Positions 1-64,000 of a DNA stretch of 64,000 bases are shown piece by piece; the stretch's first letter is position 1, and each line of letters begins with the position of its first letter. The stretch is from an uncultured Caulobacteraceae bacterium (GTDB lineage: Bacteria; Pseudomonadota; Alphaproteobacteria; Caulobacterales; Caulobacteraceae), in contig CAIXWN010000091.1 of the NCBI GenBank assembly GCA_903923135.1, forward strand, positions 91 through 64,090, read 5' to 3'. The notes beneath the pieces are model-generated. The model saw nothing but the letters and a program-made list of their open reading frames with translations. It searched no databases and was not told the DNA's origin. The translations under genes were made by a program, and so were the position numbers.

Positions 1-11
1 GCAGCGCCCAT
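1..11 (-). CDS. 5' end of a leftward CDS running off the window (ATG plus about 3 codons only)
   Basis: The reverse strand reads GAGGAGG-CGAAC-ATG GGC GCT. A strong Shine-Dalgarno at 17-23 lies 5 nt from the ATG (11..9). The product cannot be called from 11 nt. Confidence 0.3.
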
Positions 12-94
12 GTTCGCCTCCTCGAATCAGAGGTCCCATCGACTCACGCCCTGCCTTCGAGGAAAATCCCCCCAGCGATCACATTCGATTCATC

Positions 95-339
95 TCAACA
101 GGCGTTTGCGCTAGGGCGCCCGACGTCGGCTGCGCCGCCGGCGGCGAAGGCCAGGGCGGCCACCCGACAGGCCGAGGCCAGGGGGCGCTCGCCACGGCCT
201 TCGTCGATCCTGATCAGCAGGGCGGGCAGGGTCAGGCCGAGCGCTGTCGCCGCACGCTCCAGAACGGTCCAGAATTCCGCTTCCAGGGCGATGGACGTCG
301 CGTGGCCGGCCAGCAAGACCGATCGTTTCCGCAGACCGC

Positions 340-343
<4 letters not shown>
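95..343 (-). CDS. ribbon-helix-helix domain protein (RHH_4-type)
   Basis: 82-aa ORF. The segment RKRSVLLAGHATSIALEAEFWTVLERAA..LTLPALLIRIDEGRG fits the RHH_4 family pattern from memory. The GTG start overlaps the upstream stop (GTGA at 340-343). Confidence 0.7.
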
Positions 344-1865
<1,522 letters not shown>

Positions 1866-1867
1866 TC

Positions 1868-2749
1868 ATGCAGGATCTCAGAGGCAAGGTCGCCTTCATC
1901 ACCGGCGGCGCGAGCGGCATCGGCCTGGCCATGGCCAGGGTCTTCGGTCGGGAAGGCATGAAGGTGATGCTGGCCGACATCGAGGCGCGCCCCCTGGCCG
2001 CCGCGGTGGCCGAGCTCCAAGGCCTGCAGATTCGCGCCGAAGGCGTCGTCGCCGATGTCCGCAGCCGGGACTCCCTCAAGAGCGCGGCGCTGGAGACCAT
2101 CGCCAAGTTCGGCAAGGTCCATCTGGTCTGCAACAACGCGGGGGTCGGCTCGGGGGGGGCTTTCGGCACGGTGCCCCCGAAGGACTGGGCCTGGGTCGTC
2201 GATGTGAACCAGCTCGGCGTCGTCTACGGCATGGAGATCTTCGCCCCGCTCATGATGAGCCACGGCGAGGGGGGACATTTCGTCAACACCGCGTCAATGG
2301 CCGGGATGGTCAGCCCCCCCGGCATGGAGCCCTACTGTGCGACGAAGTTCGCCGTGGTGGCCATGAGCGAGGGCTGGGCGGCGCAGCTTGCCCCGCAGAA
2401 TATCGGCGTCTCGATCCTCTGTCCGGGGTTTGTGAAGACGCGGATCCACGAGAGCCGTCGCAACCGTTCCGAGGACTATGGCGCCGAGCGCGCCCCCGAC
2501 TTCGATTCGAGCCTGACATCGCCGGTGCTGACGGGCATCCCGACCGAACCCGTGGCTGAAAGGGTGCTGGAGGGGGTCGTCGACAACGACCTCTACATCT
2601 TCACCCACCCGGAGATGCGGGCGGCCGTCGAGATGCGCTTCGCGCGGATCATGGAGGCGTTCGACAAGTCGGCCCGCAGCCGGGCGCTTTCCGTGCTGCC
2701 TGACCGGCCTGCGCCCAATCTCGACCCGATGGCGGCCGGAGGGCAATGA
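1868..2749 (+). CDS. SDR-family oxidoreductase
   Basis: 293 aa. Rossmann motif TGGASGIGLA and catalytic YCATK (YxxxK). Confidence 0.85.
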   Translation: MQDLRGKVAFITGGASGIGLAMARVFGREGMKVMLADIEARPLAAAVAELQGLQIRAEGVVADVRSRDSLKSAALETIAKFGKVHLVCNNAGVGSGGAFGTVPPKDWAWVVDVNQLGVVYGMEIFAPLMMSHGEGGHFVNTASMAGMVSPPGMEPYCATKFAVVAMSEGWAAQLAPQNIGVSILCPGFVKTRIHESRRNRSEDYGAERAPDFDSSLTSPVLTGIPTEPVAERVLEGVVDNDLYIFTHPEMRAAVEMRFARIMEAFDKSARSRALSVLPDRPAPNLDPMAAGGQ

Positions 2750-2788
2750 CGACCGGCGGACGCGCCGCCGCCGCCTGGACCTAGGGCG

Positions 2789-3457
2789 TTGCCGTCCGGG
2801 CCCGTACGCTGGCGGCGCGCCGCATTGGCCTTTCTCCTGTTCGGCGGGGCGGGCCTGGTTTTTCTGTTCGGCGCTGGCGTCATCGGTCTCAGGGGGCCAG
2901 AAACGGCGGGCCACTGGCTCGCTGCGGCCCGGGGTCCGTGGGCGCTGCCGTCGGCCGTGGCGGCGTTCGCCGCACTGGCCTTTCTGGGAATCCCGCAGTT
3001 CGTCCTGATCGCCGCTGCCGTGGCGGCCTTCGGCCCCTGGGCGGGCGGTGTCTACAGCTGGGCCGGCACCATGGTCTCGGCGTTGATCGGGTTCGGGCTC
3101 GGCCGCGTCTGGGGCGCGCGCCTTCTGGATCCTGAGTCAGACGGGGCGATCGGCCGCTTCATGGGCCTTGTGTCCAGGAATGGCCTGCTTGCCAGCCTGG
3201 TCATCCGTCTCGTCCCGTTCGCGCCGTTCGTGGTCGTGAACATGGCGGCCGGGGTGACGAGGATCCGCCTGTTCGATTTCACCCTTGGCACGGCTGTCGG
3301 AATCCTGCCGAAAATCGCCCTTACCGCCCTGGCCGGCGCGTCCCTCGCCGGCGCTCTGGGCGGCGGCGCAGGCGGGGTGACCATAGCCCTGCTGGTCGTC
3401 GCGGCCGGCGTCTGGATCGCCGCGAGTTTCGCCGCCCGCCGGTGGACGAAACCCTGA
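2789..3457 (+). CDS. TVP38/TMEM64 (DedA-related, VTT domain) membrane protein
   Basis: 222 aa and multi-TM. The segment LVIRLVPFAPFVVVNMAAGVTRIRLFDFTLGTAVGILPK is typical of the family. The TTG start is uncertain. Confidence 0.7.
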   Translation: MPSGPVRWRRAALAFLLFGGAGLVFLFGAGVIGLRGPETAGHWLAAARGPWALPSAVAAFAALAFLGIPQFVLIAAAVAAFGPWAGGVYSWAGTMVSALIGFGLGRVWGARLLDPESDGAIGRFMGLVSRNGLLASLVIRLVPFAPFVVVNMAAGVTRIRLFDFTLGTAVGILPKIALTALAGASLAGALGGGAGGVTIALLVVAAGVWIAASFAARRWTKP

Positions 3458-3473
3458 GGCCCCGCCGCCTGCG

Positions 3474-3845
3474 TCACGCCATCTGGGCCTGGAAGCCCGG
3501 CAGGTCGAAATAGTCTCGCCAGGCGCTGATAAGGTCGCCCTGGAACTCGAAGGCGCCCATGACCGGGACGGAAAGGGTCTTGTCGCCCATCACGAAGACG
3601 TCGATCCGCTCCGTGAGAACGACGCCCTCGGCCGTCTCCGCGATGTGGGTGATGCTCCAGCGCACGGCGCTTGCGGTCATCAGGAATGGCGAGATCGTGG
3701 CCCGGATGGCGTCATGGCCCTGCGCTTCAGACAGGCCGACATTCAGGTAGGTTGCGCCGGGCGTCATTCGCGCCAGAATCGCCTCCACATCGCGCGCCTC
3801 CCAGGCGGCGATGAAGTCTCGCACCCGCTCTGAATTCGACGTCAT
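3474..3845 (-). CDS. limonene-1,2-epoxide hydrolase-like / SnoaL-fold protein
   Basis: 123 aa. The N-terminus RVRDFIAAWEARDVEAILARM and the overall size fit the LEH/NTF2-like family. Confidence 0.65.
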   Translation of the reverse strand: MTSNSERVRDFIAAWEARDVEAILARMTPGATYLNVGLSEAQGHDAIRATISPFLMTASAVRWSITHIAETAEGVVLTERIDVFVMGDKTLSVPVMGAFEFQGDLISAWRDYFDLPGFQAQMA

Positions 3846-3998
3846 GGCGACCCCTCCGCGATCGTGATTTCCGCGCCAGTCCTATATCGGCGGTGGTCGG
3901 ATGACCATGGGCTCGCCAAAGCTCCCGCAACGTCAGGCTCGACTCCTCCACCGCATTCTTGGCAGGGAGGGGCCGGCTAAACCCTGAAGGAGCCTTCG

Positions 3999-5540
3999 GT
4001 GAACGATAACACTCCGGTCATTATCGGTGTCGGCGAGGCGTCTGAACGTATCGGCGCCCCGGGCTATTCGGCCTTGTCCCCGGCGGATCTCGCCGGGCGC
4101 GCGGCTGCCGCCGCCCTGACCGACGCCCTCGGTGTCGGCGCGCTCGCGCCGCATATCGAGGTGATCGCGGCCATCCGGCAATTCGAGGTCTCAGGGCCCC
4201 GCGTCGTGCCGCCGTTCGGCCGCGCCGACAATTTCCCCCGGGCGGTCGGACGCCGGATCGGCGCGGATCCGGCCCACGCGATCCTGGAGCCCGTAGGGGG
4301 GCAGGGGCCCCAGCACCTGGTCAACGAGCTCACCCAGGCGATCGGCGCCGGCGAACTCGGCATGGCCCTGATCTGCGGCTCGGAAGCCATCTCCACGGTG
4401 CGTCACCTGCACACCCTGGGCGAGAGCCGGGACTGGTCGGAGACGGTCGGCGGTCAGCTCGAGGATCGCGGTCTGGGGGCCCGGCTGATCAATCCTGACC
4501 TGACCCATCATGGCGCGCGGACGGCGATCAGTTGCTATGCGCTCCTGGAGAACGCCCGGCGCGCCCGCCTCGGCCTGTCGCGCGCCGACTATGCCCTCGA
4601 GATGGGGCGGCTCTTCGCGCCGTTCACAGAGGTGGCCGCGACCAACCCCCACGCCATGTCGCAGGATATCCACACCGCCGAGGCCTTGGCCACGGTGACG
4701 GTCTCCAACCGCCTCACGTCGGATCCCTTCACCCGCCGCCTCGTGGCTCGCGACCAGGCCAATCAGGGCGCCGCCGTCCTGATCGCCTCCGTGGCGAGGG
4801 CCCGCGAACTCGGCGTGCCGGAGGATCGGTTCATCTATCTGCATGGCGGCGCCGACGCGCAGGAGCGCACGCCAATGGAGCGGGCGGATCTGTCGTCGAG
4901 TCCGGCGTCGGTGCTGGCCGCCCGGCAGGCGATCGACGTGGCGGGCGTCACCCTGGATCAGATCGACATCTTCGACCTCTACAGCTGCTTCCCGATCGCC
5001 GTGTTCAACGTCCGCGACGGTCTCGGAATCGCCGCGGACGATCCGCGACCGCTGACCGTCACCGGAGGCCTGCCCTACTTCGGCGGGGCGGGTAACAACT
5101 ATTCGATGCACGCCATAGCCTCCATGGTTCGCCGTCTGCGGGCGGAACCGTCTCGGTTCGGACTCGTGGCGGCCAACGGCGGCATCCTGTCGAAGTATTC
5201 CGTGGGCGTCTATTCGGCCCGGCCGGCGCCGTGGCGAGGCTTCGACAGTCGGGCGCTCCAGGCCGAGGTGGACGGCTGGGCGGCGCCGGTCGTGCTCCCG
5301 GGCGAAGGCGAAGGCGTTGTGGAAACCTACACGGTCGATCACGCCCACAAGACGCCCGTCGGCGTCGTCATCGGTCGACTGAACGGCAGCGGCGCGCGCT
5401 TCGTTGCCATGACCGATTCGGCCGATCCGACGGTCGTCCGGCGCATGATCGAGGCCGACCCTCTCGGGGCGGCGCTGACGGTCTCCCGCAACGCCGAGGA
5501 CCATTCGATCGTGACCTCGATCCGGCCCCTGGCGGGTTAG
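3999..5540 (+). CDS. thiolase-like (SCP-x type) protein with a C-terminal OB/DUF35-like extension
   Basis: 513 aa. GTG start preceded by GAAGGAG. Thiolase-like core (IICGSEAIS.., GGLPYFGGAGNNYSMHAI) plus an extra C-terminal domain of about 110 aa. Confidence 0.75.
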   Translation: MNDNTPVIIGVGEASERIGAPGYSALSPADLAGRAAAAALTDALGVGALAPHIEVIAAIRQFEVSGPRVVPPFGRADNFPRAVGRRIGADPAHAILEPVGGQGPQHLVNELTQAIGAGELGMALICGSEAISTVRHLHTLGESRDWSETVGGQLEDRGLGARLINPDLTHHGARTAISCYALLENARRARLGLSRADYALEMGRLFAPFTEVAATNPHAMSQDIHTAEALATVTVSNRLTSDPFTRRLVARDQANQGAAVLIASVARARELGVPEDRFIYLHGGADAQERTPMERADLSSSPASVLAARQAIDVAGVTLDQIDIFDLYSCFPIAVFNVRDGLGIAADDPRPLTVTGGLPYFGGAGNNYSMHAIASMVRRLRAEPSRFGLVAANGGILSKYSVGVYSARPAPWRGFDSRALQAEVDGWAAPVVLPGEGEGVVETYTVDHAHKTPVGVVIGRLNGSGARFVAMTDSADPTVVRRMIEADPLGAALTVSRNAEDHSIVTSIRPLAG

Positions 5541-5577
5541 GACACCCGCCGACGGGGTCGCGGGCGGCTTCCTGGGG

Positions 5578-7365
5578 TCAGGCCGGGATGCCGAGGCTGC
5601 TGGCCAGAGCGGCCGGCGCCTCGATGACCTTCGCGCCCAGGTACTCGCCCAGAGACTTGGCCTGCTTGTCGATCCGGTTGTTCGATGACGCGCCGCCGCC
5701 CAGCACGCCCTTTATGTAGAAGTTCAGCGCGCGGAGGTTCGGGATCTCATAACGGTCGATCTCGAACCCGGCCATGTCCGGGCAAAGCCGTTTGAACTCG
5801 GCCACGGTCAGGTACCGATGGAGGAAGCCGTACGCCTCGTCGCTGCGGGCCCAGACGCCGCAGTTGGCGTTGCCGCCCTTGTCGCCCGACCGAGTACCAA
5901 AGAGGCGACCGAACGGAATGCGAGTCGACTCGCCGGACGGCGGAGGGGGAATCCGAACCGGCTGCGTCTGATAGTAGATGTCCTCGAGATCGAGCCGCTG
6001 GGTCGGGAGCACCTCGATCTGACGACCGTCGGACAGGTGAACCCGCTCGGTCACTTTCCGGCTGTCGATCAGTGCGGGCCAGTGAACGATCACGCGTTCG
6101 CCGCCGAAGCCGCCGCCCCCGCGACCGGTGTTGCCGGGTATGGTGGCGAGGCCAAGTTCGGTGATCTTGGCGGCGAACAGGCGGCCGAATTTGGAGCCGT
6201 CATGGTGTGTCAGGGTGATGCGCAGGGCGGCGTGGGCCACTTCGTTGCTCGCCGGATTCTCCTGGTCGCTCCGGATCAACTGCACATCCACCACGTCGAA
6301 CTGATCACGGCCGCCGAGATTGTAGAAGATCTGGTCGAGGAAGATTTCGGCCTTCCGCTCGATGTCGAGCCCGGTGAGCAGCACCTCGAAACTCTGCTTG
6401 AAGGGGCCGAGGGTGTTGAAACACACCTTGTGGGTGGGAGGCGGACTTGAGCCGCGACAGCCCGACACGCGAACGCGATCAGGGCCCTGCTGGACAATGT
6501 TCAGGGTGTCGAAATGGGCGACCACATCCGGATTGACATAGGCCGCGGTCGAGATTTCGTAGAGCAATTGCGCTGTGACCGTGCCCACCGAAACCAGACC
6601 GCCAGTGCCTGGGTGCTTGGTGATCGTGAACGCCCCGTCTCGTTCGATCTCGGCAATCGGATAGCCGACGTTTCGGAAGCTGGGCACCTCCTGGAAGAAG
6701 GCGTAGTTGCCGCCGCAACACTGCGCCCCGCACTCGATCACATGGCCCGCCGTCAGCGCGCCGGCCAGGGCGTCGTAGTCGTCGCGTTTCCAGCCGAATT
6801 TCCAGGCGGCCGGCCCGATGACAAGGGCCGCGTCGGTGACCCTCGGGCAGATGACGATGTCGGCGCCCTCGTCCAGGGCGGTCTTGATGCCCCAGGCCCC
6901 GAAGTAGACATTGGCCGTCAGCGGCTTCTGGCCGGATCCTTCCAGCGTCGCGCCGGTGTCGAGATTCAGGAAGGCCTCGCCCTCCGCCTGCAGCGCCGGC
7001 AGCCTGCCGAGCAGGTCGTCGCCGTCGATCCAGGCCACCTTCAGGCTGAGGCCCAGCTTGGTGAGTATCTTGCCGACCTCGTCGGCCATGCTCCTTGGAT
7101 TAAGCCCGCCGGCGTTGGTGACGATCTTGATTCCGCGATCCTGGCAGAGCCGGGCGACCTCCTCCAACTGCTTCAGAAAAGTGCCGACATAGCCCATCTG
7201 TTCGCCGCGCGCCTGCTTCTGGCTGAACAGAATCGACATGGTCAGTTCGGCCAGATAATCGCCGGTCAGCACGTCGATGGGGCCGCCTTCGACCATCTCC
7301 CGCGCGGCGTCGAGGCGGTCGCCGTAGTATCCGCTGCAGTTGGCGATGCGGATGATGTCGGTCAT
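5578..7365 (-). CDS. AtuA-family (DUF1446 fused to a DUF4387-like C-terminus) acyclic terpene utilisation protein
   Basis: 595 aa. The N-terminus IRIANCSGYYGDRLDAAREMVEGGPIDVLTGDYLAELTM is characteristic of AtuA/DUF1446. Confidence 0.85.
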   Translation of the reverse strand: MTDIIRIANCSGYYGDRLDAAREMVEGGPIDVLTGDYLAELTMSILFSQKQARGEQMGYVGTFLKQLEEVARLCQDRGIKIVTNAGGLNPRSMADEVGKILTKLGLSLKVAWIDGDDLLGRLPALQAEGEAFLNLDTGATLEGSGQKPLTANVYFGAWGIKTALDEGADIVICPRVTDAALVIGPAAWKFGWKRDDYDALAGALTAGHVIECGAQCCGGNYAFFQEVPSFRNVGYPIAEIERDGAFTITKHPGTGGLVSVGTVTAQLLYEISTAAYVNPDVVAHFDTLNIVQQGPDRVRVSGCRGSSPPPTHKVCFNTLGPFKQSFEVLLTGLDIERKAEIFLDQIFYNLGGRDQFDVVDVQLIRSDQENPASNEVAHAALRITLTHHDGSKFGRLFAAKITELGLATIPGNTGRGGGGFGGERVIVHWPALIDSRKVTERVHLSDGRQIEVLPTQRLDLEDIYYQTQPVRIPPPPSGESTRIPFGRLFGTRSGDKGGNANCGVWARSDEAYGFLHRYLTVAEFKRLCPDMAGFEIDRYEIPNLRALNFYIKGVLGGGASSNNRIDKQAKSLGEYLGAKVIEAPAALASSLGIPA

Positions 7366-7383
7366 GTGCGTTCTCTGTTTCGA

Positions 7384-8160
7384 CTATTGACCGGCGGCCC
7401 AGGCCGGTTTGCGTTTCTCCCGGAAGGCCGCCATGCCCTCGGCGGCTTCTTCCGTGCGGAACACGCGGGCGCTCCACGGGGCGGTCTGCTCGAACCCGTC
7501 CTCGATCGACAGGGTCGCCACCCGACGGATCAGGCGTTTGCATTCGCTCACGGCGTTCGGCCCGCCCTGGTTGATCATGTCGATTTCCGTCTGGACGGCG
7601 AGCGTGAGCTCCGCGGCCGGCACGGCCCGATGGGCGAGGCCGAAGTCGACGGCCTGGCGGCCGGTGAACCGTTCACCCGTGAGGAACAGCTTCATCGCAT
7701 TGTGCACCCCCAGTTTCGGCAGGCACACCACGGAGATCACCGCCGGAATCACGCCGATGCGCACTTCGGAGAAACTGAACGGCACATCTTCGGCGGTGAC
7801 GACGATGTCCGAGGCGCCCACAAGGCCGAGGCCTCCGGCGAAGGCCGCGCCGTTGATCGCGGCGATCACCGGCTTCGGACTGTCCAGCATGGCTTTGAGC
7901 ACCTCTGGAAGTCCCCGGCTCTGGCCCCCGGCTGTGGGCGAGCCGGGCGGGTTCTTCAGGTCGGCCCCGGCGCAGAAGGCCGGCCCGGCGCCGGTGATGA
8001 CGATGCACCGCACCGAGGGGTCTGCGTTGGCGTCGGCGAGGTGGTGGTAGAGTTCGTTGACCAGACCGGCGGACAGCGCGTTGCGATTCTCCGGGCGATT
8101 CAGGGTGATCCAGGCCGCGCCCCCGCGGATGTCGTAGAGCGTGGACTCCGTCGTGGTCAT
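7384..8160 (-). CDS. enoyl-CoA hydratase/isomerase (crotonase) family
   Basis: 258 aa. Contains crotonase motifs FCAGADLK and AAINGAAFAGGLGL. Confidence 0.85.
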   Translation of the reverse strand: MTTTESTLYDIRGGAAWITLNRPENRNALSAGLVNELYHHLADANADPSVRCIVITGAGPAFCAGADLKNPPGSPTAGGQSRGLPEVLKAMLDSPKPVIAAINGAAFAGGLGLVGASDIVVTAEDVPFSFSEVRIGVIPAVISVVCLPKLGVHNAMKLFLTGERFTGRQAVDFGLAHRAVPAAELTLAVQTEIDMINQGGPNAVSECKRLIRRVATLSIEDGFEQTAPWSARVFRTEEAAEGMAAFREKRKPAWAAGQ

Positions 8161-8164
8161 CGTC

Positions 8165-10146
8165 CTATCCCTCGGCTTCCGCGACGTCCAGGGTCAGCAG
8201 CTTCTGTCCGTTGCCCACCTGGTCGCCGACGGCGATGTGGATCTCGCCCACGACGCCGTCCTGGGGTGCGACGATCCGATGTTCCATCTTCATGGCCTCA
8301 AGCATCACCAGCAGCTGGCCCCTGCTGACCGATTCGCCGACCGCCACGGTCAGGGCCCGGATCACACCTGGCATGGGCGCTTTCAGCCCGCCGGACAGGT
8401 CATCGGCGCGAACGTCCGGATAGCGCGGCAGTTCCCGAAGGCTCAGATCGCCCTGGGCGCCGTGCAGGCTCCACAGATCGTCATGAAGGTGGACCCGGTA
8501 GCTAAGTCGCAGACCGTCGATCTCGACGTCCACCTCGCCGGTCCCGCTTCGGCAGGTGCGCACCAGACGCTCGGTGTCATCAATCTGCATCCGGAACAGG
8601 CCGTCGCGCCGGGCGCGATAGGCGACACGCACGGTCTCGTCAGCCGTCCTGAAGGCGATCTGCTCCATGGGCGTCACCGAACCGCGCCAGCCGCTGGGCA
8701 GCCGGCCGAGCACCCTGGCGGCGGCGCGGCGGCGCGCCTGGCCCTCGATCGTCGCGGCGATCGCGGCGTTGACCAGTTCCGACCGCGAGGGAATCCGCCG
8801 TGTCGAGGGTGCGACGCGGGCGATGAAGTCGGTGGTGGTGTCGCCGGCGAGGAACTCCGGCGTCCGCAGGGTCGCGACCAGGAAATCACGGTTTGTGGTG
8901 AGTCCCTGAATCTCCGTGGTCTCGAGCGCCCGGGCGAGGCGACTGGCGGCTTCCCGACGGGTCGGCGCATGGACGATCACCTTGGCGATCATGGCGTCGA
9001 AGTCCGGACTGACCTCGCTGCCGGCCTCGACGCCGGAGTCGAACCGCGCGCCGCCCGTGGTGGACGGCGTCCAGGCGATCAGGGTTCCGGGCGCCGGAAG
9101 GAAGTCGGCCGCGGGGTCCTCGGCGCAGAGGCGGGCCTCGATGGCGCAGCCGCCGATGGCGATGTCGGCCTGGGTGAACGACAGGTGTTCGCCCTCGGCG
9201 ATGCGGATCTGTTCGCGGACCAGATCCTTGCCGATGATCGCCTCGGTCACCGGGTGCTCCACCTGCAGACGCGCGTTCACCTCGAGGAACCAGAACGCCT
9301 CGCCGCTCAGCAGGAACTCCACCGTGCCCGCCGAGGAATAGCCGAGCCGGCGAGCGGCCGCGACGGCCGCCTGGCACATGGCCTGCCGGGTGTCCTCGCC
9401 AAGTGCTGGCGAGGGGGCCTCCTCGATGACCTTCTGGTGTCGCCGCTGGATCGAGCATTCCCTCTCGAAACCGTGGACGATGTTGCCGCGCCGGTCGCCC
9501 AGAATCTGGATCTCGACGTGGCGGGATTGCTCCAGCCAGCGCTCCAGGAACACCGTGTCGTCGCCGAACGCGGCGCCGGCCTCTCGACGGGCGCTCTCGA
9601 CCGCGTCGTCCAGGTCGGCCTCACGGCTCACCACACGCATGCCGCGGCCCCCGCCGCCGGCCGAGGCCTTCACCAGAATGGGGTAGCCTATGTCCCGGGC
9701 GGCGGCCTTGATGTCCACGCCTGGGGTGATCTCGGCCGCGGGCAGGGTTGGCACCCCGGCCGCCTGCATCAGCCGTTTGGCGGAGAGCTTGTCGCCCATC
9801 TGGGCGATGACATGGGGCTCGGGCCCCACCCAGGCCAGGCCCGCGTCGATGACGGCGCTGGCGAAGGCCGCGTTCTCCGACAGGAAGCCGTAGCCCGGGT
9901 GAACAGCGTCGGCGCCAGACCTTCGACAGGCGTCGATCACCTTGGCGATATCCAGGTAAGATTCCGCCGACGTGCGCCCGTTCAGCGCCACGGCGATGTC
10001 GGCTTCGGCGACAAAGGGCGCCGATCGGTCGCCGTAGGCGTAGACCGCCACTGTGGAGATACCCATCTCCCGAGCGGTGCGGAAAATCCGTCGCGCGATC
10101 TCGCCGCGGTTGGCCACCAGCAGGCGGGTGATCGGCCGGATAGCGA

Positions 10147-10159
<13 letters not shown>
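8165..10159 (-). CDS. acyl-CoA carboxylase alpha subunit (biotin carboxylase plus biotinyl carrier domain)
   Basis: 664 aa. Has an N-terminal ATP-grasp biotin carboxylase (LVANRGEIARRI) and a C-terminal biotinylation motif EAMKME. Confidence 0.9.
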
Positions 10160-11778
<1,619 letters not shown>

Positions 11779-12044
11779 TTTCACTCCCTGCACATCAGGT
11801 CACGCGCCTAAGCGTGTACGGATCCCCCCTGGTGTCGCGATCAGAGTTCTTCAGCCAAACGTAAGGCCGATCATTGAATTTGAACCGCTATGCCGTCTTA
11901 TCTTCATGGCGTAAAGTCTGATGGATCAGGAAAACGCGGTGGGAACGGCGCACGCGCAGACGGCCTCGGCGGCGGTGGGCGAAGAAGGCAACCGTACCGT
12001 CGCCAACGCCGCCCGATGCGGCTTGAGTGAGGACACGTCGCCCA

Positions 12045-13676
12045 ATGAAATGGTGTTTCGCCGATATCTTTGAAACCGTCGCCGAACTTGTCCCCGAGAG
12101 CATCGCCCTGGTGAACGGCGACACCCGCCGAACCTGGCGGGACTATGAGGATCGCGCCGCCCGCATCGCCACCGCCCTGAGGGTCGCCGGCGTCGCTGCG
12201 GACTCCAAGGTCGCCCTCTACGGCCACAACTCCAACGAGTACCTTGAGGCGCAATTCGGCGTGTTCAAGGCTCGGGGCGTGCCGGTGAACGTGAACTACC
12301 GCTATGTCGAACATGAGTTGGTCTATCTGTTCGACAATTCCGACGCCGAAGCTGTGGTCTACGATGCCCAGTTCGCGCCGCGGCTGGCCGCGATCCGGGA
12401 TCAGCTGCCCAAGCTGAAGCTGTTCATCGAGATCGACGACGGGTCGGGCCAGACTCTGCCCGGGTCCACCGCTTTCGAGGCCGTCATCGCGGCCAACGAT
12501 CGGCTGCCGAAACAGGCTTACAACGAAGACGACGTCTATATGCTCTACACCGGCGGCACGACGGGCATGCCCAAGGGCGTCATGTATCGCCAGGGCGATT
12601 TCACCCTCGGGCTCGCCGCAGCGGGCATCGGGCCGGGAGCGCCGGCCACCGCCGGGGCCCTCGCGGAGACGATCCTGGCCCTGGCGGCGGACGCCGCCGC
12701 GCCGGTCAGCCTGCCGGCCTGTCCGTTGATGCATGGCACGGGGCTCTGGCTGGGCGTGTTCATCGCCCACTTCGTCGGCGGCGCGGTCGTGACGGCGCGG
12801 AACGATCATTTCGATCCCCACGCCCTTTGGCGTCTGATCGCCAGGCAGCGCGTCACGGCCGTGGCCATCGTCGGCGATGCGTTCGCCAAGCCGATGCTCG
12901 CCGCCCTGAAGGAGGCTCAGGCCGCCGGGACCCCGCACGATCTGTCGTCACTCAAACAGATCATCTCGTCAGGCGTGATGTTCTCCACAGAGGTGAAGCG
13001 CGGCCTGCTCGAATTCGCCGATATCGCCATTCTCGACGCCATGGGCTCCACCGAGGGCAGCATGGGATCGTCGGTCGTATCGCGCGAACTGCCGCCTGGG
13101 GAAACCGCAAGGTTCATGAAGAACCCCACTACGAGGGTGTTCAACGACCGTGATGAGGAGGTTCAGCCGGGATCCGATGAGGTCGGCATGATCGCAAACG
13201 GTGGATTCTCGCCGATCGGCTACTACAAGGACCCTGAGAAGAGCGCCCGCACCTTCCGCGTGATCGACGGCCAGCGATATTCCTTCCCCGGCGACTTCGC
13301 CAAGGTCGCAGCCGACGGATCGCTGATCCTGCTCGGTAGGGGGTCGGTATGCATCAACACTGGCGGTGAGAAGGTGTTTCCCGAAGAGGTCGAAGAGGCG
13401 CTCAAGGCCCATGACAGCGTCTGGGACGCCCTCGTCGTCGGGGTGCCCGATGAACGGTTCGGTGAGCGTGTCACGGCCGTCGTCTCGGCGCGCGCAGGTC
13501 ATGAAATCGACGAGGGCGTTCTTGTCGCATTCGCCCGTCACCGCCTGGCCGGCTACAAGATGCCCCGCCGCGTCGTCGTCGTCGACACCGTCAAGCGCGC
13601 CGCCAACGGCAAGGCTGACTACAAGTGGGCCAAGGAAACGGCCCTGCAGGATCATGCCAAGGGAGACCGCCCGTGA
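12045..13676 (+). CDS. AMP-dependent acyl-CoA synthetase/ligase
   Basis: AMP-binding motif YTGGTTGMPKG. The start was chosen at MKWCFADIFE. An alternative GTG lies at 12027. Confidence 0.85.
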   Translation: MKWCFADIFETVAELVPESIALVNGDTRRTWRDYEDRAARIATALRVAGVAADSKVALYGHNSNEYLEAQFGVFKARGVPVNVNYRYVEHELVYLFDNSDAEAVVYDAQFAPRLAAIRDQLPKLKLFIEIDDGSGQTLPGSTAFEAVIAANDRLPKQAYNEDDVYMLYTGGTTGMPKGVMYRQGDFTLGLAAAGIGPGAPATAGALAETILALAADAAAPVSLPACPLMHGTGLWLGVFIAHFVGGAVVTARNDHFDPHALWRLIARQRVTAVAIVGDAFAKPMLAALKEAQAAGTPHDLSSLKQIISSGVMFSTEVKRGLLEFADIAILDAMGSTEGSMGSSVVSRELPPGETARFMKNPTTRVFNDRDEEVQPGSDEVGMIANGGFSPIGYYKDPEKSARTFRVIDGQRYSFPGDFAKVAADGSLILLGRGSVCINTGGEKVFPEEVEEALKAHDSVWDALVVGVPDERFGERVTAVVSARAGHEIDEGVLVAFARHRLAGYKMPRRVVVVDTVKRAANGKADYKWAKETALQDHAKGDRP

Positions 13677-14806
13677 AGTCGCCGATCTGTGATCTGCTGG
13701 GAATCGAATTTCCCCTCGTCGCCTTCAGCCATTGTCGCGATGTGGTGGCTGCGGTCAGCCGGGCGGGCGGGTTCGGCGTCCTGGGGGCCACCGGCCACTC
13801 GCCGGAATCCGTCCGTCGCGAGTTGCGCTGGATCGAGGACCACGCGGACGGCAAGCCCTATGGCATTGACGTGTTGATCCCGGAAAACATGGCCACCGCC
13901 GGCGAAAGCGGAGTCACCTACAACAGCCTGCAGTCGCGCGTGTCGGACCGCCATCGCGATTTTGCCCGCGACCTGCTTCTGAAGGCGGGGGTCACGCTGC
14001 CGCAACAGACCGTCGACGCCGGCCAGCCGCAGCCCTTCGATCCCGAGCGGGCCCTCGAGATTCTCGACGCCGCGTTTGAATTTCCCATTCGTCTGATCGC
14101 CAACGCTCTGGGGGTGCCGCCGCCAGCGATGCTGGAGATGGGCAAACGCCATGGCGTACCGGTGGCCGCGCTGGTCGGCGCCCGCGAGCACGCCATACGC
14201 CAGGTCAATGCCGGCGTGGATATCCTGGTCGCCCAGGGCACCGAGGCCGGCGGACATTGCGGCGAGGTCAGCACAATGGTCCTGATCCCGGAGGTGCTGA
14301 AGGCCATCCGACCGATCCGCGACGTACCCGTGCTGGCTGCGGGCGGCGTCATGAACGGCGCGCAGATGGCCGCCTGCATGGCCATGGGCGCGGCCGGAGT
14401 CTGGACCGGCTCCGTCTGGCTCGCCACGACCGAATCCGAGACCACGGAGATTTTCCGGGAGAAGATGATCGAGGCCGGGTCACGCGATGCGGTTCGGTCG
14501 CGCAGCCGTACTGGCAAGCCGGCCCGCCAGCTCCGGTCGGCCTGGACCGAAGCTTGGGAGCGCGATCCGAGCAGCCCCGGGCCACTGCCCATGCCGCTGC
14601 AGACGCTGGTCAGCGAGAACGCGCTGCATGCCGTTGATCGCGCCGCCGCCGCGGGCAACCAGAGGGCGCGCGAGATGGTGACCTACTTTGTCGGCCAGGG
14701 AGTGGGTCTCATAGACTCGGTGCGCTCGGCCGGTCAGGTGGTTCAGGAATTCAAGTCTGACTTCATCGAGGCGGTTGAACGCCTGGACGGATTGGTGGCG
14801 GAATAG
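13673..14806 (+). CDS. nitronate monooxygenase (NMO / 2-nitropropane dioxygenase) family flavoprotein
   Basis: The sequence VKSPICDLLGIEFPLVAFSH... with GTEAGGH is typical of NMO. The GTG at 13673 overlaps the upstream stop (GTGA). The track ORF starts 48 nt earlier. Confidence 0.8.
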   Translation: MKSPICDLLGIEFPLVAFSHCRDVVAAVSRAGGFGVLGATGHSPESVRRELRWIEDHADGKPYGIDVLIPENMATAGESGVTYNSLQSRVSDRHRDFARDLLLKAGVTLPQQTVDAGQPQPFDPERALEILDAAFEFPIRLIANALGVPPPAMLEMGKRHGVPVAALVGAREHAIRQVNAGVDILVAQGTEAGGHCGEVSTMVLIPEVLKAIRPIRDVPVLAAGGVMNGAQMAACMAMGAAGVWTGSVWLATTESETTEIFREKMIEAGSRDAVRSRSRTGKPARQLRSAWTEAWERDPSSPGPLPMPLQTLVSENALHAVDRAAAAGNQRAREMVTYFVGQGVGLIDSVRSAGQVVQEFKSDFIEAVERLDGLVAE

Positions 14807-14849
14807 GGACGTCCAGCGGGCCACCCGCCGACCGATAACAGGACCCGCC

Positions 14850-15398
14850 ATGGCCGAATCTGACCTCGTCGCCCTCTGGGAAGACCACACGCGTTTCGAG
14901 TTCGAAACCCGCGACGTCGAAGCCACCATGGCCACCATGGTGGACGAACCGTACGTCAATCACATCCCCACCCTCGCCGGAGGGGTGGGGCACGACGAAC
15001 TGAAGCGTTTCTACAAGTATCATTTCATCGGCGGCAATCCGCCGGACACAACCCTGACGCCGGTCAGCCGCACGATCGGGGTCGATCAGATCGTCGACGA
15101 GATGGTCTTCAGTTTCACCCACACCTCGGTGATCGACTGGATGCTCCCGGGGGTTGCGCCGACCGGCCGGGCGGTCCAGGTCGCCCTGGTGGCGATCGTG
15201 AGATTCCGGGATGGCAAGGTCGCCCACGAACACATCTACTGGGACCAGGCGTCGGTCCTGGTGCAGGTCGGCCTGCTCGATCCGGGGGTGTTGCCGGTCG
15301 CGGGCGTCGAGACCGCCCGCAAGGTCGTCGACAAGACCCTGCCCAGCAATGTGATGATGCGGGCCGCCTGGAGGACGAGCGAGGGCCGGCCGATCTGA
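14850..15398 (+). CDS. SnoaL-like / NTF2-fold protein
   Basis: An internal ATG (MAESDLVALWEDHTRFEFETRD) was chosen. The region WEDH..FE...D...TM.TM...PYVNHIPT fits the ester-cyclase/NTF2-like family. Confidence 0.65.
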   Translation: MAESDLVALWEDHTRFEFETRDVEATMATMVDEPYVNHIPTLAGGVGHDELKRFYKYHFIGGNPPDTTLTPVSRTIGVDQIVDEMVFSFTHTSVIDWMLPGVAPTGRAVQVALVAIVRFRDGKVAHEHIYWDQASVLVQVGLLDPGVLPVAGVETARKVVDKTLPSNVMMRAAWRTSEGRPI

Positions 15399-15500
15399 GA
15401 CCGGAGCGCCCATCGGCCCGTTCAAGCCCCGTTCAGCTGCGATCCGGCATCTAAACGCGGTCGCCAGGGAACGGCGGGGCCGTCGAAGGGTTCTTTGTCC

Positions 15501-17045
15501 ATGAAATCGCAATCCCAAAGTGCGCTTGGCGCGCTGATGCTCACCACGGCGCTTGCCGGCTTCACCCTAGCGGCCTGTAACAAGGCTCCTGCGCCTGCGC
15601 AGCCGCCGGTCGCCGCGACCGTCAACACGCCGTTGCCACTTGACCCGAACGCGCCGGTTTCGGCCCCGGTCTATGCGCCTGCGGCCGCGGCTCTCCCGAG
15701 CGCGCCGCCCGCCACCATGGCGGCGCCGCGGTCTAGACAGGCGCACTATGACTATGTGAACCGGGCGGCGGGGCTCAACAGCGGCTTTGCCGACAGTCCG
15801 CCGGACTACGCCGTGGACTATCAGGGCGGTCGACCGTGGATATGGCGCGCGCAGAACGGCGCCTATCGGGTGGTCGAATCGACTCCGGAAGGCGAGCGCT
15901 ACTACTACTATGAGGCCGGCGCCGATGAGCCGTTCCTGGTTCGCGACCCGCGGTACACCTACGGCTACGACCACGGTCAGCTGGCCGTGGTCTATGACTC
16001 CTACGGACGTCCGCTGCCGGATGGGGCCGAGGAAGGGCAGGCTATGCTCGCCGGGCGCTATCTGGCGCGGGCCCGGGCCCTCTACGCTGCCGCTAAGCAG
16101 CAGCAGCGCCAGTCCGCCTACGCCTCCGACTGGCAGGCGCGGCAGGCGGCTCTGGCCCAGCAGCGCCAGGTCTGGGAGCGCCAGCAGCAGCAGAACGCCG
16201 ACTGGCGCGCCTGGGGCGATCAGCACGGCGCCGATGACGCGGCCTGGCGTCGCGAGGCCGACACCCGGCGTGGCGGAGCGGTCTCCAACCCGCCGGCCTA
16301 CGGTCAGCCGGCCCAGCCGCGCGGCCCGGACCGCGGGTCCGACCCGCGGCAGGCCGATCTTCTTTCCAGACCCATGCCTCCCGCTCCGGCGGCCTCGTCG
16401 CCGAGCCCGCCGCCGCGAGTCGACCCCGTGCTTCAGGCGCGCGCCATGCAGGCTCAGGCCGAGGCTTCGCGTCAGGCCCAACAGGCGGCCCAGGCCCGCC
16501 AGGTCGAGGATGCGCGGCGACAGCAGGCCCAGGCCGACGCCGCGCGTCAGGCTCAACTGGCCGTTCAGGCCCGCCAGGTCGAGGATGCGCGGCGACTGCA
16601 GGCCCAGGCCGACGCCGCCCGTCAGGCTCAACAGACCGTTCAGGCCCGCAGGATCGAGGACGCCCGCCGCCAGCAGGCCCAGGCCGACGCCGCGCGCCAG
16701 GCGCAAATCGCCCAGCAGGTCAGACAGGTAGAGCAGGCGCGACGCCAGCAGGCCCAGGCTGACGCGGTCCATCAGGCGCAGGCGGCCCAGCAGGCCGCGA
16801 ACCAGGCCGCCCGCCAGCGCCAACTGCAGGCCCAGGCCGACTTCCAGCGCAACCGCCAGGCTCTGGCCCAGGCGGCGCATCAACAGCAGGTCGACGCACA
16901 GGCGAAAACTCGCGCTGCGGCGCCGGAGACCGGGGCAAGACCTGCGCCTGCGCCGGTCGGGGCCCCTGCGGAGCACCCCGTGCGCGGGCCTGCTGACCAC
17001 CGCGATCGCAACGCGCCTAGGAATGCGGTGACTCCGCAGCCCTGA
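15501..17045 (+). CDS. lipoprotein with a Gln/Ala/Arg-rich repetitive helical region and a Pro-rich tail
   Basis: Signal peptide plus lipobox MKSQSQSALGALMLTTALAGFTLAAC. A Tyr-rich N-domain of about 200 aa is followed by repeats of the QAQADAARQAQ..QARQVEDARRQ type. Confidence 0.75.
   Translation: MKSQSQSALGALMLTTALAGFTLAACNKAPAPAQPPVAATVNTPLPLDPNAPVSAPVYAPAAAALPSAPPATMAAPRSRQAHYDYVNRAAGLNSGFADSPPDYAVDYQGGRPWIWRAQNGAYRVVESTPEGERYYYYEAGADEPFLVRDPRYTYGYDHGQLAVVYDSYGRPLPDGAEEGQAMLAGRYLARARALYAAAKQQQRQSAYASDWQARQAALAQQRQVWERQQQQNADWRAWGDQHGADDAAWRREADTRRGGAVSNPPAYGQPAQPRGPDRGSDPRQADLLSRPMPPAPAASSPSPPPRVDPVLQARAMQAQAEASRQAQQAAQARQVEDARRQQAQADAARQAQLAVQARQVEDARRLQAQADAARQAQQTVQARRIEDARRQQAQADAARQAQIAQQVRQVEQARRQQAQADAVHQAQAAQQAANQAARQRQLQAQADFQRNRQALAQAAHQQQVDAQAKTRAAAPETGARPAPAPVGAPAEHPVRGPADHRDRNAPRNAVTPQP
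16449..16841 (+). repeat. in-frame tandem repeat, 75-nt (25-aa) unit, about 5 copies
   Basis: Units opening with CAGGC(C/T)CAGGC(C/T)GA start at 16449, 16524, 16599, 16674 and 16749, an exact 75-nt spacing. A further unit starts at 16827. Confidence 0.85.
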
Positions 17046-17056
17046 GCCGCGAGGCG

Positions 17057-18229
17057 TCAGGTCTTCGCTTCGATCCGACCCTCGGCCAGCACATAGGCTA
17101 CATGAGCGTCGTCGAAGATCGGGGTCAGCCGCACTCTGAGGATGGTGGCTTCCAGGGTGCGCATCAGGTGTACGGAAACCTCGGACGGGAAGCCGCGCCC
17201 CGCGGCCTCCACGGCAAGGCGAAGGCGTTCTGCCTCGGCGTCGGCGGTGTGGACGTCCACATCCAGCCAGGTCGCCTCCCACAGCCGGACCCCCTTCAGC
17301 GGGCCGTCCTCCGCGGCGAGGGCGGCGCCGGCGCTGTTGATTTCAAGAACCTGACCGTCCGGCGAGAGCAGGGCGATTGCCGTGTGGGCGTGATCGAAAA
17401 CCGCACGGATGCGGCGTTCGTGCTCTCTCGCCCGGTCGCGCTCATGGTTGCGCTGGGTGACATCGCGCAGATGCGCGGTGAACGTCAGGGCGCCGCCGGC
17501 CATCACCTTGGTTATCGTCGCCTCCAGGGTGAACGTCTCTCCGGAGCGGCGCTGGCCGATCACCGCTTGGCGTTCGCTCATCATCCGTGACGGCTGTTTG
17601 GAGGCTGCGAATTCGGCCACATGACCCTCATGGGCGTTGCGGGCCCAGGGTGGGATAAGCATCGACAGAGGTTTTCCGAACACCTCCTCGGCGCGGTAAC
17701 CGAACATGCGCTCGGCGGCGAGATTGAAGTCCTGGATTGCCTCCTGGGCGTCCACGGAGACAATCGCATCCTCCGCCACCATAAGAATCCGCGCCGCGCG
17801 AAGGTTGGCGTCCTTCAGCGCGGCCTGCTCCTGGCGGCGGGCGGTGTTGTCGCGCACGGTGATGAAGAACCGCCGCTCCGAGCCGATCCGGCCCTCACGC
17901 ACGCGCACGTCCACGGACATCTGCCGCCCGTCCCGTCGCTGGGCGATTAGGTCCAGGAAGCGCGATTGCTCGAAGTCCGGTTCGGCCGCCCACCGGCTCA
18001 GCCACTTCACCGGGTCGGCCCGCCGGTCGGATTGCTGAGGGACCAGCATGGTTATCGACTGGCCAGCCACCTCGGTCGCGGCATAGCCGAGCAGCGTCGT
18101 CACGGCCGCGTTGACGAACACGATCTGTCCGTCGGGCGCCGTGACGATCACCGCCTCGGGCAGTCCGTCCAGCACGGTGGCGAAGAATCCTTCGCCACCG
18201 TCAACGGCAATCGATCCAGATGCGGTCAT
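17057..18229 (-). CDS. PAS-domain-only protein (about 3 PAS/PAC modules, no recognisable output domain)
   Basis: 390 aa. PAS-like segments recur (LDGLPEAVIVTAPDGQIVFVN.., AEDAIVSVDAQEAIQDFN.., FDHAHTAIALLSPDGQVLEIN). The ATG overlaps the upstream stop (ATGA at 18226-18229). Confidence 0.75.
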   Translation of the reverse strand: MTASGSIAVDGGEGFFATVLDGLPEAVIVTAPDGQIVFVNAAVTTLLGYAATEVAGQSITMLVPQQSDRRADPVKWLSRWAAEPDFEQSRFLDLIAQRRDGRQMSVDVRVREGRIGSERRFFITVRDNTARRQEQAALKDANLRAARILMVAEDAIVSVDAQEAIQDFNLAAERMFGYRAEEVFGKPLSMLIPPWARNAHEGHVAEFAASKQPSRMMSERQAVIGQRRSGETFTLEATITKVMAGGALTFTAHLRDVTQRNHERDRAREHERRIRAVFDHAHTAIALLSPDGQVLEINSAGAALAAEDGPLKGVRLWEATWLDVDVHTADAEAERLRLAVEAAGRGFPSEVSVHLMRTLEATILRVRLTPIFDDAHVAYVLAEGRIEAKT

Positions 18230-19317
18230 GCGGCGACGGGATGTCCGCCTTCCATGGCCTCAAGTACGCGGGGGTCGTCGAAGATCGGAATTCCCGCGTC
18301 CAGATATTTCTTCTGGGCGGTGGGCGTCAGCAGCCCCACCCGGGCCAAGGCGGGCATCATCAGATCCTTCAGCGAATGAATCTGCCCGGGGGGCAGTTCC
18401 TGGGTGATCCCGGAGGCTTCGGCCTCCTCGATGCCCTTGAAGAAGTCCTCATGCTCGATTCCACTGTTGTCGAGCACCTGCAGGAATCCGGGGTCGACGC
18501 GGCTGGCCAGAGTTCCGCCGGTGCCACCATGAACCAGGATGTTCACCGCCTGGAAGGCGAAGTCGGCCAGATCCTCGACCTCGTCCTCCGGCAGCCGGCC
18601 GATGACCGGGCCGAGATAGGCGTGGCCGAAGGACACGTGCCGGGATTCATCGCGCATGACGTTGAAGGTGAGCTTCTTCAGCAGTTCGCACTGGGTTGTC
18701 CGGTACATATTGTTGAAGGCGCCCAGGGCCAGACCCTCGACGATCATGTTCATGCCGATCATCACCTTCTCATAGCGATCCGATTTCAGGGTCGCGTCGA
18801 TCAGGGCCTTCAGCCAGAGCGACATTGGATAGACGATGGCGATCTTGTCGCAGTAGCGGGCGTAGACCTCCACGTGGCGGGCCTCGTCCATGGTCTGGGT
18901 GGCGGCGTAGAGCTTGGCCGTGGCGTCGGGGACGGAGTGGGTGACACAGGCGGCGGTCATCAGGGCTCCCTGTTCGCCGTGCAGGAACTGCGACAGCAAC
19001 TGGGCAGTCGAGTGGGCGGTGAAGGTCTCGCGCTGCGACTTCGACAGCTTCTGGAAGAAGGGCATGCGGTGATAGATGTCCGACCGGTCGTTGATCAGCG
19101 GCTTGGACGGATCTACCTGGGTGTCCCAGGGTAGAATCTCGTCGGAATCCCACTGGTTCTGCTTGGCCCGCTTGTAGAGGTCTTCGACCTTGTCGGCGGA
19201 CATGATGTATTTGAACGACCAGGCGATGTTCATGGGGTTCTTGTAGAAATCGTCCGGATTCATCGTCACCTTCCAGGCGGGCCGGTCGGCGGCGTCGGTT
19301 TTCTCAATAGCAGCCAT
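18226..19317 (-). CDS. ferritin-like di-iron carboxylate oxygenase-like protein (AurF/R2-like superfamily)
   Basis: 363 aa. Putative di-iron ligand pattern: E in HGEQGA, DEARH, E in VEGLA, and DESRH (E...ExxH twice). An SD (AAGGGAGA) lies upstream. Confidence 0.65.
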   Translation of the reverse strand: MAAIEKTDAADRPAWKVTMNPDDFYKNPMNIAWSFKYIMSADKVEDLYKRAKQNQWDSDEILPWDTQVDPSKPLINDRSDIYHRMPFFQKLSKSQRETFTAHSTAQLLSQFLHGEQGALMTAACVTHSVPDATAKLYAATQTMDEARHVEVYARYCDKIAIVYPMSLWLKALIDATLKSDRYEKVMIGMNMIVEGLALGAFNNMYRTTQCELLKKLTFNVMRDESRHVSFGHAYLGPVIGRLPEDEVEDLADFAFQAVNILVHGGTGGTLASRVDPGFLQVLDNSGIEHEDFFKGIEEAEASGITQELPPGQIHSLKDLMMPALARVGLLTPTAQKKYLDAGIPIFDDPRVLEAMEGGHPVAA

Positions 19318-19338
19318 TTTCGTTCTCCCTTGAGGATT

Positions 19339-19659
19339 TTAGTATTGACGCGATGGAATTTTGATAATCAGGCCATCAAGACTTTCATCAATCTTGATTT
19401 GGCAACCCAGCCGACTGTTGGGCTGAACGTCGAAAGCGAAGTCGAGCATTTCGTGCTCAAGTTCTTCCATGGGCGGGAGCTTTTCGAACCAGTCGCCCTC
19501 GACATACACATGGCAGGTCGCGCAGGCGCAGGCGCCTCCGCAGTCCCCATCGATCCCGGGCACGGTGTAGCGTTTGGCGCCTTCCATGACCGACCTGCCC
19601 GGGGCCACGTCCACGTGGTGTTCGGCGCCTCCGGACTCGATATAGGTGACCTTCGCCAT
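19339..19659 (-). CDS. adrenodoxin-type [2Fe-2S] ferredoxin
   Basis: MAKVTYIESGG... with cluster motif CGGACACATCH and a later GCQ. The internal ATG is preceded by GGAAGGAG. The Arg-rich 20-aa extension of the track ORF was rejected. Confidence 0.85.
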   Translation of the reverse strand: MAKVTYIESGGAEHHVDVAPGRSVMEGAKRYTVPGIDGDCGGACACATCHVYVEGDWFEKLPPMEELEHEMLDFAFDVQPNSRLGCQIKIDESLDGLIIKIPSRQY

Positions 19660-19784
19660 TCGTCTCCTTCCCACCCCGATCCCGGCAATCCGACGCCGCC
19701 GTCGACGCGGAGTCTTCATCCGGGTTGGGCTTCAGGCCCTGGGGACGTCTGAGCACAACCATAAGGGTGACGCCGGCGTCATCT

Positions 19785-19798
19785 TTGATCTGGGTCAA
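19785..19798. promoter_or_regulatory. FNR/FixK-type box TTGATCTGGGTCAA (TTGA-N6-TCAA)
   Basis: Perfect TTGA-N6-TCAA half-sites. The box is centred about 132 nt upstream of the ferredoxin start codon on the minus strand. Confidence 0.5.
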
Positions 19799-20055
19799 GA
19801 TCGCGGAATTCAGCGGCGGACGCCCCAGTCGGGCGGGGGTCGACGAGGCGTGTCCTCCGGGCCGCGCGGCGAATCTGGCGTGCTGGAGCGCGCTGTCCGG
19901 ACAAGGTTTGGCAGGAGCTGGGCGGGCCGGAACGGCGGGCCGTGCAAGGGTGACCTGGTGAGGCGCGGCGCCGCCGGAAGCGCGGCCGCCGCAGCGTAGT
20001 CAGGCTCAAAACCTGAAGGATAACCGAGGAGTAGTGGATTTGTCGGCGGATCGAA

Positions 20056-20316
20056 TCAGGCCGTGAGCCGCCGCCGCGACGGCGCCAGGACGACCGTCGC
20101 GACGATCGTTCCGCCCAGCGCCAGCCCCAAGGCGGCGTGGCAGGACGGGCAGTGAAGGGCGAGCATTCCGCCGTGGCGGCAGATCGGGCCGAGGGCTTCG
20201 GCCGCCCATATCCCTTTCATCAACTGGACATACCAGAGCGTGCCCGTGACGACGCTCGCCAGGGCGAGAGCCAGGGCGCCTGAATTGACCATTTCGGGCC
20301 GGCTGGTTAGCGTCAT
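20056..20316 (-). CDS. hypothetical small membrane protein with Cys-x9-Cys-x2-Cys-His
   Basis: 86-aa ORF with high third-position GC and two or three hydrophobic segments. Contains CRHGGMLALHCPSCH. The RBS is weak and I recognise no family. Confidence 0.35.
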   Translation of the reverse strand: MTLTSRPEMVNSGALALALASVVTGTLWYVQLMKGIWAAEALGPICRHGGMLALHCPSCHAALGLALGGTIVATVVLAPSRRRLTA

Positions 20317-20396
20317 GACGAAATCCAGGTCCAGTTTTGCAGGCGCGAAAGCCGGCGCCGCAGACTGTCCCTATGACGCGTGGGTTTTTTTCGTCG

Positions 20397-20410
20397 TTGA
20401 TCCACGTCAA
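20397..20410. promoter_or_regulatory. FNR/FixK-type box TTGATCCACGTCAA upstream of ccoN
   Basis: Perfect TTGA-N6-TCAA. The box lies inside the longest ccoN ORF but 65-77 nt upstream of in-frame TTG codons at 20475 and 20487. This is the classical position for a cbb3 oxidase promoter. Confidence 0.6.
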
Positions 20411-20474
20411 TGCCGCGCCGCGGCAAACGCGCGACCAGCCCGCCACGACTCCAGTGCGGAGCCGCCCATCAGAT

Positions 20475-22160
20475 TTGGGGGATCCCTTGTCATCTTCGCC
20501 ATCATCGGGAAGCGCCCGGACCATCGTCGACACCGGAGGCGCGCCGATTCTGCTCATCGTCGCCGTCCTCGGCGCGTTGCTGTTCACGGCCGCCACCGCC
20601 CTGTCGCAGGACCCGCTGTTCCAGTTCCAGGGCGCCATCTTCATCATCGGCTTCCTCGGTGGCGCGGCTGCGCTCACCTGGGGCCTGTCCGCCGGTCGCT
20701 TCAAACAGGACGCGAGCCGCTATACCGATGGAGTCATCAAGGCGGGGGTCATCGCCACCATGTTCTGGGGCGCCGCCGGCATGCTTGTGGGCTGCATCAT
20801 CGCCGCCCAGCTGACGTGGCCGACCATCTTCTACTTCCCGGACTACGGCTTCCTCAATTTCGGCCGGATCCGGCCGTTGCACACCTCGGCGGTGATCTTC
20901 GCCTTCGGGGGCAACGCGCTGATCGCCACCTCCTTCTGGGTCGTCCAGCGCACATGCAAAGCCAAGCTCTTCGGCGGCATGACCGCCTGGTTCGTCTTCT
21001 GGGGCTACCAGCTCTTCATCCTTCTGGCGGGCCTGGGCTACCTGATGGGCATCACACAGGGCCAGGAATACGCCGAACCGGAATGGCTGACCGATCTGTG
21101 GCTGACCATCGTCTGGGTGGCGTATCTGGTGGTCTTCCTGGGGACGATCTGGAAGCGCAAGGAGCCGCACATCTATGTGGCCAACTGGTTCTATCTCGCC
21201 TTCATCGTCACCATCGCCATCCTTCACATCTTCAACAACCTCGCCGTTCCAGTCTCGCTGCTCAATCACCGCAGCTATGAGGTGTGGTCGGGCGTTCAGA
21301 GCGCCATGGTGCAATGGTGGTATGGCCACAACGCCGTGGGCTTCCTGCTGACCGCCGGATTCCTGGCGATGATGTACTACTTCATTCCCAAGCGGGCCGA
21401 ACGGCCGATCTACAGCTACCGGCTGTCGATCGTGCACTTCTGGGCGCTGATCTTCATATATATCTGGGCCGGCCCGCACCACCTGCACTACACCGCCCTT
21501 CCGCAATGGACGCAGACCTTAGGCATGACCTTCTCGATCATGCTGTGGATGCCGTCCTGGGGCGGCATGATCAACGGCCTGATGACCCTGTCGGGGGCGT
21601 GGGACAAGCTGCGCACCGATCCGGTGATCCGCATGTTCGTGGCCTCGCTGGCCTTCTACGGCATGTCGACATTCGAGGGCCCGGTGATGTCGATCCGGGC
21701 TGTGAACGCCCTCAGCCACTACACCGACTGGGGCATCGGCCACGTTCACTCTGGCGCCCTCGGCTGGGTCGGCTTCGTCACCTTCGGATCGATGTATTGC
21801 CTCGTGCCTTGGCTGTGGAAAAAGGATGGCCTGTATTCCAACAAACTTGTCGAGTGGCACTTCTGGATCGCCACCACCGGCATCCTTCTCTACATCACGG
21901 CCATGTGGGTTTCCGGGATCATGGAAGGCCTCATGTGGCGCGCCTATACGCCTCAGGGCTTCCTCGCCTACAGCTTCATCGAAACCGTGGCCGCCAAACA
22001 TGTTGAGTTCATGGTCCGGTTGCTCGGCGGGCTGATGTACCTCAGCGGCGTGATCATCATGATCTACAACCTGGTTCGGACCCTGGGCCTGCCCAGCTCC
22101 GAACGCGCCAATCACCCGGCCGTCGCGCTTCCCGCGGGCCTCGCCTTCGCCGGGGAGTAG
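20475..22160 (+). CDS. ccoN: cbb3-type cytochrome c oxidase subunit I
   Basis: Heme-copper oxidase subunit I features (multi-[20 protein letters not shown]). The start was trimmed from the track ORF (20337) to the TTG at 20475 because the FNR box lies upstream of it. The start remains uncertain, with 20487 as an alternative. Confidence 0.9.
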
Positions 22161-22165
22161 GAACC

Positions 22166-22909
22166 ATGGCTTCCATTTTTAAAAACCACGCCAAGCTTGA
22201 GCGGCACTCCATGCTGCTCCTGCTGTTCATCGTCATCGTCGTCTCCATCGGCGGGCTGGTGGAAATCACCCCGCTGTTCTTCCTGGAGAGCACCATCGAG
22301 AAGGTGGACGGCATGCGTCCCTACACGCCGCTCGAGGTGGAGGGTCGCGACATCTACATTCGCGAGGGGTGCTATCTGTGCCACTCGGCCATGATCCGGC
22401 CCCTGCGGGACGAGGTGGAGCGCTACGGCCACTACAGCCTGGCCGCTGAGAGCATGTACGACCACCCCTTCCAATGGGGATCCAAGCGCAACGGTCCCGA
22501 TCTGGCGAGGGTCGGCGGCAAGTATTCCGACGCCTGGCACCGCGATCACCTGATCAATCCACGATCGCTGGTGCCGGAGTCGATCATGCCTCCCTACCGT
22601 TTCCTGGCCGAGCATGACCTCGACTACCGCGACATCAAGGACAAGCTGCGGACGCTGAAGACCGTCGGCGTTCCCTACAGCGAGGCGGAGATCGCTTCGG
22701 CGGCTGAGGACCTGAAGGCTCAGGCCGATCCGAACCAGAGCCCGACCAAGCTCAAGGCCCACTATGGCGACAAGCTCAATATCCGCGACTTCGGCGGCGG
22801 ACCCGACCGGGTCACGGAGATGGACGCCCTGATCGCCTACCTGCAGATGCAGGGCACGCTGGTCGACTTCTCCACCTACAAGGCCGACGCGCCGGCGAAC
22901 ACGCGGTGA
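22166..22909 (+). CDS. ccoO: cbb3-type cytochrome c oxidase subunit II (monoheme)
   Basis: 247 aa with an N-terminal TM segment and heme c motif CYLCHS. Confidence 0.95.
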
Positions 22910-22915
22910 TCAGAG

Positions 22916-23074
22916 ATGACCTATGAAACCGTGGCCAAGTTCGCCCAGCAGGGCGGGGCCATCTACTTTTTCCTGATTTTCCTGGGTGGCTGCGCCTACG
23001 CGTTCTGGCCTCGTAACCGAGCCGAATTCGATCACGCGGCGCGCCTGCCCCTGGATGAGGACAACGGACTATGA
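22916..23074 (+). CDS. ccoQ: cbb3-type cytochrome oxidase small subunit CcoQ
   Basis: 52-aa ORF absent from the track: MTYETVAKFAQQGGAIYFFLIFLGGCAYAFWPRNRAEFDHAARLPLDEDNGL. It has a single TM segment and sits in the canonical slot between ccoO and ccoP. Its stop overlaps the ccoP start (ATGA). Confidence 0.8.
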   Translation: MTYETVAKFAQQGGAIYFFLIFLGGCAYAFWPRNRAEFDHAARLPLDEDNGL

Positions 23075-23940
23075 GCGGCAAGCGTACGACCGACCCGCAC
23101 AGCGGGACCGAAACCACCGGCCACGAGTGGGATGGCATCACCGAACTGGATACGCCGCTGCCGCGCTGGTGGCTGTGGATCTTCTATGGCTGCATCGCCT
23201 TCGCCATTGGCTACTGGGTCCTGATGCCGTCCTGGCCCTACCCGGGCGGCTACACCAAGGGCTTGCTGCACAACTCGACGCGAGCCCAGGTCGCCGTGGA
23301 CCTGGCCGCCCTGAAGGCTCAGCGCGCCGTTCAGGGCCAGGCCCTGACCAACGCGTCTCTCGAACAGATCGAGAAGGATCCGAAGCTGCAGGCCTACGCC
23401 CTGACCCTCGGCCAGATCACCTTCAACGAGAACTGCACCGCCTGCCACGGCCATGGCGGCACGGGGTCCAAGGGCTACGCCAACCTGCGGGACGACGTCT
23501 GGCTGTGGGGCGGCTCTCTTGAAGACATCCAGACAACCATCACCCATGGCATCCGCAGCCAGGATCCCGAGACGCGCATGTCCAAGATGCCGTCCTTCGG
23601 CGCCGACGGCCTGCTGAAGCCGGGCGAGGTGAACGATCTGACCGAGTATGTCGTCGCGCTATCGCACCGTAAGGCCAGCGCCGGCGCCGTCGCCCGGGCC
23701 GCTCCGCTGTTCGCCAACAACTGCGCCGTCTGCCACGGCCCCGAGGGCAAGGGCAATCAGGCCTTCGGCGCGCCGAATCTTACCGATCGCGACTGGCTCT
23801 ATGGGCCCGACCGCGCCTCGATCCACGACCAGATCTGGTACGGCCGTGGCGGCGTGATGCCCAACTGGGGCGCCCGCCTTGACGCGAACACGATCAAGGC
23901 GCTGACCGTCTATATTCACGCCAACGCCGGCGGGTCCTGA
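23071..23940 (+). CDS. ccoP: cbb3-type cytochrome c oxidase subunit III (diheme)
   Basis: 289 aa with two CxxCH motifs (CTACHG and CAVCHG). Confidence 0.95.
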   Translation: MSGKRTTDPHSGTETTGHEWDGITELDTPLPRWWLWIFYGCIAFAIGYWVLMPSWPYPGGYTKGLLHNSTRAQVAVDLAALKAQRAVQGQALTNASLEQIEKDPKLQAYALTLGQITFNENCTACHGHGGTGSKGYANLRDDVWLWGGSLEDIQTTITHGIRSQDPETRMSKMPSFGADGLLKPGEVNDLTEYVVALSHRKASAGAVARAAPLFANNCAVCHGPEGKGNQAFGAPNLTDRDWLYGPDRASIHDQIWYGRGGVMPNWGARLDANTIKALTVYIHANAGGS

Positions 23941-23955
23941 GCCGGCAGGGGGAAC

Positions 23956-25467
23956 GTGGCCGTGGTCACCGTTATTGAGCGCAAGAGGTCGGAGGCGTCG
24001 GTTGCCCCTGCGGAAACTGTTTCCGTGGCGGCCACCGCCCGCGCCAAGGCCGTTGGAGGCGAGGGGCTCTACAAGAAGCGGACGCCCATCTACCCCAAGC
24101 TCGTGCGTGGCCGTTGGCGCAACGTCAAGTGGCTCCTGCTGGTGGTCACGCTCGGCATCTACTGGATCACGCCGTGGCTGCGCTGGGCCAGGCCGGCCGG
24201 GCTGCCTCAACAGGCCGTACTGGTCGATTTCACCGGCGGACGGTTCTATTTCTTCTTCATCCAGCTGTGGCCACAGGAGGTCTATTTCTTCACCGGGCTG
24301 CTGATCATCGCCGCCCTGGCCCTGTTCCTGGTGACGGCTCTGTATGGACGGCTGTGGTGCGGGTACGCCTGTCCCCAGACGGTGTGGACAGACCTCTACA
24401 TTGCCGTGGAACGGACGTTCGAGGGCGACCGCAACGCCCGCATGAAGCTCGACGCCTCACCACTGTCCTTCGACAAGGCCTGGCGCAAGGGCGGCAAGCA
24501 CGCCGTCTGGCTGGCGATCGCCCTGGCGACCGGCGGCGCCTGGGTGTTTTATTTCCACGACGCGCCGACCTTGTGGAAGAATTTCTGGGTCGGGCAGGCC
24601 CCCCTGACGGCCTATGTGTCGGCGGCGGTGCTGACCTTCACCACCTATTCCCTCGCCGGGACCATGCGGGAGCAGGTCTGCACCTATCTGTGCCCGTGGC
24701 CGCGCATCCAGGGCGCCATGCTCGACCACCATTCGCTGCAGGTGATCTATCTGAAGGATCGCGGCGAACCCCGTTCACCGCACAAGAAGAACCAGTCCTG
24801 GGAGGGTCGCGGAGACTGTGTCGACTGCCAGCAATGCGTGATCGTCTGCCCGATGGGGATCGACATCCGGGACGGCGGCCAGATCGAGTGCATCAACTGC
24901 GGACTATGCGTCGACGCCTGCAACGAGATCATGGTCCGGGTGGGGCGCCCCACGGGTCTCATCGGCTACGACAGCGACGATGCGGTCGACGGCAGGCTGG
25001 TCGGCCGGCCGCCAGCCTACAAGTTCGTTCGTGCACGGACGATCTACTATGGCGTGGCGCTGCTGTTGGTGTGCGGACTGCTGACCTGGGGGCTGCTGAC
25101 GAGGAGCCCGGTGGTTTTCGATGTGCTCCGCGACCGGGATCCCACCTTTATCAGCCTCCATGATGGCTCCATCCGTGACGGCTACACCCTCAAGGTGGCC
25201 AACCGGACGTTCGATCGTCAGGTGTTCACCGTCACGGTGAACGGACTTTCACGGTACAGTCTGAAGACACCGGGCGATCCGGCCTCTTCAAGTGCGCTTA
25301 CCCTCGTGGCCGAACCCAACCAGGTCGCCTCCATGCGCCTGCTCGTTTCGGCCCCGGCCGACGCACTGTCCGCTCCGGCGCTTCCCGTCACCTTCCAGAT
25401 CCGCTCGAAGACCGTCACCGCCGTCAAGCGGTCGGTGTTCCTGTCGGGACAGGCGAACACCCTATGA
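23956..25467 (+). CDS. ccoG: cytochrome c oxidase accessory protein CcoG/FixG (4Fe-4S)
   Basis: 503 aa. Contains Cys clusters CVDCQQCVIVCP and CINCGLCVDACN. Confidence 0.9.
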   Translation: MAVVTVIERKRSEASVAPAETVSVAATARAKAVGGEGLYKKRTPIYPKLVRGRWRNVKWLLLVVTLGIYWITPWLRWARPAGLPQQAVLVDFTGGRFYFFFIQLWPQEVYFFTGLLIIAALALFLVTALYGRLWCGYACPQTVWTDLYIAVERTFEGDRNARMKLDASPLSFDKAWRKGGKHAVWLAIALATGGAWVFYFHDAPTLWKNFWVGQAPLTAYVSAAVLTFTTYSLAGTMREQVCTYLCPWPRIQGAMLDHHSLQVIYLKDRGEPRSPHKKNQSWEGRGDCVDCQQCVIVCPMGIDIRDGGQIECINCGLCVDACNEIMVRVGRPTGLIGYDSDDAVDGRLVGRPPAYKFVRARTIYYGVALLLVCGLLTWGLLTRSPVVFDVLRDRDPTFISLHDGSIRDGYTLKVANRTFDRQVFTVTVNGLSRYSLKTPGDPASSSALTLVAEPNQVASMRLLVSAPADALSAPALPVTFQIRSKTVTAVKRSVFLSGQANTL

Positions 25468-25952
25468 CCAGCACCCCCCGTCCGGCCAGCTTCGTGATCA
25501 AGGGCTGGCACGTCCTGGCGGCCTTCATCGTGTTCTTTGGCGTCGATATCGCGGTGAATGCGATCTTCATGGTCTCGGCCTTCCGCACCTTCCCCGGCGA
25601 AACGTCGATGACGCCCTACGAGGACGGCGTGGCCTATAACGCCACCCTGCGCCAGAAGCGGGCCCAAGCGGCCCTTGGCTGGAGGGTCGCCGCGGGGCCT
25701 GACGGCGCGGATGCGGTGCGGGTCGATGTCTCCGATCGCACCGGCGCCCCGCTCGAGGGTCTGAAGGTCACGGTGCATCTCGAACGCCCCGCCACGGAGG
25801 CCGGTCAACGCAGCTTCGATCTCCGTGAGGTTCAGCCCGGCGTCTACAAGGTCCGCACGGGGGTGCTCTCCGGCGCCTGGGATCTCGACGTCACCGCCCG
25901 AAATGACCGGGGCGATGTGGCCAAGGCGGACCGGCGACTCTCCGCGCCATGA
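25464..25952 (+). CDS. ccoH: FixH/CcoH-family protein
   Basis: 162 aa with one N-terminal TM segment. It sits between ccoG and the P-type ATPase, with ATGA overlaps at both ends. Confidence 0.8.
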   Translation: MTSTPRPASFVIKGWHVLAAFIVFFGVDIAVNAIFMVSAFRTFPGETSMTPYEDGVAYNATLRQKRAQAALGWRVAAGPDGADAVRVDVSDRTGAPLEGLKVTVHLERPATEAGQRSFDLREVQPGVYKVRTGVLSGAWDLDVTARNDRGDVAKADRRLSAP

Positions 25953-28132
25953 CTGCGCTTGCCGCCGACCTCTCCGGGTTCCTCACCCCCACCGGCGAGG
26001 AGGGACAACAACGGCTGGAGCTGATGGTCACCGGCGCGCGCTGCGCTGGCTGTATGAACAAGATCGAGAAGGGCGTTGCGACGCTGCCGTCCGTCAGCCG
26101 GGCGCGCTTCAATCTGTCGACGGGCAAGCTGCTCGTGCTGTTCGAAGGTCCGGAGGCTGATCCGGCGCGGGTGGTGCGCGCCCTTGAGGATCTGGGCTAC
26201 CCGGCCCGGCTCTACGATCCCTCATTGATCGAGAAGGACCACGACCGGGAGGGACGTCGCCTGACCCTCGCCCTTGGCGTCGCCGGTTTCGGCGTGCTCA
26301 ACGTGATGATGTTCACCGTGCCGGCGTGGGCCGGGCTGTTCGGTCAGGAACTGCAGCCCGCCACCCGTACGGTGATGTACTGGTTCGCGGCGCTGATCGC
26401 CACGCCCTGCACCCTCTACGCCGGCATGCCCTTCTTCACGTCGGCCTGGTCGTCCCTGCGCCGGGGCAAGGCCAACATGGACGTGCCGATCACCATCGGC
26501 GTGTTGCTCACCCTGGCGATCAGCTACTACGAGACGGTGCGAGGCGGGCGTCACGCCTATTTCGACGCCGCCGTCACCCTGATCTTTCTGCTGCTCATCG
26601 GCCGGTTCCTCGATCACAAGCTCAAGGCGCGCGCCCGCAGCGCCGCGCGCGACCTGCTGTCGTTGCAGACCACGATCGCTCACAGGATCGACGCCACGGG
26701 CGCCGAGAACGGGATCCCGGTCGCCCAGGTCGCGGTGGGCGACCGCCTGGCGGTGGCGCCAGGCGAACGCATTCCGGTCGACGCCCGGGTCGAGGCGGGC
26801 AGATCCTCCCTGGACAACGCCCTGATCAGCGGCGAGACCCTGCCCCTGGCCGTGGCGCCCGGGTCGCAGGTCCATGCCGGGGCGCTGAACCTCTCCGGTC
26901 GCCTCGTTCTGCGCGCCGAAGCGCAGGTTCAGGATTCCACCCTGGCCGAAATCGCCCGGCTGATGGAGGCGGGCGCGCAATCGAAGTCCGCCTATGTGCG
27001 GCTGGCCGATCGGGCGGCGGCGCTCTATGTGCCAACCGTTCACACCGTGGCCGCCCTGACCTTCGGGCTCGGCTGGGCTCTGGGTCTGGGACCGCACGAG
27101 GCCTTGATGCGGGCCGCGGCGGTGCTGATCATCACCTGTCCCTGCGCCCTGGGTCTGGCGGTGCCGGCGGTGCAGGTGACCGCCAGCGGCCGCCTCTTCC
27201 GGGCCGGTGTGCTTGTCAAGTCGGGCGCGGCCCTCGAGCGCCTCGCGGCCGTCGACTATGTGGTCTTCGACAAGACCGGGGTGCTGACGGAAGGTCGACC
27301 GCGACTGATCGAAGGACCCTCGGCCGTCCTTGAGGCTGCGGCGCGGCTGGCGCGGGGATCGCGGCATCCGCTGGCGGGCGCGCTGGCTCTGGCCGCCGGT
27401 CCCGGACCGGCCGCCGACGCGGTCATCGAGACGGCCGGCCAGGGAGTCGTGGGGCTTATCGATGGCCGTCCTGCGCGCCTGGGGCGGGCCGATTTCGTGG
27501 GCGCGACCGGTGAGACGCCGACCGAAACGGAACTGTGGTTCGCCCTTGACGGCGAGTCGCCCCACAGGTTCCGTTTCGCCGACACCCTCCGTTCGGATGC
27601 CATCCAGACCGTGGAGCGCCTGAAAGCCCTGGGCCTGGGGGTCGAGATTCTGTCCGGCGACACGGCGGCGGCCGTCGAGCGTGCGGCGGCGGCCACGGGC
27701 GTCGAGCGCTGGAGCGCCGGCGTGACTCCGATCGAGAAGGCGGCCGTGATCCGCAGGCTCGGCGAAGCCGGCTATCACGTCCTGATGGTCGGCGACGGCC
27801 TCAACGACGCGGCGGCTCTGGCCGGCGCCCACGCCTCCATGGCGCCCGGCGCCGCGGTGGACGCGAGCCAGAACGCGGCCGATCTGGTGTTCAGCGGCGA
27901 AGCCCTCGGGGGTGTGGTCCTGGCCATACGGACGGCCCGGGCCGCTCGCCGCCGGGCCCTGGAAAACTTTGCGTTTTCGGCGCTCTACAATCTCGTCGCA
28001 GCCCCGGCGGCGGTGTTCGGCCTGGTCAATCCGTTCGTCGCGGCCATCGCCATGTCATCCTCTTCCCTGATCGTCACGCTCAACGCCCTGCGGATGAATC
28101 TCGTAGGCCGGGCCGAAAAGGGCGCCCCGTGA
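25949..28132 (+). CDS. ccoI: copper-translocating P1B-type ATPase CcoI/FixI
   Basis: 727 aa. Contains an N-terminal CxxC (GARCAGC), CPC (ITCPCALG), the phosphorylation site FDKTGVLT and the hinge motif MVGDGLNDA. Confidence 0.95.
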   Translation: MTALAADLSGFLTPTGEEGQQRLELMVTGARCAGCMNKIEKGVATLPSVSRARFNLSTGKLLVLFEGPEADPARVVRALEDLGYPARLYDPSLIEKDHDREGRRLTLALGVAGFGVLNVMMFTVPAWAGLFGQELQPATRTVMYWFAALIATPCTLYAGMPFFTSAWSSLRRGKANMDVPITIGVLLTLAISYYETVRGGRHAYFDAAVTLIFLLLIGRFLDHKLKARARSAARDLLSLQTTIAHRIDATGAENGIPVAQVAVGDRLAVAPGERIPVDARVEAGRSSLDNALISGETLPLAVAPGSQVHAGALNLSGRLVLRAEAQVQDSTLAEIARLMEAGAQSKSAYVRLADRAAALYVPTVHTVAALTFGLGWALGLGPHEALMRAAAVLIITCPCALGLAVPAVQVTASGRLFRAGVLVKSGAALERLAAVDYVVFDKTGVLTEGRPRLIEGPSAVLEAAARLARGSRHPLAGALALAAGPGPAADAVIETAGQGVVGLIDGRPARLGRADFVGATGETPTETELWFALDGESPHRFRFADTLRSDAIQTVERLKALGLGVEILSGDTAAAVERAAAATGVERWSAGVTPIEKAAVIRRLGEAGYHVLMVGDGLNDAAALAGAHASMAPGAAVDASQNAADLVFSGEALGGVVLAIRTARAARRRALENFAFSALYNLVAAPAAVFGLVNPFVAAIAMSSSSLIVTLNALRMNLVGRAEKGAP

Positions 28133-28284
28133 ACATCCTGATGTTTTTGGCCCCGACCTCCGTCCTTCTGGGGCTGCTGGGACTCGTCGCATTCTGGTGG
28201 ACGGTGAAGCACAACCAGTACGAGGACCCCGACGGCGACGCCGCCCGCATTCTCGACGACCACGAGGACGACGGCCCGCTCTGA
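28129..28284 (+). CDS. ccoS: cbb3 oxidase maturation protein CcoS/FixS
   Basis: 51-aa ORF absent from the track: (GTG)NILMFLAPTSVLLGLLGLVAFWWTVKHNQYEDPDGDAARILDDHEDD. The GTG overlaps the ccoI stop (GTGA). The WW..K..Q(Y/F)(E/D)D motif is typical of the family. Confidence 0.8.
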   Translation: MNILMFLAPTSVLLGLLGLVAFWWTVKHNQYEDPDGDAARILDDHEDDGPL

Positions 28285-28377
28285 CGCGGCAGACCGGTGA
28301 TTTTCGGTCGTCGGGGCGGGCGTGATAGGAGTGACGTCAGGCGCTGCTGGCCGGCGCGACCGCTCAGGAGCCCGTCC

Positions 28378-29385
28378 ATGCGCGTACTTGTTACCGGAAC
28401 GGCCGGTTTCATCGGTTTTCATCTCGCCGCCCGCCTGCTGGCCGACGGCCACGAGGTCACCGGCGTCGACGGAATGACCGACTACTATGACCTGCGGCTG
28501 AAGGGGGCCCGCCGCGCTCTGCTGCAGGCGCACCCCGCGTATCGTGACCACGAGATCATGCTCGAGGACGCCGAAGGACTCCAGGCCGCGGTCGAGGGCG
28601 CGGCTCCTCAGGCCATCGTCCACCTCGCGGCCCAGGCGGGCGTCCGCTACAGCTTGGAGAATCCCCGCGCCTATGTGGATTCCAACCTCGTCGGGACGTT
28701 CAACCTGATGGAGGCGTCGCGCCGACTGAACGTCGGGCACCTGATGCTCGCCTCCACTAGCTCGGTGTACGGCGCCGACGGCCCGGTGCCCTTTCTGGAA
28801 TCGCGCGCCGCCGACCACCCGCTGACCCTGTACGCCGCCAGCAAGAAGGCGGGTGAATCCATGACCCACGCCTACAGTCACCTGTGGGGGATTCCGACGA
28901 CCGTCACGCGATTCTTCACCGTCTATGGGCCTTGGGGACGGCCGGACATGGCGCTGTTCAAGTTCGTCGCCGGAATCCTCAACAACGAGCCGATCGACGT
29001 CTACAACCATGGCCGGATGGAGCGCGACTTCACCTATGTCGACGATCTGGTTGAGGCGCTGATCCGTCTTCTCACGGCGCTTCCGGAGAGGGGACGGCGC
29101 GTCGCGGGGGACCTGGACTCTCTCAGTCCGGTGGCGCCCTGGCGGCTGGTCAACATCGGTCGCGGCCAGCCTGTGTCGCTGATGGCGTTCATCTCCGCGA
29201 TCGAGACAGCGCTGGGCCGCAAGGCCCGCCTGAATCTGCTGCCGATGCAGCCCGGTGACTCTCCGGCCACTTTCGCCGGAGCCGATCTTCTGGAGGCGTT
29301 GACCGGGTTCCGGCCCGCAACGCCGCTGGCGGTCGGCGTGGCCGCTTTCTGCGACTGGTACAAGACCTACCACGGTCTCGACTGA
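28378..29385 (+). CDS. NAD-dependent nucleotide-sugar epimerase (UDP-glucuronate 4-epimerase-like)
   Basis: MRVLVTGTAGFIGFHL Rossmann motif and catalytic YAASK. The internal ATG is preceded by CAGGAG. Confidence 0.85.
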   Translation: MRVLVTGTAGFIGFHLAARLLADGHEVTGVDGMTDYYDLRLKGARRALLQAHPAYRDHEIMLEDAEGLQAAVEGAAPQAIVHLAAQAGVRYSLENPRAYVDSNLVGTFNLMEASRRLNVGHLMLASTSSVYGADGPVPFLESRAADHPLTLYAASKKAGESMTHAYSHLWGIPTTVTRFFTVYGPWGRPDMALFKFVAGILNNEPIDVYNHGRMERDFTYVDDLVEALIRLLTALPERGRRVAGDLDSLSPVAPWRLVNIGRGQPVSLMAFISAIETALGRKARLNLLPMQPGDSPATFAGADLLEALTGFRPATPLAVGVAAFCDWYKTYHGLD

Positions 29386-29409
29386 CGCCGTCGAACAGGC
29401 CCCCTGCCG

Positions 29410-30843
29410 TCAGCGTTCGTGCATCGCCTCGCTGCCTTTGCGGGCGAGGGGCGAGAGCAGGTAGTCGATGATCGTGCGCCGTCCGGTTCTCACTTCGGCG
29501 GTCACCGACATCCCCGGAAGCAGCGTCTCGCGACGCCCGTCGACCACCATGGCGGCCTGGTCCAGGCTGATCCGGGCGACGTAGGTCGGCGACATCTGGG
29601 AGGCTGGCGACGCTGCCCCGACGGTCGGGTCCTCGCCCTGGCGCGTGGCCTGGGCGATGGCGTCCCGGCTCACGTCGATGACCCTGCCGTGCACGAGTCC
29701 GTAGCGGGTGAAGTTGAACGTCTCGATCTTCACTGAGACGTCCTGGCCGGGGTGAACGAATCCCACATCGCGGTTGGCCAGTTGGGCCTCCACCGTCAAC
29801 GGCTGGTTGTCCGGCACGATGATCATCAGCCGCTGGGCCGGGCTGACGACGCCGCCGACCGTGTGTGTCACCAGCTCCTCGACCACCCCGTCGATCGGCG
29901 CGCGGATCTCGGTGGCCGTGGACTTCTGCTGGGCCTTGATCAGCTCCTGAGACAGCTCGTTCTCCTTCTCGCGGGCCTTCTCCAGGTCGGCCAGCACCCC
30001 GGCGTCGAACTCCGAGACGGCCTGGGCCCGCTGGCGTTGCAGGGCCGATGCGGAGGCCCTGGCCTGGTCGAGTCGCCGGGCCTCGACCTCCAGGTCGCGC
30101 CGCGCGTCGCTGAGCTGCTGCTGGGCGTCGAGATTGGCGAAGCTGGTGCCGAAGCCCTGTTCCCTGAGCCGTTCATGCAGGCGCGCCTTTTCGGCCAGCA
30201 TGGGCAGGCTGGCGTTGGTCTTGGCGATCATCGCCGACACCTCGCCCGCTTCTGCTCGCTTTTCGGTGATCTGCTGATCAAGCCCGGCCACCTTGGCCTG
30301 CTGGCCATCGAACTGAGCCCGCAGCGCGGCCCGGGCCTGCTGCAGGTCGTCGGCGGATGCGCCCTCCACGGGGCCCAGGGGTGCCGGAGCGCCGCCATGT
30401 TCGGCCACGGGCTTGAGGGCCGTCAGCCGGGCGACGTCCAGCCGGGCTTCGAGAGCGTCGCGGGCGAGGCGATCCCGGTCGGCGCCCACCGATGTCGGAT
30501 CCAGCGCGATCAGCAGCTGGCCGGTCTTGACATGGTCGCCATCCTGAACGGCGATGACCTTCACCACGCCCGGGTCGAGCGGCTGGATCACCTTGGTCTT
30601 GCCGCTCGGCAGAAGGCGACCGGGGGCGGTGGCGATCACATCCACCTTGCCTAGAAATGACCAGGCGATGGCGATGACGAAAAAGATCCCGATCAACATG
30701 GCCACCCCGCGGCCGGTCGGCGACGGCGGCGTTTCGAGGATCTCCAGCGCGGCGGGCAGGAACTCCCGCTCGTCCTTGCGGTCGAGTCGCTCCACACCCC
30801 GTCGAAGCATTGCGGTGATCATGCCGCCCTGGGCGTCGGTCAT
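29410..30843 (-). CDS. HlyD-family type I secretion periplasmic adaptor
   Basis: Has an N-terminal TM segment, a long coiled-coil and a C-terminal beta-domain (PGMSVTAEVRTGRRTIIDYLLSPL). The ATG at 30843 overlaps the ABC gene stop (ATGA). Confidence 0.9.
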   Translation of the reverse strand: MTDAQGGMITAMLRRGVERLDRKDEREFLPAALEILETPPSPTGRGVAMLIGIFFVIAIAWSFLGKVDVIATAPGRLLPSGKTKVIQPLDPGVVKVIAVQDGDHVKTGQLLIALDPTSVGADRDRLARDALEARLDVARLTALKPVAEHGGAPAPLGPVEGASADDLQQARAALRAQFDGQQAKVAGLDQQITEKRAEAGEVSAMIAKTNASLPMLAEKARLHERLREQGFGTSFANLDAQQQLSDARRDLEVEARRLDQARASASALQRQRAQAVSEFDAGVLADLEKAREKENELSQELIKAQQKSTATEIRAPIDGVVEELVTHTVGGVVSPAQRLMIIVPDNQPLTVEAQLANRDVGFVHPGQDVSVKIETFNFTRYGLVHGRVIDVSRDAIAQATRQGEDPTVGAASPASQMSPTYVARISLDQAAMVVDGRRETLLPGMSVTAEVRTGRRTIIDYLLSPLARKGSEAMHER

Positions 30844-32987
30844 GTCAGCGCTCCCGACGCGCCGGCGACCCCGGCCTGCATCCGCCACAGGTCCGCGTAG
30901 CGACCGCCGGCGTTCAACAGGCTTTCATGGTCGCCGGATTCGATCAGGCGGCCGCCCTCGATGGTGACAATTGTGTCGGCCATGCGAAGGGTCGAAAGGC
31001 GATGGGCGATCAGGATGACCGTACGGTCCTGGGTGATGCGCCGCATATTGGCCTGGATCGCCGCTTCGCTCTCATAGTCCAGCGCCGAGGTGGCCTCATC
31101 AAAGATGAGGATCCGCGGATTGCCGACCAGCGCCCGGGCGATGGCGATGCGCTGTCGCTGGCCACCCGACAGCGAGGCGCCGCGTTCGCCGATCAGCGTC
31201 TCATAGCCTTCGGGCAGGGCCAGAATGAAGTCGTGCGCTCCGGCCAGTTCGGCGGCGGCGATGACACGATCGAGGCTCATGCCGGGGTCGGCCAGGGCGA
31301 TGTTCTCGCGGACGGTCCGGTTGAACAGGACGTTCTCCTGAAGCACGACGCCGATCTGCCGCCGAAGCCAGGCAGGGTCCACCATCGACAGGTCGACCCC
31401 GTCGATAAGCACCCGACCGGTCTCGGGCACATAGAGCCGCTGGATCAGCTTCGCGAGTGTGCTTTTGCCTGACCCCGACGACCCGACGATACCCAGCACC
31501 CCACCGGCCTGCACGTCGAGTGAGACGTCCTGCAGCACGGGCTGGCCATCGATGCGGTAGCGGAACCCAACCGATTCCAGGCGGACATGGCCGCGGATCG
31601 GCGGCAGGCTCGCCTGGGCGCTCTGGCCGGGTTCCGGCGTTGTGTTGAGGATGTCACCCAGCCGGTCGATGGAGATCCGCACCTGCTGGAAGTCCTGCCA
31701 CAGCTGTGCCAGGCGCAGGACCGGGGCAGCCAGCTGCGATGAGATCATGTTGAACGCCACCAGCTCCCCGACGGTGAGCTTGTTCTGGATGACCAGCCCC
31801 GCGCCCAGGAACAGGATCAGGACCATGGTTACCTTGTTGATCAGCGTCGTGGTCTGGGTGGCGATGTTGCCGACGCCCACGACCCGGAACGCCGCTGTGA
31901 CATAGCCGGCCAGCTGCTCTTCCCAACGGCGCTGCATCACCGGCTCGAGGGCCATCGACTTCACCGTCTCGACGCCCGAGACCGCCTCGACGAGAAAGGC
32001 CTGGTTGTCGGCGCTGCGCTTGAACCGCTCGTTCAGCCGCTCGCGGAAGATCGGCGTGAGCCCGAGGCTGAGCAGGACATAGAGGGGCAGGGCGCCTGCC
32101 ACCACCAGGGTCAGCAGCGGGCTGTAGATGAACAGGACGACCAGAAAGATGACCGAGAAGAACAGGTCCAGCGCCAGGGTGATGGCCGATGACGTGAGGA
32201 ACTGCCGGATGGTGTCCAGCTCGCGGACGCGGGCGACGGTGTCGCCGACCCGGCGGGCCTGAAAATACGCCATGGGCAGAGCGAAGAGGTGTCGGAAGAG
32301 CCGCGCGCCCAGTTCGACGTCGATCCGGTTGGATGTGTGGGCGAAAAGGTAGGTGCGCAGGCCGCCGAGGACGACCTCGAACACCGACAGCACGCCCAGG
32401 CCAAGGGCCAGAACCTCCAGCGTGGACAGGCCGCGGTGCACGAACACCTTGTCGATGATGACCTGGAAGAACAGCGGCGCCAGGAGGCCGAACACCTGCA
32501 GGAAGAACGAGCCGATCAGCACGTCGATCAGCGGCGCCCGGTACTTCTTCACCGCGTCGATGAACCAGCTCACGCCGAAGCGGCGATAGGGGTCGCTCAG
32601 CAGGGCCCGGCGGGTCAGCAGGATCATCCGGCCGGTCCAGATCGCCGCGAGGCCCTCCAGCGTGAGCATCTCGGGGCTCGGCTTGCGGGGATCCTGGACC
32701 AGGACCTTACCCTCCGCGGCCTTGCCGACGACCAGCCAGCCGCCGTCCTGGAGCGCCGCCAGCGCGGGGAGGGGCGTGCCCTCCAGACGGGCGGGCGTGG
32801 CGGAGATGGCGCGCGCCTTGAGCGGGAAACGCTTCACCGCGCGCAGAATTTCGTCCTCGTTCAGCGACGGCCGGCCGCTCTGGTGCAGCAGCTCCGAGGC
32901 GTTGGCCGGGATCCCCAGCAGCTGCAGGATGAAGGCGAGGGCCGCCGCCCCGGGATCGGTCGTCGTGGTTGCGCCTCCGCCGTCCAT
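30840..32987 (-). CDS. type I secretion ABC permease/ATPase with an N-terminal C39-like (non-catalytic) domain, HlyB-type
   Basis: Contains Walker A GSSGSGKST, signature LSGGQRQR and Walker B ILIFDEATS. The start is set at MDGGGATTTTDPGAAALAFILQLLG, which aligns with the HlyB N-terminus [20 protein letters not shown]. Longer in-frame starts at 33122, 33149 and 33161 would overlap the divergent gene. Confidence 0.85.
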   Translation of the reverse strand: MDGGGATTTTDPGAAALAFILQLLGIPANASELLHQSGRPSLNEDEILRAVKRFPLKARAISATPARLEGTPLPALAALQDGGWLVVGKAAEGKVLVQDPRKPSPEMLTLEGLAAIWTGRMILLTRRALLSDPYRRFGVSWFIDAVKKYRAPLIDVLIGSFFLQVFGLLAPLFFQVIIDKVFVHRGLSTLEVLALGLGVLSVFEVVLGGLRTYLFAHTSNRIDVELGARLFRHLFALPMAYFQARRVGDTVARVRELDTIRQFLTSSAITLALDLFFSVIFLVVLFIYSPLLTLVVAGALPLYVLLSLGLTPIFRERLNERFKRSADNQAFLVEAVSGVETVKSMALEPVMQRRWEEQLAGYVTAAFRVVGVGNIATQTTTLINKVTMVLILFLGAGLVIQNKLTVGELVAFNMISSQLAAPVLRLAQLWQDFQQVRISIDRLGDILNTTPEPGQSAQASLPPIRGHVRLESVGFRYRIDGQPVLQDVSLDVQAGGVLGIVGSSGSGKSTLAKLIQRLYVPETGRVLIDGVDLSMVDPAWLRRQIGVVLQENVLFNRTVRENIALADPGMSLDRVIAAAELAGAHDFILALPEGYETLIGERGASLSGGQRQRIAIARALVGNPRILIFDEATSALDYESEAAIQANMRRITQDRTVILIAHRLSTLRMADTIVTIEGGRLIESGDHESLLNAGGRYADLWRMQAGVAGASGALT

Positions 32988-33120
32988 CAAGCCCGCCTGT
33001 TCAGGTCCCGCCACATCGCCCGCCCGATCACCTCCGGCATAGCCGTCTTTGGCGTGACCGTGAAGCCTGCCGCCGGGCGCCGCTTCCGGCGCGCCCGTCA
33101 ATTGGGATAAGCCATCGTTC

Positions 33121-34770
33121 ATGGCTCCTTCCGACCCGACGGCGGACATTCTGGCCCGCATCGCCGCGGCCGCCCGGCTGGGCGACCGGACGCGGGCCGA
33201 GGGTCTGGCTGTCGCCGCGTTTCGCCAGGGGGTGCGCCCGCCGCTGGTCGTCGGCCTGGTGGCCGAGGGTCTGGTGGAGCGGGGACGTCAGTCGGAAGCC
33301 CTGGCCCTGTTGCGGCAGGCGACGGACTCCGCGGGCGATGATCGCGGCTGGGGGGCGATCCGACTGCAGATGGGCCGCCTGCTGCTGGCGCTTGACCGGC
33401 GCGAGGCGGTGCGCGTCGCCCTTGCCCGTGGTCTTGAGGCCCTGCCGGACGACTACCGCGGCCTGATCGACGCCGGCACGGCGACGCTGCGGCTCGGCGA
33501 CCTGGCGGCGGCGGCCGACTACTTCAGGCGGGCCGCTGTCGTGGCTCCGGAGTTGGCCGAGCCCCTGTCGGCCCTGGCGGTGGTGGCCAGCCTGGAGGGG
33601 GACGCCGCCGCCGCCCGGAACGCGGCCGACCGCGCTCTCGCCCTGGATCCTCAGTTGGTCAGCGCGAGGATCGCCATCGCCCGCGCCGACGCCCTGGATG
33701 GCGACCGGCCCGCCGTGCTGGAGCGTACGGGCGAGTTGCTGCAGCGGTCCGATCTGTCGGAGGCCCAGCGCGTCGACCTCCATGACCTGCGCGCCGATTG
33801 CCTGGACACGCTGGATCGGACGGCTGAAGCCTTCGCGGACTACCTCGCCCGAAATCAGGCTGCGCAACGTCTGCACGGCCGGACCGTTTTCCGGAGCGAA
33901 GTGGAGAGACCTGGCGATCGCGCCGTCCGGCTCAGGGCCTGGTTCGCGGCGTCTTCGTCCGACGACTGGCGCCCGGTCGCCGGTCCCGACACGGCCGGCG
34001 AGGGCCACGCGAGCCGCCATGTGTTCCTTGTGGGCTTCCCGCGTTCGGGAACGACCCTGCTGGAAAAGGTGCTGGCGAGCCATCCGCAGATCGTCACGCT
34101 CGAGGAGGTGGATATCCTGGGCGCGGTCGGCGAGTCGTTTCTCGCCGACGCCGCCGGTCTGCGCCGACTGTCGGCGCTGACTCCCCCCGAGGCCGCCGCG
34201 GCCCGAGGGGAGTACTGGCGTGGCGTGCGGGCCGCCCTGGGGGCGTTTCCCCGGGACCGGATTCTCGTCGACAAGCTGCCCCTGCACACCCCGGCCCTGC
34301 CGGTGATCGCCGCGCTGTTCCCCGACGCCAGGGTCATTTTCGCCCTACGCGACCCTCGCGACGTCGTGCTCAGCTGTTTCCGGCGCCGTTTCCGCATTAA
34401 TGCGGCGATGTTTGAATTTCTCACCCTTGAAGGCGCGGCGCGTTACTACGACACGGTGATGGCGCTGGCGGCGCTGTATCGTGAGCGCCTGCCCCTGCCG
34501 GTCTGCGAGGTGCGTCATGAGGCGCTGGTGGCCGATTTCGACGTCGTGGTCCGCCACGTTCTGGACTTCATCGGCGCCGCTTGGGACCCGCGGGTGCGGG
34601 AATTCACGGGCCAGGTTCGCGGTGTCCCCAGAACGCCGAGCGCGCCCCAGGTGGCGCGCGGACTCAACGCCGACGGCGTGGGTCAGTGGCGAAGGTACGG
34701 CGTCCAGCTAGAGCCCGTCAGGGCTGTCCTGGCGCCCTGGGTGGAGAGGTTCGGCTACCAGCCGGGTTAG
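33121..34770 (+). CDS. TPR-repeat plus sulfotransferase-domain protein
   Basis: 549 aa. An N-terminal Ala/Leu-rich TPR-like region of about 290 aa is followed by PAPS-binding motifs GFPRSGTTLLEKVL (5'-PSB) and FALRDPRDVVLSCF (3'-PB). Confidence 0.85.
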   Translation: MAPSDPTADILARIAAAARLGDRTRAEGLAVAAFRQGVRPPLVVGLVAEGLVERGRQSEALALLRQATDSAGDDRGWGAIRLQMGRLLLALDRREAVRVALARGLEALPDDYRGLIDAGTATLRLGDLAAAADYFRRAAVVAPELAEPLSALAVVASLEGDAAAARNAADRALALDPQLVSARIAIARADALDGDRPAVLERTGELLQRSDLSEAQRVDLHDLRADCLDTLDRTAEAFADYLARNQAAQRLHGRTVFRSEVERPGDRAVRLRAWFAASSSDDWRPVAGPDTAGEGHASRHVFLVGFPRSGTTLLEKVLASHPQIVTLEEVDILGAVGESFLADAAGLRRLSALTPPEAAAARGEYWRGVRAALGAFPRDRILVDKLPLHTPALPVIAALFPDARVIFALRDPRDVVLSCFRRRFRINAAMFEFLTLEGAARYYDTVMALAALYRERLPLPVCEVRHEALVADFDVVVRHVLDFIGAAWDPRVREFTGQVRGVPRTPSAPQVARGLNADGVGQWRRYGVQLEPVRAVLAPWVERFGYQPG

Positions 34771-34828
34771 ACCCGGACGGGCCATTGGGATGTTGCCGCC
34801 GCGCCGGTTCGTGTAGAGGCGGGTGCGC

Positions 34829-34913
34829 GCGGATGTGGCGGAACTGGTAGACGCACTGGATTTAGGTTCCAGCGCCGAAAGGCGTGGAGGTTCGAGTCCT
34901 CTCATCCGCACCA
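34829..34913 (+). tRNA. tRNA-Leu (anticodon TAG)
   Basis: Acceptor stem GCGGATG/CATCCGC, anticodon stem-loop CTGGA-TTTAGGT-TCCAG, long variable arm, T-arm GGAGGTTCGAGTCCTCT and 3' CCA. Confidence 0.9.
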
Positions 34914-35053
34914 GGATTTCCCTGAGGGTCGCCCGCGGGTCAGGTCAGCCTCCGCAAGCGGTCCCGCAATGGCCCAGCGGCCAACACCGCAAGCCGTCCG
35001 TCGCCCCCTTGAGAGCCCATGAGGGGCGTGACATAAGGGCGTTTCGTTTCATG

Positions 35054-35090
35054 CCGCCGGCCAGATCGGATCTTGGCGGCGGTTTTTTAT
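35054..35090 (+). terminator. Rho-independent terminator-like hairpin with T-tract
   Basis: CCGCCGGCCAGATC-GGATCTTGGCGGCGG followed by TTTTTTAT. It lies between tRNA-Leu and tig. Confidence 0.5.
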
Positions 35091-35133
35091 TGGGCGCCTG
35101 GCTGAGCCTGCGCCCCAAACTCGGGACACGTTG

Positions 35134-36681
35134 ATGCAAGTTATTGAAAAGCCTGGTGAAGGTCTTAGCCGTAGCTATGGCGTCACGGTGCCCGCGGCCG
35201 AGCTGGGCGCCGCGCTGGATGTCCGGATCGCCGAGATTCTTCCCACCCTGCGCCTGAAAGGCTTCCGCCCCGGCAAAGTGCCGCAGGCCCACGTTCGCCG
35301 TCTCTATGGCAAGGCGCTGATGAGCGAGGTGATCGAGAAGACTCTCAACGAGACCTCCCAGCAGGTGCTTGCCGACAATCAGCTGCGTGTGGCGTCCAGG
35401 CCTGACCTGAAGCCGGTCTCCGACATGGAGCAGGTGATCGCCGGCCGGCAAGACCTCAGCTACGACATCGAGGTCGAGGTCATGCCCGACTTCGATCCGG
35501 TCGACGTGTCGACCCTCTCGCTCGAGCGCCTCGTCTATCGCTCGACCGACGAAGAACTGCAGTCGGCCCTCGATGAACTTGTGGCCCAGAACCGCACCTA
35601 TGACGACCGCACGGGCAAGACCCCCAAGGCCAAGGACGGCGATCAGGTGGTGATCGATTTCGTCGGCAGGATCGACGGCGAGGCTTTCGCAGGTGGCTCG
35701 GCCACGGACGCCGAGCTGGTGCTGGGATCCGGCCAGTTCATCCCCGGTTTCGAAGGCCAGCTTGTCGGCGCCAAGGTTGGCGACGAACTCGCGGTGAACG
35801 TGACCTTCCCCGAGGATTATCAGGCCGAGGAACTCAAGGGCAAGGCGGCGGTGTTCGACGTCACCGTCAAGGCCGTCCGGGCGCCCAAGGCGGCCAAGGC
35901 CGACGACGCGCTCGCCGAACGGCTGGGCATGACCGACCTGGACGCGCTGAAGGCCGCCCTGCGGGCGAATCTCGACAGCCAGTTCGTCTCGGCCTCCCGC
36001 TTCAAGCTCAAGCGCGCGCTGCTCGATGCGCTCGACACCCGCCACGATATTCCGCTGCCGCCGCGCATGGTGCAGGCCGAGTTCGACGGCATCTGGGCCC
36101 AGGTCGAGAAGGATCGGGCTGAGGGCGCGGCCTCGCCGGAGGATGAGGGCAAGTCCGACGAGGACCTGCGCGCCGAATACCATCAGATCGCCGAACGACG
36201 GGTCCGTCTTGGCCTGGTGCTGGCGGAAATCGGCCGCCGGGAAAACGTTCAGGTGACCGAGGCCGAACTGGGTGATGCGATGCGCGCCGAGGCCATGCGC
36301 TACGGCGCGCAGGCGCAGGAAATCTTCGACCTGCTGCGTCGCAATCCCGACATCCAGGCCCAGATGCGCGCGCCGCTCTACGAGGAGAAGGTGGTCGACT
36401 TCATCATCGGCCGCGCCTCGGTGAGCGAGCGTGAGGTCGCCAAGGACGTCCTGCTCCGCGAGGATGATCTGCCAGAAGGCTACGGCGCCTCAACAGAAGG
36501 CGAGGCGGAGCCCGCGCCGGAACCGAAGAAGAAGAAGGCCGCCAAGCCGAAGGTCAAGGCCGAGGCGGATGTCGCCGCCGAAGCGCCCGTCGTCGCGGCG
36601 TCGGCTGAGGAGGCCACGCCCGAAGCCAAGCCGGCCGCCAAGCCCGCCCGGGCGAAAAAGGCCAAGCCCGCCGCCGAATAG
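35134..36681 (+). CDS. tig: trigger factor with a Lys/Ala/Pro-rich C-terminal tail
   Basis: [19 protein letters not shown]... with an internal FKBP-type PPIase region ([21 protein letters not shown]). 515 aa including a 68-aa charged tail. Confidence 0.95.
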
Positions 36682-36690
36682 CGGCCACGA

Positions 36691-36720
36691 CTTGCGCCGG
36701 TCCGGGCGCGAGCCGATATC
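36691..36720 (+). promoter_or_regulatory. possible sigma32-type promoter upstream of clpP (CTTG-N18-CCGATATC)
   Basis: CTTG at 36691-36694 and CCGATATC at 36713-36720, about 30 nt upstream of the clpP ATG. It resembles the alphaproteobacterial RpoH consensus CTTG-N17/18-CYTATNT. Confidence 0.3.
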
Positions 36721-36748
36721 GAATGAGCAGCACAAGGCGTCCAAGATC

Positions 36749-37378
36749 ATGACCGATCCCTTCACTACCTCCATGAATCTCGTTCCGATGGTGGTCGAGC
36801 AATCGAGCCGGGGCGAACGGGCGTTCGATATCTTCTCGCGCCTGCTGCGTGAGCGGGTGATCTTTCTGAACGGTCCCGTCGATGACGGCATGTCGGCGGT
36901 GATCTGCGCCCAGCTGCTCTATCTGGAATCGGAATATCCGAAGAAGCAGATCGACATGTACATCAACTCGCCCGGCGGCGTCGTGTCTTCAGGCCTGGCG
37001 ATCTACGACACCATGCAATACGTCCGCTGCCCGGTGGCCACCACCTGCATGGGCATGGCCGCGTCGATGGGCTCCTTCCTGCTGATGGCCGGAGAGCCTG
37101 GCCTGCGGGTGGCCCTGCCCAACGCGCGCATCATGCTTCACCAGCCCTCCGGCGGCTTTTCCGGCAAGGCCTCCGACATCGAGCGCCACGCCGAGGACAT
37201 CCTCAAGACCAAGCGGCGGCTCAACGAACTGTACGCCAAGCACTGCGGCCGCACTTACGAGGAGGTCGAGCGCACCCTCGACCGCGACCACTTCATGGAC
37301 GCCGAGGAAGCCAAGGCCTGGGGCATCATCGACCAGATCCACGTCAGCCGAGCGGCTTCGGACGCCGAGTCGGCCTGA
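36749..37378 (+). CDS. clpP: ATP-dependent Clp protease proteolytic subunit
   Basis: 209 aa from the internal ATG. Contains the Ser motif [11 protein letters not shown] and the His motif MLHQPSGG. The upstream part of the track ORF overlaps the tig tail and was rejected. Confidence 0.95.
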
Positions 37379-37414
37379 GCCTTCCGGCGGCGTTCCCTCG
37401 GCCCGACCGGGAGT

Positions 37415-37678
37415 TCAGCGTCTGACGGCGGCCGCTTCGACGATCGCGATGAGGGCAGCCACCCCCTCGGCGCCGTCGGCGGGCAGCCGCTGGAAGTCGG
37501 CGGCCCATGGCGGTCGGATGTCCGGATAGAGCCCCGTCGGGTCCTCATGAAAGTGCAGGAACGCCCGCGATTTCAGATAGAACACGCCGGGCCGCACCTC
37601 CCGGAGGCCCTCCACGCCTCGCAGCCGCTCGAGCAGCGGGCCGAGCATCGTCAGAGCGTCAGCGCCGGCGTGCTTCAT
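37415..37678 (-). CDS. hypothetical 87-aa protein
   Basis: The ATG overlaps the stop of the upstream HAD gene (ATGA at 37675-37678). The motif GVFYLKSRAFLHFHEDPTGLYPDIR is not assigned to a family I can name. Confidence 0.55.
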   Translation of the reverse strand: MKHAGADALTMLGPLLERLRGVEGLREVRPGVFYLKSRAFLHFHEDPTGLYPDIRPPWAADFQRLPADGAEGVAALIAIVEAAAVRR

Positions 37679-38355
37679 GGTCTGGCCGTGAACACCTTCA
37701 GGCCGGGGGTCTCGGCCAGGGCCAGCATCTCCCGGTCGCCATCGGTGTCACCATAGGCCGCCTGCAGCGTCAGGGTCGGACCGAGCTCGGCCCTTAGCCG
37801 GGAGACCTTCTCCGGGCCCCGGCAGTTGGGTCCATCGAGGCAGCCGGTGAACCGCTCCTCCCGATCAAACGCCAGGCGCGTGCCGATCAGACCGTCCGCG
37901 GCCAGGCGGCGGGCGAACGGCGCGACGAGAATGTCCGGCGACGCCGTGACGATGAACAGCCGCGCGCCGCGCCGCCGCCAGTCGTCCCAGCAGGCGACGG
38001 CGTCGGACCGCATCAGGCTGTCATATCGCTCGTCGCAGAAGCGTTGTGCATCCGCCTGCAGGCGGGCGCGCCGGACGGGGCCGAGAAGGCGGTCCGCCAC
38101 GGCCGCCTTGAGGGCGCCGCGGTCGCGTCGAACCGCGTAGGTGAGGGCGGCGGGAAGCAGTCGCAGTGCGCCGGCCGCCGCCGCCGTCGCGCCGGCGCGC
38201 CAGGTCAGGAAGGCGACGAAACTGTCGCGACAGGTGAGGGTGCCGTCGAAATCGAAGGCGACGACGGGCGCACCGGCCGGCTCCGGGTGGCGAAACACGC
38301 CGGTCATCCCCATCTGCAGGCTTCCTGTGGTCTTCGGACGCCCCAAATGCGACAC
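37675..38355 (-). CDS. cicA: HAD-IB family hydrolase, positional equivalent of Caulobacter cicA
   Basis: Contains HAD motif I FDFDGTLT and motifs FIVTASPD and YGDTDGDREML. It lies on the opposite strand between clpP and clpX, as described for C. crescentus cicA. The start codon is uncertain. Confidence 0.7.
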   Translation of the reverse strand: MSHLGRPKTTGSLQMGMTGVFRHPEPAGAPVVAFDFDGTLTCRDSFVAFLTWRAGATAAAAGALRLLPAALTYAVRRDRGALKAAVADRLLGPVRRARLQADAQRFCDERYDSLMRSDAVACWDDWRRRGARLFIVTASPDILVAPFARRLAADGLIGTRLAFDREERFTGCLDGPNCRGPEKVSRLRAELGPTLTLQAAYGDTDGDREMLALAETPGLKVFTARP

Positions 38356-38520
38356 GGAACGCCCTTAGGCAACCCAAATGGGTCCGCGGGCTTGTGGTCT
38401 GACGCCGGATCGGGGAAAGTCGGGCTTCAGGCGTGCGGAGTGCGGGGCTGCGCGTCCGGGACTGTCAGCGGCGGGTTTTGTCCGACCCGTGTTGCGGCCC
38501 TCGGAAAGTGAGAACAGACG

Positions 38521-39783
38521 ATGACGAAAGCCGCCAGTGGCGACAGTAAGAGCACCCTCTATTGTTCTTTCTGTGGAAAAAGCCAACACGAAGTCCGCAA
38601 GCTGATTGCCGGGCCGACCGTATTCATCTGCGATGAATGCGTCGAACTGTGCATGGATATCATCCGCGAAGAGCATAAACTCACCTTCGTCAAGTCGAAG
38701 GACGGCGTGCCGACGCCTCGTGAGATTCGCGATGTGCTCGATGACTATGTCATCGGGCAGGAGCACGCCAAGAAGGTGCTCTCGGTGGCGGTTCACAACC
38801 ACTACAAGCGTCTCAATCACGCCCAGAAGAACAACGACGTTGAACTGGCCAAGTCGAACATCCTGCTGGTCGGTCCCACCGGCGTGGGCAAGACCCTGCT
38901 GGCCCAGACCCTGGCCCGAATCATCGACGTGCCCTTCACCATGGCCGACGCGACCACGCTCACCGAAGCGGGCTATGTCGGCGAGGATGTCGAGAACATC
39001 ATCCTCAAACTGCTTCAGGCGGCTGACTATAATGTGGAGCGAGCCCAACGTGGGATCGTCTACATCGACGAGGTCGACAAGATCAGCCGCAAGTCTGACA
39101 ACCCCTCCATCACCCGCGACGTGTCGGGGGAGGGCGTGCAGCAGGCGCTCCTGAAGATCATGGAAGGCACCGTGGCCTCCGTACCGCCGCAGGGCGGGCG
39201 CAAGCATCCGCAACAGGAGTTCCTGCAGGTCGACACCACCAACATGCTGTTCATCTGCGGCGGCGCCTTCGCGGGTCTGGAGAAGATCATCTCCAGCCGC
39301 GGCAAGGGCACGTCCATCGGCTTTTCGGCCAAGGTTTCGGATCCCGATGACCGGCGAACCGGAGAGGTGCTTCGCCAGGTCGAGCCCGACGATCTGCAGC
39401 GGTTCGGCCTGATCCCGGAATTCATCGGCCGCCTGCCGGTCATCGCCACCCTGGACGACCTTGATGAGGTGGCGCTGGTCAAGATTCTCACCGAGCCGAA
39501 GAACGCCCTGGTCAAACAGTACCAACGCCTTTTCGAGATGGAGAACGTCGGCCTTTCGTTCACCGACGACGCCCTGCGGGCGGTCGCCCGCAAGGCCATC
39601 CTGCGCAAGACCGGCGCCCGGGGCCTGCGGTCGATCCTCGAAGGGATTCTCCTGGAGACCATGTTCGACCTGCCAACGCTGCAGGGCGTCGAAGAGGTGG
39701 TGGTCAACACCGAAGTCGTCGAGGGGCGTGGCCAGCCGTTGATGATCTACGCCGAGAAGAAGACGGGCGCGGCCTCGGCCTGA
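38521..39783 (+). CDS. clpX: ATP-dependent Clp protease ATP-binding subunit ClpX
   Basis: 420 aa. Contains the zinc-binding N-domain [18 protein letters not shown] and Walker A GPTGVGKT. Confidence 0.97.
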
Positions 39784-40109
39784 TTCGGCGGCCCCGCCGC
39801 CTGTCCCTCGCCGTCCCGCCGGTTGGGGGGTTCCCGCTGAAATTCGCCTGCCGAACAGGCAAGGCTGCTCGCCGGACGTGCGTTTCCGCACGCTGGGCCG
39901 ATGGAGCCTGAAATGTCTCCTGCGACCCTGTCACCGTGGACTGACATTTTCTAAACTCGTTGCGTCAAAATCTTTGGAATTCCGCGCCCTGTGGCTTCCA
40001 ATTTCGCTCGGACCGGCGTTAAATCCCCGCTAATTGTAACGAACGCCGCCAGGGTGGGCCGGCGTTCTCGCGCGACAATGCGTGGACGATCAACGAGGGA
40101 CCGCCAAAA

Positions 40110-43100
40110 ATGTCTTCTATCGCTGCCAAACCGACTCACCGTCGTGCGTCTCTGCTCGGCACGTCCGCCCACTTTGCCGCGAGCCTGCTGGCCGGCGCGG
40201 GCGCTTTGGCCGTCGGTTCCTTCTCGCCCAGTGTCGTGCTCGGCGCGCCCACCAACTGCGGCGCGACCCACGGGCTGATCGCCTGCCCGGCGGGAACCTA
40301 CACCTCGGGCATTCTGATCACCGGCGCCAGCGCGCCCACCAGCTTCCAGCTGCAGAACGACACCATCACCAACACCGCCGCGGGGGCGGGCGCGAACGGC
40401 GTCACCCTGTTCGACAACGGCTCGGGCCAGAATCTGACCGTCCAGTTCTTCGACCTGTCCAACCTTGGCGTGCCGCTCCCGCCGACGACGGTCGACGGCA
40501 CCGGCAAGCCCCTGGGCAACGGCATCTCCGTCCACTCGACTGGCGGTGATGTGGCGGTCAACACCTTCGACCTGAACTCCTTCTACGTCCCGGCTGACGT
40601 CCATAACACCATCACCGGCGCCAACGGCATCCGGTCGGCCACGGTCGGTACGGGCACGAACACCGTCACCATCGGCGCCGACACGATCACCTCGACCGGC
40701 GCCAACGTCTCCTATGCGGCGGTGCAGACCCTGGCCGGCGACGGCGCGACAACCGTCACGATCGCCAAGGGCGGGGTGCTCAACAGTTCCGGTGGATCCT
40801 ATGACATCCTTTCCCGGTCCACGACCGGCTCGATCACCATCAACAACGACGGCGCCTCCACCCATGGGGGTATTTCGGCCGGCACCGGCGGCGCGGGCGA
40901 TGTGAACGTCACGATCGGTGTCGATGGCACGGCCGTCTCCGCGCTTACCGGCGGCGGCGGTGTCGCTGACGCGGCGATCGGCACGTCTGCGGTGGACGGC
41001 GTGACCACGGTGGATATCAGCGGCGCGGTCACGGCCACGGGCGACGGCTATGGCGTATCGTCCGCCAGTACGACGGGCGACATCGGCATCACCACTCATA
41101 CGGGCGGCGTCATTCAGTCGAAGTCGAACGGCATTGACGCCTCGACGGCCAGCGGCGCGATTACTGTCCTCACCGGCGATACGGTGGGAACCAGCGGTGC
41201 GGCGGTTGGCGGCGACGGTATCCATGCCGCCGTGACCAGCGGCGCGGCGACCAGCGACGTCAATGTGACGGTCGGCGCCAATCTCTACGCCACCGGCGCG
41301 GGCGTGAACGCCTCCAACGCCGGCGGCGGCGCCAGCACGGTCAGCATCAGCGACGGCGTGGCCGTTGCGGCCGGCACGGTGGGCGTTTCGTCCTCGACCG
41401 CGGGCGCCGGTACGGCCAGCATCACCACGGGCTCCGGCGTCTCCATCGATCCGGACAATATCGGCCTGCAGGCGTCTTCCGCGGGCCAGGCTATCGTCAC
41501 CACCGGCGCCAACAACACCATCACCATCGACGACAACATCGACGGCGTGGTGGACAGCACCAACACCGGCATCCAGTCCTACAGCACCGCCGCCTCGGGC
41601 GCGCAGTCCGCCCAGGTGGTGGTCGGGGCCAACAACACCATTTCGATCAGCAACACGGCCGGCCATGACGTGGACGGCGCCTTCGGCATCGACGCACGGA
41701 ACAGCGGAGCCGGAACGGGCGGGGTCGATATCGGCGTCGCCGACGGTCTGAATCTCACCATCACCCAGGGTGACAATACCGTTGGCATCCTTGGCGCCGA
41801 TTTCAGCAACGGCGATGTGAACATCCACACCGGCACAGGGTCGATCACCATCACCGGGGGCAACGGGGTGGACGTCGCCGGCAACGTCAGTCCCACAGTC
41901 GGCATCTTCGGTGATGGCCTCGGCGGCGGCGGGGTGACCATCGACACGGCGCTCGACATCAATGTGTCGAACGGCGGCAGCCTCGGCACTGTCGGAATCC
42001 GCGCCCAGGCCGCGGGCGATGTCAATGTCACGTCCGGCGGAACGGTCGTGTCGGCTCATGGCGTCGGTCTCTATGCATTCAGCGCGGTCGGCGTGGTGAA
42101 CGTCACCAACACCGGCTCGGTGACGGCCAATGCGGGCACCGGCGGGGATGGCATCATCGCGTCCTCCGGAACCGGCGATGTCCATGTGAACGGAAGCGGC
42201 TCGATCACCGTCGCCACCGGCGCCGGCGCGGGCATCAGTGCGACCTCGGGTTCGGGGAACATCTTCGTCGGTGACTCGGGCGGCGGCTATTCGGGCGCCA
42301 TCGATCCGCAGAACGGCGGCATCGGCATAGACGCCTCGTCTGCGGGCAACGTCAGCGTCGTCACGGCGGCCGGCGGCACGATCAGCAGCGGCGCGTCCAC
42401 CGGTATCAAGGCCGCCTCGACGGGCGGCGATGTGACCGTCACCCAGGGCGGTGCGATCGGCGTCGGCGGCGGCCAGGTCTCTGGCGTCGGCATCGTCGCC
42501 TCGATCAACAACGCCGGCGGCGCTGGCGTCGTCACGGTCAACGGCAACGCCAACATCGGCGCCGTCGGGGATGGCGTCGACGCCACCACCAATGGCCTGG
42601 GCGCCGTCAATGTGAACTACGGCGCGGCCGACGGCGCCGCCCTGACTCTCACGTCGGGCGCCATCGGCGTCAACGCCACCCAGACCAATGGCGCCAGCAC
42701 GGCTGATGTCACCGTCCAGGTCGGTAACGCCAGCGGTGCGACCCTGATCAGCGCGTCGACTGTCGGCGTCTCGGCCTCGAACGCCGGAACCGGCGCGGCC
42801 AGCATCACCACCGGCGACAATGTCACCATCGATCCGGACAACATCGGCCTGCAGGCCGCTTCAGCCGGCCACGCCATCGTCACCACCGGCGCCAACAACT
42901 CGATCACCATCGACGACAACATCGTCCCCGGCGTGGACAGCCTGAACACCGGCATCCAGTCCTACAGCACCGCCGCCTCGGGCGCGCAGTCCGCCCAGGT
43001 GGTGGTCGGCGCCAACAACACGATCCTCATCAGCAACACGGCCGGGCCGAATGTGGACGGCGCGATCGGCATCGACGCCCGGAATCTGTCCGGCGGGACG

Positions 43101-46100
43101 GGCGGGGTCGACATCGGCGTGGCCGACGGCCTCAGCCTCACCATCACCCAGGCCGACAATGCGGGCGGAATCGTCGGCCTCGCCGCCGGCGACGTGAACA
43201 TCCACACCGGGACGGGATCGATCACCATCACCGGTGGCAACGGCGTCGACGTCGCCGGCAATCTTTCCAATACGTTCGGCATTGTCGGCCAGTCGGTTGG
43301 CGGCGGTACGGTGACGATCAACACCGGCCTCGATATCAACGTCGCCAACGGCGGCGCCCTTCAGACGGCCGGCGTTGCGGCGTTCACCTCGGGCGACATC
43401 AATCTCACCTCCTCCGGCACGGTGGTGTCGGGTCAAGGGTCCGGCCTCCTCGCCTCCGGCGGCGCGGGCGTCGTCAATGTCGTCAACACAGGCGCGGTGA
43501 CCGGCAACGCCGGCGGCTACGGCGGCGATGGCATCAATGCGACCTCCACCACGGGCGAAGTCCACGTGAACGGATCCGGGTCCGTCACGGTCGCCTCCGG
43601 CGCCGGTAACGGCATCAACGCGACCTCGACCTCGGGCAATGTCCTCGTCGGTGATTCCGGCTTCGGCTATTCGGGCGCCATCGATCCGCAGGGCGGCGGC
43701 ATCGGCGTCAACGCCACCACCTCGGGCAATGTCAGCGTCGCCACCACCGCCGGCGGCACGATCAGTGGCGGCGCCTCCATCGGCATCAACGCGGTGACGA
43801 CGGGCGGCGCCAGCGATGTCATCGTCCTGCAGGACGGCGCCATCGGCGTCGGCGGCCAGGTCTCCGGCGTCGGCATCAATGCGGCGATCAACAACGCCGC
43901 CGGCGTCGGGACGGTCACCGTCACCGGCGACGCCAACATCAATGCCGCGGGCGACGGCATCGACGCCACGACCAACGGCAACGGCCCGGTCAACGTCAAT
44001 TACGGCACGGCCGGGGTCGGCACGGAGACGATCACCTCGGGCGCCATCGGCGTCAACGCCACCGAAACCAACCCGGCGGCCACCAGCAACGTCACCGTCA
44101 CCCTTGGCAACGCCGCCACGGGCACCGTCGTGCACGCCAGCAATATCGGCGTCGAAGGCGCCAACGCCGGCTCCGGCGCGGCGACCTATCTCTCGGGCGG
44201 CAATGTCACCATCGATCCCGACAACTACGCGGTCGAGATGCAGTCGGCGACGGGCCTGGCGTCCATCACGACGGGCGCGAACGACAGCTACACGGTCGAC
44301 GACAACATCGTCGCCGGTAACGACGCCAACAACATCGCCCTCTACGCCCATTCCGGCGCGGCCAGCGGCCTGAACACCGTCGTCACCCTGGCCGGGGCCA
44401 ACACCATCCTCGTCACCGACGGCGCGGACGGCAACGCCGAGGGCGGCACGGGCATCGCGGCGCTGAACACCGGCAACGGCACGGGCGGCGTCCTGGTCGA
44501 CACGACCGGCGACGCCGGCCTGAGCCTCACGGTCAATGGCGACAACGCCGTCGGCATCCACGCGGCGACCAACTACGGCGCCACGGGTTCGGGCAATGTC
44601 ACCGTCAACACGGGCGCCGGATCGATCACCATCAACGCCGGCGCCGCGCCCCAGGCGCCCACGGGCAATTACGGCGGCAGCGCCGGCATCCTGGCCACCA
44701 CCAACGGCGGCGACGTCACGGTGAGCAACGTCGCGGCGATCAGTGTCTCCAACGGGGGCGGCGGCCTGACGGTCGGCATCCTCGGCGTGACCAATGGCGC
44801 GGGCGACATCAGCATCGATCACGTCGGTACGGCGAACATCACCTCGAACAACGGCAACGGCATCGAGGCCGACGCCGTCAACGGCGAGATCTCGATCCGG
44901 CAACTCGGCGCCAGCACGATCACGACGACCAATGGCGACGGCATCCAGGCCAACATCACCGGAAACGCCGGGGCCGGTAACACCTCGATCGACATTTCGC
45001 AGAATGATGAAGACGCCCACATCAACTCCACGGGCGGCGACGGCATCCGGGCCAGCGTCGTCGGCGGGGGGAGTGGCAACATCTTCGTCGGCGGCGGGGC
45101 CAACGGCACCATCAACGGCTTCATCACCGCCTCGGGCGACGGCATCAGCGCCACGACCGACGGCCACGGCAACATTGTCGTCTCCACCAACACCCTGGTC
45201 ACCCAGTCCGGCGGCTTCGGCATCCTTGCGCAGAACACGGCGGGATCCGGCTTCGGCAATGTCACCGTGCTCGACAACGGCGACAGCACCACCACCACCG
45301 GCGCCGGCGCTGATGGCATCTTCGCCACCACCAACGGCGACGGCAATGTCCTGGTCCATGTGACGGGCGACCAGATCACCACCCAGGGCGCCCTGGCGGA
45401 CGGCGTTCGCGCCACCAACACCGGCGGCTCCAACGGCGACGTGACCGTGATCACCGATGGGGTGGCAGGCATCAACGCCACCGGCTATGGCATCTTCGCC
45501 ACCAGCAACTCCAACGACAACGTCTCGGTAACGACGGGGGCGAACACCACGATCGCCGCCGGTCTCGATGGCATCCGCGCCACGATCACCAGCGTCAACG
45601 GTCAGGACGTGCTGGTCACGCACGATGGCGCCATCACGGCGGCGGGCGGTGACGGCATCTTCGTCACCAGCGTCAGCAACGGCAATGTCGGCGTCCAGGC
45701 GGGCGCCACCAGCTCGATCGTCGCCACGGGCGAGGGCATCCACGCCTACGCCCTCGGCGGCACGGTCGTGAACTCCAGTGACGTGACCGTTGTCGGGGCC
45801 GGCTCGATCACCTCCGGCGGCGCCGGCATCGACGCGCAGATCACCCAGGCGGCCAACGCCGGCGTGGTCTCGGTCACCCAGACCGGGACGGTCACGGCCG
45901 GCGGCGACGGCATTCTCGCCACGACGGCGGGCCAGGGCGCGGTCAATGTCACCACCGGCGCCGGCGCCATCACCGGCGGCTTCGGCGGCGGCGTGGGCTC
46001 GGGCGACGGCATCAACGCCTCGACCCAGGGCGGCGCCCTGACGATCATCACCGGAACCGGCGCCATCACCGGCGATCCGGGCATCGTCGCCAACATCAAC

Positions 46101-49100
46101 GGCGGGGCGGGCACGCTCACGGTCACCACCAACGGATCGGTCACCGGCCTGTTCGGTGACGGCATCAACGCCACCATCACCGGCGGCGGTACGGGCGATC
46201 TGGTGATCAGCGACAAGGGTGTCGGCGCCATCACCGGCGCCGGCGCGACCAGTAACGGCATCACTGCCTCCACCGACGGCGGCGGCAACGCCAAGGTCAC
46301 CACTGTGGCCACGGTCGACGTGGCCGGCGGCGCCAGCGGTATCGTGCTCAGCTCCACGGGCGGCAGCGGCGACGTCACCGTCGACACGGCCGGCTCGGTC
46401 AGCGGCGCGGCCGGCGACGGCGTCAACGCCACCGCGATCAACGACGGCACGGTGCGCGTGATCGCCCGCGGGGCGGATTCCGGTTCGGCCAATGGCATCA
46501 CCACGTCCTCGGCGGACGGCACGAACACCGTCATCCTCACCGGCACGGGCTCGGCGACGAGCACGGGTGTCGGCGACGGCGTCCACGCCACCACCAGCGG
46601 CTTTGGCGACATCACGGTCACTACCCTGGCCGGCAGTTCGGCTTCGGGCAGCGGCGCGGGCGGCGACGGTATCTTCGCCAGCACAGGCACCTCCGTCGCC
46701 TCCATCAACGTCAGCCTCGGCGGCACGGCCACCACCAACACGCCGGCGTCCGGCTTCGGCATCAGCGCTGACGCCCTGGGCGGCAACGTCTCTGTTCAGG
46801 TCACCTCGAGCGGCAGCGTGCTCGATGGCGGGATCCGCGCCGCCACCAACAACTTCGGCAACGTCACCGTCCAGACCCTGGGTTCGGTCACCAACACCGC
46901 CGGCGACGGCATTGACGCCCTGGTGGAAAGCGGCGTCGACCAGGTGACGGCGAAGACGGTCACCGCCTCCGGCGACGGCATCCACGCCGTGTCCTCGGGC
47001 GCCGGCGGCATCGTCACCGTCACCGCCAAGGACGTGACCTCCACCACCTCGGGCAGCGGCGTCTTCGCCAGCACCACCGACGGCGGCGGCGGCCCGGTCC
47101 AGGTCAACACCTACGGAACGATCACCGGCTCGGCGACGGCGCACACCGCCGGTATCTACGCGGTGGCGCTGAACAACTCCCCCGTCACCATCACGGCCAG
47201 CGGACCGGTTTCCGGCGATGCGGGCGTGGCGGGCGTCAGCGGCGGCGGCAATGTCAACATCACCACCACCGGCACGGTGCAGGCCAGCGGGACCACGCCG
47301 AACAGCTCCTTCGGCGTTATCGGCGCGACCAGCGGGTCCGGCACGGTCACCATCAACTCCAGCGGCGACGTCACCGCGGCCTCTACTGACGGCGTGCTTG
47401 GCTTCTCCACCGGCAACGGGCTGATCCAGGTCACGTCCGGCAAGGTGACAAGCGGCGGCGGCGGCGTCATCGCCGACAGCACCGGCGGCGGCACGGTCCA
47501 GGTGACCACCAACGGGGCGGTCGTGGCCACCGGGGCGGCCCCGGACACCTGGGGTGTTCTTGCCCTCACCAACGGCGGCAGCGGCAGCGCCACGGTCACC
47601 ACCCACTCGACAGTCGAGGGCGCCTACGATGGCGCCGGCGCCATCGTTGTGTCGGGCGGGGGTAACGCGACCATCGACACCACAGGCGGGCTGGTCACCG
47701 CCCACGGCTCCTCCGGCGGCGGTCACAACGCCTGGGGCGTCCTCGGCCTGGCGCAGAGCGGCAACGTGCAGGTCACCACGGGGGCGGTCACGGCTGACGG
47801 CGCTCCCCTGGCAGCCGTCGGCGGCCTCAGCAGCACGGGCAACGTCGCCATCCAGACGAATGGCCAGGTGAGCTCCAACGGCATCGGCGTTCTGGGCAGC
47901 ACCAGCAGCGCCGGTTCCACCGGATCGATCCTGATCACCACCAACGCCGGTGTCGGCGCTGCCGGAGTTGGCATCGGGGCTTTCGCGGCGGGCGCCAGCA
48001 ACGTCACTGTCGACGCCAATGACACGGTCGTCGGCTTCACCGGCATCGCCACCTCCACCCACGGCTCCGGCGTCACCAATGTGACAGCGCTGGGAACGGT
48101 CACCGGATTCTCCGGCGACGGCGTCAACGCCACGACCACGGGTTCCGGCTCGATCACCGTTTCAACGGCCGAGGTCGACGCGGCCAATGTCGCCATCAAC
48201 ACCCATAGCGGTGGCGGCTCCAGCATCCAGGTCACGGCCAATGGCCCGCTGACCGGTCAGGTCGGGGTAAGTGCGGTCACCACGGGCGGCGCCAACGCCG
48301 GCTCGGTCACCGTGCACACCCTCTCGACGGTCACCGCCAGCAACGGCCTCGGTGTCAACGCCCAGGCCGGGACGGGCGGATCGACGGTCCGCACCGACGG
48401 CGCGGTCAGCGGCGTCGGCGGCATAAACGCCAGCTCGTCGGGTTCCGGCGCGACCTCGGTCACGGCCAACGGCTCGGTCGATGGAACCACCGGCGCGGGC
48501 GGAACGGGCATCAACGCCACCTCCGGCTCGGGCAATGTGACCGTTCTGGCCAACAGCACGACCAGCGGCACGACCGGCGTCAGCACGACCACGAGCGGAT
48601 CGGGTGTCACAGCCATCACCACACTTGGACTGGTCACCGGCACGACGGGCGATGGCGTCGACGCGACGAACTTCGGCGGCGCCGGAGCGATCGGCGTCAC
48701 CACGGGCGACGTCACCGGCGCGCTTGACGGCATCCTGGTCCAGGCCATCGGCGGCGGCGCGCCGATCACGGTGGCCGCCAACGGCGCGATCAATGCCGGC
48801 GGCGGAACCTCGGGCGGCATCGTCGTCAACAGCACCGGCGGCTCGGGCAATGTCCTGATCACCACCGGCAGCACGGTGACGGGCGGCACGGGCGTGGTCG
48901 CCAACGTCGGCGGCGCGGGCGGCGTCAACATCGACACCACAGGCGGCCTGGTCACCTCGACCTGGGCCGGCGGCGTCGGCGTCGGGGCCTCCACGGTCAA
49001 CGGCAAGATCAATGAAACCACCGGTGCGGTCACGGCGGCCAATGTGGGCGTCTACGCCCTCAGCAGCGGCGGCGGCGGCAACATCAACATCGAGACCACG

Positions 49101-52100
49101 GGTGCGGTGGACGCCGGCGGCGCCGGCATCGTCGCCGACAACCACACGGGCGCGGGCTCGATCATCGTTACCGCCGACAGCACGGTGACGTCGGCGAGTT
49201 CCATCGCGGTCGACGTCTCGGCCGGCACGGGTGGCGCCACGGTGACGACAGACGGCGCGGTCAGCGGCGTCGGCGGCATCTTCGCCACCTCAACAGGCGC
49301 GGGCGCGACCTCGGTCACCGCCAACAGCTCGGTCCTGGGGTCGGGCGCCGTCGGAATTCTCGCCACATCCGACACCGGCAATGTGACGGTTCTGGCGAAC
49401 AGCACGACGACGGGTACGACGGGCGTCGCCACCGCCACCGGCGGCTCGGGTGTCACGAACATCACCACGGTTGGTCTTGTGACCGGCTCGGCCGGTGACG
49501 GCGTCGACGCGACCAACGCCGGCGGAGCCGGTGCGATCAATATCACCACCGGCGCGGTTACGGGCGCCCTTGACGGCATCTTCGCCGACGCCGCCGGCGG
49601 CGGCGCGCCGATCACCATCGCCACGAGCGGCGACGTCAACGGCGGAGGGGCGTCGACGGGCGTTCTGGCCGCCAGCACGGGCGGCTCGGGTTCGGTGAAG
49701 ATCACCACGGGCGGCGCGGTCACGGCCGGCAGCGGCGTCGTGGCCACCGTCGGCGGCGCCGGCGGGGTCAATGCGGACACCACGGGCGGCCTGGTCACGG
49801 CCACCTCCGGAACGGGCGTCGGCGTTGGCGCGAGCACCGTCAACGGCGCGATCACCCTGACCACCGGCGCGGTTTCGGCCGTGAACGGCACGGCGAGGGG
49901 CGTCATCGCCCAGAGCACGGGCGGCGGCGGCAACATCGTCATCGAGACGACCGGCGCTGTGAACGCCGCGGGCGTCGGCATCGGCGCCGACAACCACACG
50001 GGCGCCGGATCGATCGTCGTCACCGCCGACAGCACCGTGACCTCCACGGGCGCCACGGCGATTGACGTAACGGCCGGCACGGGCGGGGCGACGGTCACCA
50101 CCGATGGCGCGGTCAGCGGCGTCGGCGGCATCTTCGCCACCTCGGCGGGCGCGGGCGCGACCTCGGTCACCGCCAACAGCTCCGTCGTCGGCTCGAGCGA
50201 CGTCGGTATTCTCGCCACCTCCGACACGGGCAACGTCACTGTCCTTGCCAACAGCACCACAACCGGTTCGACGGGTGTCTACACCTCAACGGGCGGAACC
50301 GGGGTGACCAGCATCACCACCCTGGGTCTCGTGACCGGTTCGTCGTTCGACGGCATTGACGCGCTCACCACGGGAACCGGCGGCATCACCATCGCCACCG
50401 GCGCGGTGACGGCGACCAACGACGGCGCCAACGGCATCTTCGCCCAGAACACCTCCGGCGGCGCCGGAGACATCCGCATCACCACCAACGGTCAGATCCA
50501 GGGCGACGTCTCCGGAATCACGGCCGATAACCACCTGGGCACGGGCGCGATCAACGTCCACACGCTCGGCGCGGTTTCGGCGCTCACCGGCGTCGGTGTC
50601 TCGGCCACGGCGGGCACGGGCGGGGCGACGGTTGTCACCGACGGTGTCGTTAACGGCGGTTCTGGCCCCGGCGGCGGCATCAACGCCACCGCGACGGGCG
50701 CCGGACCGGTCACGGTGGCGGCCAACGGCGCCGTCAACGGCGGCGCGGGTGTGGGCATCAACGCCGGCACGGCCTCGGGATCCATCCTGGTCACCACCGG
50801 CTCGACGGTCATCGGCAGCGAAGGCGTCGTCACGGCGGTGTCGACGGGTTCGGGCACGACCGGCGTCACCACCACGGCGGGCCTCGTCACTGGCGTCACC
50901 GGCGACGGCATCCACTCCACCACGGGCGGTTCCGGGGCGATCTCGATCACCACCGGCGCGGTCACGGCCACGGCGGCGGGCGCCAACGGCGTCTTCGCCC
51001 AGAGCACGACCGGCGCGGCCAATATCGGCATCACCACTGAAGGCGTGATCCAGGGCGCCGCGAGCGGCGTCAACGCCGACAACAGCGCCGGCGCCGGGTC
51101 GATCAATGTCCACTCGGTCTCGGCGGTCTCGGCCACGACGGGCGTGGGCATTACGGCCACGGCCGGCACGGGCGGCGTCATCGTCACCACCGACGGCACG
51201 GTCACCGGCGGTTCGGGCCCCGGCGGCGGCATCAACGCCACCGCGGCGGGCGCCGGATCGGTGCAGGTGGCGGCGAACGCCGCGGTCGACGGGGTCGCCG
51301 GAACCGGCATCCACGCCGCTTCGGGCACGGGGAACATCCAGGTCCTGGCCAACTCCACGGTTGCCGGCACCAACGGTGTGACCAGCAGCACCGGCGGCGC
51401 CGGAACCACCCTGATCACCACGGTGGGCCAGGTCACGGCGACAGCCGGCGACGGGGTCAACGCCTCGGGTGGCGCGGGTCAGATCACCATCACCACCAAC
51501 GGCGTCAACGCCAGCGTCAACGGCATCTTCGCCCACGGCGTCACCTCGCCGATCACCATCACCAACAACGGCGCGGTCAACGGCGCCACGGGTGACGGCA
51601 TCGGCGCGGTCACCGGCGGCGCGGGCGCCATCCAGGTCAATGTCCAGGGCCCGGTGAGCGGAGCGGTGGGTGTCTACACCGCCCAGACCGGCACAGGCGT
51701 GACCAACATCGTCGATGGCGTGGCGGCCAACACCATCACCGGCACGGTCGGCGACGGCGTTCAGTCGGTCAACGGCGCGGGAACGGGCACGGTCAACTTC
51801 GGAGCCGGGACGGGATCGCGCATCCAGGCGGCGGTGTTCGGGGCCACCAACGGCGTCGACATCTCCGGCGCGGGCCTGATGAACGTCTATGACGGCGCCA
51901 ATGTCACCGGCGCGGCGGGCTGGGGCATCACCGCCCAGAGCACCGCCTCCTCGGTGAACATCGACGTGGTCGGCGGCGTGGTGCAGGGCACCTCGGTGGC
52001 CGCCCTCAACGGCGGCGGCATCCTCGGCCTGACCAATGCGGCCGGACCGAACGCGGTGAACATCACCAGCACCGACACGGTCATCGGCATCGGTCAGCAG

Positions 52101-55100
52101 TCCGACGGCATCGCCGGCGTGGCCACGGCCAATGGCGACGTCAACATCGCCTCGACCGGCTTCGTGACCGGCGGCTACATCGGCATCTTCGGTGGGTCGG
52201 CGTTCACCCAGGGCGGCGACAATCCGGCCACGATCGGCGGTACGGTCAATATCGGCACGGCCCTGAAGCCGATCACCGGCGCGGTCGGCGATCAGAACAC
52301 CACCTTCGGTGCGATCGTCGCCACCAACACCACCGGCGCGATCAACGTGTTCACCGCCGCCTCGGCCAGCATGGCGGCCGACGGCAACGCCCGCTACGGC
52401 ATCGTCGCCTATGACGTCGGCGCCGCGGCGCCGATCACCATCGGCAACGCCGCCCAGATCGGCTCCACCAACGGCGCCACCGGCGGAGGGGTGAACTCGG
52501 CGGGCATCGATGCGGTGCAGACCGGAACCCTCGGCGGCATCAACCTCACCAACTCGGGCAACATCTACGTCGACAACGTCCAGGGTGTTGACGGCTTCGG
52601 CTTCACGGCCGGCATCCTGGCCTTCAACGCCGGCGCCGGCGCGATCAACGTCACCAACAGCGGATCGATCGATCCGCCTGCGGTCGGCATCTTCGCCAGC
52701 GGCCTGGGCCAGGTGAATGTGGTCAACAGCGGCTCGATCCTCGCCCTGGGAAGCGGCATCTTCGCCAACTCCTTCGGCGGCGCCGCGGTGACGGTCAGCA
52801 ACACCGCCCCCAGCGTCCACGGCATCGCGGGCAACGGCATCCAGGCGGTGTCCGCGGGCGCCGGCGATGTCACGGTCGCCTCTCTCGGCGGCACGGTTAC
52901 CGGCGGCTTCGACGACATTCTCGCCACCTCTCTGGGCGGTGTGGTCACGGTCGGTACGGTGGCGGCTCCGATCACCAGCGTGCTGGGCGACGCCTCGACC
53001 AGCCACGCCGGGATCGAAACCAGCAACACGACCGGCGCGACGATCATCAACACCGCCGCTTCGGCGACGATCAACGATCCGAACGCCCTCTACGGGATCG
53101 AGGCCAACTCGACCTCCGGAGCGATCACCATCAACACCGCCAGCGCCATCGGTTCGGGCTCGGGCGGCGTCAATGGCGCGGGTGTCTGGGCCAACTCCAC
53201 CGGCGCCAACACCACGGGCATCGCCGTCACCAACACCGGCGCGATCTTCGTCGATCCGGTCACGTCTCTGGGTATCGAAGGCACCAGCTACGGCGTCTAT
53301 GCGGTCAACGGCGGAACCGGCGCGGTCAGCGTCAGCAACTCCGGAGCGATCGCCAACCCGGGCGTGGGCATCCTGGCCTACGGCGCCGGCAACGCGTCGA
53401 TCGCCAACCACGCCAATGTCAGCGCCATCTTCAGCGCCCTGCACGCCGAATCCACGGCGGCCGGTGTGGTGACCGTGACCAGCGACAACGGCTCGGTGCT
53501 GACCGCGTCCCTCGGCGACGGGGTCGACGCCATCGCTGACGGCGGCGGCTCGGTCGGGGTCACCCTGACCAACACCACGGTCAACGCCGGCGCCGTGGGC
53601 GTCTACAGCCACGCCGGGGCGGGCGGCTCCGAGGTGGTCAACACCAGCGGCGGCGTCATCACGGCCGGATCCTACGGCATCGCGTCCGACGGTCTGGGTT
53701 CGATCTCGGTGACCAACTCCGACACCATCACCGGCCCCACCATCGGTGGTATCGGCGTGGGCGGCGCCTCGACCTCCGGTCCGATCACGGTCAGCAACAG
53801 CGGCGACATGTCGACGCTCAAGACGGCCATCTACGGGATCGGCGCCAAGGACGCGACCGGCGCGATCAGCATCTCCAACTCCGCCCAGATCGGGGCGGCG
53901 GGCGCCGGCAACGGGGTCAAGACCTTCGGCATCGGAGCCCAGTCCATCGGCGCCAACACCACCGGCGTCACGGTCACCAACACCGGCGCCATCTATGTGC
54001 AGGGCGTACCGACGGCTCCCTACATCTCTTCGGGTGTCGTGGCGCTCAATGCCGGGACCGGGGCGGTGCTCGTCAACAACTCCGGCGCAGTGCAGTCGGG
54101 AGCCTACGGCCTCTACGCTTCGGGCGCCGGCAATGTGACGGTCAATGACAACGCCTCAGTCGTCGGCGCCACCGGCATTCATGCCGACAGCTCCGGCGCG
54201 GCCTCGACCACCACGGTGGATGTCTACTCGCTTTACGGCGTCCCGGCTCCGGTTACGGGCGCAGCCGGAAACGGCATCGAGGCCTACGGTACGGGTGGCG
54301 GCAACGTCACCGTTGACACCTCGGCTGGCGGAACGATCTCCGGTTCTAACATCGGCATCGCGACGTCGGTCACCGGCGGAACGGGCGCGACGGTGGTTAA
54401 CACCCTCACCGGCGCTTCTACGACGGGTATTGGCGTGATCGGCGGGAGCGGCGACGGCATCCAGTCGCTCTCCAGCGGCTCGGGTCCGATCACCATCACG
54501 GCCGGCAACGTCCACGGCGGCGACAACGGCGTGTTCGCCAGCGCCAACTCCGGCGCCGTCGCGGTCACCACCCAGGGCAATGTCTTCGGCGGAACCGCGA
54601 CCGGTATCACGGCGGAGTCCTCCACGGGCAACGTCACCGTGACGACCAACAACCAGACCGGCGTCCGGAACGTCGTTTACGGGGCGGCCGAAGGCATCTT
54701 CGCCAGCTCCGGCGGTGCGGCCTCGACCACCGTGACCTCCAACAGCAACGTTGACGGCGGCACTGACGCCGGCATCGTGGCGGTCTCCGGGTCCGGTAAC
54801 CTCACCGTGGTCGTCAACGGCAACGTCAACACCGACACGCCGCCGGCCCCGGTCACCGGAGAAGGCATCCGCACCGACAGCGGCGGCCCGGCCTCGATCA
54901 CCATCAGCAACAACTCCACGGTTCTGGGCGCCGGAAACGCCAACCAGAACTCGGTGTTCTCCAAGAACAACACCGGCGGGGCCGTGGTGGACATCACCAC
55001 GGCGCTCGGCTCGACCACCGTGCTCACCAACAACGGTGTGGTGCAGTCGAACCGCGCGGCGCCGGGCGAGCTGAACGATCTGGCGATCCAGGCGGTCAAC

Positions 55101-56921
55101 GGCTCGGTGAACGTGACCAACAACAACGTGCTCAACGGCCGGATCGACTTCTCCGGTCTGGCGGGCGGCGAGGGCAGTTCGGCGACGTTCATCAACACCG
55201 GGACCTGGCAGGTCACCGGCGCCAACTACGCCGGCGGCCAGGATGGCTTCGGAACGACGCCTGTCCTGCTGGTCAACGACAACCTCATCTCCACGGTGGG
55301 GACCACGTCCATCGACTTCGGTGTCGATGGCGCGGCGGCCGGCGCGGCGCACGCCGCGGCGGACCAGGTCGACAACTTCGGCCTGATCCGGGTCGGCGGA
55401 TCCGGTGCGGTGGGTGCGGGCGCCACGCTCAACCTCACCCACCTGGCGACGCTCAACAACAGCGGCACGATCAACCTGATGAACGGCGTGCCGAACGACC
55501 GCTTCCTGAACACCGGCGCGGTCTACTCCGGCCTCGGCGCCCATCCGTTCCTGCAACTGGACGCGTCAATCTCGATCCCGGCGCTCAGGGCCGACGTCCT
55601 GACGGTCGGTTCGGTGACGGCGGTCGGCGGAACGGTGACCATCGCTTCGTCCGTGGCGCCGCTCAGCACCTATACGGATCAGGCGACCAAGACCTACATC
55701 CAGGTCAACGACACCACCGTCGGCCAGACGGGCGTCTACAATCCCGCCGGGATCGTGGTGGTGTCCGGACCGGGCGGCGTGCCGGTCGGGACATTCCAGA
55801 TCGACCAGACCTCGACCTATTACAATGTCGGCGGGACCAATAAGTTCGGCGGCGCGACCAACGTCATCGACAAGCCCGGGCTGTTCTTCACCTATCTCGA
55901 CTACGACGGCACCCATGCCCTGCTGGTCAGCGAGCCCAAGGTTGAAGCGCTGCAACTGGCCCGCCTCGGCGGGGCGGCGACGGGCATCTGGTACACGACG
56001 ACCCAGACCTGGTTCGATCGCGGCGCGGATATCCGGGACGACTTCAATGGCCGGGCGACGGGCCAGAAGGCCGGCGTGTGGCTGAAGGTCGTCGGCGACT
56101 GGACCCGCCGGGACCGTACCGTCAGCTTCAAGCCGTTCAGCCAGACGCTCAGCTACGACGTCAGCTACAATCAGAGCACCGGCGGCCTCATCGGCGGCGT
56201 CGATCTGCTGAATGTCCAGAACAGCGACTCGGCCTGGACCGTCGGTCTTGAAGGGGGCGGCGTGACCTCGCACGTGCACTTCAACAAGTCGTCCAGCAGC
56301 TACAAGCTGGATGGCGGAGTGATCGGGGCCTACGCCACCTACCTGCACGGCGGCCTGTTCGTGGATGGCGCGGTCAACGCCAACCTGCTGACCCTGTCGG
56401 TGGATCAACCCGGTCTGGGCACCACGCCCACCCCGTGGACGTCCTCCACCGGCGTCAACTCGGTCGGTGGCCAGGTCGAGGCGGGGTACGAGGTGCCGGT
56501 CGGCGGCAAGGTGTTCATCGAGCCCGTCGGTTCGCTGTCCTACGTCAACACCGCCTTCAGCAACGTGCCGTTCCAGAACGCCACGACGCAGATCACCAAC
56601 GACAACAGCTTCCGCGGCAGCGTGGGCCTGCGGGTCGGCAACAGCGCCGACTTCCAGTCCTACCGTCTGAAGTTCGCCCTGACGGCCAGGGTGTGGGATG
56701 AGTTCGAGGCCAACACCCGCACGACCCTTACCACCACGGCGCCGTCGCTCTCGACGTTCACCAACAATGACAACCTCAGAGGGGTGTTCGGCGAAGTGTC
56801 GGGCCAGATGACCCTGTTCACGATGGGCGACAAGCTGTCGGCCTTCTGGAACGGTGGTGTGAAGTTCAACAAGTCCTACACCGAGGGTCAGGCCACTCTG
56901 GGCGTCACCTACGCCTGGTAG
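40110..56921 (+). CDS. giant autotransporter-like (type Va) outer-membrane protein, 5603 aa
   Basis: A single 16,812-nt ORF. The N-terminus is signal-like (HRRASLLGTSAHFAASLLAGAGALAVG). The passenger is over 5000 aa, Gly/Thr/Ala/Val/Ser/Asn-rich and repetitive. The last 280-300 aa or so resemble an autotransporter beta-barrel and end ...ATLGVTYAW, with a terminal aromatic residue. An SD (GAGGGA) lies upstream. Confidence 0.85.
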   Translation: MSSIAAKPTHRRASLLGTSAHFAASLLAGAGALAVGSFSPSVVLGAPTNCGATHGLIACPAGTYTSGILITGASAPTSFQLQNDTITNTAAGAGANGVTLFDNGSGQNLTVQFFDLSNLGVPLPPTTVDGTGKPLGNGISVHSTGGDVAVNTFDLNSFYVPADVHNTITGANGIRSATVGTGTNTVTIGADTITSTGANVSYAAVQTLAGDGATTVTIAKGGVLNSSGGSYDILSRSTTGSITINNDGASTHGGISAGTGGAGDVNVTIGVDGTAVSALTGGGGVADAAIGTSAVDGVTTVDISGAVTATGDGYGVSSASTTGDIGITTHTGGVIQSKSNGIDASTASGAITVLTGDTVGTSGAAVGGDGIHAAVTSGAATSDVNVTVGANLYATGAGVNASNAGGGASTVSISDGVAVAAGTVGVSSSTAGAGTASITTGSGVSIDPDNIGLQASSAGQAIVTTGANNTITIDDNIDGVVDSTNTGIQSYSTAASGAQSAQVVVGANNTISISNTAGHDVDGAFGIDARNSGAGTGGVDIGVADGLNLTITQGDNTVGILGADFSNGDVNIHTGTGSITITGGNGVDVAGNVSPTVGIFGDGLGGGGVTIDTALDINVSNGGSLGTVGIRAQAAGDVNVTSGGTVVSAHGVGLYAFSAVGVVNVTNTGSVTANAGTGGDGIIASSGTGDVHVNGSGSITVATGAGAGISATSGSGNIFVGDSGGGYSGAIDPQNGGIGIDASSAGNVSVVTAAGGTISSGASTGIKAASTGGDVTVTQGGAIGVGGGQVSGVGIVASINNAGGAGVVTVNGNANIGAVGDGVDATTNGLGAVNVNYGAADGAALTLTSGAIGVNATQTNGASTADVTVQVGNASGATLISASTVGVSASNAGTGAASITTGDNVTIDPDNIGLQAASAGHAIVTTGANNSITIDDNIVPGVDSLNTGIQSYSTAASGAQSAQVVVGANNTILISNTAGPNVDGAIGIDARNLSGGTGGVDIGVADGLSLTITQADNAGGIVGLAAGDVNIHTGTGSITITGGNGVDVAGNLSNTFGIVGQSVGGGTVTINTGLDINVANGGALQTAGVAAFTSGDINLTSSGTVVSGQGSGLLASGGAGVVNVVNTGAVTGNAGGYGGDGINATSTTGEVHVNGSGSVTVASGAGNGINATSTSGNVLVGDSGFGYSGAIDPQGGGIGVNATTSGNVSVATTAGGTISGGASIGINAVTTGGASDVIVLQDGAIGVGGQVSGVGINAAINNAAGVGTVTVTGDANINAAGDGIDATTNGNGPVNVNYGTAGVGTETITSGAIGVNATETNPAATSNVTVTLGNAATGTVVHASNIGVEGANAGSGAATYLSGGNVTIDPDNYAVEMQSATGLASITTGANDSYTVDDNIVAGNDANNIALYAHSGAASGLNTVVTLAGANTILVTDGADGNAEGGTGIAALNTGNGTGGVLVDTTGDAGLSLTVNGDNAVGIHAATNYGATGSGNVTVNTGAGSITINAGAAPQAPTGNYGGSAGILATTNGGDVTVSNVAAISVSNGGGGLTVGILGVTNGAGDISIDHVGTANITSNNGNGIEADAVNGEISIRQLGASTITTTNGDGIQANITGNAGAGNTSIDISQNDEDAHINSTGGDGIRASVVGGGSGNIFVGGGANGTINGFITASGDGISATTDGHGNIVVSTNTLVTQSGGFGILAQNTAGSGFGNVTVLDNGDSTTTTGAGADGIFATTNGDGNVLVHVTGDQITTQGALADGVRATNTGGSNGDVTVITDGVAGINATGYGIFATSNSNDNVSVTTGANTTIAAGLDGIRATITSVNGQDVLVTHDGAITAAGGDGIFVTSVSNGNVGVQAGATSSIVATGEGIHAYALGGTVVNSSDVTVVGAGSITSGGAGIDAQITQAANAGVVSVTQTGTVTAGGDGILATTAGQGAVNVTTGAGAITGGFGGGVGSGDGINASTQGGALTIITGTGAITGDPGIVANINGGAGTLTVTTNGSVTGLFGDGINATITGGGTGDLVISDKGVGAITGAGATSNGITASTDGGGNAKVTTVATVDVAGGASGIVLSSTGGSGDVTVDTAGSVSGAAGDGVNATAINDGTVRVIARGADSGSANGITTSSADGTNTVILTGTGSATSTGVGDGVHATTSGFGDITVTTLAGSSASGSGAGGDGIFASTGTSVASINVSLGGTATTNTPASGFGISADALGGNVSVQVTSSGSVLDGGIRAATNNFGNVTVQTLGSVTNTAGDGIDALVESGVDQVTAKTVTASGDGIHAVSSGAGGIVTVTAKDVTSTTSGSGVFASTTDGGGGPVQVNTYGTITGSATAHTAGIYAVALNNSPVTITASGPVSGDAGVAGVSGGGNVNITTTGTVQASGTTPNSSFGVIGATSGSGTVTINSSGDVTAASTDGVLGFSTGNGLIQVTSGKVTSGGGGVIADSTGGGTVQVTTNGAVVATGAAPDTWGVLALTNGGSGSATVTTHSTVEGAYDGAGAIVVSGGGNATIDTTGGLVTAHGSSGGGHNAWGVLGLAQSGNVQVTTGAVTADGAPLAAVGGLSSTGNVAIQTNGQVSSNGIGVLGSTSSAGSTGSILITTNAGVGAAGVGIGAFAAGASNVTVDANDTVVGFTGIATSTHGSGVTNVTALGTVTGFSGDGVNATTTGSGSITVSTAEVDAANVAINTHSGGGSSIQVTANGPLTGQVGVSAVTTGGANAGSVTVHTLSTVTASNGLGVNAQAGTGGSTVRTDGAVSGVGGINASSSGSGATSVTANGSVDGTTGAGGTGINATSGSGNVTVLANSTTSGTTGVSTTTSGSGVTAITTLGLVTGTTGDGVDATNFGGAGAIGVTTGDVTGALDGILVQAIGGGAPITVAANGAINAGGGTSGGIVVNSTGGSGNVLITTGSTVTGGTGVVANVGGAGGVNIDTTGGLVTSTWAGGVGVGASTVNGKINETTGAVTAANVGVYALSSGGGGNINIETTGAVDAGGAGIVADNHTGAGSIIVTADSTVTSASSIAVDVSAGTGGATVTTDGAVSGVGGIFATSTGAGATSVTANSSVLGSGAVGILATSDTGNVTVLANSTTTGTTGVATATGGSGVTNITTVGLVTGSAGDGVDATNAGGAGAINITTGAVTGALDGIFADAAGGGAPITIATSGDVNGGGASTGVLAASTGGSGSVKITTGGAVTAGSGVVATVGGAGGVNADTTGGLVTATSGTGVGVGASTVNGAITLTTGAVSAVNGTARGVIAQSTGGGGNIVIETTGAVNAAGVGIGADNHTGAGSIVVTADSTVTSTGATAIDVTAGTGGATVTTDGAVSGVGGIFATSAGAGATSVTANSSVVGSSDVGILATSDTGNVTVLANSTTTGSTGVYTSTGGTGVTSITTLGLVTGSSFDGIDALTTGTGGITIATGAVTATNDGANGIFAQNTSGGAGDIRITTNGQIQGDVSGITADNHLGTGAINVHTLGAVSALTGVGVSATAGTGGATVVTDGVVNGGSGPGGGINATATGAGPVTVAANGAVNGGAGVGINAGTASGSILVTTGSTVIGSEGVVTAVSTGSGTTGVTTTAGLVTGVTGDGIHSTTGGSGAISITTGAVTATAAGANGVFAQSTTGAANIGITTEGVIQGAASGVNADNSAGAGSINVHSVSAVSATTGVGITATAGTGGVIVTTDGTVTGGSGPGGGINATAAGAGSVQVAANAAVDGVAGTGIHAASGTGNIQVLANSTVAGTNGVTSSTGGAGTTLITTVGQVTATAGDGVNASGGAGQITITTNGVNASVNGIFAHGVTSPITITNNGAVNGATGDGIGAVTGGAGAIQVNVQGPVSGAVGVYTAQTGTGVTNIVDGVAANTITGTVGDGVQSVNGAGTGTVNFGAGTGSRIQAAVFGATNGVDISGAGLMNVYDGANVTGAAGWGITAQSTASSVNIDVVGGVVQGTSVAALNGGGILGLTNAAGPNAVNITSTDTVIGIGQQSDGIAGVATANGDVNIASTGFVTGGYIGIFGGSAFTQGGDNPATIGGTVNIGTALKPITGAVGDQNTTFGAIVATNTTGAINVFTAASASMAADGNARYGIVAYDVGAAAPITIGNAAQIGSTNGATGGGVNSAGIDAVQTGTLGGINLTNSGNIYVDNVQGVDGFGFTAGILAFNAGAGAINVTNSGSIDPPAVGIFASGLGQVNVVNSGSILALGSGIFANSFGGAAVTVSNTAPSVHGIAGNGIQAVSAGAGDVTVASLGGTVTGGFDDILATSLGGVVTVGTVAAPITSVLGDASTSHAGIETSNTTGATIINTAASATINDPNALYGIEANSTSGAITINTASAIGSGSGGVNGAGVWANSTGANTTGIAVTNTGAIFVDPVTSLGIEGTSYGVYAVNGGTGAVSVSNSGAIANPGVGILAYGAGNASIANHANVSAIFSALHAESTAAGVVTVTSDNGSVLTASLGDGVDAIADGGGSVGVTLTNTTVNAGAVGVYSHAGAGGSEVVNTSGGVITAGSYGIASDGLGSISVTNSDTITGPTIGGIGVGGASTSGPITVSNSGDMSTLKTAIYGIGAKDATGAISISNSAQIGAAGAGNGVKTFGIGAQSIGANTTGVTVTNTGAIYVQGVPTAPYISSGVVALNAGTGAVLVNNSGAVQSGAYGLYASGAGNVTVNDNASVVGATGIHADSSGAASTTTVDVYSLYGVPAPVTGAAGNGIEAYGTGGGNVTVDTSAGGTISGSNIGIATSVTGGTGATVVNTLTGASTTGIGVIGGSGDGIQSLSSGSGPITITAGNVHGGDNGVFASANSGAVAVTTQGNVFGGTATGITAESSTGNVTVTTNNQTGVRNVVYGAAEGIFASSGGAASTTVTSNSNVDGGTDAGIVAVSGSGNLTVVVNGNVNTDTPPAPVTGEGIRTDSGGPASITISNNSTVLGAGNANQNSVFSKNNTGGAVVDITTALGSTTVLTNNGVVQSNRAAPGELNDLAIQAVNGSVNVTNNNVLNGRIDFSGLAGGEGSSATFINTGTWQVTGANYAGGQDGFGTTPVLLVNDNLISTVGTTSIDFGVDGAAAGAAHAAADQVDNFGLIRVGGSGAVGAGATLNLTHLATLNNSGTINLMNGVPNDRFLNTGAVYSGLGAHPFLQLDASISIPALRADVLTVGSVTAVGGTVTIASSVAPLSTYTDQATKTYIQVNDTTVGQTGVYNPAGIVVVSGPGGVPVGTFQIDQTSTYYNVGGTNKFGGATNVIDKPGLFFTYLDYDGTHALLVSEPKVEALQLARLGGAATGIWYTTTQTWFDRGADIRDDFNGRATGQKAGVWLKVVGDWTRRDRTVSFKPFSQTLSYDVSYNQSTGGLIGGVDLLNVQNSDSAWTVGLEGGGVTSHVHFNKSSSSYKLDGGVIGAYATYLHGGLFVDGAVNANLLTLSVDQPGLGTTPTPWTSSTGVNSVGGQVEAGYEVPVGGKVFIEPVGSLSYVNTAFSNVPFQNATTQITNDNSFRGSVGLRVGNSADFQSYRLKFALTARVWDEFEANTRTTLTTTAPSLSTFTNNDNLRGVFGEVSGQMTLFTMGDKLSAFWNGGVKFNKSYTEGQATLGVTYAW
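41290..44780 (+). repeat. intragenic long tandem repeat A: 1383-nt (461-aa) unit, about 2.5 copies
   Basis: The landmark codons GAT CC(G/C) GAC AA (IDPDN) occur at 41448, 42831 and 44214, exactly 1383 nt apart. A stretch of about 70 nt (ATCCAGTCCTACAGCACCGCCGCCTCGGGCGCGCAGTCCGCCCAGGTGGTGGTCGG) is identical at about 41570 and about 42953. Confidence 0.85.
48318..51650 (+). repeat. intragenic long tandem repeat B: 852-nt (284-aa) unit, two full copies followed by shorter 528- and 552-nt derivatives
   Basis: Unit boundaries (..TADSTVTS.. / ..HTLSTVTAS..) lie at 48318, 49170 and 50022. Shortened units start at about 50550 and 51102. The stretch GGCGCGGTCAGCGGCGTCGGCGGCAT recurs near 48400, 49255 and 50105. 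Confidence 0.8.
52250..54250 (+). repeat. intragenic diverged repeat C: three units of 227-249 aa
   Basis: The landmark ..TN(T/S)G(A/N)I(F/Y)V.. codons ATCTACGTC, ATCTTCGTC and ATCTATGTG occur at 52563, 53244 and 53991, spacings of 681 and 747 nt. The flanking protein sequence is alignable by eye. Confidence 0.6.
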
Positions 56922-56982
56922 ACCTGCGCAACGCGGATCCGGCGGCTTCCCAGAGAGGTCGCCGGGACCACACAGAGACCCG

Positions 56983-57018
56983 GACCCAGGGCGGCGACGC
57001 CCTGGGTCTTTGTCGTTT
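56983..57018 (+). terminator. Rho-independent terminator of the giant ORF
   Basis: GACCCAGGGC-GGCGAC-GCCCTGGGTC (10-bp perfect stem) followed by TTTGTCGTTT, 62 nt after the stop. Confidence 0.75.
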
Positions 57019-57168
57019 CAGGACGGGGGTCGCAGGCCTGATGGGGACGGGGCCAAGGGTTGACGCCGACCAGATGGAAACAGCTGCTCGGCGATAATTG
57101 AGCCTAGAAACATAGGGTTAGAGCCATTCTGATCCGATCGGATAGTTTCAATCAGATCGAAAAGGAGT

Positions 57169-57612
57169 CTAGGCGACGATCCTGGCGGTCTGAGCCTTCA
57201 GGGCGCTGACCAGGTCTGCGGGCGCCAGCCGGATCTGCAGGCCGCGCTGGCCTCCGTTGACGAACACCAGGTCCTCGCCGAGGGCTGAGGCTTCAACGAC
57301 GGTCGGCGCAGGCTTCTTCTGCCCGAACGGGCTGATCCCGCCGACCCGATAGCCGGTCAGCCGTTCGGCGTCCGCCGGCGGCGCCATTCGCGCGGACTTG
57401 CCGCCGAACAGCGCCGCGAGGGCCTTCATGCTGACCTCGCGGTCGGAAGGAACGGCGACACATACCGGCCTGTCGTCGACCAGGGCCATCAGCGTCTTGA
57501 GAACCCTTTGGGGGTGTTCTCCGAGGGCCAGGGCTGCCTGCAGGCCGACGCGGTCCGCCGAGGGGTCATAGACATAGGTGTGCAGGGTGTGGACGACGCC
57601 GGCGCGGTTCAC
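57169..57612 (-). CDS. ybaK: Cys-tRNA(Pro)/Cys-tRNA(Cys) deacylase YbaK-like
   Basis: 147 aa. Alignable by eye with E. coli YbaK (HTYVYDP.., YRVGGISPFGQKK versus YLVGGISPLGQKK). GTG start. Confidence 0.8.
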   Translation of the reverse strand: MNRAGVVHTLHTYVYDPSADRVGLQAALALGEHPQRVLKTLMALVDDRPVCVAVPSDREVSMKALAALFGGKSARMAPPADAERLTGYRVGGISPFGQKKPAPTVVEASALGEDLVFVNGGQRGLQIRLAPADLVSALKAQTARIVA

Positions 57613-57810
57613 GGCCAGCGTCGCGGGGGTGCTTCTGGCCAGAGCCGGGCCCTTCCGTGATTATGGCCGTGGCGGCCGCTCTCATCGATGTGACGGCGAA
57701 ACGTCGACAAAATCTTACCCTTTGCCGGGGCATCGTCTATCCCGGACGTCACAGGCCCGGCCGGCGCCGGGCGCGACGACTGGCAGCCAGGGCGTGGGGT
57801 GCGCGTGACC

Positions 57811-59313
57811 ATGAGCGAAAACCATCTGTTCGACCGTCTGCTTGGGGCCGGGGATCCGGTGTCGACGGCTATCGAGACCGAGGGCCGCCGGCTCAGCTAT
57901 GCGGATCTCGAGCGGGAGACCGGCCGCTACGCCAACGCCCTCGTCACCCTTGGGGTCCGGCCCGGGGACCGGGTGGCCGTCCAGGTGGAGAAGTCGGCGG
58001 CCAATCTCATGCTCTATCTGGCGACGGTCCGCGCCGGGGCGATCTTCCTGCCGCTCAACACCGCCTATACCCTCAACGAGCTGGCCTATTTCATCAACGA
58101 CGCCGAGCCCGCGCTGATCGTCTGCGATCCGGCGGCGCGCAAGGCGCTCGGCCCCCTGGCGGGAGACGTGCCGGTGGAAACCCTGGACCGGGCCGGGCAG
58201 GGGTCCCTTGCGGCGTTCGCCGAGATCCAGCCCACCCGCTTCGAGACGGTGGAACGCTCCGCCGACGACCTGGCCGCCATCTGCTACACCTCGGGCACCA
58301 CCGGTCGCTCAAAGGGCGCCATGCTGACGCACCGGGCGCTGGCGTCAAACGCCGCGACCCTGGTGGACCTGTGGGGGTTCACCGCCGCCGACGTGCTCAT
58401 CCACGCCCTGCCGACCTATCACGTGCACGGCCTGTTCGTGGCCACCAACGTCCTGCTGATGGCCGGCGGCTCGATCATCCTGCAGCCCAAGTTCGATCCG
58501 GCGTCGGTGATCGCCGCCATGCCCCGCGCCACGGCCCTGATGGGCATTCCCACCTTCTACACCCGCCTCCTCGCCCACGAGGGCCTCAGCGACGAGGCGG
58601 TGGCGCCCATGCGGCTGTTCATCAGCGGCTCGGCTCCCCTCCTGGCCCAGACCCACCGGGACTGGACCGAACGGACCGGCAAACCGATCCTCGAGCGTTA
58701 CGGCATGACCGAGACCGGCATGAACACCTCCAATCCCTATGAGGGCGACCGGGTCGCCGGGTCGGTCGGGCTCCCCCTGCCTGACGTCGATCTGCGCATC
58801 GTCGACGAGCAAGGCGGAGCAGAGGTTCCCGACGGCCAGATCGGCGTCATCGAGGTCAGGGGCCCCAACGTCTGCGCCGGCTACTGGCGCAACCGGGAAA
58901 AGACCGACGAGGCGTTCCGGCCCGACGGGTTCTTCATCACCGGGGATCTGGGCGTGCGGGATGAGCGCGGCTACGTCTCCATCGTCGGCCGGGGCAAGGA
59001 CCTTATCATCACCGGCGGCCTGAACGTCTACCCGAAGGAGGTGGAGGGCGAGATCGACGCGCTTCCCGGGGTCGTTGAATCGGCGGTCGTCGGCCTGCCG
59101 CACGCCGACTTCGGCGAGGCGGTGACGGCGGTCGTCGCCGTCGGCGCCCGGACCGACCTGACAGAAGCGTCTGTGCTGGAGGCCCTGGCGCCGCGACTGG
59201 CGCGGTTCAAGCAGCCCAAGCGGGTGCTCTTCGTCGAGGACCTGCCGCGCAACGCCATGGGCAAGGTGCAGAAGGCGCTTCTGCGGGAGACGCACCGGGC
59301 CCTCTACGCCTGA
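57811..59313 (+). CDS. matB: malonate--CoA ligase-like AMP-dependent synthetase
   Basis: MSENHLFDRL..., VAVQVEKSAANLMLYLATVRAGAIFLPLNTAYTLNELAYFINDAEP and YTSGTTGRSKGA closely resemble rhizobial MatB. An alternative GTG start lies at 57799. Confidence 0.8.
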   Translation: MSENHLFDRLLGAGDPVSTAIETEGRRLSYADLERETGRYANALVTLGVRPGDRVAVQVEKSAANLMLYLATVRAGAIFLPLNTAYTLNELAYFINDAEPALIVCDPAARKALGPLAGDVPVETLDRAGQGSLAAFAEIQPTRFETVERSADDLAAICYTSGTTGRSKGAMLTHRALASNAATLVDLWGFTAADVLIHALPTYHVHGLFVATNVLLMAGGSIILQPKFDPASVIAAMPRATALMGIPTFYTRLLAHEGLSDEAVAPMRLFISGSAPLLAQTHRDWTERTGKPILERYGMTETGMNTSNPYEGDRVAGSVGLPLPDVDLRIVDEQGGAEVPDGQIGVIEVRGPNVCAGYWRNREKTDEAFRPDGFFITGDLGVRDERGYVSIVGRGKDLIITGGLNVYPKEVEGEIDALPGVVESAVVGLPHADFGEAVTAVVAVGARTDLTEASVLEALAPRLARFKQPKRVLFVEDLPRNAMGKVQKALLRETHRALYA

Positions 59314-59348
59314 GCGGGTGGGGTTGGGGCGGTCTCGCGCGCCTCTCG

Positions 59349-59378
59349 CTTGAACTGGGCGAACGAGCCTCCACATAG
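59349..59378 (+). promoter_or_regulatory. possible sigma32-type promoter upstream of lon (CTTGAA-N16-CCACATAG)
   Basis: CTTGAAC at 59349-59355 and CCACATAG at 59371-59378, about 140 nt upstream of the lon ATG. Confidence 0.35.
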
Positions 59379-59519
59379 GTGTGGAACAAGGCCGCCCGGA
59401 TGGCGGGCGGACACGGCGACTCGGGGCAATCTGACCGAGACGGGCCGGCGAGCCACCCCAAGTCCATCAGACCGCCTGGCGCGTATAGAGTCCCGCGCCG
59501 GCCAGGAGTGAAAGTACCT

Positions 59520-61919
<2,400 letters not shown>

Positions 61920-61946
61920 ACCGTTTTCGGCTATCGACACGACGGC

Positions 61947-61979
61947 GGCGCGGAGCGATCCGCGCCGTTTTCGTTTGTC
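61947..61979 (+). terminator. Rho-independent terminator of lon
   Basis: GGCGCGGA-GCGA-TCCGCGCC followed by GTTTTCGTTTGTC. Confidence 0.7.
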
Positions 61980-62019
61980 GGCCTGTCCGGTTCACCGATT
62001 CCGGCGCAGCGGAAGGCAA

Positions 62020-62096
62020 GGGCGGCTAGCTCAGCTGGTTAGAGCGTCTCGTTTACACCGAGAAGGTCGGGGGTTCGAACCCCTCGCCGCCCACCA
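62020..62096 (+). tRNA. tRNA-Val (anticodon TAC)
   Basis: Acceptor stem GGGCGGC/GCCGCCC, D-arm GCTCAGCTGGTTAGAGC, anticodon stem-loop TCTCG-TTTACAC-CGAGA, T-arm GGGGGTTCGAACCCCTC and 3' CCA. Confidence 0.9.
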
Positions 62097-62126
62097 CCTC
62101 GCCCTTCCGGCCGGCCGCGACGGCGT

Positions 62127-63017
62127 TCAGTTCGGATCCGGCTTCCAGGCGAAACCCTCGCCGTCCGCCTCGATGCGGCCGACGCCGGGGAAGGGGAAAT
62201 GCGGCGCGTACACCCGCTCATGGCTTCGGGCCAGCCGGGTGAGTGTGGCGATGCGACTGGCCCTGCCGGCCGCCGCGTCCTGGTCGAACTCGATCGTCCA
62301 GGCCGGTCGGGCCAGGGAGATGATGGCGCTGTGCGCCGTGTCGCCGATGTCCAGAAGCCGGTCGGAGCCGGAGACGATCTCATAGCCTGCGTGTCCGGGC
62401 GTGTGCCCCGTCAGTCCCACGGCCGTGACGCCCGGCGCGACGGACTCACCGGGAACGAAGGTGCGGACCTGCGGGGCGATCAACCGGACCAGGGCGGCGT
62501 CGCCGTGGGCGCGCATCCAACCCCACTCGGCGCCCGAAAGACGGATGGTCGCGTGGGGAAACGCCAGGCTTCCGGTCGCCGTCACCAGACCCCCGACATG
62601 GTCGGCGTGGGTGTGGGTGATCAGCACGTCGGTGATCTCGGCCGGCGTCACGCCAGCCTGGGCCAGGCTGGCCGCCAGGGCGCCCCGGAAGGCGGGCCCC
62701 AGGCCCGTGTCGATGAGGATCAGTCGTCCCGGTTCCTTCACCAGAAGGCCGCCGACATCCAGGTAGATCTCGTCGGCTGGGGCGCCGGCGCGGCGCAGAA
62801 CCAGGGCGACCTGCGCCGGATCAACCCCGATCCCGAAGGTCTTGCCGTCGTTGCGGGCGACGAACCGGGCGTCCCGCAGCGCCACGAGGGTCAGGGTTCC
62901 CACCCTGAAGCTTCGGGCGGCCGGCGGCGCGGGCAGGGGGCCGACGGCCTGCGCCGCGCGCGATGCGCCGGCCAGGGTCACCGCAACGGCCAGGCCAGCC
63001 AGGATCGACGTCTTCAC
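62127..63017 (-). CDS. secreted MBL-fold metallo-hydrolase
   Basis: The GTG at 63017 is preceded by GGAGG. Signal peptide (M)KTSILAGLAVAVTLAGASRAAQA and zinc motif HTHADHVGG. The upstream 5' part of the 514-aa track ORF was rejected. Confidence 0.8.
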   Translation of the reverse strand: MKTSILAGLAVAVTLAGASRAAQAVGPLPAPPAARSFRVGTLTLVALRDARFVARNDGKTFGIGVDPAQVALVLRRAGAPADEIYLDVGGLLVKEPGRLILIDTGLGPAFRGALAASLAQAGVTPAEITDVLITHTHADHVGGLVTATGSLAFPHATIRLSGAEWGWMRAHGDAALVRLIAPQVRTFVPGESVAPGVTAVGLTGHTPGHAGYEIVSGSDRLLDIGDTAHSAIISLARPAWTIEFDQDAAAGRASRIATLTRLARSHERVYAPHFPFPGVGRIEADGEGFAWKPDPN

Positions 63018-63031
63018 CAGCGCCTCCGGTT

Positions 63032-63397
63032 TCAGAAGATGACCTTCTCCTCGCCCCACCACAGGGGCGACTTCTCGAGATCGATGAACCGGCGCTCGTC
63101 TTCCAGAAGCAGTCGCCCGGCCTTCGCCGCCTCCGGATTCCCGGCGTTGGCGGCCAGATCCTCGAAGCTGTCCCACCACAGCTGGGCGACGCCGTCGAAC
63201 TGTTCCGGGCCGCCCCGGGAGCGGCGGATGTCGGCCGAAACCTCGGGGGCGGCGCTGTGCAGCTGCACGTACCGGCGGATCCGCAGCACCTCGCGGACGC
63301 TGGCCACCAGCGGCGCGTGACGCTCGAACCAGTAGGTCTGGAACGACTCGCGGGTGAAGTCCGGCCGGCGCACCAGGGCGAAAGTGAGTTTGATCAT
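63032..63397 (-). CDS. EthD-domain protein
   Basis: 121 aa. MIKLTFALVRRPDFTRESFQTYWFERHAPLV is typical of the EthD family. Confidence 0.75.
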   Translation of the reverse strand: MIKLTFALVRRPDFTRESFQTYWFERHAPLVASVREVLRIRRYVQLHSAAPEVSADIRRSRGGPEQFDGVAQLWWDSFEDLAANAGNPEAAKAGRLLLEDERRFIDLEKSPLWWGEEKVIF

Positions 63398-63589
63398 CGG
63401 CCGTTTCCCTTGGTCTGGCGGTGGACGTCACGCCGCCCATCACCCATTCTAGAGCCCGATCCGTTCGCACGGAACAGACACGGGTGGGGAACCGGGTTCT
63501 AGGGCTTTGGATCCAGGGCAAACTGTCTCCGACCGGCAGGGTCCGTCTGGTCTCAGTCCGCCCCGCCCCGAATTTTCGGAGAGGCAAGG

Positions 63590-64000
63590 ATGCGCATGAC
63601 AGGCGGCTGGTTAGCGGGACTGGGACTGCTCCTGGCCCTTGGAGTGGTTGGTCCCGCGCCCTGCGCAACAAAGGGGGAAGCGGCCGCGCCCCCCACCCTG
63701 GCCCAGATCCTGGAAGCCGCGCCGGTGGGCGACTGGCGAGCGGTCGATCCGGAAAACACCCTCTATCTGACCCTGCCGCAGGGGCGGGTGATCATCGAGC
63801 TGGCGCCGGAGTTCGCGCCCGACCACATCGCCAATATCAAACGCCTGGCCCGCGCCGGCTTCTATCAGGGCCTGTCGGTGGTCCGGGTGCAGGACAACTA
63901 TGTGGTGCAGTGGGGCGACGCGAACTCCAGCCACCCGACCGGCGGCGGTCAGCTGCGTCTGAAGGCGGAGTTCGATCATCCCTACCGGGCCGCTGATCGC
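63590..64000 (+). CDS. cyclophilin-type peptidyl-prolyl isomerase-like protein (partial, runs off the window)
   Basis: Open frame from the ATG at 63590, preceded by GGAGAGG. It is not in the track because no stop is reached. It has a signal-like N-terminus, then ..RLARAGFYQGLSVVRVQDNYVVQWGD. Confidence 0.6.
   Translation, partial: MRMTGGWLAGLGLLLALGVVGPAPCATKGEAAAPPTLAQILEAAPVGDWRAVDPENTLYLTLPQGRVIIELAPEFAPDHIANIKRLARAGFYQGLSVVRVQDNYVVQWGDANSSHPTGGGQLRLKAEFDHPYRAADR

Follow-up and report, generated by a model that had tools for sequence, protein, structure and literature searches.

A predicted giant type Va autotransporter gene inserted between clpX and matB in an uncultured Caulobacteraceae bacterium

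We analyzed a 64,000-nt stretch of DNA from an uncultured Caulobacteraceae bacterium (the window) and found that it encodes a type Va (classical monomeric) autotransporter of 5603 residues. A single 16.8-kb open reading frame (40110..56921, + strand), which begins with ATG and has no internal stop codon, lies between clpX and lon; an earlier note on this DNA had described this frame, and a second assembly agrees. The product has a calculated mass of 521 kDa and a pI of 4.05. We conclude that this is a real, intact gene, predicted to encode a surface protein.

The explanation that we consider probable is that the protein belongs to a poorly described alphaproteobacterial subfamily of type Va autotransporters and that its secretion and origin proceeded as follows. 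A long, arginine-rich, presumably Sec-type signal peptide would move the 521-kDa precursor over the inner membrane. In the outer membrane, the C-terminal ~285 residues, presumably with the help of BAM, would assemble into a 12-stranded barrel whose pore encloses an alpha-helical linker. The passenger of ~5230 residues would then thread outward and fold extracellularly into a single right-handed, three-faced beta-solenoid of roughly 190–200 rungs, giving an acidic, almost charge-free rod of ~65–95 nm with a disulfide-looped tip and no recognizable enzymatic domain. Its likeliest role would be that of a long-reach surface fiber for adhesion, aggregation or biofilm formation. The extreme length would have arisen through nested tandem duplication of multi-rung modules retained by purifying selection. 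The autotransporter gene, together with ybaK (~18 kb in all), would have entered a Caulobacteraceae lineage of ancestral order tig-clpP-cicA-clpX-matB-lon, landing between clpX and matB, and this insertion may have uncoupled matB from clpX while lon kept its own sigma-32-type promoter.

If expressed, the protein would be a monomeric beta-helix of ~0.5 MDa and ~65–95 nm exported through one 12-stranded barrel in a free-living member of the Caulobacteraceae. It would provide an extreme natural test case for the scaling of vectorial, C-to-N folding-driven type Va secretion, and its gene a clean case of length evolution via nested module duplication.

Secretion architecture and passenger

The translocator barrel (residues 5318–5603; 56061..56918, + strand) ends the protein with a tryptophan. 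Scanning the final 320–450 residues alone gave a PF03797 match of 91.8–92.1 bits against a cut-off of 26, covering residues 5323–5578 and model positions 1–250 of 255. The same domain was missed by Pfam and NCBIfam searches with pieces of 1600–2000 residues, which gave no match at all, because composition bias masks the beta-domain. In the AlphaFold2 (AF2) model of the C-terminus (m6d8ec2f814f7; pLDDT 82.8), a helix at residues 5285–5312 (55962..56045, + strand) precedes ~12 long strands and is predicted to lie within the pore. The best Foldseek matches of this model were all type Va translocators, namely EstA (E=2.6e-16), AaaA, EspP (target TM 0.76–0.84), Hbp, BrkA (0.78–0.83), AIDA-I and NalP, with E values between 1e-16 and 1e-10 for EstA, EspP, BrkA, Hbp, AIDA-I and NalP; the helical region matched pre-cleavage EspP, EstA, NalP and other translocators. 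A phmmer search of the last 450 residues against PDB sequences gave no match. The beta-barrel proposed in the earlier note is therefore borne out by the PF03797 match and by the fold comparison, and the model predicts a single-chain, 12-stranded barrel with a pore helix. The chain ends in ...GVTYAW, an aromatic beta-signal residue that its relatives also have (...YQW). An assignment to the trimeric (type Vc) or TpsA (type Vb) systems was rejected: PF03797 is the sole family match, the modeled barrel is complete and monomeric, and no TpsB or Omp85 gene was found near the giant gene. Autochaperone domains are common among type Va autotransporters and are not obligatory. None (e.g. PF18883) was detected here, as the final 450 residues matched no Pfam family except PF03797 at E≤10; the conserved, beta-rich passenger–barrel junction may be a divergent equivalent.

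At the other end, the hydropathy profile and conservation within the family together predict an extended N-terminal Sec signal peptide (residues 1–45; 40110..40244, + strand), with a basic n-region (K7, R11, R12), a hydrophobic core at residues 13–38 and a V-L-G↓A cleavage site. The pattern RRR-x-SLL...ALA↓A..C is conserved at the N-terminus of six relatives (P0015, P0016, P0021, P0024, P0035 and P0041). The mature passenger starts with the only two cysteines of the protein, C50 and C59 (40257..40286, + strand), in keeping with the claim that cysteine occurs only near the N-terminus. Because the pair is conserved at the same position across the family, it is likely to close a disulfide loop at the passenger tip.

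The passenger (residues 46–5276; 40245..55937, + strand) is predicted from an AF2 model and a rung HMM to be a three-faced beta-solenoid. Its rungs are 24–29 residues long, ~26 on average, with the consensus ITVTTNGAVTAGGDGINATSGGAG. The AF2 model of residues 2753–3321, 569 of the ~5230 passenger residues, is a regular three-strand solenoid of 22 rungs (pLDDT 90.6, pTM 0.90). The rung HMM identified 133–161 units across residues ~127–4958 at a median spacing of 27 residues, a tiling that would correspond to a rod of roughly 65–95 nm. About 2000 passenger residues have no match to this HMM (residues 1–126, 147–326 and recurring 80–120-residue stretches in module A, described below); these may represent rungs that have diverged or excursions from the solenoid. 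The composition of the protein is strongly skewed, with G, T, A, V, S, N, I and D making up 86% of residues and K and R 1.25%. Searches for the pertactin-like and PATR-type repeats suggested in the earlier note came back empty: no named repeat family (PATR PF12951, pertactin PF03212, AIDA-type or haemagglutinin) matched at E≤1 in ten slices of 500–600 residues, and no Pfam or NCBIfam repeat model matched the longer passenger pieces. Foldseek comparison of the passenger model with the PDB gave nothing statistically significant (best E 0.33, TM 0.1–0.3). The hits listed were, qualitatively, all beta-helices, and since none is significant we infer no homology to solved passengers from them.

The proposed adhesive role has a competitor, namely that the protein is a true autotransporter whose passenger is not an adhesin. 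It would instead be released, serve as a coat or spacer, bind ice, minerals or polysaccharides as a rod, or carry a cryptic N-terminal effector. The stretches free of rung HMM matches (residues 1–326 and several of 80–180 residues) would leave room for such a function, no adhesin-type Pfam domain was found in the passenger, and the fold list includes tailspikes, pectate lyases, epimerases and an ice-binding protein besides adhesins. However, Pfam and NCBIfam revealed no catalytic or toxin domain in any slice of the protein, the composition is even throughout, the N-terminal 400 residues included, and adhesion is the role of Fap2 and RadD, the very long type Va passengers that have been studied best. 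We therefore regard a non-adhesive passenger as unlikely. The question touches function alone, and either answer is compatible with the structural and secretion model.

Duplicated modules and integrity of the reading frame

Repeat analysis of the passenger revealed periods of 461, 284 and 25–27 residues. Module A comprises three tandem copies of 461 residues (41376..45528, + strand; starts at nt 41376, 42759 and 44146), the first two of which share 73% protein identity with Ka/Ks 0.35 and dS 0.57. Module B comprises three tandem copies of 284 residues (48366..50924, + strand; Ka/Ks 0.34 for B1–B2 and 0.49 for B2–B3) and is followed by 183-residue sub-modules up to residue ~3800. Module C, which is older, is a tandem array of ~240-residue units (52035..54209, + strand), present three to four times at 40–47% identity. 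The Ka/Ks values of 0.34–0.49 at dS ~0.6 between the younger copies indicate that the modules have long been under purifying selection at the protein level. By the same sequence comparisons, the length of the passenger is the product of old, nested tandem duplications of the 461-, 284- and ~240-residue modules.

The gene also has putative expression signals of its own. A Shine-Dalgarno-like GAGGGA (40095-40100, + strand) precedes the ATG, and GAGGG(A/G)C is conserved ahead of the ATG in three family members. An intrinsic-terminator-like hairpin with a T-rich tail (56982..57019, + strand; a 12-bp stem with 9 G-C pairs) lies 61 nt past the stop codon. The non-coding region upstream (39807..40109, + strand), which contains an AT-richer patch at 39925–40024, may hold the promoter; a consensus scan found neither a sigma-70 site nor a terminator 5' of the gene, and the upstream regions of the three family members have only the RBS-like element, and no promoter motif, in common.

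These features bear on whether the frame is a decaying or silent relic that yields no functional protein, kept open only by the scarcity of stop codons in G/A/T-codon-rich repeats of 69% GC. Long frames do arise easily in such a composition, since stop-free antisense runs reach 1733 codons, and a promoter consensus was not found upstream. The sense frame, however, is 3.2 times as long as the longest antisense run. The antisense frames across the gene (744, 1733 and 1108 residues) were discarded as genes because their GC1 of ~0.91 marks them as mirror-frame artifacts, whereas the sense frame has a GC3 of about 0.90 (0.87–0.92 per 1.5-kb slice, against 0.83–0.90 in the adjacent genes). Moreover, the signal peptide, cysteine pair, linker helix, full-length PF03797 barrel and terminal aromatic residue are all intact, the RBS is conserved, a terminator is present, and the module copies bear the mark of purifying selection. 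A relic thus seems very improbable.

The supporting assemblies are all short-read and metagenomic, so we also considered that the length is an assembly artifact, in which mis-joined or mis-counted repeats conceal a gene that is actually shorter, longer or interrupted. In two other assemblies, the contig ends at exactly residue 1142 of the frame, within the 1383-nt macro-repeat. On the other hand, the macro-repeat copies are only 73–91% identical in DNA, and the gene contains no long exact repeat. A separately assembled scaffold (ENA ERZ18640064 scaffold_309; L001 and L083) differs from window positions 28521–64000 by 7 mismatches and no gaps, and it recovers the whole 16.8-kb frame with 7 SNPs and no indels. 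A third assembly holds the gene in two pieces of 1142 and 4465 residues, which total approximately the same length. An alternative junction at the recurrent break was dismissed because the L002 contig is identical to the window through its final base. Together with the uniform GC3 and reading frame, these observations leave the artifact explanation with very little credence, and we proceed with an intact 16.8-kb gene.

The clpX–lon interval

The genes around the autotransporter were assigned mainly with NCBIfam: tig (35131-36681), clpP (ending at 37378), an HAD-IB (cicA-like) gene (37675-38355, − strand), clpX (38521..39783, + strand; NF003745, 681 bits), ybaK, encoding a Cys-tRNA(Pro) deacylase (57169..57612, − strand; TIGR00011, 158.9 bits, above cut-off), matB, encoding malonyl-CoA synthase (57811..59313, + strand; NF005702, 786 bits), and lon (59520..61919, + strand; NF008053, 1150 bits). 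ARAGORN placed tRNA-Val at 62020-62096, and an Rfam search over 34–64 kb found two tRNAs and nothing else. A distance of 19,736 nt separates the stop codon of clpX from the start of lon. Exact-sequence look-ups in the protein collection recovered ClpX and Lon, and none of the giant protein, MatB and YbaK. As the earlier note held, these genes are normally contiguous, with lon at most 800 nt from clpX in 66 of 80 alphaproteobacterial species. The implication that the junction is disturbed here in particular did not hold, as two Brevundimonas genomes carry other cargo 3' of clpX. Across Caulobacterales lineages, the cargo between clpX and lon includes matB, an AraC-family gene, an imuB/dnaE2-like cassette and the present autotransporter, which makes this junction a permissive site in the order.

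Comparison with the closest relatives placed the inserted DNA at 39807..57800, with clpX as its left anchor and boundaries that are approximate, within tens of nucleotides on the right side. In blastn comparisons, the alignments of two relatives (L088 and L090) end at 39781/39806 and restart at 57825/57826; apart from 39807–57800, both are collinear with the window at 75–85% nucleotide identity. The order clpX-matB-lon occurs in four contigs that represent three distinct relatives, L088 and L089 being one arrangement from two samples and counted once. Their matB is ~80% identical to that of the window. It starts ~23 nt past the clpX stop in L088 and L090, both of which lack ybaK at the homologous position, and in another close relative one small GFA gene lies between clpX and matB. 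Similarity to the L090 spacer persists in the window over the first ~23 nt 3' of clpX. The breakpoint was placed with L088 and L090; the spacers of Caulobacter, Brevundimonas and other genomes at the family level were too diverged to locate it. In the outgroups Caulobacter sp. BE264, L013 and L005, clpX is followed by lon with no trace of the autotransporter.

This comparison indicates that the lineage ancestrally had matB between clpX and lon, so that matB lies outside the inserted DNA, and that the autotransporter is, as the earlier note had supposed, a derived insertion, one that splits clpX from matB. The interval of 19.7 kb given there is correct as a distance, but the inserted part amounts to only ~18 kb because matB already follows clpX in the closest relatives. 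Within the insert, ybaK is convergent with the autotransporter gene, and the two putatively arrived together. They are its only genes, and no integrase, transposase or recombinase gene was found in it. The two junction regions share no k-mer of 11 nt or longer, and the nearest tRNAs lie 4.9 kb and 4.2 kb beyond the boundaries. We therefore rejected a genomic island or mobile element, as the segment is without recombinase genes, flanking repeats, an adjacent tRNA or deviant GC3. The less GC-rich flanks pointed out previously are real (0.50 at 39925–40024 and 0.46 at 57075–57199). They are ordinary intergenic DNA rather than island boundaries, and a third such patch lies at the 5' end of clpX (38500–38699).

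That clpX-autotransporter-ybaK-matB-lon was instead the ancestral order of the clade, with 18 kb lost in the relatives, has very little chance of being correct: mobile-element marks are absent from the flanks, and the GC3 of the segment equals that of the host genes and so gives no sign of recent foreign origin, but the loss would demand three independent, near-perfect deletions in the three relatives, and the spacer remnant after clpX, the outgroups and the location of the closest beta-domain relatives at other loci all contradict it.

Expression of lon in Caulobacter is reported to be sigma-32-dependent (PMC8119881). A sigma-32-like motif, CTTGAAC-N14-CCACATA, precedes lon here (59349..59377, + strand) and also in L003 and L013, suggesting that a sigma-32-type promoter has stayed with lon.

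Related and characterized autotransporters

An exhaustive search of representatives recovered full-length relatives of the giant protein. Word-indexed searches yielded only three weak matches with a passenger segment and only 12, mostly fragments, with the C-terminal 700 residues, and scanning metagenome contigs with the N-terminal 450 residues gave no confirmed relative. The true homologues are uncharacterized alphaproteobacterial proteins, P0015 (3306 residues), P0021 (2962), P0016 (2490) and the product of an L085 gene (at least 2890), which show 45–50% identity over the final 450 residues. Like the giant protein, P0015, P0021 and P0016 have an arginine-rich signal peptide with a post-cleavage cysteine pair, a G/T/A/V/S/N passenger with a GDGI-A rung motif, the conserved junction region and an aromatic terminus. 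In contrast, the duplications of modules A, B and C are particular to the giant protein, which exceeds all of the 150 closest beta-domain cluster representatives and is 1.7 times longer than even the largest of them. The genes for P0015 and P0021 are located near purEK, with a divergent AraC-family gene upstream of them (purEK-GGDEF-AraC), the L085 gene occupies the adk-rpsM gap, and a further close beta-domain relative lies beside an aldehyde dehydrogenase gene.

Two of these locations, clpX-matB and adk-rpsM, raise the idea that family members may preferentially settle in short spacers of constitutive housekeeping operons; if so, this would be a recurrent, integrase-independent route to gain and express giant adhesin genes. 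A more ambitious reading joins this habit to an uninterrupted single-chain beta-solenoid of ~190–200 rungs (~90 nm) whose length is itself a selected trait. As a whole we find it quite doubtful. Were it true, no other family member would have so long a solenoid, few monomeric proteins would be predicted to have a comparable one, and its length would be tuned by module duplication, for example to extend past an S-layer or capsule.

Precedents exist for the secretion class, for the fold and for growth by repeats, and even larger examples are known, so the protein is large and not unprecedented. The earlier argument from size, which took 900–1800 residues as the norm, was overstated in view of BigE (PMC3419190) and Fap2 (PMC12397386). 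BigE is a betaproteobacterial autotransporter of 10,429 residues that grew by passenger replication (Celik et al. 2012, PMC3419190). Compared by description, it shares with the giant protein the type Va class and a size derived from replicated passenger modules and internal beta-strand repeats, but it is about twice as long and belongs to the BrkA-like passenger group and the EstA/BigE barrel group. Fap2 and RadD of Fusobacterium nucleatum are giant type Va adhesins from another phylum and lifestyle. The Fap2 passenger (~400 kDa) was secreted via a heterologous AIDA-I barrel and imaged by cryo-EM and cryo-ET as a 47–50 nm rod, with 2905 residues forming 47 nm (PMC12397386). It is one long beta-helical rod, as is predicted here for a passenger ~1.8 times longer. 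Fap2 has no detectable sequence homology to the giant protein and appears among the beta-helix matches of the passenger model without significance (E=1.0, TM ~0.2), and its ‘matchstick’ tip and receptor-binding site have no known counterpart here.

With the classical autotransporters pertactin, BrkA, Ag43, AIDA-I and EspP/Hbp, the giant protein has a common secretion architecture: the solved structures of EspP, BrkA, Hbp, AIDA-I and NalP match its modeled barrel and linker, and a three-faced beta-helix, the form that their passengers take, is predicted for its own. Unlike them, it has no protease or globular head, extremely few charged residues and no Pfam match to pertactin, PATR, AIDA-repeat or autochaperone models, and its passenger is 5–10 times longer than those of pertactin, BrkA, Ag43, AIDA-I and EspP/Hbp.

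Translocator, signal region and passenger fold

The giant gene occupies window positions 40110-56921 (forward strand) as one ORF with an ATG start and 5603 codons. Its product is dominated by eight residues (G 20%, T 14%, A 13%, V 11%, S 9%, N 7%, I 6.5%, D 4.7%), K+R make up 1.25%, the only cysteines are residues 50 and 59, and the chain ends in ...TYAW. When long pieces of the protein were scanned, the composition-bias correction suppressed every Pfam and NCBIfam match. Scanned alone, the last 320 residues matched the autotransporter beta-domain PF03797 with 91.8 bits (cut-off 26) over almost the full model length. In an AlphaFold2 model of residues 5001-5603, built with 12 homologues (pLDDT 82.8, pTM 0.78), the passenger ends in a beta-rich part, a helix of 28 residues (5285-5312) follows, and about 12 long strands in antiparallel order come last. 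The top PDB fold matches of this model were type Va translocators without exception, namely EstA (E = 2.6e-16), pre-cleavage EspP (target TM 0.76-0.84) and BrkA (target TM 0.78-0.83), as well as AaaA, Hbp, AIDA-I and NalP. At the N-terminus, a basic n-region (K7, R11, R12) precedes a hydrophobic core (residues 13-38), a site between V-L-G and A, and then the Cys pair. The same layout recurs family-wide, with '..RRR.SLL.SSS...ALA' before the site and 'A..C.....C' after it, which is consistent with the signal-like N-terminus proposed in an earlier note. The C-terminal beta-barrel-like domain and the composition described there, with Cys in the first ~60 residues only, were likewise recovered.

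The passenger, examined in ten slices of 500-600 residues, matched no Pfam repeat family at E<=1, including the pertactin-like and PATR-type repeats that the earlier note had in mind. The AlphaFold2 model of residues 2753-3321 (pLDDT 90.6, pTM 0.90) is an all-beta solenoid with three strands per turn, and cutting it by strand triplets gave 22 rungs of 24-29 residues each in perfect register. A profile HMM made from these rungs (consensus ITVTTNGAVTAGGDGINATSGGAG) found 161 units over residues 127-4958, 133 of them at i-E<1, with a median spacing of 27 residues and near-continuous coverage across residues 1500-4000. Stretches that the HMM leaves unmatched, for example 408-512, 896-976, 1319-1437, 4029-4156 and 4532-4652, may be either rungs or inserted domains. 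A Foldseek search of the passenger model against the PDB returned nothing significant (best E 0.33); qualitatively, the non-significant list held beta-helices only, and Vag8, Fap2, pertactin and Ag43, all of them autotransporters, were on it. Overall, the giant protein is a type Va autotransporter of exceptional length whose passenger is beta-helical. The alphaproteobacterial subfamily to which it belongs is uncharacterised, and no Pfam family covers its rung repeat.

A beta-helix rises by 0.48 nm per rung. At this rise, the detected rungs alone would form a rod of 64-77 nm, and the whole 5230-residue passenger, if solenoid throughout, would reach about 95 nm. Scaling from Fap2, in which 2905 residues correspond to 47 nm (PMC12397386), would give about 85 nm.

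We consider it likely that the gene encodes a Sec/BAM-dependent type Va autotransporter with a long acidic beta-solenoid rod, probably an adhesion or aggregation fibre, that came with ybaK by an unmarked insertion. The precursor would be exported by Sec and its barrel assembled by BAM; once outside the cell, the passenger would fold into an acidic but almost uncharged rod of great length, whose tip would carry a disulfide loop and which would presumably be retained at the surface. Long-reach adhesion or aggregation is the most probable role of such a rod. A different function of the passenger would be compatible with the same structural model, and we give it a modest chance.

Repeat growth and integrity of the reading frame

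Autocorrelation and self-comparison revealed a hierarchy of repeats in the passenger, the smallest being the rung, with a period of about 26 residues. Above it lie three kinds of tandem module, all on the forward strand: module A (461 residues, three copies at nt 41376, 42759 and 44146), module B (284 residues, three copies from nt 48366, with 183-residue sub-modules after them) and module C (~240 residues, 3-4 copies, residues ~3976-4700). The pairs A1-A2 and B1-B2 share 73-74% protein identity, with dS ~0.57-0.59 and Ka/Ks 0.34-0.35; for B2-B3, Ka/Ks is 0.49, and older pairs are saturated. The module copies are old. The passenger grew by repeats, and the divergence and Ka/Ks values show nested tandem duplication with purifying selection since then. 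It is therefore very unlikely that the ORF is a silent relic, since Ka/Ks between module copies is 0.34-0.49.

GC3 in each 1.5-kb slice of the ORF is 0.87-0.92, against 0.83-0.90 for adjacent genes, so that this frame is the one that codes. All assemblies compared for this ORF were short-read. A separately assembled scaffold (ENA ERZ18640064 scaffold_309, carrying loci L001 and L083) differs from window 28521-64000 by 7 mismatches and no gaps. In a third assembly the gene lies in two contig-end pieces of 1142 and 4465 residues, which sum to the same length. A fourth contig also ends at residue 1142, yet it is identical to the window through its final base, so this break is not an alternative structure. 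The break (~43524-43537) is shared by two short-read assemblies made independently of each other (ERZ1426530 and ERZ27313308) and falls within the second 1383-nt macro-repeat, despite the window having no long exact repeat. It is an assembler stop in the macro-repeat rather than another gene structure, and could be caused by graph tangling by rung motifs or by strain heterogeneity. Given the gapless scaffold and the matching pieces, it is most improbable that the giant length is an assembly artefact, and the 16.8-kb single ORF of the earlier note stands.

Three long ORFs on the reverse strand oppose the gene, at 39951-42185 (744 residues), 42861-48062 (1733 residues) and 50286-53612 (1108 residues), with GC1 ~0.84-0.91 and GC3 ~0.59. 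They were rejected as genes, because GC1 of ~0.91 in the long ones marks mirror-frame artefacts; gene callers could annotate them wrongly. The giant gene itself is preceded by an RBS-like GAGGGA (40095-40100), conserved in relatives, and followed by a strong predicted terminator hairpin (56982-57009). Between this terminator and the ybaK stop, where the genes converge, lie ~150 nt of non-coding DNA (57020-57168, GC ~0.46), and this AT-richer stretch gave no Rfam match.

The clpX-lon junction

The gene order is tig, clpP, a HAD-IB/cicA-like gene (reverse strand), clpX, the giant ORF, ybaK (reverse strand), matB (malonyl-CoA synthase), lon and tRNA-Val, in keeping with the neighbours named earlier. 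The contiguity of clpX and lon assumed in the earlier note is indeed usual: of 80 species loci from Alphaproteobacteria that ClpX retrieved, lon lies <=800 nt from clpX in 66, the gap is 0.9-2.2 kb in 4, no lon is found within 10 kb in 7, and 3 are too short to judge. Collinearity extends to both sides in Caulobacter sp. BE264 (tig-clpP-cicA-clpX-lon...nuoABC), and the literature documents for Caulobacter both the clpP-cicA-clpX arrangement and the sigma-32-dependent expression of lon (PMC8119881). A conserved sigma-32-like motif, CTTGAAC-N14-CCACATA, precedes lon in the window (59349-59377) and in comparison loci L003 and L013. The junction is also broken by unrelated cargo in two Brevundimonas genomes. 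In one, an AraC-family gene sits in the spacer (L009:11066-12786); in the other (L018:11267-21266), clpX is followed by GGDEF, DEAD-box helicase, impB-family and DnaE-type polymerase genes, likely an imuB/dnaE2 mutagenesis cassette, and lon is >10 kb off.

The closest relatives, located via MatB (about 80% identity), are L088/L089 (ENA, one arrangement in two samples), L090 (NCBI GCA_028290905.1, a Caulobacteraceae MAG) and a JGI 3300047160 contig. All have the order tig-clpP-(small ORF)-cicA-clpX-matB-lon. About 23 nt separate the clpX stop from the matB start in L088 and L090, and one small GFA-family (PF04828) gene lies between them in the JGI contig, which shows that this spacer varies even within the lineage. 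L088 and the window further agree in the HlyD/ABC-C39 genes upstream and the lactamase-B/EthD/PPIase/nuo genes downstream. In nucleotide alignments with the window, L088 and L090 show 75-85% identity up to 39781/39806 and again from 57825/57826. This comparison shows that matB is part of the ancestral string in this lineage, and that the extra DNA spans about 18.0 kb (≈39807-57800) with only the autotransporter gene and the convergent ybaK. The matB-like gene that the earlier note listed between clpX and lon is thus outside the insertion. That the arrangement is ancestral and was lost in the relatives seems hardly credible.

The insert contains no integrase or transposase genes, its junctions share no repeat of at least 11 nt, and its GC3 is host-like; the autotransporter gene and ybaK probably entered together between clpX and matB, in an insertion that left no marks. 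Outside the insert, the window consists of ordinary chromosomal DNA. Positions 1-29400 carry AtuA, methylcrotonyl-CoA carboxylase-type genes, an acyl-CoA ligase, a PAS sensor, the cbb3 oxidase ccoNOP with fixGHI and an epimerase, and neither mobile-element nor autotransporter accessory genes.

Two further features were seen nearby. A TPR and sulfotransferase gene (33121-34770, forward strand, 549 residues) lies between a reverse-strand type I secretion pair (HlyD 29410-30888; ABC/peptidase-C39 30840-33161) and tRNA-Leu. L088 has a 123-residue ORF instead, with a break in the alignment between window 32989 and 34385, and this is a second lineage-specific difference near the insertion. A small ORF between clpP and cicA (~37415-37678, reverse strand; 87 residues in L001) has no Pfam match and looks like a conserved partner of cicA; ORFs were called at the equivalent place in every close relative (72 residues in L088, 101 in L090, 85 in the JGI contig).

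Relatives and precedents for extreme size

An exhaustive phmmer search with the last 450 residues against 1.84 billion cluster representatives found 911 relatives at E<=1e-3. The longest among the best 150 of these have 3306, 2962, 2525, 2503 and 2490 residues, which makes the giant protein a 1.7-fold length outlier in that set. The homologues P0015, P0016 and P0021 are complete proteins of the same architecture. Homologues of the giant gene lie at loci other than the clpX-lon interval. The two longest, P0015 (JGI 3300047160 locus) and P0021 (L087:6564-16673), share the context rpsU-COQ9-purK-purE-GGDEF-AraC(divergent), followed by the autotransporter. This hints that the usual locus of the family involves an AraC-type regulator and signalling by c-di-GMP; the window's giant gene has no such regulator alongside. 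Another homologue, P0001, adjoins aldehyde and acyl-CoA dehydrogenase genes. The housekeeping string secY-adk-rpsM is normally contiguous. At L085:4866-13543 (ENA ERZ28573575 scaffold_5816), a homologous autotransporter of at least 2890 residues takes up the entire adk-rpsM gap, as a 1712-residue ORF with the family signal peptide, a scaffold gap of Ns and the 1180-residue P0007.

Overall, what the earlier note observed was confirmed and its interpretation upheld in part. The giant autotransporter is a good extreme case for studies of secretion and folding and a tidy illustration of growth through module duplication, and is unlikely to surprise specialists. The protein is an outlier in its own subfamily, but its size has precedents within the autotransporter class, and the earlier note's comparison set of 900-1800 residues was too narrow. 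BigE, at 10,429 residues, exceeds it; Celik et al. 2012 attribute its length to a passenger domain replicated eight-fold together with internal repeats (PMC3419190). Fap2 (~400 kDa), imaged as a rod of 45-50 nm and secreted via a heterologous AIDA-I barrel (PMC12397386), is a precedent for a long, rod-like type Va passenger that gets secreted.
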